From Trichosphaerium sp. ATCC 40318 (taxonomy: Eukaryota; Protista; Tubulinea): DNA of 64,000 bases. How positions within the stretch are numbered: the first letter of the stretch is position 1; each line of letters starts with the position of its first letter. Shown one piece after another: positions 1 through 64,000 of this stretch. Both the position numbers and the translations under genes were made by a program. The stretch lies in contig JALMLS010000579.1 of assembly GCA_038496445.1 (NCBI GenBank), positions 1 to 64,000 of the forward strand. The letters are read 5' to 3'. The notes beneath the pieces were generated by a model. The model saw only the letters and a list, made by a program, of their open reading frames with translations. It was not told the origin of the DNA and ran no database searches.

Positions 1-33
1 CCATCTATAATTTACTTACGTTTTTTAATAAAG

Positions 34-1638
34 GGTATGCCAGATTCTTGGACAGAAAGATTAACAGCTAGCGGATTTTCGAAAAACGAGATTGCAGAGA
101 ACAAAATGGAGCTAATGTCCATTCTACAAACTCAAGATTCTAATGCGCATCTCTCTAACAGAGATTTTCCAGACGAGGCGCAAGTAACTTGCAGTTTGAG
201 TACGTGCAACCTCAGATTCAGAATTCGAAAGAAGTTGACTTTTTTTTTTAGGCGATTTAGTGTCGTTTGAAGATCCTCGGTTACGATTCCGTATTATTGA
301 TGATGGTCTCGGTGAAGGGTAAGAGTTTTTTACTAGATGGTTTCTAATCTGATATAGGGCTATGGGAGTTGTTGTATTAGCGGAGGATATGCTTGATAAT
401 GACAACAGAGTAAGCCTTTTTTATGTTTGATAACATTTTGAGGCACATCGAGTTTTTTTCCAGTTTTGTTGTTTGTACTTGTTTGTTGCTCTATTCTGAT
501 ACAAATACTTTAAGGTTGCTATTAAAAAAATGGTTATAAAGAGTGCTAATATGCAAGAGCTAAAAACAGAGATTTATATAATGAAAACGAGTAACCATAG
601 AAATATTGTATCATATATTAATAGCTTTGTACTTGATGATATGTTATGGGTTGTTATGGAATATATGGATGGTGGTACTCTTGCTGAACTCATAGAGTAT
701 CATGCTAGCGTACCTCTAAGTGAAGTTCAAATGAGATATATTATTTTCAACATAATGAAGTGCGTTGCTCTGTTTTTTTCCTTCGTTCTCACAATTTTCT
801 TATCTTTTTTCTCTTCAATGTTCTTTGTTAATTTTTTTTCTAGAGGATTGAATTATATTCATGCTATGCATAGAATACATCGAGATATAAAGTACGCTAG
901 GGATTTTGCTTTGCAAGGTTTTTATTTTTTTCTCAAACGCGTAGCTGCGTTTGCTTTACGCGTTCATTTCAAAACTATTCTTAAGTGCTTATGCTTGCTT
1001 TAGGTCTGATAATGTCTTGTTATCGCGAAGGGGTGATGTTAAAATTGCTGATTTTGGTGAGTCTTGAGATACTTTAGATTTAATGCTAACGAGTATAAAG
1101 GCTTTGCCGTACAGCTCACAAAAAAGCAACGCACACGCAAAACAACGCTTGGTACTCCATATTGGATGGCTCCTGAGCTCATAAGAGGTAAAAAATATGG
1201 CTTGAAAGTGGATATTTGGAGTACGGGGATACTTACTATGGAGATGCTTGAGGTAGTCAATTTTTTTTTTTTTTGATGCAAGTTGCTTATAAATTATCTA
1301 AGGGTGAACCACCTTATATTGAGTTACCATCACTCAAAGCGCTTCTTATGATAAGTAAGAAAGGCGCACCAAATCTTCAGCACCCTGAAAAGTGGACAGA
1401 TGTCTTTAAGGTACGAACAACATTGAAGTGTTAAGGTGGGTATTTAATTTTTTTTTAGGACTTTTTAAGCAAGTGTTTAATGAAGAAACCACGTGATCGT
1501 TCAACAACAGCTGAGTTGATGAAGCATCAGTTTATGCTTCTAGCAGCAAATGATAGTCCAGCAGATCTTTGTCCTGCTATTGAGAGCGTGTTTAAGATGA
1601 GAGAGTTAGTTAAATCTAACTTTAGTAAGCCTACATAA
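34..1638 (+). CDS. Mirror (partial) copy of the PAK/STE20 kinase 3' exons
   Basis: Spliced exons give VAIKKM, IHRDIK-SDN, VKIADFG and GTPYWMAPE, with stop TAA at 1636-1638. Near-identical to the 5383-7018 minus-strand copy. Confidence 0.8.
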
Positions 1639-2434
1639 AAAGGCGTTGTTGGTTTTGCTTTTTTTTTTGAAAGAAAAAAAATTGAAACGAAAAAAAAAAG
1701 GAATGAGGGGGTTACAGTGCTGTTACACTGCAACTTTTTCTCTTTTTGTTTTGTTTCTGTTAAATCCAGATTATTTGTACATTAGATTATTGTAAAGGAA
1801 ATATCAATGGTGTTAACATAAAATATTATTTAAATGCCAAGTTGCAAACCGTTTTTTTTTGTTGTTGGTTTAGGAAAGGTATTGTTGACGGGTTTAGTGT
1901 TGCTTGAGTATAACTGCATGCTGTTGATATGATTAGTAACAGAAGTAGTAGGGTAGATATTGGTTGTTTTAAAAAGTGGCCGCTGGGCAAGAGCGTTGTA
2001 CTTTTTGCCTTTGAGAAAACATGTCTTGAAAGACATCCCTTTTTATTTATTACACCAAACAAAAATTAACAAGTCAGACCACCACAGTTTAAGTAGAGCT
2101 ATCGAAGCAGAAAAGTACTTGTTTTTTAGCTGTTAAAAGCCAGCGCGACTTGATATAGCATAAGAACTTAATAGCAAAACCAACAACTTTTTATATGGCT
2201 TACTAAATGTAAGATAGAAGAGCGTTGAAACTGTCTAGCTAGTTGTAAATGCGGGAACGGACTTACACATCAAACACTTTCACAACGGATGACCTAGATC
2301 ATTGATATCATGTGGGAAACCTTCCGCGTTTTTGTGCTCAAATACTCTTCCACTCACTAGAAAGTGCTGTAAACGAAAGCTAAGGCTGTAAATAAACTGG
2401 AATTCTATTGACAATCATATCACAAATTTTATTA

Positions 2435-3308
2435 TTACTTACATTGTCCGTCTTCATACCATTCCTTACATTTACCATACTGTTTACCATCAACAAATGT
2501 GCATTGAAACCTTAATTGTCCATTATCGTACCATCCCTTATTTTCACCATGTTTTTTACCATCAACCCACATGCACTGGTACTTTAGTTGTCCATTCTTA
2601 TACCATATCTTACTTTCACCATGTTGTTTGTCACAAACCCGTAACTTGTGGTACTGAAGTTGCCCATTTTCATACCATCCTTTACTGTCACTGTGTTGTG
2701 TACCATCAACCCAAAAGCTAATGTCCTTAAGTTGTCCATTTTCATACCATCCCTTACTTTCACCTGCTGTTTACCATCAGCCCACATACATTGCTCCTCA
2801 AGCTGACCATTATCATACCATCCTTACTTTCACCGTGCTGTTTATCATCAACCCACATGCTTTTTCCTCTAGTGGCCATTTTATACCATCCCTTACTTTC
2901 ACCATGCTGTTTACCATCAACCCACATACATTGCTCCTCAAGCTGACCATTATCATACCATCCCTTACTTTCACCGTGCTGTTTATTATCAACCCACATG
3001 CATTGACTCTTTGGTGTCCATTTTATACCATTCTACACTAAGGCCATTTTTTTTACCATCAACTGATACATACTGCCTCTTAGTTTTCCACTCTCATACC
3101 ATTGTTTACATATCCCACTCATACAATATTTATGAAGCCTTACCTTACCACTTCTATACCATTGTATCCATACTCCTTTCTTTTGTAACGCTTCATCAAA
3201 ATGTGTATTAGTTGCAGCTCTCTTTGATAAACTGTGGAACTTGTGAATACTTCTTTGTTGAAAGTACAAATGTAGTTTGAAGTTCACGTGGAATATCAGT
3301 AAACTCAT
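2435..3308 (-). pseudogene. Mirror copy of the F-box-like/MORN-variant repeat gene, frameshifted
   Basis: Reverse complement of 3703-4585 with several single-base indels (ORF fragments 2584-2787, 2760-2999, 3033-3317). Likely sequence error inside the fold-back. Confidence 0.65.
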
Positions 3309-3702
3309 GGAGTGCAAATACTTTGTATTTTTTTATGCTTTGTGGTAGACTATACAAAAAACTACTGTCAGCATAAACACAAAGGAGAACAAAAGAATCT
3401 GTTGGCAATCAATGTTATCAAAGTAGATGTCAGTATTTCGCTTCAAAAACTCACTAAATCTGTGTATGCTCATTGTACAGTTTCTGAACACTTATTTATG
3501 GCCTTTTATTACACCATAGCCAATACAAACGTGTTTACTTTTTTTTTGAATAACGGTGAATGGCGAAACCGAAAACCGACATTATACTTTTGATAACATT
3601 GATTGCCAACAGATTCTTTTGTTCTCCTTGTGTTTTGCTGACAGTAGTTTTTTTTTATAGTCTACCACAAAGCATAAAAAAATACAAAGTAATTTGCACT
3701 CC

Positions 3703-4585
3703 ATGAGTTTACTGGATATTCCACGTGAACTTCAAACTTACATTTGTACTTTCAACAAAGAAGTATTCACAAAGTTCCACAGTTTATCAAAGAGAGCTGC
3801 AACTAATACACTTTGATGAAGCGTTACAAAAGAAAGGAGTATGGATACAATGGTATAGAAGTGGTAAGGTAAGGCTTCATAAATATTGTATGAGTGGGAT
3901 ATGTAAACAATGGTATGAGAGTGGAAAACTTAAGAGGCAGTATGTATCAGTTGATGGTAAAAAAAATGGCCTTAGTGTAGAATGGTATGAAAATGGACAC
4001 CAAAAGAGTCAATGCATGTGGGTTGATAATAAACAGCACGGTGAAAGTAAGGGATGGTATGATAATGGTCAGCTTGAGGAGCAATGTATGTGGGTTGATG
4101 GTAAACAGCATGGTGAAAGTAAGGGATGGTATAAAAATGGCCAGCTAGAGGAAAAAAGCATGTGGGTTGATGATAAACAGCACGGTGAAAGTAAGGGATG
4201 GTATGATAATGGTCAGCTTGAGGAGCAATGTATGTGGGCTGATGGTAAACAGCACGGTGAAAGTAAGGGATGGTATGAAAATGGACAACTTAAGGACATT
4301 AGCTTTTGGGTTGATGGTACACAACACAGTGACAGTAAAGGATGGTATGAAAATGGGCAACTTCAGTACCACAAGTTACGGGTTTGTGACAAACAACATG
4401 GTGAAAGTAAGATATGGTATAAGAATGGACAACTAAAGTACCAGTGCATGTGGGTTGATGGTAAAAAACATGGTGAAAATAAGGGATGGTACGATAATGG
4501 ACAATTAAGGTTTCAATGCACATTTGTTGATGGTAAACAGTATGGTAAATGTAAGGAATGGTATGAAGACGGACAATGTAAGTAA
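3703..4585 (+). CDS. F-box-like N-terminus plus MORN-variant (MORN_2/YwqK-like) repeat protein, intronless
   Basis: ATG 3703 gives MSLLDIPRELQTYICTFNKEVFTKFHSLSK. A 2-nt slip near 3810 is corrected by the mirror arm. About ten 23-aa repeats WYxNGQLxxxxxWVDGKQHGExKG follow. Confidence 0.85.
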
Positions 4586-5382
4586 TAATAAAATTTGTGA
4601 TATGATTGTCAATAGAATTCCAGTTTATTTACAGCCTTAGCTTTCGTTTACAGCACTTTCTAGTGAGTGGAAGAGTATTTGAGCACAAAAACGCGGAAGG
4701 TTTCCCACATGATATCAATGATCTAGGTCATCCGTTGTGAAAGTGTTTGATGTGTAAGTCCGGTTCCCGCATTTACAACTAGCTAGACAGTTTCAACGCT
4801 CTTCTATCTTACATTTAGTAAGCCATATAAAAAGTTGTTGGTTTTGCTATTAAGTTCTTATGCTATATCAAGTCGCGCTGGCTTTTAACAGCTAAAAAAC
4901 AAGTACTTTTCTGCTTCGATAGCTCTACTTAAACTGTGGTGGTCTGACTTGTTAATTTTTGTTTGGTGTAATAAATAAAAAGGGATGTCTTTCAAGACAT
5001 GTTTTCTCAAAGGCAAAAAGTACAACGCTCTTGCCCAGCGGCCACTTTTTAAAACAACCAATATCTACCCTACTACTTCTGTTACTAATCATATCAACAG
5101 CATGCAGTTATACTCAAGCAACACTAAACCCGTCAACAATACCTTTCCTAAACCAACAACAAAAAAAAACGGTTTGCAACTTGGCATTTAAATAATATTT
5201 TATGTTAACACCATTGATATTTCCTTTACAATAATCTAATGTACAAATAATCTGGATTTAACAGAAACAAAACAAAAAGAGAAAAAGTTGCAGTGTAACA
5301 GCACTGTAACCCCCTCATTCCTTTTTTTTTTCGTTTCAATTTTTTTTCTTTCAAAAAAAAAAGCAAAACCAACAACGCCTTT

Positions 5383-8107
5383 TTATGTAGGCTTACTAAA
5401 GTTAGATTTAACTAACTCTCTCATCTTAAACACGCTCTCAATAGCAGGACAAAGATCTGCTGGACTATCATTTGCTGCTAGAAGCATAAACTGATGCTTC
5501 ATCAACTCAGCTGTTGTTGAACGATCACGTGGTTTCTTCATTAAACACTTGCTTAAAAAGTCCTAAAAAAAAATTAAATACCCACCTTAACACTTCAATG
5601 TTGTTCGTACCTTAAAGACATCTGTCCACTTTTCAGGGTGCTGAAGATTTGGTGCGCCTTTCTTACTTATCATAAGAAGCGCTTTGAGTGATGGTAACTC
5701 AATATAAGGTGGTTCACCCTTAGATAATTTATAAGCAACTTGCATCAAAAAAAAAAAAATTGACTACCTCAAGCATCTCCATAGTAAGTATCCCCGTACT
5801 CCAAATATCCACTTTCAAGCCATATTTTTTACCTCTTATGAGCTCAGGAGCCATCCAATATGGAGTACCAAGCGTTGTTTTGCGTGTGCGTTGCTTTTTT
5901 GTGAGCTGTACGGCAAAGCCTTTATACTCGTTAGCATTAAATCTAAAGTATCTCAAGACTCACCAAAATCAGCAATTTTAACATCACCCCTTCGCGATAA
6001 CAAGACATTATCAGACCTAAAGCAAGCATAAGCACTTAAGAATAGTTTTGAAATGAACGCGTAAAGCAAACGCAGCTACGCGTTTGAGAAAAAAATAAAA
6101 ACCTTGCAAAGCAAAATCCCTAGCGTACTTTATATCTCGATGTATTCTATGCATAGCATGAATATAATTCAATCCTCTAGAAAAAAAATTAACAAAGAAC
6201 ATTGAAGAGAAAAAAGATAAGAAAATTGTGAGAACGAAGGAAAAAAACAGAGCAACGCACTTCATTATGTTGAAAATAATATATCTCATTTGAACTTCAC
6301 TTAGAGGTACGCTAGCATGATACTCTATGAGTTCAGCAAGAGTACCACCATCCATATATTCCATAACAACCCATAACATATCATCAAGTACAAAGCTATT
6401 AATATATGATACAATATTTCTATGGTTACTCGTTTTCATTATATAAATCTCTGTTTTTAGCTCTTGCATATTAGCACTCTTTATAACCATTTTTTTAATA
6501 GCAACCTTAAAGTATTTGTATCAGAATAGAGCAACAAACAAGTACAAACAACAAAACTGGAAAAAAACTCGATGTGCCTCAAAATGTTATCAAACATAAA
6601 AAAGGCTTACTCTGTTGTCATTATCAAGCATATCCTCCGCTAATACAACAACTCCCATAGCCCTATATCAGATTAGAAACCATCTAGTAAAAAACTCTTA
6701 CCCTTCACCGAGACCATCATCAATAATACGGAATCGTAACCGAGGATCTTCAAACGACACTAAATCGCCTAAAAAAAAAAGTCAACTTCTTTCGAATTCT
6801 GAATCTGAGGTTGCACGTACTCAAACTGCAAGTTACTTGCGCCTCGTCTGGAAAATCTCTGTTAGAGAGATGCGCATTAGAATCTTGAGTTTGTAGAATG
6901 GACATTAGCTCCAGTTTGTTCTCTGCAATCTCGTTTTTCGAAAATCCGCTAGCTGTTAATCTTTCTGTCCAAGAATCTGGCATACCCTTTATTAAAAACG
7001 TAAGTAAATTATAGATGGAAGACAAAAAAGTTAAAGAAAGCCACTACGCGTTTTATTTTTGTGTAGTCGCTACTCGTGTGTAATCTCGTGATTTTTATAC
7101 GTACAACAAGACCATTTCCGTCGTTACTGACATGAACATGATGCATAGGCTTATACGGTTCACCTATGCTCTTTCTAGGTTTTGCTTTTTGTTTTTTCTT
7201 CTGTCTCCACTTGAACAATAATCGATCAAGGCGTCCTGTTCGCTCTTCTTTATTGCCTTCAGGCGCACAGTTAGTTTAATTTGGTTATCAATAATCAAGC
7301 AACGAAGAAAGAAAATAATTTACGGATTTTGTTTTTCTTTCCAACTCACTTTTTAGCTCTTCTAGAGAAGGTCTCTCGTCTAAAAACTGGCTGATTGCTT
7401 CTCTTGTGAGTACTTTAGAGTCAACAATGGATGTTTCAAATACGTTAACCTGTACAACCCGTTTAGAAGCGTTATATGAGTTAGCATGCGTACAGCGTTG
7501 TTTGCGCGTGGTGATTCCGATTTTCCCCTGCGAGAGCGTTTAATGCGCTTCTTCTTCTAAACAGGCTTGAGTCTGATGGTTTTAAACGTAGCACACTTGA
7601 TACCTTTTTTTTAGCGCTATCTACCCGAGTTGGCGACACTAAGCCATTTGCCATCCCAGGGACTATCTCAGGGAGTGGTGGTATTGTTGTTGGAGGTAAT
7701 GGAACAACTACCCGACGCCCAGCCTGTGGAGATGAACTGTTGTGACGATTGAACGTTGTGATCATTTCTGTTTGCCTTCGATCGCTGATTGGTAGGCGTG
7801 GCGAAATACGACTGCCAACATGTTGTGGTAAACTAATGCTTTGCTGCATTCCGTTTAAATTAGGCAGTGTTGGTCGCGCAGCTGCACTTCGCGGTGTCAA
7901 TTCTGCCGGTTGGTGTAGAATGCGGACGTAATCATAAGGGAACCACCCAGTGACTCCGTTTAGCTCTCCGCGTGCCCAACCACCACTCTTCTCCAAAAAT
8001 TTGATCAGATCTCCTTTGGCGATGGCTAATTCATTTTGACCAACCATTCTGGGCGCGTACGACTCTATTGCAACGCATTGCGTATCTTTAGCACCAGGAG
8101 AAGCCAT
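5383..8107 (-). CDS. p21-activated (PAK/STE20) kinase with N-terminal SH3 and CRIB domains, multi-exon
   Basis: SH3 (ELAIAKGD...GWARG...GWFPYDYV), Pro-rich linker, CRIB (SIGEPYKPMHHVHV), and a kinase domain with GEG-AMG, HRDIK, DFG and the STE20 signature GTPYWMAPE. Confidence 0.93.
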
Positions 8108-8432
8108 CAGATGGTTTGAGAAGCAATATCTATAGCTTATACATACTGTATGCTTTAACCTACACTAGCGAGATGGTCTTACAATAGGTTTGTTTTTAGA
8201 ACAAAATGATGTAACGTTTCCGGATTAAGTCTTGAACAAAAATGTTCAACACAACAACAAGCCTATAGCAATGGTACACTACTACTAAAAACCCTCCAAA
8301 GGCGAAAAACTACCAAAAGTGAAAACAAACTTCGTATGTACTCGATTTGTCTTTTTTTTTTGACATTACGTCTAAACGGCGTCAACAGCAGCTTTGAGTA
8401 TACTAGATGCAGAGTCTTTATTTGGTTTATTA

Positions 8433-9897
8433 TTATTTAGCTTTCTTAGGTAACAAACGCTTATTAAGTTTTCCTTCAAGACTCAATTGTTCGATTTCTT
8501 TATCGATTTCCTTTTGTTTTGCAAAATCTTCTTCATTGTACTCTGGGCAAAGTGCAATCTCATTGATTGAAAGAGCAGTACCACGTACTTGACCATAAGT
8601 ACTCCATAGAGGTTGTCCAGGGAACTTAAATAGAGCAATACGCGCTAGATCATTTTGTGATATTTTAAAGTTTTTAGCAACACGTTTGATCAATACGCTC
8701 GTAGGTGGTGCCATGATCTTGAAATTTACTGTACGCTTGTTTTTAGGATCTTTGTTCTTCATAATAAGTACTGTGACGATCACACCTAGGCAAAGAAACC
8801 ACCAAGTTAGTAAAATGTTTGTTAACAGTAAGAGAATGTCATAAAATGATAATTTTGCAGTTGTATGCGTACCTGCTGGGTATTTCTTTGTTTCTTCGTT
8901 AAAGCTCATAACGAAAATACCAGTAGGAATACCGTGCATACCTAGAAGAGGTCCAAGTGGAGGTCCAGGAGAAGCCATTTGAGTAGGTACATGTACAGTA
9001 AGTAAACCGCTCCGTCTACGCAAACGTTTAGAACACTGTTACAACACAAAGAGCAACTATAAAAAGGGATGCTATTAAACTAAAGCTACTGTATACCTAA
9101 AACCTGTATGCCATCTAAAACCGATTTCACGCTCAGGATCAACTACATCATCCAAAGGTTTTTCTTCTTGAACAAACCGTTCTCTCATTGCAGCGTCTAG
9201 CATTTTACCTGGTTTTATCTTTATACCAGATGTAATAAAAGCTTCCTTCTCTTGGTATGATTTGAATTTAGCCCATTTGCTTGGCTACAAAGAAAGAGTT
9301 TAGAAGAACAAAGCCGTACAGACATTCTACAAAACAAATTGACAATAGTCCTTCCAGGGTTTTTTTGTTGTGATAAGGCGCGTGTACGCATCGTCAGTTT
9401 GTTGGGGAGGTAATTTATGCGTACCTCAGTGTATTTAGGTCGTGATAATATTTCTTTTTCAATTTCCTCTAGCTCCTTTTCTTCCTCCTTTGTTACGCTA
9501 AAGTCGAAGAACTGTGATAGTTTAGCTTATTGAATGCGCTTTTTTATCCAGTATTCGTACATCTGGTTCATCTTCGAAGACTTTGTGCGATGGAGCTTCG
9601 TCTATTTCCCTAATCTTCCAAGGTAGGTCTTTGGTGGGCCTTGCATCGTAATTTGGTCCAAACTTTGCTATTTTTTGTTCTTTAGTGAGTTCTGGCTCTG
9701 AAGCAGGGGCTGGTGGTCGTCCTTTGCCTTTTGGTTGCTTTTTGTCTTTCTTTGTTCTCACGAACATTAAAGGGGCCACAATGCGTCTAACAACGTAATT
9801 ATGATTATATAGCTACTTATTACTCATACGTTTGCCTCACAGCTGATGTAGCTGCACAACCGCGTCGTGTACTGTATCTCGCTAGTATTCCCGCCAT
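8433..9897 (-). CDS. MRPL11: Mitochondrial ribosomal protein uL11 with long N-terminal extension, multi-exon
   Basis: ASPGPPLGPLLGMHGI..F...FNEET...PAG and ..PPTSVLIK match uL11. Upstream exons run to ATG 9897 (MAGILARYSTRRGCAATSAVRQ, an Arg/Ser-rich presequence). Linkage of the upstream exons is inferred. Confidence 0.75.
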
Positions 9898-10141
9898 CTG
9901 TATAGCCTGCTGTTATAGTATTTACAGATTTATCTATAAGAGCATTGCTGCTAGTATAAGTAACTGTGACATTATCGCTGGTACGTACACTAAGCTTCAG
10001 GCTGTAAACAAACTTATATCAAGGAGTCAGCGACAGTCATTTTGGTTGAGCTCAACCGTTTATTTGATTAACGCCTTTACAAGCTTGACGATAGCCTACA
10101 CGATAAACCTTTATCATTAATTTCGTGTCAATTTGTTTTTT

Positions 10142-10347
10142 ATGACAGGTTCTCTATTTCAAAACCTTACTGCCTTTCAAGTGGTAGGAGTAGCTTTACT
10201 CTCGTGTGGCGCAATGCTTCTCGCTATTGCTCTCCTGTGTGGTGATACAACTCGCAAAAGTACGTAGGCGCATTGTTTATTCGTTATTCTGAGGTTCAAC
10301 GCGTGGTAGAGGACATTCAACGAGCTGTATCAAAAAAAGTGAGCTAA
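10142..10347 (+). CDS. Putative 51-aa single-pass membrane microprotein, two exons
   Basis: Exon 10142-10259, GTACGT...TAG intron 10260-10309 and exon 10310-10347 splice in frame to MTGSLFQNLTAFQVVGVALLSCGAMLLAIALLCGDTTRKKDIQRAVSKKVS*. Confidence 0.5.
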
Positions 10348-10580
10348 CACCATCTAATTACTCTGTCGCTGTTATCATGTATACACGATCACAATACAAA
10401 GATATTTAACTTTATACGTCTTTCAAACGACTCCAAAATAGTTAGTGTCTGTTAACGTTGGTTTGATACATGTTATTAATATTAAACCAACTCCCTTAGT
10501 CACTTGTAAACAAAAAAAATAGCGTTGATCGACAAGAACGAAATTTGGAACATTTTTATTTTTTACTGGATAAAAGCAAC

Positions 10581-13500
10581 ATGAGCGCGCATAAACCGTC
10601 TAAAACCGGTAAACGCAAACGCAAACGGTCAAGTGAGTATCCTAACACCTTTTGGATTGAAAATAATAGGCATAGATAATACAAAACGACAATTGAGTGA
10701 TCCTGTGCAAGAATCGAGTGGGGAAATAAGACAGAAGCCTGCAAAGAGAATAAAACGCGTAAGCATTGCAAGTTAGCCTAAATCACTCTGAGTGACGTAT
10801 ACGCCATTTCATGCATTTAAAAGCATAATTAGGATGATTCCGCAAAATCTAATCAAAACGACACCACACCGGTGTCAATTCTACGTACTCCAGGCCACTC
10901 TACACGCACAAAGCGTAGACGCGTTGTTTTTGGCAAAACGCAGTTCAGTACAGCGCCTAAGAGGAAATCCTACAAAAGCAATCAATTCTGGCTTCCAAAC
11001 TTTCCTCGTCGTCGTACGAGAAGTTACTACCAAACAATAGAAGAATCGAGGTAACGGAATTTATTGTATTTAACAGAAAACAATCACGTGAAAGCCTTTT
11101 GTGTCAGTTTTTTTTTGGATTTTTCTCTTCAATGCACGCGCCTGTAATTTTCTTTCTTTGCTCTTACCATGCATTTATTTACTTTGCTAAATGCTATTAA
11201 ATAAAAATACCATGTACTGATTAGTTACTAGTTCAAGTGAGGAAGAAGAAGAACAAGTTATAATACAACAAGATGTATACCAAAATATCGAACAAGAAGA
11301 TGATCCGTTTGCTGATAAAGTTGCTTCACTATCAAAAATGCTAGATATTGATCCGAAGTCAAGCTGGGAGGATGTACTTGGTCTAAACGTCTCAGATGAT
11401 TCAGAAGATGCTCCAGAATCAATACACTATGGGTAACAAGCTTGTTTTGTATTAATCGTAACTCTTCTAATTTTTTTACATAGCGCAAATCCTCCACCAC
11501 CCAGACAACGTAGATTATCGCAACAAGTTCCTATAATGCAACCAAAACAAGACACAAGCTTGAATACATTAAAGAGACCTATAAAGCCTTATTTACTAAG
11601 TAGCTCTTCAAGTGATGATGAAGAACTCTATAAAAAATATTGTCCACCTCCTAAGAAAGTATTTCACGTGCCTTTGCCTCCTAAGAGAAAGCGTGAAACC
11701 TATGATGAAGGTACACTTGCAACAACTCCTAACGCCTACACTGGAAAGTCCAATGACGTGGATGCTGCAGAGATGGAAGAGATAAGAAGTTTCTTAAACG
11801 GTACGTTAATTTTTTTTTCGAAGATGCTTGTTTAATGTTCTATATCAAGCCACTCCATCGCCAAAAGTAGTAATCCGTAAGACGCCAACACAGAGGGTCC
11901 AACGTAGTGTTGCGCCAGTGAGTTTTAACAGAGCGGAGGAAGATGTATACGAAAGAAGACAAAGTTTACCTTCTCGTTCCATTAAGAAGCCTGTAGTGCC
12001 TAGTAAGAAGCAAAAAATGGCACCTAAGCCAAAAGCACCACAAAAGAAACGACAAATCAAACGTAGCGCTGCGTATGATGAGTTTAGTGACAGTTCAGAT
12101 GAAGAAGTAGAAATGAAAGACCAAGAATTTGGTGAAGATACTATGATGTTTGAAGCAGGTTTAGAAGGTGATCTTGAATCTTATGATGAAGAAGACGTGT
12201 CTAGTGATGATGATAATAATAAAGAAGAAAGCTTTGAAGAGGACGAAGAGAAAGAAGAAACATCAAAAAGTGTAAAAAATCCTGAGGATAGTTTCAGTTT
12301 TGATGTTGCTGCAATAAAGGCCAAAATGGGTGCGTTCACATATCAGATAGTACATTGTCTGATACCTTTTTTTTAGCAGCAGGAAAGTATGTACCGCCAC
12401 ATGTCCGTAAATCACTCGAAAGGAGTGGCAAGATTAGTGAATTGAAGCGAGTTGTACGTCGTCATTTGAATAAAGTGAGCGAAACAAATCTTACTCAGAC
12501 TGCTGATTTGTTCGTTCCTCTTGTACAAAAATACTCTAGAGCAGGTAAGTACAATTCGTAGTCTACAATTAACACGTGATTTTGTAAAAAAAAAAATTGT
12601 TTGTGATGAACTGTGGACTAATTTTTTTGTTAGATGTCATTGAAGTAACCACTGAGTTGATTCTTGAAGATTGCCTGAATACAAAACAAGTTCATAATTT
12701 CTTGTTTGGTTATAGCGGAATGATAACTATATTACATGTTCTTATTGGCATGGAAGCGGGAGCTCATTTTATAACTGAGCTGGCACGTATGTTTGATAGA
12801 GAATGGCCAAAGAAGAATGAAAAAGTTTTGTCAAACTTGATGCTTCTTTTTATGCACTTGTATAATTTTGAGGTACGGCTCTCTGTTATTAATAATTATA
12901 TATATTTAAAAAGGAGACATATTATTCGCTCGGTACCATTTGAGCATCTAGTACATGTTCAGCTAGTTTTCAAATCAGCCTGCGAAAGTTATTTTGGAAG
13001 TTATTGAACTTTTTTTTTTTGGTTGCCTTTTGCTTGTTTGTTGGAGGTTATTGATTGGTTGATTAAGGTTATACATTCCATGCTTATATTTGATTTGGTC
13101 CGCAAGATAATTGATAGATTTAGTGAGAAGGATGTCCAGCTTTTAGTCTTATTTCTACAAAGTACGTTCAGTGCCTTTTTGGACGACAACGAACTTGAAG
13201 GTGTTGTCTTTTGGTGTTTGCCTGACAAGACTATAAGGTGTCGGTAGACAAATAAAAAAAGACGATCCTAGCTCCTTGAGGGACATTACAGAGGCTGTTG
13301 TAGATAAATTAAATCAAGGTATAGCCAGTTACTTCAACAGAACACTATGTTGAGATTTTCACGTGATAGTGTAAATTTTGTTGACAATTTTTGTTTTGTA
13401 GCCAAGGAAGAACAGGTTGAAGAAGTCTCAACAAGAATGCACTATCTGTTAGAAATTGTTATAGATATGAAGAATAGTAAACAGAAGCTAACAAGGAATG

Positions 13501-15152
13501 AGATGTCAAGAAGATACGTTGATATAATCAAGTACGACTTTGTTTGTTTTTGTTAGATTTCTTGGAAAAAAGAAGGAAAAAAATAGACTAAAGTAGTTTC
13601 GTTAATTGGTATTGTTTAGAAAGATTGAAGACTATATCGCAAAGAAGAAGGCTCGTGTCAAAGTTAGAGATAACATTCTACGTATATCTTGGAGCACTCT
13701 TGTAGATACCTCAAAGAAAGGTATAAACTTTTTTTTTTTGTTTTTCGTTAACAAAGTTAAAGGACGTTGGTGGCTGTTCGAAGATGCTGCAGATAAAGAG
13801 CCTCAAAACGCAGTAGGAAAGAAAAAAAGAGTAATGACAGATAACAAGGTACACACCAAGTAGAATCTGAATTGAACTACTGTGCACCTGCTATGTAGCA
13901 AGGTGTTTTGTCTTTCATACAAAAAAAAAAAAGAGTTCGACACCTTTTGTTGTTAAACTAAGTATGGCTAGTTGTTGGCTCTGGCGCGAAAGCATAGAAT
14001 GAACACTGATATTAGAAGATCTATATTCTTCATTATAATGAGTGCAACAGACTTTGTAGAGTGTTATGAGAAGATAACAAATCTTGCTGTTAAGAATAAT
14101 CAAACACGTGAAGTTGTTTTTGTTATTCTTCATTGTTTACTTCAGGTACGCTTCAAGCTTTAAACTTTTAAAAGAACCCACCGCACCACTCAACTTATTT
14201 TTTAATCGACACAACTATGTGATAGACGCTATACACTCATTGTTGAAAACGCATGTCTGTTTTGTGAAAACTTTTTGATGCAATTGTTTTTGTCTTTTTT
14301 TTGAAATTCTGTGTTGTCTTTGAAGTATCGAACCAACTAATAATAGTATGCTAAAAACATATATTTTTGAGATACTTTTCATAAGTCAAAAAACTTTTAT
14401 GGATGTTGCGATGGCTGAAACAAGTCAGTTTTTGATTTTTTTTTGAGCTGCTGTTTGTTATGGTGTTTTCGACTTTGTTTGTAGTTCTTTATGTTAACTT
14501 TGATATTAGGAGAAAAAACGCAACAAGTTCTATCCATTAGTTGCAAGCAAGCTTTGTCTAAGCCGATCAAAATTTAGGGTAAAGTAGTTTAGACTTTGTC
14601 ATTCAAATAGTTTTCTTACTTTTTTCTTAGACTGATTTTACGTATCAACTTTGGGGCAATTTCAAGAATGTCAAGGACCTCTTGCCTATGCAGATTCAAA
14701 ACCTTGCTTCACTAACAGCTTATTTGATTGCCACACGTGCTATAGATATTACAATATTTAAGGTAAGCGCTAAAGAGCTCATCCGTTGAAACTTTACATT
14801 TATTTTTTTTATCTTTGTAGGTTGTTGATTTTGAAGATTTATGCGGTAAAGGCGTACTATGTTACCGTCTCATCTTTAAAGATTTGTTCAATCAAATAGA
14901 ATTCAAGACAATACAACCTATGTTCTCTGTTGTTTTATCAATGAGAGATGAAGGTATGAGTCTTGCAACGAGGCTCATGTACTTTTTTAAAGTTGGTATG
15001 TTGAAACTTTTATCTTTTCTCAGATGTTGTTTTATAGATAGACTACTCACTTTTTTATAGCTTTATTGCCTTCTTTGAAGAATGATGAAGCTAGTAAAGG
15101 TATAAAGCAAAAGATAGCAGAAGCTGCTACAGCTATGACAAGAACTAGGTAA
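10581..15152 (+). CDS. NOM1: Nucleolar MIF4G/MA3 domain protein NOM1/Sgd1, multi-exon
   Basis: GKYVPPHVRK..LKRVVRRHLNKVSETN (MIF4G start), GRWWL, and ARKHRMNTDIRRSIFFIIMSATDFVECYEKI..REVVFVILHCLLQE (MA3). Long basic/acidic low-complexity N-terminus. The start exon is less certain. Confidence 0.88.
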
Positions 15153-15492
15153 AAAAAAAACACCCAAAAAAAAAAAGTCAAAATAAAGAAAAGAAAACTC
15201 TAAACCCTACTTTTGTACCACATTATTGTGCTATTTAGCATATTATCGTCAGAATTGTCGAGTTGGAGAGAGTCCACAAGAACGTTTCATGTAGCATTCA
15301 AAGCTATTAGCAGTCTTCATCGTTCCTTTTGTCCGGAAAGAAGGCAGCTGTAAGAGTTAAAAATATAACACCTCCGAGTTCACGGAGTGTGATTCCCTTG
15401 TATTGTACACCGTCCGGAGATCACTATCTGAAGGGAATAAATAAGATAACCACTCCTCTTCCGTACTCCTTGGATATAAACCTCCCACAGCC

Positions 15493-16981
15493 ATGGACAT
15501 AGCGCCTGACTTCACAACCGCCCAGGATAACAGGTAAAACAAAGTAATAAATGTATTTTAACTAAAACAATAGCGGTAGTGCTAAAACATTGTTATTGGA
15601 TCTACCAATAGAGATTTTAGCAAGTATTCTCTTGTTTACAACGAAATCACGATTTACAGCTTGTCAAACATGTCATCTCCTTTCTTCTATCATACATGAC
15701 ATCATAGGATACTATAGAGTCAGTATAACAACAAACGAACAAGCACTTGAAGTTATAAAACACAAGGGTATCATTAAACACACAAATATCCGGTTAGTTA
15801 ATGATTTACGAAACGGGTTTCCTTGTGACAGTCTTCTGGAAAAATTTAAAGGAGTTCACACAATTGACCTTCGTAAAACTAAGGTATCACGTGAAGGTGT
15901 TAAATGGCTTGCAGGAGTTCATACAATTAACCTTTATCAAACTTCTATAGATGATAAAGCAGTGAAAGCACTTGCTGGTGTTCATACTATAAACCTTGGT
16001 TGTACAAGTGTATCAGATGATGGTGTGATCGCACTCGCTGGTGTTCATTCTATAAATCTAGGAAGAGTTTCGCGTATTACGGATAAAGCAGTGATTGCAC
16101 TTGCTGGTGTTCATACTATAGACCTTCATGGTATAAACGAAGTGACAGATGAAGGGTTAAAGGCTCTTGCTGGTGTCCATACCATAAAACTTAGAAATTC
16201 TAAAGTTACAGATGAAGGTATTAAGTATCTTGCTGGGGTTCATGAAATCTCACTTTATAGATGTTCGTCAATAACAGATAAGGGTATAAAAGCACTTGCT
16301 GGTGTTCATACTATAGACCTTGGTAATACAAGTGTAACAGATGATGGTGTGATCGCACTCGCTGGTGTTCATACGATTCATTTGAATTGGACTAATGTAA
16401 CAGACAAAGGAGTTGAAGCTCTTGCTGGTGTTCATTCCATTAGTCTTCTACATACTGACGTAACTGACAAAGGTATTGAAGCTCTTGGTGGTGTTCATAC
16501 AATTCATCTCTATGGTTTAAAAGTTACAAATAAGGGCATCAAAGCTCTTGCTGGCGTTCACACCATTCATCTTCATGATTGCCATAATTTAGGTATTGAA
16601 GGAATAAAGGCTCTTAAGGGTGTCCATGAGATTAAATTTAGTAATGGTGGCATTGAAAGAACGACAAGAAAGGATGAAATTCTTGAGTACCTTTGTGATG
16701 TACACACAGTAGGCATTGAAAGTAACCAGGAATCATTTACAGATGATGGAATCAAAGCGTTAACTAATGTCAAACATCTTCATCTTGTTTATAGTGGTTT
16801 TACAAACTCAGGTTTGAAGACATTAGTTAACTTGGAACAACTTGTGTTAAATGACTGTTACAAGATTACTGGTGATTGCTTCAAGCATTTGAAATCTCTG
16901 AAAAGTATTACTGTACTGGACTGTGAAAAAATTTCAGAAGAGGCTGTCAAGTCAATGGGTATTAGATATACCTATGAGTAG
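15493..16981 (+). CDS. F-box plus leucine-rich repeat protein ('GVHTI' LRR), one short 5' intron
   Basis: ATG 15493 with intron 15534-15573 (GTAAAA...TAG) splices in frame to LLDLPIEILASILLF (F-box). About 15 repeats of 21-22 aa follow (LAGVHTIxLxxxxVTDxGIKA). Confidence 0.9.
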
Positions 16982-17309
16982 AAGGATGGGTATTATACTG
17001 GTCACAAAATAGGTGTTAAATAAAGTATATGCTATATTATTTTGCATACCAGGTACATGGTAGTTCTGTGTACTATCGATTGTGATAGTGTTTCACGCTA
17101 GAGTGGTTCAGGTCGTCAGTAGCATTTAGTTTATATAGAATCAAATAAATGTTGATGTGAAAGCCACAGCGGCAAACAGCAGCACTACGCCTGAAACTTA
17201 TAGCACGGTCATGAAAGTAATATAGAAGGATTGAACTTGGGTCACGTGAACCTGATAAGACGTACAACGTTTTTACATTTTATATTTATATTTATTAAGT
17301 CAACAAAGA

Positions 17310-18950
17310 TTACAAGCAATCCATCTTAAAAATACAACGTTCACCATCACTTGTTGTTCCTTTGAAGTATAATTGCTTATTATAATACTGTAAAGCAAAA
17401 ATATTATCAAGCTTCTTAGTTAAACGAAGTCTCACAATATATCTTTTTGGGGTAGAAAAGAACATTTTATAAATACCTTCAGATTCATGAATAACAGTTG
17501 TACGATCATCTGACCTGCTCTCTGCTAAGCTAAAGTATAAATCACCTATATGATCAAAGGCTATACCAGTAATCCTTATATTATATCCATCAGGTATAAC
17601 AGGATTCCATAGAGTAGATACAACGCCTTTTTTGATTACACGAATAGCAAACTCAACAGCAAAAAAAAGTGTTTCTGTTCCAGGCTTCTTTGCAATGTAC
17701 CCTGGATATAGAATTTGTGATTCTTTTAATGGCCCATTTTTATTCGCTTTCTTCTCAGGATGACCTCCTAAAGGAGAAAATTAAAAAAGATGGAAACCTT
17801 GCAGAAAGAAAATCATGATTTTCTCTTTTTTCTCTTTGTGGTCGCTTATTTGTGTTTTTGAAAAAAAATCACGTGTGTTCCACGTGATGAACGAAAAAAG
17901 TATAAAAAACTATTACCTATAGTCACAACTGTTCCATCTTTGCATAATTTACGTAGACAGTGATTCCAATCATCACAAACTATGATACCGCCATCTGCAT
18001 CAAATACCATTCCAAAAGGGTAATGAAATAATGATTCAAGAGCTTTTCCGTCTTTGTAACCAATAACAGAAGGAACACCTGCTACTGTTTCTATTGTATT
18101 GTCCTTAGCGCTTATCTTACGGATAGTATGATTATAAGAGTCGCTGCAATATATGTTATCTTCATCGTCAAGTAATAAACTATGAGGACAAGTTAATACT
18201 GCTCCTTCAAGAGGACCATCATTGTAAGAATGATCTCCCATAAGATTATGAACATCTGCTTTAATCAACGGTGTTTTAGTCTTTGTTTCCAAGTTAAATG
18301 ATATAAGACTATGTCTACCAAAGTCCGTGTAAAGAAGCTAAATAATGTCAGAAAACCCTGAACGTTAAACAAAGAAGCCAAAGCCGAAATAAGACCAATT
18401 TTTTTTGTTTGTTTTTTGGTTTTTATCACAGCACGTGATTTAGGAATACGCACATGTCCTTTGGAATTGAATACAATACAAGTTGTAATACCAGTATCAG
18501 TTATAAGCAGTTCAACGTTCTTGACAACTAGTCTAGCCTAAAACCAAAATTAAACAAAACGCTATCCATCTTTTTTAAAAAAAGAACCAATTTTCTGCTT
18601 CCAGAAATAGGTTTACTGTGCGTCATTCAAGTTAATTCATGCGTCAACTTTTGTCCTAGAGGAGCGACTATTTTTTGTGGCACTTTGAGAAACATACATT
18701 CAACTTGAATGACACACATAATAAAACGTTGGGGTCGATTGTTTTTTTTGTGTTTTTTTTCTGAAAGAGGCAAGTTTTGCTTGTTGTTGGTTTAAATACG
18801 TTCCTGCATAGGTCTATGTAGAGCCATTACACTTCTGAAGCGTTTGCAGGAAGTAGTAAAGTTTCCAAGGTCTTTAAGGCTCATTTGAAGAAGTACTTCC
18901 AGAACAGCTTCAGGAGGGAGTACGTCAAACGGGCATTCGTCAGACGTTTC
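17310..18950 (-). CDS. F-box plus NHL-repeat beta-propeller protein, multi-exon, start uncertain
   Basis: Exon ~18950-18800 encodes PFDVLPPEAVLEVLLQMSLKDLGNFTTSCKRFRSV (F-box). Downstream DGPLEGAVLTCPHSL..IYCSDSYNHTIRKI..TVAG..GYKDG..FHYPFGM..DDWNHCLRKL are NHL repeats. Confidence 0.78.
18617..18718. repeat. Short inverted repeat/hairpin within an intron
   Basis: GTCATTCAAGTT (18622-18633) pairs with AACTTGAATGAC (18702-18713), extended by flanking TGTG/CACA. Confidence 0.55.
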
Positions 18951-19832
18951 TATTAGAGGTTATAATTAGTTTATTCGATAATATCAATTTAACGAGTGTT
19001 TTATCTACCAGAGAGGGTAATATATCAAATAAACGTCATTCGAGCGTTTGGTTTAATTTTTTTGCTGTTTAAATGGAATTTTCGTTTTAATTGTGTTCCA
19101 AGTGTACCTACTAGTTCCATTTGCATTTAATTCGTATAATTACGTGCTTTTTCAGCGTGTAGACTTAATCAATCTGCAAAGTTTAAGTCTTGGGTACCTC
19201 AGAAATTTGCCTAGCGTTTGTGGATCGAGATTATCGTGTACGCCATCGGACGCCAAAAAAAGTTCTTTTCTGCCACAGGTGCACATATAAGCGCTAGGTT
19301 CCGAAGATCCGGTTCTCCATCTTTAATATACGGCCCTTGTTGATTTCATTTTTTTGGTTGCACATATTTTATTCTGGCTAGGAGCTTAGCAACACATTGC
19401 TTACACCTCTAGATAACTTTGAAGAAACCGTTCGCTCAACAAAGATTTCGGACAATCACATATGCTGAATGGGCGAAGTCGTGTTAACTGCCAATTTGGT
19501 TGACAACATTTTCTAAAGTTTAAGAAATTGTGACAGCAAGGTTTTACAATTTTATTGCCTTGACCTAAATAAATCCGACACAATACAACATAGTATGTTC
19601 TTATTGTAGTATGGCTTACTCAAATTAGCAACACGGGTTATGATAAAACCGTTTAGCTAAAAACGTTGAGTCAAACTGTTACGTGAATGGTTCCTTTCGT
19701 ATTGGATACAAATATCACGTGTTTAACAGTAAAAGGTACTAATTAACCCTTACAACTATTAGAGTGTTCTCACAGCAAACAAACATAGGAACTCACATTA
19801 AAAGTCACCAAACAGACCGTCAATCCTCAAAC

Positions 19833-20981
19833 ATGAGCCTCTTAACAGCGTCCGGAGACTTGTTTAATTATATCGTTAGCATTACCGTAAAGGAAGCAAT
19901 TGCGTTCTACGAGAGTTTCCAAACACCACAGGAACCCCTACGCACGCGTGAGGATACCAGAAGAGCTTCTAAACAAGATAAACAACGAGATGAGTTAATT
20001 GAAGATTGGGTAGATTTAATACCTAAAACAGAAGACGCTTCGCAGATCACGTGTATTAAAGATATTCCTGTGGAAATCATGACGAGAATTCTACAATCTC
20101 TTTCGGCTAAAAGTAGATTGGATGCTTCTCTCACGTGTTGGCACTTCGCTCTTGTCATACACCACTACATTGGCTTTGGTAAGACTACCTTGGGAGAAGA
20201 AAAACAGTACAAACAATACGTCAAAACAAAGGAGAACAGCAAAGTCTTACCGCTCCCTTCTCAATGCGTGACGTCGAAGCTTTTGTATGACTTGTCTAAT
20301 GTTCATACTGTCAAAGTACCTTATTCTAAGGTAACTGATTCAGGGATAAAAGCTCTAGCACGTGTGCCTGTTGTAGATTTGTCGTTTTGTTTTCATATTT
20401 CTGATGAAGGTGTTTCATCTCTTTACGGCGTTGACGACTTAAATCTAGCAGGTTGCACTCAGCTATCTGATGACGCTATTATTGATCTTGGAGGTATACA
20501 TACAATCAATCTCGCTGGATGTATAAACATTACAGATAAGGGGTTTAAAGCGCTTGCTGGTGTTTATGATATCAACCTTCAAAATACAAATATTTCAGAT
20601 GAAGGCATTAAAGCTCTTTGTACAGCTCAGGTGATTGATCTAGCCAACTGCGAGTTTATAACCGATGATGGTGTATCATCCCTGTGTGATGTAGGATCGA
20701 TTAATCTAAGTCATTGCACGCAGATTACGGATGTTGGCGCTAGCGCACTTCAAAGTGCTGAACATATCAACTTATTAGGATGCCAACAAATCACAGATAA
20801 AACGATTAACTCACTCGTTTGTGTATCAATCTTGTGTGTTGGAGATTGTCCTAATATAACAAGAGAAGGACTGAAAATCTTAGGGAATGGTGTACACATT
20901 TCTTTTGATGAAATCAGTTTAGCAGGATGGAAAGACTATGTAGAACTTGTTGAATACCAATATTTTTGGCAATGGTTTTAA
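19833..20981 (+). CDS. F-box plus LRR protein, intronless
   Basis: IKDIPVEIMTRILQSLSAKSRLDASLTCWHF (F-box), then LxxVxxINLxGCxxITDxG repeats. First ATG at 19833. Confidence 0.88.
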   Translation: MSLLTASGDLFNYIVSITVKEAIAFYESFQTPQEPLRTREDTRRASKQDKQRDELIEDWVDLIPKTEDASQITCIKDIPVEIMTRILQSLSAKSRLDASLTCWHFALVIHHYIGFGKTTLGEEKQYKQYVKTKENSKVLPLPSQCVTSKLLYDLSNVHTVKVPYSKVTDSGIKALARVPVVDLSFCFHISDEGVSSLYGVDDLNLAGCTQLSDDAIIDLGGIHTINLAGCINITDKGFKALAGVYDINLQNTNISDEGIKALCTAQVIDLANCEFITDDGVSSLCDVGSINLSHCTQITDVGASALQSAEHINLLGCQQITDKTINSLVCVSILCVGDCPNITREGLKILGNGVHISFDEISLAGWKDYVELVEYQYFWQWF

Positions 20982-21552
20982 GAAACGACTTTGTGGTTTT
21001 CTAAGTCGCTAAAACAACACGCGTATAAAATTTGTGAATAAAATTAAAAGGTGTTATGTACCCAATTCCCAAATTGTTTTTGAGACATGTAAAAGCAAAG
21101 AGAAAACTGACTGGTAACAGAAGGTCAAGAACAAAACAAGTCAAACACGATTGTTTATACGTCTCGGTTTAATGTTCTACTAGGGTATATGGCACTCGTG
21201 CAAGGCAATGATGGTTTAACCAAGACAACCATATGCTATTAAGGAGCGCAGAGATCATGGATGCCGTAAACTTAAAGTGAAGGAATATTTCTTTTGAATC
21301 GCGATCTGTAAGATATTAATCAAGCTTTAGATCCGCTGACAATTGGAGTCATTGTGAGTGGGTGTACCGATTGAGGGGTTAATAGTATTATTCTATTATA
21401 GTCACGTGATAGGGCAATAGCTTTGGTTCTTAAAATTGTTTTGTTCAAAGGTTGCTGGGATAGAATATTTCACCAGAATTTAACTAAGACCAACTTTGAC
21501 GTTCGATGCTAAGGCAACGTTACAATCAAAGTCGCCAATATACTCTAACGCA

Positions 21553-22857
21553 ATGGCTAGTGTGCAATGCGATGACATACGCTCTTGTTTCGTTGAAACA
21601 ATACCAACAGAGCTCATTGTTGCTATTTTTGAGTATACTCTGGACATAGAGCGATATCCGCTTGCTCACACGTGCTGGCTGTTCTATAATATTATTCACA
21701 GCCACATTGGTTACGGTGAAATCGTTATAAGGTCTTCAGAGTCATTACAGCTTTTACTCAGCCAGAAATCGCTTTTAAACAACACTCTTATATCATTCCA
21801 AGAGTACGAGGCCACAGACGAGGAAATAAGCTCATTGGCAGGTGTTAAATATTTATCAATTTGGCAACTGCAATTGACCAATAAGTGCCTAGAGGCACTT
21901 GCTGGTATTAAGGAAATAGATATATACGGGTGTAAAAAGATTACAGATGAAGGTATTCAATTCTTGTCGGGTGTACATACAATAGATGTGAGCTATATGA
22001 GACAGTTGACTGATAAGTCATTAGAAGCTATTTCGGGCGCTTACAAAGTAGAAATTTCTGGTTGTAATCGTATCACTGATGATGGATTAAAATCACTTGC
22101 TGGAGTTCATTATATAGATTTACAAGGTTGTAAAGTTACTGATGTTGGTGTGAAATCACTTGCTGGAGCTCACACAATAATATTGTCTGGTTGTCAAAGT
22201 ATTGATGGATCTTGTTTTGAACACTTGGCGAAAGCTAAAAATAGAAAAGGCAAAATATGTCTGCACATGATTGATATTGGTTGTTGTGAGGGTGTTAATT
22301 TCGATCATGTGAAACAATTATCTGGTGTACATGAAATTAGTTTACGATCCTTGTCCATCAAAGATGAAGATATAATACCTCTTGTTGGTGTAAACGTACT
22401 TGACTTGAATAATTGTAACAACGTAACTGTAGATTCAATAGCATCTTTTTCTGGTATTCACAGCATCGATTTAAAAATGTTATTCATACAAGACTCATGG
22501 CTTGAATATTTATCAGGAGTACACACGATAGTCTTAAGCAATTGCAAAGGTTTTACTGATAATGGATTGAGATCACTTGCAGGAGTTCATACTATTTACT
22601 TATCTTGTTGCAGTGATGTCACAGATGAAGGTGTCATTCACCTAGCTGGTGCACATACAATATGGTTGCGTGGATGTTCTAAGATAACAGATAGAGGTGT
22701 TAAAGCTCTTGCAGGTGTTCAAGCAATAAGTCTGAAAAGCTGTTCTCTTGTAACAGATGAAGGGATATCCGCTCTTAAAGGTGCTTTTAGAATAATTATA
22801 GAGGGTACAAAGTGTACAAAAGATGCTGTCATTGCTTTGGGTGCACAATTTTATTGA
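21553..22857 (+). CDS. F-box plus LRR protein, intronless
   Basis: VETIPTELIVAIFEYTLDIERYPLAHTCWLF (F-box), then about 14 LAGVHTIxLxGCxxITDxG repeats. Confidence 0.9.
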   Translation: MASVQCDDIRSCFVETIPTELIVAIFEYTLDIERYPLAHTCWLFYNIIHSHIGYGEIVIRSSESLQLLLSQKSLLNNTLISFQEYEATDEEISSLAGVKYLSIWQLQLTNKCLEALAGIKEIDIYGCKKITDEGIQFLSGVHTIDVSYMRQLTDKSLEAISGAYKVEISGCNRITDDGLKSLAGVHYIDLQGCKVTDVGVKSLAGAHTIILSGCQSIDGSCFEHLAKAKNRKGKICLHMIDIGCCEGVNFDHVKQLSGVHEISLRSLSIKDEDIIPLVGVNVLDLNNCNNVTVDSIASFSGIHSIDLKMLFIQDSWLEYLSGVHTIVLSNCKGFTDNGLRSLAGVHTIYLSCCSDVTDEGVIHLAGAHTIWLRGCSKITDRGVKALAGVQAISLKSCSLVTDEGISALKGAFRIIIEGTKCTKDAVIALGAQFY

Positions 22858-23409
22858 TTCATTGTGCATCTATTTCACGAGTAACAATACCACGGTCCCA
22901 ATGTACTCATTCATTTTAAATAAAACTAAGTTTTATTCTAAATGCTGTTCCATTGTTTGCAAGTAAATCTAATAGCATGCCAGTCATTTAAATGTAAAGC
23001 TTAGACTAGGTTGTTGTAAAACGAGTTGAAGCAGGGTGTCACAACTGACTATTATTTGTAGTCTGCCAGTTGCTGTAAACGACCTTTTCAAAGGCCGCTC
23101 TTGATTATCAACTATCACGTGCATTTTTGCAATATTACTTATAGAGCTACATTGGAACATATCAGTGGATTGCTTGTGTACTCTAACGGGTCGCCTGTTC
23201 AAGCCAACGAGAAATAATAGCTCTTAGGGCGTTGAGAAACCTGCTTTCGCTAACTTATGAAACCAGTTCTCCTAATTAAGGTAACAGTCATCGTCATTAC
23301 ACAAGTCTTTGACGTCAAAAGATTCGGATCTTAAACGGTTTCTTCCGTTAAATTATATAAACAACAAGAGCTACGTTTAGCTACGCTTTGACTAGTAACT
23401 ACAGAAGCG

Positions 23410-25949
23410 ATGTACACCAACGATGCTGTTAAAAAAAGAAAACGCAAACGAACAAAGCTGGTTTGCGATTTCTGTCGTAAGAAACACATAAGATGTAGTG
23501 GGCCGCCTCAATGCGAGACGTGTGTTTCCAGAGGGCTTGTTTGCCTCTATTCTGGCGTATCATCAACTAATAATGCTTGTACGTCGTTTCGCTGTACCGT
23601 TTGCGTTTTTTTTTTCGTCCGAAACGTAGAGCTGACAGATAAAGTGCTTAAATCGGCATTGGCGGACAAAGAGAAAGAAGCAGAGCACTGGCGACTGAAA
23701 TTCGTTAAAATTAAAAATAAACAAAAAGAACAAGCTAAAACTGAAGCCAAAGCACAAGAAGCATACGGCGGTGATACGTTAAAGGTAACAACCTCCTCTG
23801 TAACCTTTTTTTGAACTTGAACGTTATTTTTGGCTCACATGAGAGGTGACTTAACCGTTTAAGTTTTTGAAGCGGTGACCTCTAGTTACATACTACAAGC
23901 CTAACATGTTTCTACTTTCTCAGGTTACAGCATGGTCTTTGTCAGCGCAGCTTGCCAATGCCTCAGATGTTTCAAGATGGCTGCACACTTATGACAGTAC
24001 ACTATACCAAAACTATGTACGGCAATCTTAAAACTATAAAGAGTTTCGCATTTTTTTCTTCTTTATTTCGTCGTACTAATTTTTCACGAGCTTGCACCAA
24101 TCGGACACTGGAATGCCACTGACATTGTAGAATCATTCGCTGACTACTCTGGTACTGTTTTATTAGCATCAAATCTACTTTCCTTACCATTCTATACAGC
24201 GTGGTCTTCACAGCCATATTCTTTTGAGCTCCTTGGTATCTTAGCCCTTGGTGCGAGAATAGGGGGTTATGAACAACAAGCTCATTATTTACATACAACC
24301 GCAGTAAGAATGTATAAAGATAGCCTTTATCATCCTGCAACAGCGTGTACAAGTTTTGTGCTTTGTAATTGTTGTTTATGTTTCGTTTTAGCTGGTTTGG
24401 TATTGCTTGGAGATTATGATGCTTTGATAGGAGATGTGGAAGCATTTAAAAAAAGACATGTATTAGCTTTAGGTAAGTAGTAGGAGAACGTTTTCAACAA
24501 CTCATAAAGGGCAGACATTAAAGTGTTTGGAATTTGAGCTACTGTTAAACTCTATATTCATAACATTTCTGTTACTCAAGACTTAGTACCTGTTTTTTTG
24601 CATGCAAATTCCGATGTGCCTTTTTGAAGTCATTGTTTGACCTAAATTTTCTATTATGTAGATATGGTTGAAGAACTTAAACATGACCCAAAATACAGCA
24701 CTTGGAAATCACTATCCAAACACGGATATGTTACGAGTATGGTACGAAGAATAGAACTACTTTCGGCAAATTTCTTCTTGGATAGGTACTTCCTTTGTAG
24801 TTTCTTTTGCACTTTCTGTAACTGTTATTATAGGCAGGCACAGCTCATAGTGTTAAAGAGTGCTGGAATGGAGACAGATCCTTATATTCTACAACGACAG
24901 CCTGTACCAATGACTCTACATTTTTCTTTGGTAGCTTTATGGTGTCTTCTTATCAGAGTAGGGTTTTGTTGTAACGATTGTTTCTTTTTAAAATTATTCT
25001 TTTGTAGATGTGGCTTTCAATATCAACTGTATCACCTCTACTGTTTGTTCAGTTTACAGTACTACCTTGTTATACTATTCAACCTATTGTACGCTTTTTT
25101 CGGATGATACTTTTTGTATTCGGGCACGTGATATCAACTTTGACCACATGTGCTTGGACATCTATGTTCTGGTGTTTTCTAAGTTATTTTTTTTTTGAAA
25201 TATAGAATACAGCCGACTTAGAACGTTTCCAATATGCATTATTTAGAGCGGAAACTTTTATTAATTATAGACTTTGTGATGAACACTTTTCACTTTACAA
25301 AACTTGGAGTTGTATTATTATGTTTGTAAAGGTACTTGTATACTATGCCGGAGGATTATACAGTGGTTCAATTGAGGTACTGAAGCTTGTTTTATTTGCA
25401 ACTAGTGAGCACAGATCAGAAAACAACATTAGTAAAAAATTAGTCAACACCTTTGAGTGGTTTGAGTTTGCATGCTCTTTTTGTTATTTCTTTCTTTAGT
25501 ACAGTTTTCCTTTGTTTTTTTTAACTTTTTTCTATAGGTTGCAAAAGAATGCTTTAAGGCTATGAAAGACAATGAATATATGACAAACTTTGGACCGATA
25601 TCCATGTGCATGCTATTTGATTTATGCCAGATTGCTATTTTTATGAAGCAAGGTGACTTCTTTACTCAGGTACTGCATCGCAAAACAAAAAAAGAAAATA
25701 ATGTTCATAAGCTATGTGAGCGATTGATAGACAAGCTTGTGACTTGGATTTTTCTCCCTTACCCTCTTGTGATTACTAACTTTAGTAGCTGTTTTCGTAC
25801 CTATTTAAAGAATACAACGAGATGAGTAAACCTTACTTGAAGTATGTCCTTTGTCATCTTTTTTTTTTCTTTCTCATACTAGCTTATAATATTTTTTTAC
25901 AAACCAGGTCGCTCCTTTCTTTGGCGAACAATTGCAGTCTACAATATGA
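23410..25949 (+). CDS. Zn(II)2Cys6 (GAL4-type) zinc-cluster transcription factor, multi-exon
   Basis: Basic NLS KKRKRKR, then CDFCRKKHIRCSGPPQCETCVSRGLVC (Cx2Cx6Cx5Cx2Cx6C), a coiled coil and helical downstream exons. The 3' extent is inferred. Confidence 0.8.
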
Positions 25950-26120
25950 AAAAGGAGATATAATTGATAGGTTCTTTGATTGTACTATAAAATTTCGTTG
26001 AGGCTATTGGTCTTGAACTGTACAAAATCTCATGTATTTTAACAAAAAAACCCCAAAACTCTATTGCATAAAATCTGTGGTGTACAGTTTTCTATTTAAA
26101 CATTATGTATTACTCTTTGT

Positions 26121-29100
26121 TTATGAAGCTACTACTTTCTTTGACCAATTTGGAAAATACCAAAACGCTTTTGAAATCCATAAGAAAGTAGTGTAAGTAG
26201 CATAACCCCACATTATAGGAGGAATCCAAATAGTAAATTTCTCAAATACTTCAAGTTCTCCATTATTTGTTTCGCTCTCATAAGACTCCTTGCGATCCTT
26301 TACAATTAAGCTATAAAGCCAATAATTTGCAAAAGCGAATAAACTTGATTTTCTAGTAACACGTGAGCAATAGATTGAAGAATGTTGTAATTGTGAACAA
26401 TAATAAATAAAAAAAAGGTGTACTTTGTAATTCTCTCAAAAGAGCCTTGCAGTATATCAAATGCCATGTATGGACATTTCAAGGTATATAAATGTTGTAT
26501 AGTACGCCAATAAAGATCTACAGCATAACCAAATCCCTTGAACTTTGGATCTAGAAACACCATGGTGTTAGTTCTGAATAACTTATCGAAAAACTCAAAA
26601 ATCCATTTATAAAAATGCACGTACCAACCCACGTTGTCACCACTTCGTAAGTGTCTTTAGCGCTATAATCCTAGATAAAATGTAAGCAACTTGATATTAA
26701 CAGGCCTTCTAAAAAAGAAGCTACAAGAAAGGAAAAAGATACTGTTTTTTTCTAAGAAGTAAGTTTTGTATCAGTACTCCGAGAGAATATGCTGAAATAC
26801 ATGAAGTATTCAGTAACTCAGAATCCTTGCTCTTTTTATCTATATAAATAACATATCCAGGGAACACATCGTGGTCAAAATGACCTAATTGCTCTAAAAA
26901 TAATAAGTTAGAAAACTGACTCTTGTTTTTTCTTTCAAATACCATCTTCTTGACCAATTCTCACTTGCTCGCCCTTCGGTTTTATAAAGTTTATAAACGT
27001 TTGTAGAGTTTCTTCTCCAGGCCTTCCTACGGATAGAGTATTAGTGACCAATTATGTATTCAAAAGAGAGCGTACCTCCTCTATCTCGCCATACTCTGTC
27101 TTCATTAGTAAATACCCACTTAATAAGTCTATCATTGCTGAGAGGATCCATATCTGTAAATGGAACAACATGATGTTGCTCAAGTAATATCTCTTTTAAT
27201 TTCTTACGGACTTTCTTAATATACTTTGCTTTAGGATGTTTCTCACCTTCAAAAAGAACACAAGGTCAGCAAAACAAGTTGAAGGCAAAAAAGCGAAAAA
27301 CCTCAATTCCGTCCAATTGTTCTAATCCTACTTTTTTTACTAACACGCAGAAATATGTCATCACATTTCACTTCGCTGTAAAAACAGTATTTCCACATGA
27401 GAAAAAAAAAGGAATTTGAACATACTGGACAAGTACCCATTTGAAACAAAGCAACAAAGTGAGAGGCTGATTTCAAAAAAAAACCCACTTACTTGTTTCT
27501 GAAACAATAATCTTCTCCCTTAGTTCCAAGTGCTTATTCAGCTCTACAATATAAAGTAAGTACTAACACCCTCTTGATTTTAATGTATCAAAAAAATACC
27601 ATTAAATTGTGCCTTGTTGTTACTCAGCAATCGAGAAATATTTTCCTTCTCATAGCAAAGACCAATAGTCTTTGTAATTACATTCAAAATAGCATTGACC
27701 AATTCTGTTTGTTCCTCAACAGTAATCTTAGTTCTAGTCCCACCTAACCATACAATTGTAAGAATGTTGTGTTGCACGTGAGGTGTGATGAAATTATTTG
27801 GTTTTCTTTAGATGGGGATGTACCACGTCTATCCCTGTTTCTTCTGTTCCATTGATCGAGTGAAAACCCGACTGCAATTATATTTGGTTCATCCAATCCA
27901 GTTTCGAAGTAGTGATTCACATACTGAGATATACCTCGTCCAAAAGCAGGTATAAACGCTTAACAACGAATAAGCAACACTTAAGATATAAAAAAAACTA
28001 AACAAGCGATAAATATTCTCCGTCATGGCAGGCACATACTGCGCCAAACTAAGCTAATAGCAATCCTATCTATTTTTATGGAAACGGAAACAAAACAAGG
28101 GCGTTCTAAACTACCAAAGCACAGCAAACAGCTTTGTTTGAAAAGTTTTCAGAAAAACCCAAAATAAGAGTGTAACTTACGTTTCAACTTATCGTTTCTT
28201 GTGAGTTGTTTCATAATATCAGATAATATAGTTCCAGGTAAATCCTTTACACGTTTTGGTGCTTTTGATTTTTTCTTGATCGTAGGAACTTTCATAAGCT
28301 CTGTGCTTGATTTCAACAAAGTTCTACGTGTTACACTTTCTCTCACTGTTATTTTCGGTAAGACTATTCTAGATACGTTCTGTTCATCTATAATGATATC
28401 ACCAGCCTTAATCTTTTCAATTTTAAAATCATAGTAACTCTCAACACCAGCAACTTCGAAAAAGTTGTCCCTAGGAAAAACAATCAACTTTCTCAAAAAA
28501 TTCTCAATTAGTTTCAAACGTACGTCATTGTTAACATGCTTCCAGATAGCTGAGGCTTTATGATATCCTCAAGAACACGGAAAACTTTATCAGAAGGAAT
28601 ACCTTTAGGAACAATAATGCATGGAACATGACCAGAAGCAACAAGAGTTTTGAAAAAAGAAAGCCAAACCAAAGAAGTATCAAAAGGATGACCATTAGCA
28701 TATATCTTATAAATATAGAGTCCTTGATCTGTATATACAGCTTCTAGGTTCTCAATCTCGATACCTGGAGAACCAGGTTTGTCCTTGCTTTCTTCAAAAA
28801 CACTTATAGTTGTAACGTTACATTTCAAAGCATTTTCAAGAACTTTTTCGCAATGATCACCTAAGCGCTCTATGTAAATCACCAATTCCGGCGTACTATT
28901 ATAATCGTACCAGTAGGAGCATAACACCCAGCTATTTGCTTTCCACATGTTCCAGCAGTGCCCCAGAACGAGTTTTGTAATCTGCACCAATAACGTTTTA
29001 TTTGTACTGGAGCATTTGCTTCCTTCCATTGTTCCTCTTCGTACTTTGTCTCCAATTCTCGTTCCTTAGGTATAATATCAGTATACAATCACATAATGCT

Positions 29101-32100
29101 ATAGAACCTTTGATAGCAAGCTAAGCTTTCTGTTTATCAAGAAAACACTGTTAGGATGATCTTTTATTCTACAAGAAAATAATAAGAACAAATATCAGAG
29201 CTGTCACTTTACCTCTTGTCCAGGAGTTGTTGCAAAACACTACGCCTGCTCTTAAGTTCAAATATAGAAACATTAGTGTCGTGATTATCAACAAATACTT
29301 TATTGTTCTTTATCTGAACACCATCAATGAGAACAGTATTCATAACTAAAAAGCTGTCAATACGAGTTGTTATTTTCTTTTTTTTCAAAGTTCGCCGTGC
29401 CTGGATACAAAATGTTGTACATCTCAATGTAGCCTTTAAACAGAACGAGAAGAGCCTGTTTGTATGTCCCTTCTATATTACGTTTACTACTTAATTCGAC
29501 AGAAATACCAATTTCTTTTTGCCAAAGAGACTCGTGATAACCCATTGTACTCAAGTGTTGCCTCAAGATTTATGTTAGAAAAAATTGTAACTGAAATATT
29601 TTGATTTTACGACAGCTCACTGCTGTCGGTATGTACCTGAGTTGCTTGTTCTTTTCAAGATTATATACGTAATCGTTTAAACTTAATTTTCTGAATCGTA
29701 GTTTATGTTCTGGTTGTTGCATACCATCAACACCTTCAACATTAAAAAAATGATTCCCGATACAATCCGCAATAAGTTTTGTCACATGCTCAAACCGACA
29801 TTGCTCATGTGCATTTTTAGATAATGTATCAATACGCTGACTAACAGAAGTCAATACTCTCATAGCTTGAGCATCCTAAAATAATATTAGAACAGAGTAG
29901 AGTAAGAGACAAGTGAAGGTGTACCTTTACAACATCATCAGGAAATTGTTTTCGAAAAATATTCAACAGTTGTTCGGACTCATATTCTTCAGCTTTGAAC
30001 TGGTTCTTGAATAGATTCTTATACAATATAACTCTTCCAAGTTGTTCTTCATATTCTGAAGATGCTGTATTAGAATAATTACTACTTGAAAGAGCTCTAT
30101 CAAGTTTAGAAAGAATAGTTAAAGTCAATCTTTTAACAGTTTCTCCTGCATTTAGCAAGCCACTGCAAGTGCGCATAATACGACAAAGAGACATCATATG
30201 ATTCATTGAGAGTCTAGAGAGTATAAAGGGTAAGTACAACCAAGCGAATGTTGAAAAGAGATGAAGGTCGAACATACTTTTCATCAAAAATATGAGTCAT
30301 TAGTGTCCTCAACTCAGATCTTGTAAATTCGGTGCTGCAAATATGTGTAAGTTCCTTGATTGCATCTCGTTTACCCTTCTTTATTAACTGTTTCAATAAA
30401 GAAATAACCTACCAACAAGATATTAACACTATGCAACAAAAAAAGAATTCATTTAATTTTTTCGAAAACATCCTGCTCCGCACGTTATCTGGAGCTACAA
30501 ATGATGTCAAGCTTGATGTGCAGAAGTTTGATACAAATCCAAGATCTACTAAAATGTGATAGTTTCCATGTGTCTCAAACTTGTGAGCCATAGTAGCATA
30601 TCCTTGTGCTATAGCCTACAAATAATTAACAAAAAATAAAGTGATTGTTTGCGTCATTTACCTCATAGTCCGATACATCAACCACTTTTAGAAGAATATT
30701 TAATCCATCTTGTAGCAAAGGTGTTACATTATGCTTGAGTGCAAGTGCTGTTTTTGTGCTTTCCATCATGCTATCCATTGTTGCCAATGCTGTTAATCCA
30801 TTCGTTGTTATGTTCCTAAAAAAAGAGAAAACTATTAGTTGACTTTCTTTATCTAATATGAGATGCGGACGATTTAGCATCTAAGGCTAGGATAGTATCT
30901 CTAAGAACCATGCCAAAGAATTTATAATGCGACATTTGATATTGAAACATGTATATTGTCAGGCGACCAACGTTAAGGCTCTTGCAAATGAATTGTGTTT
31001 TTTCCTACCAGTAAATAAGTTATGAATACCGCATGTGATAAAATGCTATTCGGAGCGTATTTTCCTTGTTTCAACATAAAACCTCAGTATTCAGCAACTT
31101 ACCTCAATAGTTCCAGGCCACGTGATTATCATTTTATACATAGGTTCGAGGTATTTATCCAAAAAATTTACAAAGTAATCAGCTTTTCTTTGTTGTCTCA
31201 TAAGCAAACAACAAAGATCAATTGTTGCATCAATAATCTCGAATTTACGTATGTAATCATCACCCAAATGAGATACAAACTTAACTATAGCAACCAAAGG
31301 TTTGCCTAAGAACATAAAACGGTTACAACCTCGAACAAAAAACTTAGATAAATACCATTCATGAAAACAATCGTGTCTCGACATCCGAACGCAGCTCTAC
31401 TATACGCGAAAGATTTTGACATCATAGCCACTATTAGCAATAAGAACACACCAATACCTAAAGAGTATGCGCTATGGGTACCTCGACGTTCTTGAGAAGC
31501 ATCAGGAAGTGCTTTTATAACCTGAGAAATAACGCCTTTATAAAAATCGAAGATAACTTGTTCTTCAATGTCAGCTTCTAATGCTGCTACCAATAAAATA
31601 GCTACACGTGATAGCTCAATAGCTACAACCTCTGATTTACCAACAATAGCTATTATATCTTGTTGAGTAGGACCAAACATCTGATCTAATATCTACACTC
31701 GTCAAACTACTTATCACGTGCGTATTTGACCTTCATACCTTCTTAAGAGCTCCTGGTTTCTTTCCTGATGCAACCCAAGACCGAAAGAACATAAATACAT
31801 TTGTTTGAACTCTAACAAGAGCCTCTAAAGCGAACTTAGAGGATCGCAACTACTGCTTTAAAAAAAAAGTTCTAACCTTGACTAGCATCTGGAACGAGTA
31901 CTTTTAAATGTGAGACACTTGCTGTCAAGTCAACGACATCTTCTCCACTACACAAAAAAAAGTTAACTGTATACCAATTATTTTACCAAAAGCTCTCGCT
32001 CTCATACCTGTATCTGAATGCCATTTGTTGTGCAGATAGTATAAATTCCAGCAAGACCTTGCAAAGGTCATACGGGAGTAAAGGGAACAATGAAAATAGA

Positions 32101-33115
32101 TCGTCCAAAGTCTTTTCAGGGAGGTTTATATTAGATATAAACGACATAATGATTATCTGTTCACGAGGCACGTGAGTGATGCTCTCAACATGTTTTTTAA
32201 AGTGAGAAGATTCAAGTGTACTGAGCATAGAACACTCAATATCTAGGTATTTTAGAGAACAATTAAAGTGATAAAACCCATACACCATACCTTCTAATTC
32301 TTCAATGGCATCACATAGTCGCAGTCGGACATAATCACCAATAACCTTCACATTGGAAACAACTTTGCTAAATTATTTTCTTTAGTCAATACGTTATTTA
32401 TAGCACGTGCTCTTCAAAATGAATATTAAAATGGGCGTACCGCATTGGCTCAAGTGCTGTCATAATAAAAAAGGGTTGTAGGGATCCGATAGTTGGGATT
32501 TTGACGCGCATTAAGTTTACTAGCGTGTTTGCCATTTTTTCAAAGTAAATAGGCGCCATGTCATCTTCAGGGAGCAGTAAAAATTTTATTAGAAGCGAAA
32601 CCGCGCGTTCAATGAGGGTAGGTTTAGAAACAAGCTATATTGGATGAGTTTTAACGAAAAAAAATCTTTCGCGGTTAAATATAATTTTGGTGCACACTCC
32701 GCGTTTGCTATCGCGTAGTAAGTAGTAAAGAAATAAATTAAAGATGTTTTTAACGCTTTGATGATATTTTCGGATTAATGGTGTTAAACTTAGTATTAAC
32801 GAATCTGTATAACGTACAGTATCATGTATATTGTCAATAAGTACATTGAGTGTCATTATAACATCACTGACTTGTTGGTTCGCTATAAGTGCTGCACATC
32901 CCAATAATACTACTTTTATATGTTGTTCGTTGGGAAGTAACGGGTTTTGCGCGTTGCCTAGAAATTTCAGACTGTGTAAGAAATCAAGCCATTTTATCTG
33001 TATAAAAGTAAGCGCGAAGGTAATTTAATGCCCTATCAACGCAACCACTAACAGCTGTTGGCTTTTTTGGTTCTCGTTTTGGTGCAGGCACCGGAGCACC
33101 GTTTTCTTGCTCCAT
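26121..33115 (-). CDS. Large multi-exon helical protein with an internal F-box-like motif and a possible C-terminal GNAT-like motif
   Basis: Continuous run of minus-strand exons with canonical splice sites. Splicing near 28260-27940 gives VKDLPGTILSDIMKQLTRNDKLKHRIAISLVWRTFI. Near 26560 the sequence reads VFLDPKFKGFGYAVDLYWRTIQHL. Could be more than one gene. Confidence 0.55.
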
Positions 33116-33256
33116 AGTTGTTCTACTGTAAATATAACACTTGAAGGAGGTACAGAAGTGGTAAAAGCCCACTAAGCGTCATTTCGCTTAACGGCATTCA
33201 TTTATTACTTGAATGACTCTTTGGAGAAGCTAGATTTGTAAAATACGTTTATAGCG

Positions 33257-34599
33257 ATGTCATACAATGAACTCATCTCTTGGCTTTGGCTGGGCTCTTC
33301 AAAAAGTACAGACGTGTTGCTAGTTCAAATATTGGTACGCTCAATTACTACAACGCTGTATTAACGAGTTTTAGCTTGGTATCTTCATGTTTTTTATCAA
33401 CTCATGTGTTTTCTTCAAAGCTCTGTCTCCAACGATATTTAACGCTTGTATTATTACCTCATCTGTAGCCGCATGTATTATCATCGTCATAGCGTACTCA
33501 ATTCAACACTGAAATAGCACTTACATTATATAATTTAGTTGGGTAAAAGTTGATGGAGAAATCTTTGTTAACTTTGGTTTTGGATTTTTCATTGGGATTG
33601 TTTTTATGAGCATTGGAGCGTCTATTGGCGCTACAAACTACTCTATGGTTAGCATCACATACCCCTTTGTTCTTGTGGGTACCCACGTGATAAATATTTA
33701 TTTATTTTTAGATGCAATCAACAGACTTTTCGGCGTCAGTTACAAAGGTATGCGAGAAAACAGAACTGTGCTTTGTTTTATTCTAACCTTTTCTTTGTTT
33801 TTTTCTTAGCCTCAAAATACAGATAAATACTTGTTCGCATTTGACGATGAACCTCTTGTTGCGTTTAATTACACTGGATATATCAAGGGCGGCTTATATG
33901 GTTACTGTGTTGCACCTATTACATCAAATTATTCAGTGAGTTCTATTTGTATTACTACTTTACAACTCTAAATCCATGTGATATTTTATTCAGATACAAG
34001 ATGTATATGTCTATGCACTTTGCAAGCTTAAACGCATTAATTACCCTTTGTATGAAACATGCCCAAGCTCAGATCCATGCATATCAAGATGGAAAGAACC
34101 AATTGGTTTTGGTGAGTAATACTGGTTTTTTTATTCACTTTTGTAATTTTTTGCTCTGATAGGTGTGAGAGTGCACCATGACGCCACCAGCGAACATTAT
34201 GCTAATAATGCTGCCAACAACGTATCAAAAACCTTTGATATTATTAACAACTATCCTCTGTTGTTTGTAGAATGGGACAGTCCTTCGAACCAGATGAAAC
34301 ATTGGCAAAAAGTATTATTACTTTGGACAATTTTGCCAAACGCTTTATGGTACCACTAAGCTAAACTCAATGCCAAGTCAACTTATGTCTTATCAGGATT
34401 TTACTGACAACGTACACGTGCTATTTTAAATGTACTAAAGACTACTACTATTAATGTAAATATTGGTGAATTGCGTATTCCTAATGCCATGCAGGAGGTT
34501 GCCGAACGAAGAACAATCTATTTATTTGGTTTTTTTTTCTTCATCAAAAAGAAACGATTTGTTGCATTCGCTCCATTCCAATATGATAAGGATATGTGA
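33257..34599 (+). CDS. Uncharacterised multi-exon gene
   Basis: Series of short plus-strand exons bounded by GT..AG (ORF pieces at 33606, 33947, 34165). No recognisable domain, and the frame is not fully resolved. Confidence 0.35.
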
Positions 34600-35642
34600 A
34601 ATACGTTAGTTAAGTATCTATAAAAAGCATATAAAGTGTTTTGTAGCTTTTTCAAAGGGAAAATAATGATATTGAAAGATCTCATGATAATGTTGCTGAA
34701 ATTGTCTCTTTTTGGTTGGATGTTGAAACATTCTCTTTGAAGCAACCTACCATGACCGGAAGGTGTCTCAACTGCGGTTATCTCTCCAATAGATTCTCTA
34801 TTCATAGAACACTGATTATCTCCGCCACTTTGTTTGCCATCAATGTAAAGACACTGTGATTGAAGTTGACCATTGTTGTAAAACTGAATGAATTTTCCGT
34901 CTTTTTTATTGTCAACCCAAAAGCTGTGTTCTTTTAATTGGCCATTATCATACCACCCTTTATATTCGCCATTCTTTTTATCATTTACCCAGATACATTG
35001 TTCTTTAAGCTGTCCGTTTTCATACCATTCTTTACCTTGACCATTAAGTTTATCATCAACCAATATAGAAAATGATTGAAGTTGACCATTTTCATACCAT
35101 TCTCTGTTATGAAACTTTTGCTGTCCATGGCCATTATCAACTATCTTCCTATGTACCTGAAGTTGTCCGTCTTCATACCATATTTTAATTTCACCATTTT
35201 GTTCATCATTGACCCACATACATTGTTCCTCAAGTTGTCCACTCTGATACCACATTTTAGTTTCACCATTTTGTTTATCATCAATCCACATGCTATGTTC
35301 TTGAAGTTGACCATCCTCATACCACGCTTTATATTCACCGTTTTGTTTGCCATTAGCCCACATGCACTTCTCCCTAATTTGTCCATCCTCATACCACCCT
35401 TTATATTCACCATCTTGTTTACCATCAACCCACATACATTGTTCTTCAAGCTGCCCGTTTTCATACCATTTCTTGTACTCACCGTTGTGTTTACCATTGA
35501 CTATTGTACATTGGACACGAAGTTGTCCATTACTATACCATGTTTTATGTTGATCATTACGTTTACCTTTCACTATCATGCACTGTATTTTTCTCTTTGT
35601 CGCGCAGTAATTTTGCTCCACAGTTTTTTTTTCTGGCTGCAA
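34518..35642 (-). CDS. MORN-variant repeat protein
   Basis: About ten 23-aa WYENGQLxxxxxWVxxKxNGExK repeats (35560-34830). The 5' end resembles a splice acceptor (TTTTTTGCAG), and the non-repeat tail may not be real. Confidence 0.82.
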   Translation of the reverse strand: MQPEKKTVEQNYCATKRKIQCMIVKGKRNDQHKTWYSNGQLRVQCTIVNGKHNGEYKKWYENGQLEEQCMWVDGKQDGEYKGWYEDGQIREKCMWANGKQNGEYKAWYEDGQLQEHSMWIDDKQNGETKMWYQSGQLEEQCMWVNDEQNGEIKIWYEDGQLQVHRKIVDNGHGQQKFHNREWYENGQLQSFSILVDDKLNGQGKEWYENGQLKEQCIWVNDKKNGEYKGWYDNGQLKEHSFWVDNKKDGKFIQFYNNGQLQSQCLYIDGKQSGGDNQCSMNRESIGEITAVETPSGHGRLLQRECFNIQPKRDNFSNIIMRSFNIIIFPLKKLQNTLYAFYRYLTNVFHISLSYWNGANATNRFFLMKKKKPNK

Positions 35643-35997
35643 AAAACAGCTAAAAGAATGTGAGATTGCAAAAAAAAAAACGGTCTTTCCAAATCCACCA
35701 AAAAAACTGTAATTTATGCCGCGGTTTTCTTGTTTATTGCGTAACCTTCTTGCACATATGTTTTTACGTTGCTTTTAACGTACCTTGGTGCTTCAAAACT
35801 TATTTAACCCGATATTAACGTCACTATGCTAGGAATAGACCACAACGTTAATTAACGTTGAGTTTGCAGCAATACGCTATGATGTGATTTTGCTTGGCGC
35901 AAATCTACGATTTTGATTACATTCCTTAACTAGCCAAGCTTAACCCTTCACAAACGAAAACAGTTACCCAAATTATGGGTCTTATATGGAGACTTAA

Positions 35998-36299
35998 AAG
36001 GGGCAGCATCGCTGTTGAGACAGTTTCGAAAATTACGACTTTGATTTTTGATATTTAAGGGATTTCGAGAATCTTTGAGGCGTTTTTACTCGCCTCAAAA
36101 CCGTCTTAACCTTAAATTGCTATTTTGAACATTTAACTAGTATTCTAAACTTATAGGCATACAAATCATTTTGCGATTCGTTCGTGCTGTGCCGAGGAAA
36201 AGTACCGACAGTCAAAGCAATTTTTTTCAAAATAAACTGTTTCAAAAATTTCAACTTTCGGAATTTCTGAAACTGTCTCAAAGGAGATGTGCCGTATAC
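35998..36299. mobile_element. MITE-like non-autonomous element with degenerate terminal inverted repeats
   Basis: Imperfect TIR of ~35 bp with a perfect 13-bp core: TTGAGACAGTTTC (36015-36027) and GAAACTGTCTCAA (36269-36281). TTAA lies on both flanks (35994-35997, 36300-36303). Internal hairpin TTTGAGGCG/CGCCTCAAA. No ORF. Confidence 0.6.
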
Positions 36300-36331
36300 T
36301 TAATAAACTAATATTCACCCTTCACAATGTT

Positions 36332-36379
36332 TTCATCAATGGTAAAAAAGAAGGAGACTTCAAAGCATGGCATAAACGC
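36332..36379 (+). pseudogene. Isolated MORN-variant repeat relic
   Basis: Translates FINGKKEGDFKAWHKR, matching FxNGxxxGxFKxWH in the 58418-59401 protein. No surrounding ORF. Confidence 0.5.
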
Positions 36380-36570
36380 TTGACACTTTGGTAGAATATC
36401 ATCTCCAAAAGGCGCCAAAGGGGGTCCTAGAAAGAGTTCAGGCCAGCTACATCAAAACAAAGTCATAACCTACCCAACAAAGTGGTATTTTTCTGTCACC
36501 TTTCCTCATATTTTCTTGAAACGTGTAAGCTTTTTTACCGTGACTTATTTGTACAAAAGTACAGCAACCA

Positions 36571-37545
36571 ATGGCAACAAATGAACGTGAAACGATAAAC
36601 AACGTCCATTGTTGGTTTCAAAATGTTCCACCGGAGACCTTAACGCATATTCTTCGCTGTTTAAACAGACCACAACGTATTAAAGCTTCCACAGTCTCTC
36701 ATGCGTTTAATAACATTGTTCGCTGTAATATTGGCTTCGATTACATCCGTTTGCGCAATTCATCCGATTGTCGTGTTCTAAAAGGCAGCCCTTTGCTCAA
36801 AAACACTGAGATAGCATGTCGTAGTTTAACAATGTCAGATACTGAGTTGAGTTACCTTTCTGGCGTTCGTTCTATTGACCTACAGCATGCCAGTATCACA
36901 TCAACTATGAATAAAGGTGATTGGATGAAAGCCTTAAGTGGTGTTCATTCAATAAATCTTGGTCATATTCAACTCCCTGAAAAAGATCTTGATGCATTGG
37001 TTGGCGTTCACACTATAAATCTAAAATTTACTAATGTATCTGATCATGGTATACTCTCATTAGTACATGGAGGAAAGCACACTGTACACACTATAAATTT
37101 GCATTGGGCAAAGATAACAAATGTTTCTTTGGTTGCACTTACAGGTGTACACACTATTAATATCCGTGGTTGCTTCAATATTACTGAAGAAGGAATAAAG
37201 GCACTCAAAGATGCACATGAAATTAGAATCAGTCGTCCTAAACAATCATGGCTTAAACATCTTGGTAATGTACACACTCTTCATATTTTTAGCGGAGAAT
37301 GTCTGACAGATGGGCTCAACTCATTGGTTAATGTCAAATGTTTGCTGTTGAGTAGGTGTGGGAGTATAACAGACTCAGGGTTCAAACGTTTGATCAATCT
37401 TGAACACTTGGTACTTAATTACTGTCATGCAATCACAAATGATGCCTTACAATACATGAAAGCTCTTAAAAGTATCAGAATAAATGGGACTTGTAAGATA
37501 ACTAAAGCATTTGTAGATACAACTAGTATACATTGGGAACAATAA
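36571..37545 (+). CDS. F-box plus LRR protein, intronless
   Basis: FQNVPPETLTHILRCLNRPQRIKASTVSHAF (F-box) and LxGVHTINL repeats. The C-terminal cap LINLEHLVLNYC resembles that of the 15493 gene. Confidence 0.88.
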   Translation: MATNERETINNVHCWFQNVPPETLTHILRCLNRPQRIKASTVSHAFNNIVRCNIGFDYIRLRNSSDCRVLKGSPLLKNTEIACRSLTMSDTELSYLSGVRSIDLQHASITSTMNKGDWMKALSGVHSINLGHIQLPEKDLDALVGVHTINLKFTNVSDHGILSLVHGGKHTVHTINLHWAKITNVSLVALTGVHTINIRGCFNITEEGIKALKDAHEIRISRPKQSWLKHLGNVHTLHIFSGECLTDGLNSLVNVKCLLLSRCGSITDSGFKRLINLEHLVLNYCHAITNDALQYMKALKSIRINGTCKITKAFVDTTSIHWEQ

Positions 37546-38228
37546 AATAATACAATTTATTATAATTCTTGCATGTCTTGTTGCTTTCAATAAGAGTCAT
37601 TGTTATTGTCAATACCAAAGAGTTCATACGTAGTCACTGTGAATACAAACAGCAAACACATAATGACAAGTATTCCTAACAAACCAGCCTGACTTGTAGA
37701 GGTAAATGGCAATATAGACGTAATCAGAAAGCAGATTTCGAGACCGCTTCCAATGTTAGTTAAAACAAAATCTGTTTATTCAATGCAATCACGTGTTTAT
37801 CAGGATGATGGTTCAAAAGAGAAGCCTTTCAGAAGCATTGAAGGAGCAGCTCAAAATGCCACTGACACAGTGCATGTAGTTTGTGTTGGAGGTAGTGTTT
37901 TATAGCTTATTTGCGTTTCTCTTATTTGTGAGGCATTGCACTTTTGTGATTGCTGACCAGCGCTTTCAACACATGCTTTTGAATGATTTATCAGATGGTA
38001 GCGTACTCAAAGGCAGTAAGTACACTTCCAAAAATCAGAAAGTGTGATATCTTGCCTTTCTGGTGTTAAATTAATCGATTGTATGTTATAATATTGAGAG
38101 GTACATTATTCAATATAATAAACACTAAACCGAACCTCTTTTCTTAGTTTTTTATTGTAGTCAATCTCTTGCCAATTTAATCGAAAGCAAAGTGTAAAAC
38201 AACAAAACATTTATTTGTATAACAAGGT

Positions 38229-39535
38229 CTAAAGCAACAATACTTGCACAAAGAAACACACGACAAACAGTGCCCTTACAGCCTAAGTAAACTTAGTAAG
38301 CAAAAACGTGATTCCCACTGAACAAGATAGAAACAAAAACGTACAAAGTATGATGCAGCTGATAATTCACTGCTGTCTGTAGGTGATAGTGTGGTAATTG
38401 CAGCTGTTGGTGTTGTTGCCATTGTTGGCATTGTTGGCTCTGATGGAGCGTTTGGTGCTTCTGTATTGTTTTGCGTACAATAGCCAGGATCAACAGGTAA
38501 TCCTTCTGGGAAAGAAACAGATGCAACAAAGCCGGGTAAAACACCATCTACAGAAGTACCCGTACACTGAGGTAGATTGAAACTATAATCTATAGTATCA
38601 ACACTGTCGACACATCCTTTAAAGCAAATTGGCACAAATGGGAAGAATTCCTCTGTTGGTTGCGGGTCAACTGGTGTAGTACAATCGTCAGCGCTTGAGG
38701 CTTCATGATACTGCCCCATCATGTAGTAACGATAAACATAGTTGTCAATAGCTCCACTATCATCATAATACCCGCCACATTCGTCAGCGCATACAGTTGT
38801 ATTGACATCACTTAGAGAGCACTTCTTCATCATGATACCGTCTGGTCCACGTGGGCCATAAACTGGGAATCCGTCTGCTGCGTATCCAAGAAGTGGTGAG
38901 TGAGATGTTGCTGTTTGATTGAGTTGTGCCATCAAGCAGGATGGAGGAATATGCGAATGATAAGATCCAGCACCTTACAAAGCGTTAGGCAATGAACGAA
39001 CATATACAAACAAAAAAAAGGGACCCAGAAAAAGACGTACTAGGGGCAGCATGACAACCACATTCGTCAAAGGTATCACCTTCTACAGCTGCTGCTGAAG
39101 TGTCAAAGTCGATAGCTGGTTCCCTACCTCCATAGGAAGACCAAAGCATAGCGTTACTGAAAAGCATACCAATATACCCAGGTTGCTCTTTTAAGTCTGT
39201 TTCCACGTTAATGTCGTACTTTGGTGTAGTAGGGAACACGAAAGTAGTGTTCCCAAATGACGCAGGGTTTGGATTTAACCTTGTGTAAATGTGGTTTGGA
39301 CAGTGGTTTGTTTCTATTGTTCTTGCTCCTGTGTTTGTGTCTAGGTACTCTCTGTAGTAATAATCGGATCCATCCGTAGCACAAGATACAACTTCACCAG
39401 TGTCATTAGGCCCACCATCATTAGGGGGCTGGCAGTTGTATAGCGCAACAAGCGCTTTAAAAAACGTGTCAGTAGCAGCGATGAGTTCAGCGGTTTCTAG
39501 GTACCTGTAATAAGTACAAGTATAGGCAAGTTCAT
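38229..39535 (-). CDS. Secreted, probably GPI-anchored YHYH-domain protein
   Basis: Signal peptide MNLPILVLIT.., then FDECGCH..SYHSHIPPSCL..HSPLLGYAADGFPVYGP..DECGG..YRYY (YHYH family), a Thr/Pro stalk and the hydrophobic tail AVRALFVVCFFVQVLLL*. Confidence 0.85.
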
Positions 39536-40211
39536 AGAGTAGAGTTGTGGCTGTTTAACACAGGCTTTGCAAAACTAACATTAAGTTTGGGCTTAAATAA
39601 GTCATTTGGATCTTTATTGGGTAAGCTGATAATTTCGGACCATTGCCGATAGTATACAAGCAAGACTTGTCAGCTAAGCTTGGAACTATACTCCACCAAT
39701 ACTTCGTGTGGTTACGACTTACTAGTACAAACTGTTACAACGTTCTTAGTGTGGTACATCATTATCTTAACACAATATTGCGGCTGGATCTATTCATGTG
39801 TACTATTTAATAACGATTATGACGAAGTACACGCGATACTAGACAACCCACACCGCATTTGGAGAGAATTTGGTAATGTTGTCTATCAGCGGCGTCATAG
39901 TGAAGTGCGGGTTTCAGCTGAAGTCCGAAAGTTGTTTCGAAAAAAAAAAGTACCGAAAACAATTATTGGACTGCTTGCGCTCAATCGCCGCGCTGGCTGT
40001 GCAATTTATTTGCTCAGACACCAATGTCGTTGACTTAAATCCCGCTAGTTGCGGCAATTAATAAAAACACAATATCTCGCTTTACCACGTGCCCGTAACT
40101 TCGAACCAGATGTGTGAATTGCCGAGCCGTTTGTTTTATATGCAATGGTTATAAAGAACATACATCTAAGTGTCTTTTTATGGTTTACATTTTATTATGT
40201 ACAAAGTATTG

Positions 40212-41351
40212 TTAAGTATTTAAAATAAGCTGTTTTGTCATATCAATAATTTGCCTAATCACGTGGTAAGTAGTTTGAAGTATACGAAAAAAAAAAAGTT
40301 TCAAAAAACTTGCTTTTGTGTACTGCGTTTACTGGTAGCAAACTGGCTCCATTTCCATTCAATAGAGGTATGTAGATACTGTAAGCATTTAGGGTATTGA
40401 GGTATTATGCCACCGCCTCCAATATCCCTTATTTGAACTTCAGAAACCCGATACCTACATTGTAATCAATTTTTCGTTTTATATTACAAACATACCAATC
40501 CAGAGGTTCTTCAATCTTAAGTTCTTTTTCAGCTCTAATCAAGAACTTCAAAACATTATCTTTCTTCGTCCAATGCCTTGAAGGGGCCTTTCTGTGCGTA
40601 ATAATTAGCACAAGTTAACATTGAAAAAAGAAGTTGAATCCCAAAAAAAAAACTCAACAAACTGTCGCGTACTCAAAGTAATGAGGATGCCACTCATGGT
40701 TAGGGTATACCTTAGCTAAGGCTTTAGGAACAGACCCTCCATAGCTTATATAATGTTAATAAAGGCACAAAATAAATCAATCTTTGTACTATTTTGTGAC
40801 AGTTTCTCCAAGTCCGAGATAAAACACTTGTGCTCTCTTTGTAAAATACCAATCGTCCAGTACTTTCAAGTTAAGGCTCTGCGCTACCTCGTCAAAGAGT
40901 ACAACGTGCCTCTGAGCGTAATCTTACAAACTTCGTTAACGACTTTTTATGGATTAATTAAATTACCCGCTCTATGGCGTAGTGGCGTTTGTGAAGCTGC
41001 AGTAGTAGATTTGCGTCTGTATGAAATGAATAAATACCTAATACACTAATACACTAATCTAACTTGCTTGAATGCTTCTTCTATCCATTTTGCCTCGTAG
41101 TATATCGTTTTGAGCGCCTCAGACAAAGAATAATCATACTGTGATAAAATGCCGTCACCACCATGTTTACGAGCAGATAAACTGCTCACATGATACCAGT
41201 CTGATAAACAACGAACTCCCAGCCTTTCACCAAGTACAGTGTCAAAAAATCGTCTTTGAAAGCTCAAATCTTTAGCAACACGCGCTATTGGCCCTTTGGA
41301 GAAACGTATTTTTAATTTCTGTAAAACAGCGCGCTTACTGACTACAGCCAT
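40212..41351 (-). CDS. Uncharacterised protein with ~70-aa 'DWY..GG' helical repeats, multi-exon
   Basis: Three units of pattern R.FFD.LG..LG+...DWY.V....+...GG.G+L..Y..SL..AL..+YP...W. Basic presequence-like N-terminus. The last intron is GC-AG. Confidence 0.65.
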
Positions 41352-41507
41352 CTATTTACGCTATAGCATACCAAGTTACGCATACGCGAACAAGGATAAT
41401 TACAAATACCCGTGTTGACGTAGTACATAATCGGTGTTTCGTTAGCAACTCTAAAACAACCACCACACAACCCAACACTGTTATGAACGCGAAATAAGAT
41501 ACTTACA

Positions 41508-44500
41508 ATGCTTACCGCTCGTCTACACGCAAGATCACAGCTCTTATTGTCTACAGTTCACGCACCACGCAAAATACACAAATCGGAGGTTTCTACCAAG
41601 CGAAAGCAAGTTCTAACCGGTGAATTTACAGTTCGCTCTAAATCAACGTACAATACATTATGTGCGGCTCTAGCAACTCGCCACTACGCAAACCGCTCAT
41701 CCACGCACTTGTATTCGCCCGTTGCAAGACATTTTGCTCCGTTACACTTACGGCGTTCTTATTGCTCCGTTCCAGAGTACTACTACCATTGCTATTTATC
41801 CTGACAACTGGTAGGCCTAAAGAGAAAACAACGACAAGACACCAGAGAAATCTGCCAAGAAAACTTTCATCGAAAGCACTTTCAAGCGCATGTTTGGCAT
41901 TGAAATGAAGGAAAAAGAGGAAACTGAGGAAATGCCAATTTCAAAAACAGTGACAGCGCGCAGGTTCGTTACCCATGACACTTTGAACGCACTCTATGCA
42001 ACCTGCCATCATTTTTGTATGCTTGTAAGGAGCAATCATGCTAATGAGGCCTTAGATTGCTTAAAATGGTACGACCAGAAGCTAAATATATTGGTATGGG
42101 CATGGCAGCGCTTGTTGTATCAACAAGTGCAACACTTGTCTTCCCAGCAGCAATGGGTAGAATCATTGACCTTATTACAACTACTGGTGGAAGTACGATG
42201 CTTACAACAACATTTGTGGGCCTTGGCACGGTGTTTGTTGCCGGAGCAATCGCGTCTTTTGCACGATTGGTACCAACAATTTTTTTTTCCCTTTTTTTTT
42301 TCAGACATGTTTTCCCTTAGTTGTCGTTTCTTAATGAGCATGAATAGGTACTTTTTAATTTGGTATCTGAGCGTGTTATACGTAGCCTTAGAAAAGATCT
42401 ATATAAGAAGCTACTAAGCCAAGAAATTGCGTTTTTTGATGACAGGAAAACTGGAGAACTAATTAATCGTCTTGCCAATGATACCAACCAAATGAGCAAA
42501 CAACTCATTCAAACATGTGGTATAGGTGTTCGTAGAATCCTAGAAGGAACAGGTGGTCTTGCAGGTACACAACACTTCGAATCATTCGAGTTTCAAGACA
42601 AATTTGGTGCCTCTTTTTTTAGGGAAACAATTTTTTGTTTAATTTAAGTTCTGTTTTGCTGGTCTGGTGATGTTAATGCACTATTTAGTTCTCCTCTATA
42701 TGGCACCTAAACTTACACTAACAATGCTCGCTGTTGTTCCAGTAGTTGCGTTTGGCGCAGTCTACTTTGGACGTATAATAAGACGTCTTTCAACTCTTGC
42801 TACAGATGCCTCTTCACGTGCTACTGCAGTAGCAGAGGAACGCATAAATGCACTACGTACTGTGAGAGCGTTTTCACAGGTACTGAATAACCGAGAGGAC
42901 TTAAATTGATTAAAATTTCACTTGTTCTTCGGTTTTACAAAAAATCGTTTTAATGACTTTCTTTGTTTTTAGGAGAAGTTTGAGCTTTCTAGATATGAAG
43001 ATAAAGTTGACGATGTTTTCCGACTTTCTCTTAAGATGGTCCTAGCACATGGTGGGTTTGTTGGAAGTATAATGCTTGCAGTACAACTGGTATGTCAGGT
43101 CTTTTTCACAAAAATCCTAATGACGTGTTTTAGTCCATTTTGCTTGTCATGTATCATGGATCCTCTCTTGTACTTGCTGGTGAAATGACAACAGGAGATC
43201 TTACATCATTCTTGCTATACAGGTACGCTACCACTTTATAAATGCCAATAATTCTAACTTATGTAAAGCTTTTATGTTGGTTTCGCTGTTTCAGGAGCAA
43301 GTAACTTTTTCCAAGAGTTCATGAAGGCTCTCGGAAGCAGCCAGCGTGTATTTGAATTGATGGATAGAATGCCAGCAATTAAACACGCTGAAGGAACCAG
43401 ACCAGAAAAAATTGAAGGCACGTGATTGTAGCAACTGTACCAAGATGAATTTATTTCATTTTTTTATTAACGCCAAGATTTAGGTCTTATCGAGTTTAAG
43501 AATGTCGATTTTGCATTCCCCACACATAGCCAGATATCTGTGCTTAAAGGTTTAACCATGACATTGAAACCAGGACAATCTCTAGCCATTGTAGGCCTTT
43601 CTGGTACGCTTATTTATCATTGTTTTAAAGCCAAGTTGTTTTGTAACATTGTGTTTAAGGTAGCGGAAAATCTACTATTATGGCGTTATTACAACAATTC
43701 TATAACCCAGATAAAGGTGTTATAACTATTGATGGCCTTAATATTGACGATATGGATATGCAATTTGTCCGTGAACGTTTCTTTGGATGTGTTCCTCAAG
43801 ATATTGTTCTTTTTGGAGGGACCATTAAAGAGAACATTATGTACGTCTTATTATATAAATTGTTACTTGTTTATCTTACACATTTATTAAAAGGTACGGT
43901 AAAACAAATGCTACAGATGAAGAAGTGATTGAGGCAGCAAAAAAAGCAAATGCGCACAGCTTTATTTCAGGTTTTAAAGATGGATATAACACAGTTGTTG
44001 GCGAGCGTGGAACAACTCTAAGTGGTGGTCAAAAACAGGTACGTATTTAGCATATCCCCGTAACCGCATAATATCCTTTTATCGTCATGTTGCAACAAGC
44101 TGAGGTCAAAAGGCCTTTGACAACTTGTTGACTCAATGCGAACTTTAAAGGAATAATTTGTCAATTTGGTTTTGTTCCATGTTGTATTACGATTAATTCT
44201 TTATTTAGCGTATTGGTATTGCTAGAGCTCTAATAAAGGAACCGTCTATACTATTATTAGATGAAGCTACATCAGCTTTGGACGTTGAAAGTGAGTACTT
44301 GGTTAAACAAGCTTTGGAGAATGTTATGGCAAAGTCAAAGCAGACTGTTATGGTTATTGCACATCGTTTAAGTACCATTCAAAATGCTGATGTTATATGT
44401 GTACTGCATGATGGTCATATCAAAGAACAAGGTACAGCCAAACAACACAAAAAGGGACAAAAGCCACGCATTATAGTAGCTGCTTTTTATTCTTGGTTTT

Positions 44501-44648
44501 TTCTTCTTTTTTTTTTTGCGATTTTGATGTTTCTCTTGTTGTGCATTTAACCTTAGTATTTCTAGGTACATACGCTGATCTTATGAAGAAAGAGAATGGA
44601 ACTTTTAAGAAACTTGTCATGAAGCAACTCATGGTATTAGAAAAGTAA
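41508..44648 (+). CDS. Mitochondrial ABC half-transporter, ABCB10/MDL1-like, multi-exon
   Basis: Presequence, TM domain ([35 protein letters not shown]), Walker A GLSGSGKST, signature LSGGQKQR, Walker [12 protein letters not shown] and H-loop [12 protein letters not shown]. Confidence 0.93.
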
Positions 44649-45255
44649 AAAAAAACATTTCATTGTAAAATAATAACAAAAAAAACTTGAAAAAAATTTC
44701 AGTGTTGTTCCACTTAACGATTTCCGCTTTGCGTCATAAAAGCCGAATATGTCATTTTTTGGCACTGTTTTCGTCTTTTTTGCCTTTTGCTCACAACGCT
44801 CCTGAAACGCATACAAATAGTCGAACTTGGCTCTTCTACGCATGTAAAGCCCATACAGAGGCAGAAACATTTAACTGGAAGTCATGACTATAGTAAGTCT
44901 ATAACGGTAAACGCAGTGCTTAGAGTCCTAAAACCAGAGGGGTGTTACTGCAGTGTTTGTTGGTTCTAGTACGGAAAACATATAGAATAAACCGCAAACC
45001 GTTTTTTTTATTCCTGTACGTAATCAGTTTGCGTGTAACTTTGGCTATACTAACGTATAGTGAAATTTGTTTAGAAAACTCAACCAAGGCCTCCCGTCGG
45101 CGTTCAGTACCTCTCAAGAGTACGTAAAGGTATTAAAATCCCATATTCTATGTTGGTAGTTACTTTAGTACAACTGGTGTCAATCGCTTTTTTTCGCGTA
45201 GAAAACCACGATCTACCGGTTTTATTTTTTTTTTCTGTGATTGTTCGTTTAAAAC

Positions 45256-45380
45256 ACTGTCCCTGGAAGAGTTGAAGTCGAGACACACTGTCGAATCCAA
45301 ACAACCACGTATAAACGTATCAACCTCTAGAAGACTTGTGTTTTACTGTCCCTGGAAGAGTTGAAGTCGAGACACACTGT
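45256..45380. repeat. Two perfect 36-bp direct repeats with a 53-bp spacer
   Basis: ACTGTCCCTGGAAGAGTTGAAGTCGAGACACACTGT at 45256-45291 and 45345-45380. Confidence 0.92.
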
Positions 45381-45806
45381 TATTCCAGTGCACGTGATTT
45401 TTAATCTTATTGTACCTTATTTACACTCACGAACCAATACTTATGTTTCTTTAGATTGTTTAAACCCAAAGAGTCACATTTTGAGCTTTACAACCAGTGA
45501 ACAATTAGACTCTCATATTCAAACTCTTAGGATTTGTGAATTCCTTACATTTGTTTGTGTACGAGGGTCAGCGCATTAAAACAAACAACATGTCACGGCG
45601 TAGAAAAATTATAAAAATTCGTAAAAAACCCAAACCAAGGGCAGCAAATGAGCCACCTAAAGGTACCTTCATTAAAGTAAAACTGCTAATACAATAACCT
45701 GTTTAACAGTCTCCTCTTTGTGACTTAATTCAATTCACGAGACTTGATTGATCAATCAGAGTTTTTTTGGCTAAAATCAATTTACGCAACTTGTACTTAC
45801 ACCACA

Positions 45807-48448
45807 ATGGAAGCCGACAAAAAGTACCTCACAGAGGGTGAGGCTAGTGAGGCTAGTCATAATGATCTTAAACTGCAGTGTGAGGTTAGAGGGCTTTCAA
45901 AAACCGGTTCAAAGCCTGCGTTGGTAGCTCGACTTGTTGGTTCGTACTTTTTAATTCCTTGTGAACTTTTAGAACGATTTTTGCGTTTGTACGTTATTTT
46001 TTAACTTATCTTATTAGAGCATGATACTGCCCATAGTGATATAGAAGATTTAGCAATGCTACGCAATATCGTACCAACGGGTAACTTAGTCCTCGCCTAC
46101 AACACCATTAGCAAGCAGCTGGATCAATTCAATAATGATATGAAAGAGATAAAAGAAGACGGAGCGAAGAACCAAAAGATGATTGAGCATCTTCGCAAAG
46201 GGCATGAGAAAACTCAACAAGAGCTTGGGGAAACTCGACAAGAGCTTGGAGAAACTCAACAAGAGCTTGAAGAAACTCGACAAGAGCAACAAGATATTGG
46301 ACAAAAGCTTGAGGAAACTCAACAAGGATTGCATAGTATGAGTTCTCTGATACTTATTATGCAGCTTATCATGTTGGCATCTCAGTATAGAGATAGCAAA
46401 CTAACTATGCTTGTTGAAAAGGGTACGTTGTATTTCTAGTTATCCGTCATTGATTGATTGAATTCCTAATTTATTTTCCAGACTATGGTGTTCTTGGTCG
46501 CCACATAAGAGAGTATGTTGCAACCTGTGTTGCGTACTTTTTTGATGAAAGAGAAGCGAATGATGTTACTGACGAGGAACTGATACCCAACATCAAGTAC
46601 ATGAAGGCAACAGGAGATACTAAAAGTAAACCAGAAGCCGCTTTTACCAAGCAACTGGTTGGAATATTTTCTGACGGAAAAGGTAAACGACCTTCTGTAT
46701 TTCCATTCTTGGCGCCTATCAACACGCATGAGAAGTGTGTTCGGCAAAGTGGCCCAGATGTAAGGAAGTTTAAGCCAGATATTTCGTTCGTTGCTATAGA
46801 TGCTCAATTTGCAGAACTGCATACGTTACACATTGTAGTACCTATGGAGCTTAAAGGTACGCTAATTGTTTTTGCTTTTTTTTTGCTTGACACGTGATGA
46901 CATTTTAAATAATTTGCTTTACTTACAATTTTAAAGTTACTGCTTTGGATAGCGCCGCAGAAGGACAATTATGGAACTATATGCACCAGGTACAGTCCAA
47001 TTTTTGTTTTGGAACACGTTTTCTTTTTCAGTTCTTTACTGATTGTTTTCCAGATTATGCTTCGCCAGAAACTACGAACTAAGTGCTATGGCGTTCTAAT
47101 GAATAAAAAATATGTAATGTTTCTTAAAATGGAGATGCCTGACGGTGACCAGAAGCCACCAACGTACGTTTTTTGTTTACGTGTTAAAATCTTCGTTCTC
47201 AGCCTTTTATCTCGTTCTAGCTATTCCTTCACAAAAAAATATCCTCTATATGATGTTTGTAAATACAAATTAGCTCACAGAGACGAATTCGAGGCTAATT
47301 ACGCTCTTGACAAACCATTTTACGGTCAAAAGTTGCTACGACACTTTTTGTCACAATCACCAAAGACTCTCGGTTGGGAAATACCACACTTTGAAATAAA
47401 AGGGAAGCGCTACACCCCACATACCGTCCTTGGTATGGGAGCCTCAAGGTACAATTTCATCTCACTTGGAGTGACCCCTATCTAAATACGTGTTAGCATT
47501 GTGTATGGTATTAGCCGTATTGTAAAAGTGCCACCAAAAAGGCCAAATACTCGGGCAGCAGCAAGAAAGGCAAAAGAGTCAAGTGAACAACCAAAGCCAG
47601 TAAAAGAGCTCATTGCAGTAAAGTGCCTTCTTGAAGATACACCAAAGTTTCGTGCTATGTTGTTGCATGAGCGTGAGGTTCTCAAAGAGCTTAAAAAGTG
47701 TGCCTATACTCCCAATCAGGTACTATCAAAATGTTCCTTTTTTTTTTCTAACTTTGTTTAGATTTACACACCATCTGACATGTACTTCTTCATGAGTCCT
47801 GTGGGATTTCCTCTCAAATGCAGCCAATACACTTCAAACATAGAGTGGCTCAAACAGATTATAGATGGCCTAAAATTCGCACATGACCGTGGGATTGTTC
47901 ATAGGTATGTTTTTCCTTATTTTTTTTTTTACAACAAACTTACTCGCTGCAGGGACATATGCCCAGGTAATTTATTAGTTACGGCTGACTCTAATAAAGC
48001 TGTAATAATAGACTGGGGCGTAAGCACAAAAATTGACGAACTTGCAGTTGTAGAAGGGACGCTTTTGTATGCTCCACTCAATTTAGTCAAGAATTATGAT
48101 CCCGATCAAAAATACACAGTCGGACGTAATTACGACTTGCTATGCCTTGTTCAAGTAGTTATGTTCCATTCAAAGTTTACCAAAGAAGAACAAGACCATT
48201 TGATAAAATTGTACAAAGGTTGGGTAAACTTACGTACTGGAAACCCATCGAACCTTGAATGGAAGACCGAATATCAAATTCGTCAACAAATGGTTAAGCA
48301 ATGGCCACAACCTAATTGCTTGTGGCGTAACATATTTGATGCAGCTTATCAAACTAACTATGACGGACTGAAAAAAGCTTTTGCAGCAGTGATGATGCGC
48401 AAACGAAATGTAAAGTATGGCCTAAAACTATCAACATTCGGTAAATAA
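45807..48448 (+). CDS. Crinkler-type protein: SAP domain, coiled coil, PD-(D/E)XK nuclease fold, protein kinase; multi-exon
   Basis: SAP: DLKLQCEVRGLSKTGSKPALVARL. Heptad repeats follow. Nuclease fold: KPDISFV..VVPMELK..AEGQLWNY..Q..R..YGVL. Kinase: LGMGAS, AVK, E, HRDICPGN, DWG, GTLLYAP. Confidence 0.82.
46209..46326 (+). repeat. 21-nt coding tandem repeat (coiled-coil heptads)
   Basis: Units like GAAACTCAACAAGAGCTTGGA encode KTQQELG ETRQELG ETQQELE ETRQEQQ DIGQKLE ETQQ. Confidence 0.85.
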
Positions 48449-48462
48449 ATAATAGTATTTTC

Positions 48463-49310
48463 TCAGCGCCAGCACATGCTAGTGCTAAGATTATGTTTCC
48501 ATCTCCAGTTTGTGTATTTAGTGAAAACAGCATTGTCCAGTATTCTTACCAATATATGCTAATGTTATCATGTGCCCGTTGAAACCATTTGGCCTGCCAT
48601 CTCGATGAAGACTTGTTCAATAATATCTAACATAAACTGAAAGATTGAGAAGTACTGTAGATTTTTGGCTATTAAAGCTGTAAAATCTTCATCTTTAGGA
48701 GCTTGTTTTGATATCTCAACTAACTCTGCGTATGGCACTAAAGCATCACAATTCTCCTGCTTAATTTTGAAAATAAATTTATCAGTTTTGAAAATTAACC
48801 TTAGGTATTCCTTTGCAAGTTTGCACGCTGCTTTCTCGTCAATACAAAATATCATCTCAAAAGCTCTTATATTTATGCAATATTTACGGTAAATTTTGGC
48901 ATGTCTCGATTCAGCCCTGCCAAAAACGTAAAATGTAGAAGAGTGGCTGGAGCTGTAAAATCTGAAAGGTTAGTAAAAAGTGCAATTATTGCTATTACCT
49001 CCTTTCCACGCGTTCAGAACAGCCGTTGACTCAAATGGCAGCGGGTAGCTAAACTCAAGCACTCTTGGGTCAGTAACGTCTTCGATCTGTAGAATGTTAG
49101 CACCTTTTTCTGTGATGCTCTTGTCAAAGTCAAGGTAGTCACAGCAGGCTACAACGTCGAGAAGCAACAGATTTAAGTGTGGTAATAAATGTTTAGCGTA
49201 CAGTCTCTAGGTACAATGGCTTTGTTGTTGACGGCTGTGCGCAGTATTCATCGTATATTTCTGCTATCGGACGGCTGTAATTGTTGACAAGCCATACAAA
49301 ACCCATCTCA
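48463..49310 (-). CDS. Uncharacterised multi-exon gene, weak BTB-like segment
   Basis: ORF pieces 48970-49167 (LLDVVACCDYLDF) and 48568-48855 are joined by GT..AG introns. Start not resolved. Confidence 0.4.
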
Positions 49311-49810
49311 TGTTGTAAAACAATCAGAAAGCAATCAGCACTCTCTTTAGCGTCGATTTATGCTTGTTGAGCTGTTAGGATACTACTAGGCGCTACAAAG
49401 TTCCTTGATACGCTCAGTTCGGTTTTTTTGTCCTCTCCAACGAGCTTGTAGCATTTGCCTGTAAGAATGGAACGGTTGACGGTTGAATTCTCTCAGAGAT
49501 TTGACTTCTATAGACTTTTAAAGGTGTTTAACTCTATTTTTAGTTAGCGGTAAAGTTTTTCCAGATGGTTTGTGAGCGCATGTAACCCACTAGAGTATAC
49601 AAGCTATCAAGTAATGCATCCTTATGGAGTACTTTGTGGTACAGAAAGTCACGTGCTTTCTGCCTAATTGGGTTACGTTTGAAAAGGAGCTTAACGTTAA
49701 ATTACAATAGCGCAAAAGTGATCACGATACATTCAGTTTATTCGAGAGTCAAACATCTACTATTAATACAATAGGTTATTGTAACCAAAAAACTGTTTAT
49801 TTAGTCAAAC

Positions 49811-50946
49811 ATGAAAAGTGTCCCAAATCAGGTAAAGTGACCCAAATTGTTTTCACAAATGGAGCTCTATCCAAGCAAAACGAGGATACAAACAATGCGT
49901 ATGAAGGCGCATTTGGTAGGAGGATTTAGGATTGACAACATCTACAAATCTGCCCTTTGGCAGATTGGCTAACTGTGGTGGATCCCAATAATGTTGTCCT
50001 TTATTTATAAATAGTAGTAAAACACAATGAACGGACCCACAGGGCTGACACTCCAGAGTACTGGGATCCGCCTCAATTCGCTAATCCACCCAAAGGGTAA
50101 ATTTGTAGATGGTGTCATCACCCAAAATCTGCCTATCAAATACGTGGAAGGCACAGTAGGTGCCCAGTTGATCCCATTACAAGTTTTCCCAAATTGTGTA
50201 ACGACTTTAGAAAGTTCCGGCAAGGACGTCGTATGTACTTTAATGCGCAATCCAAGATACTGACTTTTGCTTAGACATCCACCAACGCTCTTTCACCAAG
50301 TAGGATACAGGAAGTCGAAGCTATGCACTGCAGAAGACAAGTACAAATGCAATCTCCAAGTCATCAACCTCAAGCATCAAGGTCTTGGTCATAAATCAAG
50401 GTGAGCATACGTTTGTTTTGTTTGTAGCACTGAGCTAACAAAAAGATCTCGGCCACAAATATCATCCTGAGTTTATCCTTGACGATGTTAGCGTGAAACA
50501 AAAAGTAATCTACTAGCAAAAAAATAAGGCACAAAAATCACGTGATTTAGCTTTTTGTTTATTTAACTAGCGTACATTATCAACGAGGCGCAAGTTCTCC
50601 AAACTACAACCAAGAATAGCGGAAAGGTACGTACAAGCATACCATGTGTTTTGTACAGCTTGAGAATCTAAAACCGAAAGCCAAAAATCACAGCAAAAAG
50701 CTGTAACTGTAGAACGCAGTACAAGGCACGCGGTTCTTTGTTTACACTAGTTCAAGCTACTGTTTTGTTCCAGGGTCTGTTCCAAAGGATGTTATACCAC
50801 CGAAGAAGCGCAAGGCCAACACACGCAAAAGAAATTAGCACCAGAGGAACAGTCTGTTCGATCAAATTTTTTCTGTTTATTATTGTCAGTCAAATTGGTT
50901 CTATCCGTTCTTTGTCTAAAAAAGCGCAAGTGTTCACAGAACAATG
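49811..50946 (+). CDS. Possible uncharacterised spliced gene
   Basis: Coding-like segment 50027-50230 and further short GT..AG-bounded segments. No motif recognised. Confidence 0.3.
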
Positions 50947-52872
50947 ACAAACAGCACGGTCTAAAACAAGTGCTGTACACGTAAAAAACTAACTAGCAAA
51001 CAGCCACACCTGCTTTTGCATTTCCAACAACAAAGTGCCCGAGTAACATTTGCATTATCTCCTTTTTCTCTTGAATACTGGCTAACTCCAACTTTCTCTC
51101 TAAGCATCAAAGATCGCCTTGCAATCTTTATCCAACCCCTCAACCAATTGTATATGACATAGGCAGCGCAATGCTCAATGGAATGGTTACAACAAAAAGA
51201 TAGAATAAACCTGCAGTTTCAGTAAGCATCAAGAACTCAAGTTATCTTACGCTCAACCTCCGATAGACACCTGTTGCTCAACTTGTATCTTCTTACCTCA
51301 ATGACATACAAAATTGCGGCCACAGCTACAGCAGTACAAAATGCTGCTATCACTATTACAGCACGTTGACGTAGCTTCTTCATTATTCGTAGTCATATTG
51401 ACATCTACTTTATGAGCTTAGTGCAGTGCCTCAGTCTTCTCCAAATACCGTTGTTGCAATCTTACCAATAGGAACATAAGGTGCTACATCAAGTGCTTGT
51501 TTTCTACAAACTGCGTAGTAGCTTTGATGATGCAAAGGAATGAGTTTAGATATCGACAACATTAAGAATAGCCAAGTATTGTGAAATCACTGTACATTAG
51601 TGCTTTTGCGGGAGCTGGACTTGCGTTCAATAAAACAGCGAGTGTTTTAAATGATGTGATACGAAATATTCAGTTTAAACTCAAAAGAACAACACTTACT
51701 TAGCACAAGAGAACAACATACACGTAGCCCGAAAAACTGCCAATATATGATTGTTGTCGGGTTTTGCCGACAATAATTCTCACGTTACATGGTACCATTT
51801 ACATCAGTTCTAATATACTCAGCTACTTTTTTAAGCAATCTGCGTCTTTGATAAAGCAGAACTTTGTGGCACACAGTACACTTTTTATTCTTGCTTGAAA
51901 GCATATCAAACCCTGTAACAGTATTCAATGTCTTGGATATTCATGGCACGAAAGCCTTTCAACGCGGAGTATCATTATAATAATCAAATAGTGCACTTTA
52001 AAGCTAAATCTGTTTTTCTATTTACTCCGCTTCTGTAAACATTCTGATTGCTTTAGTTTTGACATGTTTAGGTTTGTAAAGCTATGTTGATGTTGTTTGT
52101 GAATTAAATCTAACCCTGGAAAACCCTGGAATAAACGCTAGCCGCAACCATTACTCCGCTGCTGTGCGCTAGCTCTTCAATGTTTTGATTCACCTACAAA
52201 GTCTACTTATAACCAGCAAACTCAAAAAAGCGTGATAATAATAATCATGATGTGGTTTGATGTATTTTCGCGACCCAATCCCAAGAGCTATCTACAGCTC
52301 TACAACTGTCTGTCAAGTTGCTGCAGAATCATATGTAACTGCTATAATAAAAGTTTCGCTTTACGTCATGTCGCGACTGCCAGAAACACAATCTCAAAAT
52401 TCTCCGCAGTTACTTATGTTGCCTAACATAGTGTAAAGTTCGAGGTAAGTATTTGGAGGCTAAGTACTGGCGTCAAAGTTGTTACGATAACAAAAAGTGC
52501 AAAGGAAGTACTTGTACGAGAATGATGTTATCTTTGTTACAGGTTGTGATTCAATCGACAAGGCGAGAAAACGAACATATCTTGTTCTGAGTGGTAACAA
52601 CGTAGTGTGCCGGAGATTATTTTATTTGTTCAAGAACGATTGCTCGTATTCTATGTGAAAGCTTTTATAGCTTTATGTGCTACCTAGTGGTAAGCAGATG
52701 TGCATGAGGTAGTCAACTAAATCGGTAAGTGCGGTAAAACAGAAATGCCGCCACGATTACAACACAGTTTGCATCACGTCATACTGTACACAAACCACAG
52801 TAAAGCTGGCTTAAACATCATAAAGTATATCATTGGAACAGTAAGGATCAACTCATTACGCAATATACTCTG

Positions 52873-55339
52873 ATGTGGAAGCTACTAGCAATCGGTAAGG
52901 CTTTTGGTAATTTTATTACATCTTAACACACTTGTTTTCTTTTAGTTTTATTAGCTACGGCTGTATTATCATATGACCGCAAGTTCTGGAAAGACATTTA
53001 CGACTTTGAAGCAGTATCTAATGGTAAGTTGTTTGGGCATTGAATCAAATCGATCAATTATTTCGGGTATTTTCAGGAAATCACGTTTTTTACTGCTAGC
53101 GCGCTAGTTACTCTTTTTCTGTTTACTTATTTATACGAACTAGTTGACTTTGGCCAACCAATAAAACGTGCTTCTGGTGATGAAGAAGAACGCGTTTTGA
53201 CAATCTCTAAAGGAGACGGAACCAAGCTGATCTTCTCTTGTATCAAACACTCTCCTTATTCTATCGGTGCTCAAGTACGCATTGTTTCTCCGTATTGTTA
53301 CGACCTTGTGTTTTTTTATTACTACTAACTGCTCGATCCACAATTAGATTGTCGTTGAGAATGGAAGTGGTAACAAGACATACTATCCTGCGCCAACAAA
53401 CGCATACAAAGCCATTGGCGATAACCATTATGACTTGAGGTTCATCGATCACGAAGATGGTTCGATATCTGGCTCATTTATTATCAACAATATTGAAATT
53501 GCAATCGAGCCTGTATCGCAGTACGTTGTTTTAATAGATTTGTTTTGATGTTTGTAAAGAAAGTAATCACGTGATTATTAATAGAACATCATGATTTTTC
53601 TTATTTTATTCTTAGCCACAAGAGATTCTTTTCTGATCATCATACATCAAAGCTCAGCGGTGCTAGTCACGTTCTATTCAGGTACCAAAGTACAATGTTG
53701 CTACAGCGATAGTGACGTTTCTTTAGAGAAAATCGTACAATAAGCAACCCATGGAAGTGTGGCATTTGTGGGGATGATCATGCAAATATAACAGCCAAAA
53801 GAAGCATTCGTAGAGCTCGTAGACATAACAAACGGTATTGTAGTGCAAAATTTTTTGTCTGTATTGCTAACTTGTTCTCAAGATCACTTTTACAATTCGC
53901 TTCAGGTAATACACTACCATTCAATCCACCTCCAAATCCATGCCCGCGAAACAGACGAGAATTGCACTTTGTACACAAACTGTTTAAACATTAACTTGCT
54001 TACAAACAACAGGTTTTTGTACTCAACACAGGATTCTATGGTAGAATAGGTAGCAATGTCAATACTGCCACTAATTATGTCACAACATGTATGTCAGCTA
54101 GCTCAATATTTTATCAAGTACTCACCTGTTGTAAGCTGTAAATGTTGTCAACAGATTCTTTCCAACCGACTTTGTATGTACCCTTGATATGTAATCAATT
54201 ATCTGCTTACAATATTTGTAGAATATACGGATTGCTATTGACGAAATCATCATCAGACAAACCAAAGGTACCACAAAGAATTGTACCATTCTTCTACCAC
54301 TAAATACCTTCTATAGTCGCTGGAGACGCATGGGATGTCACAAGAAACAACTGCAATGGAGCAAATCTACTAACTTCTTTTGGCATTTGGAAGCAGAACA
54401 ACCGCCCAGCTGAGAGCGTTGCATATCTCCACCACGACTGCCTCCGTCAAACAAATGGAGTCATAACACTTGGATCAGCGTATGTAGGAGCAATGTGCAA
54501 CAGTAGGGTATTGTTCTTCAATTACAATATTCTTCTTACCAACCCTTGATTAGTTCAGCGCTGGAGAATCTATGTGGCTTGCCAACCAATTTCAACGAAA
54601 CAGAGTTCTTGGTCATGAAATTGGTCATATTGTTGGCTGTACGCATAATTCTGTAGGAATCATGCTTGCTGGAGACCCTGGCGTAGAGTAAGTAATTAGT
54701 TTAGTTTTGTTGTTGATAGAAACTTATTCTTTCAAAGTGATTCAAGGTATGAGCGTTTTTCACGTGCAAGTCAAGCTGAAGGTTGCGGTGTAATTGGAAG
54801 TCAAGGATCGTGTTTAACTGGTGTCACCAATCCAAAGACAAACATCTTTACTCTCAGAAAGTCAAACAGAATGAGCCATGCACTTGACGGTGGAAATGGA
54901 GGAGCAAACAATAGAAATATGAAGTTGTATTCTTACAGTGCTTCGAATGTGAACCAACATTGGATTCAAATAAGTAGACCAGGAGGATTCTTTTCATTCC
55001 AAAAGAGGAACACCAACTTTTGCCTTGATGGAGGAAATGGAGGTGCACGTAGCCAAAATGTAAAGTTGTATGCGTGTGGTGCAAACAACCAAAATCAACA
55101 CTGGAAGAAAATCAATAGAGGTGGTAATAAGTTCCGTCTAGAAAAGAGGAACGCTCCAGGCTTCTCTATTGATGGTGACAATGGAGGCACCAATAATCAG
55201 TATGTGCTAGTTTAATTTTGTTTTGGTTTTTTCCACTTTTTTATCACGTGTTGACTTTGCCACCTCTAGACTTGTACTTCTATGGAACTCTGCGAATTCA
55301 AACGGTAACCAACAGTGGGAATTCACAAATGTAGTGTGA
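52873..55339 (+). CDS. Secreted reprolysin-like (metzincin) metalloprotease with C-terminal ricin-B lectin domain, multi-exon
   Basis: Signal peptide MWKLLAIVLLATAVLS, cysteine-switch-like KCGICG, basic site KRSIRRAR, zinc motif HEIGHIVGCTH (54614-54646) with Met-turn GIM, and three QxW lectin subdomains (NQHW, NQHW, NQQW). Confidence 0.9.
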
Positions 55340-55600
55340 ATTCGTAAAGTTGTAAAATAAACGCTATCTATTAAGGTTCAACATTGAATTCTTGCTCCGC
55401 TTGTTTCAAAAGGAACTGCACAAAGAAGCACTGAACAGTACATTGTATTATCTTACAATAATTTTTAAGTACATTTGCGCAAAAACTAATAAACTAAAAT
55501 GTAGAATAACAATATGGCTTTTTGCACTTGGTTAGAGCGCGTGAACACTAAAATGTGTCAGAATTAAATTTTGGTACCATCAGATCTACAGCAAAATCGG

Positions 55601-58137
55601 TCACTTACGATTTACAGTGCATTTGTAGTTACAATAGCCAGTGTGTCCCAGTGTTGAGTGCAAACGTATAAACGTTCCATATTCAAACTTGCACAAGACA
55701 TCAAAAATTACATTCCTTGAAGTTAATTCTTCTATTAAAATCAAAAACGTCATTTTTTTACCATTTCTTAAATGGGCGAGGTTAGCACTAAGAAGCGACA
55801 ACAACACTACAACGCACTGATTCTTTTTGAATTCTCCTATAGAAGGTTAGTACTATACAGACATAAATAAACGTACAGTATAAACCCTTCTAGGTAAACT
55901 TCACCATCTACACAAAAGTTCCTTTCAGTAGTTTCAATGCCAAGCGAACATGACTTTGCATACAATTGGGACTCAGAACGTAAAGTGTCAATTGATACAA
56001 TATGACCCCATCGTTCGTGCCAATACAAGTCTTCAGGTTTGAAGCATCGTAATAGGTACTGCGCAAAGAATAGGGGAAGTTGTGAAGCGTATTTACGTGC
56101 CAGATCAGGCAATGATGAAGCATCTATAATAGACTTAGCTACGAGTTGGAAACACACATTATACTCACGAGCAATGAGCCATAAGTCACAAGATATCAGA
56201 CCTATCTTTTTCTGGTTTCTTTCTATAATTGTAAATACATTGCGAGGAACTGGCATTGGTCCGTCAGTCACTGATATTAATTTTGTAACTGAGCCTATCT
56301 GTTTTACGATGCAATCTACAATCGATTTCCGATCAACAACCGATGGTAGTAGATAACTACATAATGCTACTGAGTCAGCAGTACCAACCTTACAACCAAG
56401 AAAGACTCGTTCTTGATCATCTTCTTTGATAAACTATTTTTAGTGAGTACACGTGCTTCTTATTTAAAATCGCTCGTACGTGACCTAGGCGAACGAGTAC
56501 ACCTCTGATCATCTCCACAGAAGTAAGTTTTATTATTTCTGTTAGGGAAGAGGTTGATAGATACTCAAGAACTAACTGAAGGGAATCTACTGTTTCACCT
56601 TCTAGTAGAACAAGTTGGTAAGTGTTATCATCATTCTTGAATCTTGTGAACTGGTTTTTTAAATATCTAAAAATATCAGTGTGGTTTGTTTAAGCTTTTG
56701 GTTCCATGAACTTTGTGGTTGATGACAGCATCGAAGAACGCTCCTAGTGATTGCTGTCCAAAATGACTTACTCGCAGTTTGTTCCTAATATGTATCTTGA
56801 TCCTTTTACTTTAAGAACAGGATCTGAATTGAAAAAGATGACGAAAGTAACATCACATAAGGCAGGATCTCCACCTTTCAAAAATTTCTCCTCAACATCA
56901 ACATCACCTGACCTAAACGAATGATTAGAGCCCTATAGTGGTGACGCAGATATACAACATACATAAGCAGGTCCATTTGTTGGTCAATAGTTGGTTTGAA
57001 TATAACAATGTCATTTCTGGGATTACCTTGTTTGTGCCCTTGCATTACTACCCATACGAACTCTAGATTGCCTTTGCACACGTGATTTGATTTGCTGCTT
57101 TCAGCAACACAGCGAGCCAACCCAAACATGTTGAGAATTACATTACAAGTCAGTGTGCTGCAACGCTTTAGTGCGTTTAATGAGATGCTGTAACCCAAAT
57201 TATTAACATATGACACAAGCGCTAGCAAGTGAAACCCTTTTATACTAGGCGTCTGTTTCTTCTACAACATAGTCAAGGTACTGAGCCCTTTGATAAAAAG
57301 ACGTACTAGTGATTTTCCAAGAGAGTTATATTCCTTGATGTTGATATTCATGTCTTTGATTAGATTCACTCTGGTTACTTCAGTTTCGAGGTATTTGACA
57401 GGTTCAAAGGTAACTTCTGATACTGGGAAAGATCTTGGAGATTCTTGTACAAGTTGGCTGTATGCTGCGACAACAGATGAATCTTGAATGACTAAACTCT
57501 CTTTATCATTTGGCTGTTGATGTTCCAAAGCACGGAATAGTATCCTACAAACTTAATTGAGATACACATGTCTTAATCGTGATAGGAAATGTTCGTACTT
57601 GGATAATACAGTTACAACTATATCACGTGCATATTCGAAGAACCCAGGAAGTGTACTAATAATATGTTCTTGAGTTGCAAGTTGCTGAAGTCCCAAGTTT
57701 ATCCAACGTTCAGGAGTAGTTGAGCAGCTAGAGAATATATCTTGACAACATAAAGTACTCACAAGTGATTTTGTGGTTTCGCTCCTAAGGTTTATATATC
57801 TCTTAGAGTGAGCGAATAGAGCCAAGTCGTTCTTGTTGTTGACGGCCTTTGGTACAAATGGCAGAGCAACCTTTTTTTCTCTTGAAAGGCGCTTTAGATC
57901 TTCTATTTGGTTTTTCAAGTACTCTCGCCACCCGAAATTGTCGTCTACACGTTGTTTACACAACGTTGATAACGAAGAGAAGTAAATAAGGCTTTTTGGA
58001 GGTAAGCGGGATAGGATCGCATTAAAACAACGTGTTGGAGCGTTTCGAATAAATTTGTGTACATAGAAACCCTGTGTGCGTCTAATGGCATGTTATATAA
58101 GTATACCATATAACTACTTACTTTTATGCTTTTCCAT
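55601..58137 (-). CDS. F-box protein with unknown C-terminal region, multi-exon, apparent homopolymer frameshifts
   Basis: ATG 58137 and a GTAAGT intron. Adding one base to a T run and one to an A run gives LFETLQHVVFNAILSRLPPKSLIYFSSLSTLCKQRVDD. Downstream exons at 57553, 57262, 56878, 55837 and 55601. Confidence 0.6.
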
Positions 58138-58417
58138 ACTCAATTAAATGATGCAACGGTATGAACTCTCTTAGAGAAACAACAGTCAACATTTGTCGCT
58201 GACTTTAAGTGAGGACTTGCTATGCTTGTGGTCATTAAGGCTACTCATTCGCCGGTAAGGATGGAATTATCTGCAATTTATACATCCGTCACATTGCAGC
58301 GTCAACTTGAATAATTCCAAGGCATATATAAATTACAAGGTTCAGTTATCTATTAGCAGTTCACGACATCCGCCAATGTTCAAACTACTCTTCATTTTTC
58401 GTTTCTTGTGAAACTTC

Positions 58418-59401
58418 TTACAATTCATTTGATGCACCTTCAGCAAAATGAACATTCTGTTTGACTTGTCCATTTTCATACCACTCTTTGCAGTGGCCCT
58501 TTCTTGTACCGTTAACATACATAGCTTGTATCTGTGGTTGTCCATTCCAATACCACTTTTTGAACTCACCATTTTCTGTACCATTAACATACATAGCTTG
58601 TAACTTTAGTTGCCCATTATCATACCACTGTTTGAAATCACCATTTTCTATGCCATTAACAAACAAACCTAAAGTTTTGGATTGTCCATTCTCATGCCAC
58701 TCTTTGTACTTACCATGCAACTTACCGTCAACATACATACTTTGCAACTCTAGCTGTCCATTTTCGTACCATTGCTTAGTCTCTCCATTCCGTTCACCTT
58801 CAATGTACATTCTTTTAACATGAGGTTGACCATTCTCGTGCCACTGTCTGAACTCATTGTTTTCTTTGCCTTCAACATACATAACTTGTATTGCTAGTTG
58901 TCCATTCTCATGCCACTGTTTGAACTCACCATTTTTTATGCCATTAAAAAACATAGCTTGTAGCATTAATTGACCATTCGCATACCATGCCTTGCACTCT
59001 CCGTTTTCTTTGCCGTCAATAAATATAGCTTGCAATGCTAGTTGTCCATTCTCATGCCACTCTTTAGCTTCACCATGTTGTTTATCATCAATATACACAG
59101 TTTTGAGCCTGAGTTGCCTGTTTTGATGCCACGCTTTCTTGTTTCCATTCGCCTTACCGTCACGCATCATAACCTGGAGTTTTACAGAGCCATTATCGTA
59201 CCATCTCTTCCAGATTCCTTTTTTTTCAAGTTTGGTATTGAAATGTGTGTTGACAGCAGCAGTTTTAGAGAGTGAATGGAAATTGGTAAACGTTTCTTGG
59301 TTGAATGTACACAAATAGCGTTGTATATCATTTGGTATATGTAGTAGAGTATAAGACGTAACATTAGGGCAATTTTGACCGAGATTTGGTCTTTTTTCCA
59401 T
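58418..59401 (-). CDS. F-box-like N-terminus plus MORN-variant repeat protein, intronless
   Basis: LLHIPNDIQRYLCTFNQETFTNFHSLSK, then about 11 WxENGQLxxQxMYxxGxENGExK repeats. Paralogous to 3703-4585. Confidence 0.9.
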   Translation of the reverse strand: MEKRPNLGQNCPNVTSYTLLHIPNDIQRYLCTFNQETFTNFHSLSKTAAVNTHFNTKLEKKGIWKRWYDNGSVKLQVMMRDGKANGNKKAWHQNRQLRLKTVYIDDKQHGEAKEWHENGQLALQAIFIDGKENGECKAWYANGQLMLQAMFFNGIKNGEFKQWHENGQLAIQVMYVEGKENNEFRQWHENGQPHVKRMYIEGERNGETKQWYENGQLELQSMYVDGKLHGKYKEWHENGQSKTLGLFVNGIENGDFKQWYDNGQLKLQAMYVNGTENGEFKKWYWNGQPQIQAMYVNGTRKGHCKEWYENGQVKQNVHFAEGASNEL

Positions 59402-59785
59402 TTTGTGGATATAGAGCTTACTAAAGAAATGATCTGTTGCTTATCGCTACTGTCAGTGAGTTCTTTATCAAACTGTAAACTAGTTTGCCTTTCAAGTAAA
59501 GTCAAAAGGGGTGAAATAACACTATGTTATTGTAACGTTAAGCATACTCTTAAAGGCCACTCTCGATTTGTAGCACGCACGTGACTTTCTACTCTTGTGC
59601 CTACGTAAAGTACTTCCTAACGATACACTACTAATATAGCTTGCAGAGTTGCATGAGGGCTACCTATGTTCATATGAAACCGTCTCGAAAAATCAGTTAT
59701 CTAACACAAACTAACTGTTTCACGTCAAATACTTTCTTCGAATACCACGAAACGTGCAACACTAACACCTCTTGTTGCAACAATA

Positions 59786-60725
59786 ATGGCCCGTACTAAG
59801 CAAATAGCTCGTAGATCAACTGATTCAGCCTCAGGTAATGAAAAACCAAAGCGGCTCTTTGAGAAAAAGCGAACCTTTGCTTGTGTCGATGCTAGCGCTA
59901 TTTCTATGTGTCCAACCGAAATATGGATAGAAATAATGTCAAACCTGCTTTGTAAAAGCCTCAGGACCTTATGTTTCGTTAATAAGACGGTTTACGCTAT
60001 TGTATACGCAAACAAGGCATTGTCAAAGAAAATCAAACAAGGTACACCAAAAGGAAAACCCATTCTTGGAACTTAAGTTAACATAACAACAGGAATTTTG
60101 AACTGGGAACACGTTGTGCTCGATGTAGTCAATTACAATGGTCCACCTAATCCAGGCATACCTTTTATTGAACCATTGTCAATATCTGGAAGACTGATTA
60201 AGGACCACAACAAAGACTTGTCAACGCATAAGGCAAATTCGTGTCAGAAATACCTGAGAACGATAGAACATTCAAAAAAAGAATACAGTTGTAGATGTTC
60301 CACCAGACAAACATGACGGTATTATCCGTTGGGAACCTTTATGGCCTACAGGTGATAATGACATGTTTATGGGTTCTTTGCAGCAGTCCGTTTGGGAGTC
60401 AAACAGTGGTAACATCCTGTATCTTTCAATATCAAAATCAGGATGTGATGGTGCTATTGGATTGGATACAAAAGACGACTGTGTTGTAGTTGGAACAGGA
60501 AATAGTCACCCATACATACGTTCTTGTGACTTTAGTTACAGAAGTTCTAATGGTAGTGACCCTCATTTTTGGTCACGAGCAACTAGAAATTCTGACCCTG
60601 TGTTTAAAACAATTGCTATGTATCCTGTTCTAGATGCCATTGTTGTACTTGAAGAACTTAAGCTCAACTTCCAACGCTCATCAAAAAAATGGCTATCACT
60701 AGCTGATGTTGAATTAGGAAAATAA
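59786..60725 (+). CDS. F-box protein with histone H3-tail-like N-terminus
   Basis: MARTKQIARRST, then SMCPTEIWIEIMSNLLCKSLRTLCFVNKTVY (F-box). A GTACAC..CAG intron (~60042-60092) splices in frame. One frame change near 60234-60280 is either a GC-AG intron or an A-run error. Stop at 60725. Confidence 0.8.
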
Positions 60726-60960
60726 ATCTTATCTCTAGTTTAAGAAAGTTCATACTTGCTCGTTTTGTGGCTGTGTTACACCCCTAAACGTAACAAGCGT
60801 ATCCGTTGTACAAGAAATTTATACAAAAGGTTGTATCTTTGAAGATGTAGTTCTTGATGTAGTACCAGTACTAGGGTATGTGTTTTAAGTTATTATGTTT
60901 ATGTTACAATTTGTTTTTTGTTTTGTTTTTCTTTTTTTTTTTCTTCAACTACTCTAATAT

Positions 60961-63864
60961 TTACATGGCACCTCCTTTTAAAGCCTTTGCTTGTGATTCA
61001 TCATCAGAATGAGATGTCGGGTTAGGCTCGTTGATTTTTTTTTTTAGATTTTCATTCTCAGCAGCGAGTATATCTACAGTTGCTTGAAGTGTTCCAAGCT
61101 GACCTTTAGTGTTTTCTAGTTCTGAAGCTAATAAATCTTTTTCTGTTCTCAATTGTTGTACGAGTTGTTCTAACCGTAGGACAAGGTTCTTTTGCCGTTC
61201 ATCCTTAAAAAAAAATTCTCGTTAGTTCTTTTTGTGATTATGCATAATTTTATTGACTTTGTTATTTTTCTGGTTCAAGCAAAAATCGTACTGGACTCTT
61301 ATCCCAACCAACAGAGATACTCCGCTTATCATATTGGCCAGAGCTTCTCTTTCTTGGTACTCGCTCACTTACAGCACGACGTAATGGAGCACCACGAGGC
61401 TTTTCAGGTGTCTTTGGTGCAGTTTTGTTGTTTACGTGTGGTGGCAATTCTACAAAATTACAATTAACGCTAAAACCATCTAACATGATACATACCCGCT
61501 GTTATAGCTATATTGTGATGAGAACCGCCAGATATTTCCAAAGGCACTTTTTTTCGTAGTTGCACTACTTGTTCTGGCTCGTAAGCAGTACCAGACTAAG
61601 AAATTGATGAGTTTTGGGCTTTTAAAATGAATTTGTCGTTCAATCTAATGTTAAGCAACGTACTTGTAGATTAATATGATGTCCTGTACCGTATGTACGA
61701 TAATCATCGGTTACAAAGAAAGAATTATCAGTTGTGCAAAAAATTTTGATAAAAGTGCAACCCTTAACGCTTTCTGCTCTACAAAAAAAACTTAATTAAG
61801 TTATTCTCTGATTGGTGGAACATACCTTATGATTTGTGGTGTATTTACATGAAAAATATGCTCTTTAGAGTCCTTTGAGACTATTTTACGCCAAAATAGG
61901 CCAAGACCAAGAGTACCTACGATAGTTTGATAAGTAAACACTCACAAACCAACTAAAACGTTACCCATCACTGCGTTACCCCATGACAAAACGCGTCCAC
62001 TTTCTAATTAAGTAAGTTAGTACGAAATTACTGTACACTACTAGTAGGGTCTACAGATAACAACACGTACTTGTGAGGGCGAGAGAAAATTTAGATTTTG
62101 CACAAATCTGTGTTATCGCTGTTTTAAGTAATGCAATCTTTGTAGGAGTATAAGCATGCTTCCAGTGCCCAAGCCCTAGTTGTCCACAATCATTATTACC
62201 CCACGCGTAGACGCTGCCAGATTCTACAAAAAAAACATTAGTTTTCCTTCGCGTATACCAAGCCATTGAGCTTGAAAGTATGAAGCCTCGCGCTAAAAAA
62301 TTTGTGTACAAAAGTGATCACTTACTCGCTAATACCAAAGTGTGTCCACTGCCACAAACAATCTTATTAGCCTCAACGTCAGCGATTGGAATGAGTGTAG
62401 GCTTCAACATAAATGTTACAGCACTACCCAAACCAAGGAAACCACCAGTTGAGCTGCCCCACATGTATACTTTATTATCGTCTAATCTCTCAATGAGTAA
62501 CATCACCGCAGAGCCAGTATGGTGATTTTTCAAACAAGAAACCAAACAACGTACTTGAAATGGCACCAATACGTGTATCAGAAGATTCTTTATCAAAACC
62601 AAGTGAGATACTGACTAGTTTTGTGTTGTTTGAAGGCAGAGAAAATCTCAACGTCTCCAAAGAATACCCAGATGATTTTAAAGAAGAGAAAGAACGTTGA
62701 TTACCCCATAAATGTACTTCTCCATCTAATAACAAGTGAGCTGACTGATTTTAAACAATTTTGTTACACGTGTTTAGATATAAAACGCTGTGTCGTACCG
62801 GCTATCGCTATAGTATTTTGGTCACTTGCATCAATAGCAGTGTATTTAATTTTACAAAATTCTTCTGGAAATTTGCTAACAGTGTACACTTTCTTGTCAT
62901 GTGGACGGCCTAGTTTACCACTACGAGCATCTCCCCAACCATATATATCACCGCTAGCTATAACACCACGTGAGTACTATAAAAAGCGCCAAACAAGAGA
63001 CAATATGACACCATCACTAAAAAATGGCAAAAAAACACGACACCTCCTTGGGGAACAAAAAATACAAAAACAGAAAAAGTTAATGACAGTTCGTTCGTAC
63101 CTGTCAAAGCAACAGAATGTTCATTTGAACATCTTACAGATGTGAAACAAAGCGATAAATCAGTGTCTAGTTGGAAAAAAGATCCATTAATGTCCTTACA
63201 GTGTAGTTTATGCTTCTATCGATGAACAAGTAAGCAAGGCGTCACAAAATGATAAAAATAAAAAAACAAATCTCCAGTCGCGTCGTCTACGCCACTAAGA
63301 AGTTTCCTTCATTTTAAGGAATACAATTCATGTGTTTATGTACCTCTTGGCCAATACCCAACTGAGAATGAATATCCCATCCCCAGACATTTAGACTACT
63401 CCAAAGATCTCCTTTTTAGCATATTAGAATCACTTCTTTGGCATTTTTGATTTATGGTACCTCCAGAGCGATAACGCACGTCAAAGTCTGTAAAACACGA
63501 TACACATACCTATCAATGGTTTAGGGTAATTCGCAATTACTGTTTAGACCAAAATAGTGTATTTAGTCTGGAGGCATCACAATGCCGTGTAAATAGATGC
63601 TGGCGTACTCTGATCGGTGTATTGGTAATGTAGGACATAACAAGCTGGTAATTTGAGCAACGTTTACAGTATATATGGCCACAGTGCCTGCAATGGTGCT
63701 ATGACGTATCAGTACATTGTTGTACGCTCTCTATTTACCTTGCGTTTGAAAAGCCCAAATTCATCGTGACAGTGATAACAATTCTTCTGAGTACTATCTG
63801 GCATCCAATGGGAAGAATGGGTGGCAGGTGCACTATTTGCGATAGTTTTTGCAGGGCTTGTCAT
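60961..63864 (-). CDS. FYVE zinc finger, RCC1 repeats and C-terminal coiled coil; multi-exon
   Basis: WMPD..CYHC..FGLFKRK-HHCRHCG..CKRCS..R-VCVSC (FYVE). YGWGDARSGKLG, VYMWGSSTGGFLGLG and VYAWGNNDCGQLGLG (RCC1). Heptad tail. Confidence 0.88.
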
Positions 63865-64000
63865 TTTCGAGCATACGTTACTTTGTATAACGCTTGTAGG
63901 GTGCAACTGAGACTTGGATACGTTGTTTTAATTCTCACGTAGAAAACTCACTTTTTTTCGTGTGTCGTGACACTGTTTGCAACTATCACAAGAAAAAGTG

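Follow-up and report, generated by a model that had tools for sequence, protein, structure and literature searches.

Why does a stretch of 64,000 nucleotides in the genome of the marine amoeba Trichosphaerium sp. carry so many F-box genes, and does this concentration set the locus apart from the rest of the genome? F-box proteins are adaptors that choose the targets for ubiquitin tagging. The stretch analyzed here, hereafter the window, covers the initial 64 kb of contig C21 and holds approximately nine F-box genes among approximately 25 genes (Table 1), which is near the share of more than one third proposed in the initial annotation of this DNA. The exact proteins of these genes were not found in the protein collection searched. 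As described below, the window is one ordinary cluster in a genome that contains several hundred F-box genes, and it is likely that its genes are a local group of members of several very large F-box gene families specific to the Trichosphaerium lineage.

Table 1. F-box genes, MORN_2 genes, and related features of the window (positions counted from its first nucleotide; scores from Pfam profiles).
Feature	Position	Strand	Evidence
Inverted duplication, perfect	22..6998		arms 22-2764 and 4256-6998, 100% complementary (repeat search)
MORN_2 gene, conserved head, frame broken	3667..4585	+	MORN_2 132 bits; head HMM match split across two frames
F-box-LRR gene	15493..16981	+	LRR_6 69.8, F-box-like 20.2, F-box 19.2 bits
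F-box exon and NHL exons	17700..18950	-	F-box 32.3 bits on 18795-18959(-); NHL 39.4 bits on 17846-18292(-)
F-box-LRR gene	19764..20981	+	F-box-like 24.5, F-box 21.6 (both above cut-off), LRR_6 47.9 bits
F-box-LRR gene	21496..22857	+	F-box-like 19.6, LRR_6 61.3 bits
Short F-box relic	22941..23060	-	two frames, stop at end; F-box 16 bits, E 0.012
Motif DLPGTILSDIMKQL at exon end	28185..28250	-	GTAAGT donor follows at ~28180
Third MORN_2 gene	34518..35642	-	MORN_2 125 bits
F-box-LRR gene, 'SPLLKNT' subfamily	36571..37545	+	F-box 25.4 bits, above cut-off
F-box exon, C-terminus without known domain	57556..58092	-	F-box 20.5 bits, equal to cut-off
MORN_2 gene with conserved head	58418..59401	-	MORN_2 134 bits; head ~59180-59340
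H3-tail-like and F-box gene	59786..60725	+	F-box 18.6 bits on 59786-60076, under the 20.5 cut-off

Ten F-box motifs had been reported in the window, and seven of these are backed by Pfam F-box or F-box-like matches or by paralogues, namely those of the four F-box-LRR genes, the F-box exon adjoining NHL repeats, the gene in which an F-box precedes a C-terminus without known domain, and the gene with an H3-tail-like start. The heads of two MORN_2 genes can probably be added on the basis of profile comparison and AlphaFold modeling, and the motif at ~28250 has no significant match. The C-terminal modules that follow these heads differ, being cysteine-containing LRR, MORN_2, NHL, or unknown.

In all four F-box-LRR genes, repeats of the LRR_6 type follow the F-box immediately and share its open reading frame, which is the arrangement of the FBXL class. 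The gene at 15493 consists of a first exon (15493-15533), a GT-AG intron (15534-15573), and a second exon from 15574, as judged from the splice sites read in the sequence, and its F-box at ~15593-15700 is followed by ~14 cysteine-containing LRRs. The F-boxes of the genes at 19764 and 21496 occupy ~20061-20165 and ~21595-21705, and the HMM of the LRR-family head matches these three genes with E-values of 7e-22, 8e-24, and 2e-22, respectively. With the Pfam profiles PF00646 and PF12937 (curated cut-off of 20.5 bits for F-box), the scores of the genes at 15493 (motif reported at 15590) and 21496 are slightly below the cut-off (19.2-20.2 bits), and the four LRR heads taken as a family align with the canonical F-boxes of the genome at an hhalign probability of 97% (E 1e-10). 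The gene at 36571 has an ATG start and a single exon, with its 'SPLLKNT' motif at 36787; its repeats match LRR_6 (20.4 bits) as well as LRR_8 and LRR_4, and it has two paralogues at 82% identity and more than 120 related loci in the genome.

The other F-box genes combine an F-box with different partners. The F-box exon at ~18800-18950, which scored 31.6 bits in the genome scan, lies 544 nt from NHL-repeat exons on the same strand (17846-18255 and beyond), and a candidate GT-AG intron (18799-18256), read in the sequence, would join the two in frame. The F-box of the gene at 57556-58092 is located at ~57928-58029. Six paralogues of this gene were found, of which four cluster on C208 and one reaches 37.9 bits with Pfam F-box; the gene probably has additional exons down to ~55600, and the open reading frames downstream of its F-box exon gave no Pfam match. 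The gene at 59786 begins with MARTKQIARRST, which resembles a histone H3 tail, and continues with the F-box at ~59903-60004; its one paralogue, on C95, is 77% identical, and no Pfam match was found in its later open reading frames (60098-60316 and 60363-60725). Two weaker motifs are fragmentary. The motif at ~28250, which lies towards the 3' end of a long gene (~28150-32900) lacking known domains, covers the first half of the F-box pattern only (E 0.25 with the head HMM) and has no Pfam match at E <= 5. The relic at 22941-23060, in which a 20-residue piece (22941-23000, minus strand) accounts for the Pfam match, is probably a pseudogene fragment.

All three MORN_2 genes contain tandem repeats above the Pfam cut-off (PF07661; 8-9 repeats), and two of them share a conserved N-terminal head. 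In the gene at 3667, a 2-bp deletion at ~3811 relative to copies on C95 and C617 breaks the reading frame, and apart from this gap the gene is 99.5% identical to the C95 copy. The gene at 34518-35642 has neither an F-box nor a match to the head HMM in or upstream of its open reading frame. If the shared head were an unrelated small helical domain that carries an LPxE/D motif by chance, the MORN_2 genes would not encode SCF adaptors. Such a reading is in line with the absence of Pfam F-box matches from the heads of both window genes, from 20 Trichosphaerium MORN heads (one weak F-box-like_2 match, E 0.04), and from 20 remote relatives, and also with an hhalign probability of 1.3% against F-boxes from a shallow alignment and with a first AlphaFold model, likewise from a shallow alignment, that had no F-box structural match. 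However, widening the alignment with remote relatives raised the hhalign probability to 52-55% (E 1.2e-4) over 43-44 columns, spanning the whole F-box in register. A later AlphaFold model (pLDDT 75) places helices at 24-30, 35-44, and 46-52 after P23 of the LP motif; when 48,161 chains were searched with VIA-align, 15 of the 19 chains with Z >= 2, including the top 11, were F-box domains. These neighbors, among them Cdc4, FBXO31, FBXL17, beta-TrCP, COI1, Skp2, and AnkB, align on their F-box ranges with Z-scores that are low (2.1-3.0) and within the chance range for small helical domains, and the single Foldseek match of the model is an LRR-F-box ligase. Overall, a chance resemblance seems unlikely, and the profile and model comparisons suggest that the MORN_2 head is probably a cryptic F-box that Pfam misses.

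By analogy with solved SCF complexes, the N-terminal F-box (~45 residues) of the window proteins would dock on Skp1 and hence on a cullin-RING ubiquitin ligase, and the variable C-terminal module, whether FBXL-type cysteine-containing LRRs, MORN_2, NHL, or an unknown domain, would hold the substrate. Skp1 binding, ubiquitin-ligase function, and the recognition of any particular substrate are thus predicted roles of these proteins. Dispersed and local duplication would account for the growth of the families. The SCF core itself is encoded in the genome, with Skp1 at ~3-4 loci and cullins at ~6 loci. The window's F-box-LRR proteins resemble FBXL-type proteins (Skp2, FBXL2/5/17, yeast Grr1, and plant TIR1/COI1) in that an N-terminal F-box is followed by cysteine-containing LRRs of ~24-26 residues with the pattern 'C..ITD.G...L' (LRR_6) and in that Skp1 and cullin partners are encoded in the genome, but there are also differences. 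The Trichosphaerium family has a conserved linker, 'IGF..I.L....C..LKGSPLLKNT', between the F-box and the repeats; its copies, most of them with a single exon, number in the hundreds within the genome of one unicellular organism; and no relatives closer than MMETSP transcripts with 35-42% identity were found.

These families extend far beyond the window. By strict DNA motif counts, the genome contains at least 285 'SPLLKNT'-type F-box-LRR sites, whereas a reversed control gave 5; for the MORN head, at least 194 sites were counted, with 1 in the control. All 123 scored regions of the LRR family were positive, all 150 scored MORN loci matched the head, and Pfam F-box itself had at least 150 matches in the genome, every scored one above 28 bits. 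The density in the window (~9 per 64 kb) is several-fold over any genome average that could be bounded, and the 70 kb after the window contain no member of the LRR family; the cluster may therefore be locally special. However, clusters as dense or denser were observed elsewhere, for example a group of 8 sites within 112 kb of C61 and another of 4 genes within 36 kb of C211. The proposal of a modular SCF-based recognition arsenal holds in part: F-boxes are combined with varied C-terminal modules and Skp1 and cullin genes are present, but a special status of the locus is not supported, as the same families occur genome-wide.

The F-box superfamilies of Caenorhabditis and plants are lineage-specific, comprise hundreds of genes in local clusters, and join a conserved F-box to a variable substrate module. 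The Trichosphaerium expansion resembles them in its extent, its clusters, and its constant F-box with a variable module, although it occurs in another group of organisms, uses LRR_6 and MORN_2 instead of FBA/FTH or kelch domains, and showed, in a crude pairwise test, no positive selection in the substrate domain. In nine sufficiently diverged paralogue pairs, dN/dS, calculated as crude pairwise, domain-wide averages between paralogues, was 0.11-0.32 for the F-box and 0.21-0.84 (mostly 0.2-0.5) for the LRR, and it exceeded 1 in none. Positive selection in the substrate domain as compared with the F-box, a test of which was suggested in the initial annotation, is thus not seen, the ratio being below 1 in both parts. 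Because most copies are under purifying selection, they are most likely ordinary SCF substrate receptors.

Expansions this large, specific to one lineage and variable in their substrate modules, might instead suggest a dedicated cell-autonomous defense arsenal, in which proteins of viruses or endosymbionts would be captured by the diversified recognition modules and delivered to degradation, comparable to what has been proposed for the nematode and plant F-box families. The many giant-virus-like genes reported in this amoeba (PMC10521059) and the one paralogue pair that reaches a dN/dS of 0.84 in the LRR and 1.0 in the linker would agree with such a role. Nevertheless, given that no pair has a domain-wide ratio above 1, that the Pfam-scanned open reading frames of the window contain no immune-type domain, and that the locus does not stand out from its wider family, we consider a dedicated defense arsenal improbable, and the reading of ordinary SCF substrate receptors is retained.

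The origin of these genes has been addressed previously. F-box and MORN are the commonest domains among the virus-like genes of the draft genome of Trichosphaerium sp., and this enrichment was interpreted as gene transfer from giant viruses, many gene models having best hits such as 'F-box domain protein, Indivirus ILV1' and 'MORN repeat protein, Pacmanvirus A23' (Tekle et al., 2023; PMC10521059). Under this interpretation, the F-box and MORN genes would have been acquired laterally, or would be remnants of integrated viruses, and would have multiplied afterwards. It accords with the large F-box and MORN families of marseilleviruses and the presence of both domains in pandoraviruses (PMC8208085, PMC6418002, PMC5753266), and with the ESM Atlas clusters closest to the MORN head, which are of giant viruses and contain MORN_2 and some F-box (score 0.89, a lead only). 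On the other hand, the closest relatives of the window genes come from eukaryotes in the MMETSP transcript set and from short contigs of metagenomes, with bacterial LRR proteins next. No virus appears among their named protein matches, and two scans of IMG/VR gave no relative. The GC content is uniform along the window, and no viral hallmark gene was found among the open reading frames scanned. The gene at 15493 has a spliceosomal intron and the neighbors include housekeeping genes (ribosomal L11, SH3, Zn2Cys6, kinase, and ricin lectin genes), which gives the window genes the character of host genes. The best-hit method of the genome paper (PMC10521059) does not address the direction of transfer, which may have been from host to virus. 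Overall, a giant-virus origin appears improbable, and the window is better read as part of host gene families.

Similar combinations nevertheless occur in viruses and bacteria. In giant viruses (Marseilleviridae, Pandoraviridae, Klosneuvirinae, and Pacmanvirus), F-box and MORN proteins likewise form some of the largest families of paralogues (PMC8208085, PMC6418002, PMC5753266), and viral clusters in the Atlas combine MORN_2 with F-box, whereas the window genes lie in a cellular genome amid housekeeping genes and an intron is present in one or more of them. Legionella AnkB and other F-box effectors of pathogens also fuse a minimal F-box to a repeat domain, and the AnkB F-box is a structural neighbor of the MORN head; these proteins, however, are effectors that bacteria secrete and carry ankyrin repeats, whereas the Trichosphaerium genes belong to the host.

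Within its genome the locus is nothing unusual, and its value is that it samples a wider pattern. The enrichment reported for F-box and MORN breaks down into two or more coherent families, each with hundreds of members, among them one of FBXL type with its own conserved linker and one of MORN_2 type with a probably cryptic F-box head. Should the MORN head prove to be a ligand of Skp1, several hundred 'MORN repeat' genes would need to be re-annotated as ubiquitin-ligase adaptors, as would MORN proteins of giant viruses, possibly many of them, and the claim of a giant-virus origin could then be tested by proper trees instead of best hits. It is conceivable, although we regard it as a long shot, that Trichosphaerium holds an F-box superfamily that ranks with the largest in unicellular eukaryotes (well over 500 genes, ~200 or more of them for MORN_2 proteins with an F-box that Pfam does not recognize). 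Its F-box-LRR and F-box-MORN architectures would be those that giant viruses of amoebae also multiply, and host receptors and viral look-alikes would compete for the same Skp1 in an arms race over the ubiquitin machinery, with clusters such as this one as its birthplaces.

Finally, it should be noted that the inverted duplication at the start of the contig centers on the MORN_2 gene at 3667, and this palindrome is probably a fold-back artefact of assembly.

Nine of the ten F-box motifs that the initial annotation had read in this window hold in Pfam, profile and structure comparisons, with two caveats. The DNA is eukaryotic, since it has a GC content of 34-39%, short coding pieces and introns; housekeeping genes surround the F-box genes, one of which has an intron. 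The features are collected in the following table, in which genes are named after their positions.

F-box genes, MORN_2 genes and other features of the window
Feature	Position	Strand	Evidence
F-box-LRR ORFs	15590, 19764, 21496, 36571		N-terminal Pfam F-box/F-box-like, 19.6-25.4 bits
NHL-linked F-box exon	18795-18959	-	Pfam F-box 32.3 bits; 31.6 bits in genome scan
F-box relic	22941-23060	-	Pfam F-box 16 bits on a 20-residue piece
58040 gene piece	57556-58092 (stop-to-stop)	-	F-box 20.5 bits, exactly the cut-off
H3-tail gene	59786-60725	+	F-box 18.6 bits
MORN_2 genes	58418-59401; 3725-4585	-; +	MORN_2 132-134 bits, Pfam F-box absent
Third MORN_2 gene	34518-35642	-	MORN head not detected
Zn(2)-Cys(6) domain	23410-23814	+	30 bits
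Cys-rich protein	38276-39239	-	YHYH domain 26 bits
Ricin-type lectin ORF	54871-55215	+	RicinB_lectin_2 58 bits
Inverted duplication	22-6998 (arms 22-2764, 4256-6998)		100% identity
PAK-like kinase gene, doubled	530-1276; 5729-6490		mirrored in the duplication

Among the four F-box-LRR ORFs, the F-box exceeds the curated Pfam cut-off in two, and the LRR_6 repeats are strong in three, those of 36571 being weaker (LRR_6 20.4 bits, together with LRR_8 and LRR_4). The 15590 ORF has a 41-nt exon 1 upstream (ATG at 15493), joined in frame across a 40-nt GT-AG intron. The family head follows the consensus LP(P/T)E(I/T)LT.IL..L..k.R..as.vs..Fn.IIr.nIGF, most copies carry the linker C..LKGSPLLKNT, and the repeat unit, LAGVHTIDL..C..ITDEGIKA, is a cysteine-containing LRR as in FBXL proteins. 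When the head was aligned with the genome's strongest canonical F-boxes, hhalign gave a probability of 97% (E 1e-10), and the top genome matches to Pfam F-box in long ORFs belong to this same family. Pairwise identity among the four window genes is only 29-43%, which makes them old paralogues rather than a recently formed tandem array. Directly after the 21496 gene, CDTLLQLVLQQ is followed in another frame by HLNDWHAIRFTCKQWNSI and a stop; this relic has the look of an eleventh F-box copy that has decayed. Outside the window, an F-box-LRR subfamily with about 13 near-identical 24-residue repeats (LAGVHTIYLNNTSVTDEGVKA) is found on three contigs (L029, C1:319169; L031, C475:17355; L032, C232:19957), and its copies are 90-98% identical, suggesting very recent duplication or uncollapsed haplotypes.

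The remaining motifs are of several kinds, and candidate spliced genes were searched one exon at a time. The NHL-linked F-box exon is followed on the same strand, after 544 nt, by NHL repeats (39.4 bits), and splicing from the GT at position 18799 to the AG at position 18256 would join the two in frame; the F-box and NHL exons are consistent with a single F-box-NHL gene with a predicted splice. Six paralogues of the 58040 gene exist, with four in a cluster on contig C208, and one paralogue reaches 37.9 bits in the genome F-box scan. The H3-tail gene begins with MARTKQIARRST (59786-59830), close to the histone H3 tail, followed by its F-box, and its one paralogue, which is 77% identical (C95:151646-151906), keeps an MARTKQIARRST-type N-terminus. 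The tenth motif is the one near 28250, where an exon ends in ...VKDLPGTILSDIMKQLTRNDKLK followed by GTAAGT; it holds only the first half of the F-box pattern and reached no significance with Pfam or species profiles. Nothing was found in favour of a 30-nt micro-exon completing the pattern there. Weak matches of the species HMM at 27906, 38629 and 41359 were without Pfam support.

The most useful new point is that about 200 or more MORN_2 genes are probably headed by a cryptic F-box. Their head, residues 15-74 of the 58418-59401 protein (LLDLP.DIQRYLCTFN.ETF.KFH.LSKRAA.NTHYN), was matched in all 150 scored loci genome-wide (E < 1e-17). Several comparisons of this head yielded no F-box: a Pfam scan of 20 heads gave one weak F-box-like_2 match alone, hhalign of the initial alignment against the genome's F-boxes gave 1.3%, and neither a word search with the head nor a PDB profile search with the head alone returned a match, the widened alignment matching MORN-like repeats only. 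A first AlphaFold model, built on a shallow alignment of 25 close paralogues (pLDDT 68), had one long second helix and no F-box neighbours.

When 1.84 billion representatives were searched with a profile, 22 remote relatives of the head were recovered; in nearly all of them MORN_2 again comes after the head, and the 20 that were scanned gave no Pfam F-box. Most of the twelve that were looked up are MMETSP transcripts, the rest being short metagenome contigs. The heads of these relatives (LL.LP.E(L/I)Q..I..LD.EVYLKWPLLSK..A) are much nearer to the F-box pattern than those of Trichosphaerium, and after their addition hhalign gave 52-55% (E 1.2e-4) over 43-44 columns, which is the whole F-box. 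A second AlphaFold model from the deeper alignment (37 sequences, pLDDT 75), which replaces the shallow-alignment one, has three helices straight after the LP motif. Its single Foldseek match is an LRR-F-box plant ligase (E 6.5, rmsd 2.6 A, 39 columns), and in a Foldseek-independent search of 48,161 chains, only 19 reached Z 2, and 15 of these, with the eleven best among them, are F-box domains. Structural neighbours aligned on their F-box segments include Cdc4, FBXO31, FBXL17, beta-TrCP, FBH1, COI1, Fbw7, FBXO3, Fbl10, FBXL5, cyclin F, AnkB and Skp2. The Z-scores themselves are low, which a length of about 45 residues leads one to expect, but an F-box enrichment of this kind is hard to get by chance. 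Profile and model together make it quite likely that the MORN head is a divergent F-box.

Genome scans with Pfam F-box and F-box-like gave 1,398 and 1,809 first-look candidates, respectively; among these, at least 150 scored matches were obtained with each model, all above the cut-off (the weakest at 28-31 bits). The NHL-linked exon is the only window F-box among the matches listed, and the true number of F-boxes in the genome is much above 150 because the other window F-boxes, at 19-25 bits, fall outside the scored lists. In a genome search with the 36571 protein, each of the 123 regions that were scored was a match, and all 150 matches listed had E < 1e-24. Family sizes were taken from strict back-translated DNA motifs with reversed-pattern controls: in the whole genome, SPLLK(N/H)T has 285 sites versus 5 in the control, and LSK.AA..TH has 194 versus 1. 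These two sub-motifs alone would give roughly 480 or more genes, among 27,369 predicted transcripts.

With about nine F-box genes per 64 kb, the window is a hot spot, several-fold over any average that can be bounded, but it is not singular, because similar clusters occur elsewhere: eight SPLLKNT sites inside 112 kb on C61, four LRR-family genes in 36 kb on C211 and three in 21 kb on C385, and, on C208, a 17-kb stretch with four 58040-family members. The next 70 kb beyond the window has no LRR-family copy and one to three MORN-head pieces. Clusters of this kind are usual in the genome, and the locus is an ordinary one among them, part of a genome-wide F-box expansion of which some has already been published.

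The genome has about 3-4 loci for Skp1, among them C137:79701-79844, and about 6 for cullins, so that an SCF scaffold exists in it, itself without expansion. F-box heads with LRR partners and candidate ones with MORN_2 and NHL, together with Skp1 and cullins, support the proposed reading of these genes as modular SCF receptors; its further part, a defence arsenal, is speculation. Nei-Gojobori dN/dS, as domain-wide averages, was calculated for 12 paralogue pairs, of which 9 were divergent enough for an estimate, and was 0.11-0.32 in the F-box and mostly 0.21-0.51 in the LRR part, where one pair rises to 0.84; the linker of that pair is at 1.0. Given these values, F-box and LRR are both constrained, the repeats somewhat less, and diversifying selection left no domain-wide sign in the 9 estimable pairs.

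Tekle et al. reported that 1,568 gene models have their best hits in giant viruses and that F-box and MORN are the commonest domains of these models; in their tables an F-box domain protein of Indivirus ILV1 is named 128 times or more, and a MORN repeat protein of Pacmanvirus A23 is named too (PMC10521059). F-box and MORN are among the largest families of marseilleviruses, and both also occur in pandoraviruses (PMC8208085, PMC6418002; also PMC5753266). A viral link was not reproduced for the window genes in their protein relatives or in two IMG/VR scans, with the MORN head and with the 36571 protein, which returned no relative. For the 36571 and 15590 proteins, MMETSP transcripts rank first among the relatives (35-42% identity), followed by short metagenome contigs and then LRR proteins, several from Planctomycetes and Verrucomicrobia; the MORN-head relatives looked up are likewise MMETSP transcripts or metagenome contigs. 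The sole viral lead is an ESM Atlas match, in which the clusters nearest to the MORN head are giant-virus, MORN_2 clusters with Pfam F-box in 10-19% of members, at a score of 0.89, below the level that counts. Exact look-up of two window proteins in the protein collection found neither. The RICIN-domain gene model TRSP36656, listed as a bacterial transfer candidate (PMC10521059), may be the ricin-type beta-trefoil lectin ORF of the window, as judged from its model number and not from its scaffold.

The assembly comprises 70,278,838 bases in 642 contigs, and the window covers the initial 64 kb of contig C21. The window opens with a perfect inverted duplication, its arms about 2.7 kb each and the 3703 gene at its centre, which doubles the PAK-like kinase gene. 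A perfect inverted duplication at a contig end is typical of a fold-back read, and contigs C95 and C617 begin with sequence that is 99.5% identical to the centre; the palindrome is probably a fold-back assembly artefact with redundant contig ends. Relative to the C95 and C617 copies, the 3703 gene lacks 2 bp at ~3811, a loss that breaks the frame between head and repeats. The 3703 gene is best regarded as a copy that is redundant and prone to error. Identical Skp1 matches at C88:17040-17308 and C430:17197-17465 lie at near-identical offsets on two contigs, and further match pairs behave likewise (C385/C497, C81/C273, C287/C331); duplicate haplotigs seem to have been kept in the assembly, with raw copy counts somewhat inflated. 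In addition, the window contains a Zn(2)-Cys(6) binuclear cluster domain of the fungal type in an amoebozoan gene, and a Cys-rich protein that looks secreted, matches the YHYH domain and has a Thr/Pro-rich tail.

Follow-up and report, generated by a model that had tools for sequence, protein, structure and literature searches.

A histone H3-like N-terminus on a probable F-box protein of Trichosphaerium, and the small family to which it belongs

The locus and its reading frames

The window analyzed here is a 64,000-nt stretch of contig JALMLS010000579.1 from Trichosphaerium sp. ATCC 40318. Between positions 59786 and 60725 of its + strand lies a gene whose N-terminus resembles the tail of histone H3, flanked by a divergent MORN_2-repeat gene, 384 bp away, and by a convergent FYVE/RCC1 gene. 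An earlier note on this DNA had treated 59786-60725 as one gene, made of three pieces that lie in two frames. Homology reaches the stop at 60725, and the frame is interrupted twice, by a 51-nt intron and by a +1 break at or beside a run of seven A.

58418-59401, - strand: MORN_2-repeat gene, intact, 327 aa (Pfam, E 6e-41)
59786..59821, + strand: H3(1-11)-like N-terminus, codons 1-12, MARTKQIARRST (PDB matches to H3 residues 1-15)
59786..60041, + strand: exon 1 (85 codons + 1 base), with the H3-like start, a basic cluster and the F-box match (first in-frame ATG; tblastn)
59903..60031, + strand: F-box match, aa 40-82 (Pfam PF00646, E 0.0017; PF12937, E 0.014; both below cut-off)
60042..60092, + strand: intron of 51 nt, GTACAC...AACAG, with an in-frame TAA at 60074-60076 (alignment with P0001, the closest relative)
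60093..60275, + strand: first part of exon 2, in the frame of exon 1, linker to KYLRTIEHS (tblastn with P0001 to 60283; family alignment)
60274..60280, + strand: A7 run, the site of the +1 frame change or adjoining it (frames; P0001 and family alignment)
60276..60725, + strand: second part of exon 2, in the shifted frame, orphan C-terminal domain, stop at 60723-60725 (42% identity to P0001, E 2e-36)
60384..60572, + strand: most conserved core, W.S..LYL....G.I.LD.K...V....HP....DF.Y..S.GS.P (19 invariant columns, four members)
about 60961-63906, - strand: FYVE/RCC1/coiled-coil gene with several introns, convergent with the H3-like gene

The first ORF of the gene (59786..60076, + strand) opens with MARTKQIARRST and runs for 96 codons up to a TAA. 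Aligned with H3 in register, it shares 10 of 12 residues if the initiator Met is counted, or 9 of 11 after the Met, where ARTKQIARRST faces the ARTKQTARKST of the processed H3 N-terminus; residues A1 R2 T3 K4 Q5 I6 A7 R8 R9 S10 T11 are thus those of H3 with T6I and K9R. The earlier note had described this likeness, and had placed it at the true N-terminus of the protein, as we find it. No other ATG stands in frame between the in-frame stop at 59702 and the ATG at 59786, which has an A at -3 and a G at +4; the use of the latter is supported by the lack of any other in-frame ATG before aa 41 and by homology with P0001 from aa 19 onward. The probability of at least 9 matches to H3 in 11 residues, given the amino-acid frequencies of the window, is 2.6e-10, which rules out a chance likeness. 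When a 25-aa N-terminal query was compared with all PDB sequences, the listed matches were histone H3 entries (among them H3 variants, a Cse4-named chain and H3 fusion constructs) and three designed helical-repeat proteins; query residues 1-15 aligned with the start of H3 (1-15, or 4-18 in tagged constructs) at E-values of 0.1-2, as high as these because the match is so short. No other ARTKQ-type string occurs in any frame of the window.

The likeness to H3 ends at residue 12, beyond which none was found in any frame of the gene. No piece of the gene matched the Pfam Histone model (PF00125) at E<=1, in line with the earlier claim that no histone fold follows, and the 85-aa exon 1, used as a query against PDB sequences, retrieved no H3 chain. 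The lack of a Histone match and of H3 likeness after residue 12 in the other frames rules out that exon 1 is a decayed histone fold. The H3-like start is followed by an NLS-like basic cluster, KPKRLFEKKR, at aa 20-29.

The two interruptions of the frame differ in kind. In a tblastn search with P0001, the alignment covers 59840-60040, leaves a gap of exactly 17 codons and resumes at 60093; because it begins at 59840, the sequence upstream of Met41 can be taken as coding. The 51-nt intron is the only model that keeps KIKQ-G-ILNWEH, the counterpart of KIRRGVIDWNR in P0001, which itself has no intron at this position. Further downstream, the alignment with P0001 stays in the first frame until about 60283 (KYLRTIEHSKK); from about 60276 or 60339 onward, up to 60725, it lies in the next frame. 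As assembled, the first frame ends at a TGA (60314-60316), and the product would be truncated at about 160 aa. An intron is ruled out as the cause of this second change: all GT-AG pairs were enumerated, and those that fix the frame either span 19 nt or less or delete residues conserved with the relatives (KYL..., LWP...). Reading the sequence between 60260 and 60340 brought no GC donor site to light either. Because no credible intron is left, we prefer a one-base frame break. The shifted frame is open for 152 codons, for which the chance of meeting no stop is 2e-5. An assembly error of one base and a very young pseudogene or truncated allele are about equally probable explanations, with a slight leaning toward a real break.

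As to the surroundings, the MORN_2 gene lies back-to-back with the H3-like gene, as had been noted before, and it was then thought to encode an F-box as well; it gave no Pfam F-box match at E<=1. By eye, its N-terminus (LLHIPNDIQRYL...) looks F-box-like. A third F-box gene, reported earlier in the immediate vicinity, was not found by Pfam in 56.9-58.1 kb. In the FYVE/RCC1 gene on the other side, a FYVE finger (63.7-63.9 kb) and several RCC1 repeats (about 61.5-63.4 kb) are followed by a C-terminal coiled coil. By eye, the introns of this gene appear to measure roughly 45-100 nt, to start with GTA and often to contain TACTAAC-like branch sites; the 51-nt intron of the H3-like gene appears similar in size. 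Elsewhere the window holds at least four F-box/LRR_6 ORFs (15590-16981, 19764-20981, 21496-22857 and 36571-37545, + strand), two more MORN_2 ORFs (3725-4585, + strand; 34518-35642, - strand) and protein-kinase fragments at 530-1003 and 47780-48448. The density of F-box/LRR and MORN_2 ORFs marks the window as a region of expanding adaptor/receptor-type families.

The family, its F-box and its orphan domain

Relatives were sought in protein collections and among metagenome and viral contigs. A full HMMER scan of 1.84 billion representative proteins with the C-terminal piece returned P0001, P0002 and P0004 as real relatives, besides a repeat protein that proved spurious; P0005 came from a profile search of 5.8 billion proteins and L006 from a scan of JGI metagenome contigs with the core alignment. 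All five are environmental eukaryotic sequences. The scan of viral contigs found no relative, and on that ground we do not favor a giant-virus origin. Together with the window gene they form a family of six sequences, the overall identity to the window gene ranging from 23% to 36% (36% for P0001, 28% for P0004). P0001, which lies on an 8.6-kb genomic contig, matches the window with an E-value of 2e-36 in tblastn and 3e-19 in phmmer. The contigs L001 and L006 are mRNA-like, 1 kb long and end in an A-run, L001 with an AATAAA signal; L003 and L004 measure 940 nt and 1 kb, respectively. On the contig of P0001, a stretch of about 60 nt just before the ATG (L002:2860-2935) reads GTAAGT...CAG and may be a 5'-UTR intron.

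All five relatives share the C-terminal core, and the four with a known N-terminal part also match F-box models. In the window gene, PF00646 aligns with aa 40-73 and scores 18.6 bits, below the curated cut-off of 20.5; L006, with 20.6 bits, reaches it. A match is thus found where the F-box had been announced earlier (about aa 40-75), sub-cut-off in the window copy and at the homologous position in the four relatives. A family profile compared with PDB had beta-TrCP F-box chains as its top matches, at an E-value (0.35) that is not significant. Taken with its relatives, the window gene probably encodes an F-box protein, and the alignments define a small, so far undescribed eukaryotic family that, as read from sequence, combines an F-box with an orphan C-terminal domain.

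The fifth relative, P0002, has a different context. Its contig (L004:1-420) opens with the 3' end of what appears, by eye, to be an eIF1/SUI1-like gene. Between this end and the C-domain ORF downstream lie only some 300 nt, not enough to accommodate both an N-terminal tail and an F-box; possible explanations are that P0002 consists of the C-domain alone or that its contig is chimeric.

The C-terminal domain had been called unrecognized, and our searches agree: it had no match in Pfam, and a family profile found none for it among PDB sequences. The alignment of four members has 19 invariant columns in a core of 63, with I or L in front of YL, and the window gene keeps all 19. Where the five relatives share a Trp (K..W..V.Y), the window gene has a Thr, and NSDGSGP has changed to SSNGSDP in it. 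AlphaFold2 gave a pLDDT of 43 for P0001 with a 7-row alignment and of 55 for the C-terminal domain alone, where a helix and a five-strand core are moderately confident. Foldseek comparisons of these poor models of the C-terminal domain with PDB and AFDB clusters gave no TM above 0.4, and ESM Atlas feature matches were weak (0.57 to SPRY and F5/8-C, 0.74 to fungal F-box proteins). We describe the domain as an orphan of roughly 190 aa, predicted to be alpha/beta and without known relatives.

Conservation of the N-terminal motif and what it may reflect

The N-termini of the relatives read as follows.

P0004: MPRTKQAPRIQN, MPRTKQAPR; in-frame TAG upstream
L006: MGRLKQHQNRRK, MGRLKQ; stop upstream, poly(A) end
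P0005 / L003: MKTTIQN as called
P0001: MEPQSSPKTEKV, MEPQSS; in-frame TGA just upstream

The contig of P0004 is mRNA-like, with an AATAAA shortly before its A-ending 3' end. L003 is mRNA-like as well, and the N-terminus called on it is doubtful: within its first 260 nt (L003:1-260), the first ATG opens MARTKFIPKSPEKK (MARTKF) in a frame other than that of the F-box ORF, and an intermediate frame reads RKRKRTISSSSSS (RKRKRT), like the NLS region KRKRTSTSQ of P0004. Because two A9 runs separate these three frames, L003 is likely one ORF that was broken twice and that starts with MARTKF. Breaks at A-runs recur in the family, at A7 in the window gene and at the two A9 of L003, and may stem from technical error, from slippage during transcription or from genuine decay.

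Four relatives have a readable 5' region, and M-x-R-[T/L]-K is found in three of them if L003 is read in this way, which takes two frame corrections. The earlier note had named orthologs lacking the motif as evidence against its proposal: the closest relative, P0001, starts with MEPQSS, and its contig contains no ARTK in any frame; the three others keep M-x-R-[T/L]-K. Since it is present in both subfamilies, this motif is probably ancestral; P0001 would have lost it, and L006 would have a relaxed form. Between the window gene and P0004, residues 1-6 are 5/6 identical, against 4/29 for residues 7-40, 14/45 for the F-box, 7/41 for the linker and 43/137 for the C-domain. In this comparison residues 1-6 stand out as a conservation island, the pattern that a functional short linear motif would give. 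The retention of the first five or six of these residues in distant relatives makes it probable that the H3-like motif is functional.

Its boundaries are narrower than the likeness of the window gene to H3. A1 is replaced by P or G and T3 by L among the relatives (MPRTKQ and MGRLKQ in the P0004 subfamily), and the match at residues 7-12 (ARxST) is confined to the window copy, where either the H3 likeness has been kept under selection in this lineage or the segment has been refreshed from an H3 gene. This also bears on the suggestion that K9R makes the protein blind to K9 methylation: R9 is there, but with residues 7-12 matching H3 in this copy alone, the argument does not extend beyond one sequence and is not one on which we would rely. 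A cluster of K and R follows the motif in four members (KPKRLFEKKR, KRKR, RRKR, RKRKR). Being separate and similar to a classical NLS, it suggests that nuclear import would not need residues 1-6.

How much of this applies to the window copy depends on the frame break. If the break is real, the gene may be a young pseudogene from which no full-length protein is made, with an H3-like start left over from an old or recent capture of an H3 5' end or from gene conversion and without function here. We consider this somewhat unlikely. It would fit the +1 break that no intron resolves, the loss of the conserved Trp and the change from NSDGSGP to SSNGSDP, as well as the fact that P0001 manages without the motif; the window is crowded with expanding families of the F-box, LRR and MORN types, among which pseudogenes are common. 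On the other hand, the lesion is a single one and sits in a homopolymer, a classic place of assembly errors. The 152 codons that follow are still open (P 2e-5) and all 19 invariant core residues are present, from which any decay must be very recent. Moreover, the N-terminal island in the relatives would still call for an explanation even if the window copy were dead.

An unlikely alternative is that the N-terminus is merely a basic, disordered region serving nuclear targeting or non-specific contacts, that its likeness to H3 comes from composition or descent, and that no tail reader is involved. The 40 N-terminal residues are indeed rich in K and R and poorly conserved, A1 and T3 vary among relatives, and the H3 tail itself acts as an import signal. 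However, to judge by the sequence statistics, composition alone does not have the power to produce 10/12 identity in register; a distinct classical KR cluster already follows the motif in four members, and conservation drops sharply from residues 1-6 to residues 7-40. Finally, it is highly improbable that the truncated product of about 160 aa is itself functional, with tail, NLS, F-box and linker, its tail being the sole target binder of a minimal SCF adaptor or the whole a decoy that titrates Skp1: the assembled frame does stop at 60316 and leaves tail and F-box intact, but the downstream domain is open and conserved, which is unexpected after a truncation of any age, and none of the relatives has the short form, P0002 being the opposite, a C-domain fragment.

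A possible docking mode and its known counterparts

The reading that we put forward, tentatively, is that a short H3-derived N-terminal motif and an NLS-like cluster are carried by a nuclear SCF adaptor and that the motif docks into a pocket that binds the H3 tail. The locus would encode, or would recently have encoded, an N-terminal pentapeptide x-R-T-K-Q, an NLS-like cluster, an F-box and an orphan domain of about 190 aa. Removal of the initiator Met, which is expected because residue 2 is A, P or G, would expose x-R-T-K-Q; the basic cluster would carry the protein into the nucleus and the F-box would join it to an SCF ubiquitin ligase through Skp1, the orphan C-terminal domain occupying what is usually the substrate-binding end. 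The free H3-like N-terminus would then dock into a pocket made for the unmodified N-terminus of H3. Candidate pockets are found in WD40 propellers of the RBBP4/Nurf55 or WDR5 type, in PHD fingers and in active sites of the LSD1 type; WDR5, PHD fingers and, by a mimicry of the SNAG type, LSD1 are further possible partners beside RBBP4. Docking could tether the ligase to a chromatin complex or present this complex for ubiquitination: the partner may be the substrate, with the motif as a decoy or bait, or the anchor of the ligase, two roles that the sequence does not separate. Several observations count against the docking model, namely the lack of the motif in P0001, the two frame corrections that L003 requires, the small sample of six sequences, the sub-cut-off F-box of the window copy, its frame break and its loss of the conserved Trp, and the variability of T3 and of A1 in the P0004 subfamily. 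Ala1 is required by many H3 readers.

A broader claim would be that SCF adaptors of this genome and of some uncultured soil eukaryotes carry the H3 tail as a free N-terminus and as a histone-derived bait, by which readers, writers or chaperones of the H3 tail are captured for ubiquitination or the ligase is placed on them. We hold this broader claim to be decidedly unlikely.

The docking model has partial counterparts. The histone itself resembles the window gene over residues 1-12 (10/12 in register), with the difference that the latter has no histone fold. F-box proteins are the standard means by which SCF ubiquitin ligases choose their targets, and beta-TrCP, Fbw7, Skp2 and the FBXO family likewise combine an F-box (about 45 aa), placed close to the N-terminus, with a C-terminal domain presumed to bind the substrate. 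Canonical receptors of this kind carry WD40, LRR, Kelch, FBA or SPRY domains, and the C-terminal domain of the window gene is none of these.

Short motifs that mimic histone tails are known from a few animal transcription factors and viral proteins. FOG-1, BCL11A and SALL1 have at their N-terminus an RRKQxxP motif that binds RbAp48 through Arg-3, Arg-4, Lys-5 and Gln-6, and in the bound motif the two residues after these contacts point to solvent (PMC3020727). RRKQxxP (FOG-1, BCL11A/B and SALL1/4, with RbAp48/RBBP4 as the partner) is, like the motif described here, short and basic and placed at the very start of a non-histone protein, for which we assume a nuclear site in our case. It occupies the pocket of a histone-binding WD40 propeller, contacts being made by R, R/K, K and Q with the next two residues free; the family motif, M-x-R-[T/L]-K-Q followed by variable residues, can be likened to it in its sequence. 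Because R, K and Q are fixed here and the following residues are free, a docking of the RRKQxxP kind is proposed. The differences are that our family has RTKQ instead of RRKQ, that a Pro at +3 is missing from the window copy, that the carrier is an F-box protein and not a zinc-finger transcription factor, and that the likeness of the window gene is to H3 itself, over 11 residues.

The SNAG domain, by which Snail, Gfi1 and Insm1 mimic H3 at their N-terminus, is a second counterpart; it has a free P-R-S/T start and binds LSD1. P0004, with MPRTKQ, and L003, with MARTKFIPKS, resemble it in sequence, and the relation does not extend beyond three or four residues; SNAG carriers are animal zinc-finger repressors without a link to ubiquitin ligases, whereas the carrier here is an F-box protein. 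Literature searches brought up no F-box protein whose N-terminus is a histone tail, in agreement with the earlier opinion that the architecture is undescribed. A natural fusion of motif and F-box, held in place at the very N-terminus while the identity between relatives has fallen to about 25-35%, would suggest that imitation of the H3 terminus is a means of targeting chromatin readers or histone chaperones, or of positioning a ligase. The family also has a new orphan domain that is presumed to bind substrates. Histone-tail mimics and F-box adaptors are each known separately; what is new is a probable F-box adaptor with an N-terminal histone-tail-like motif, in a small new family defined by its orphan domain.
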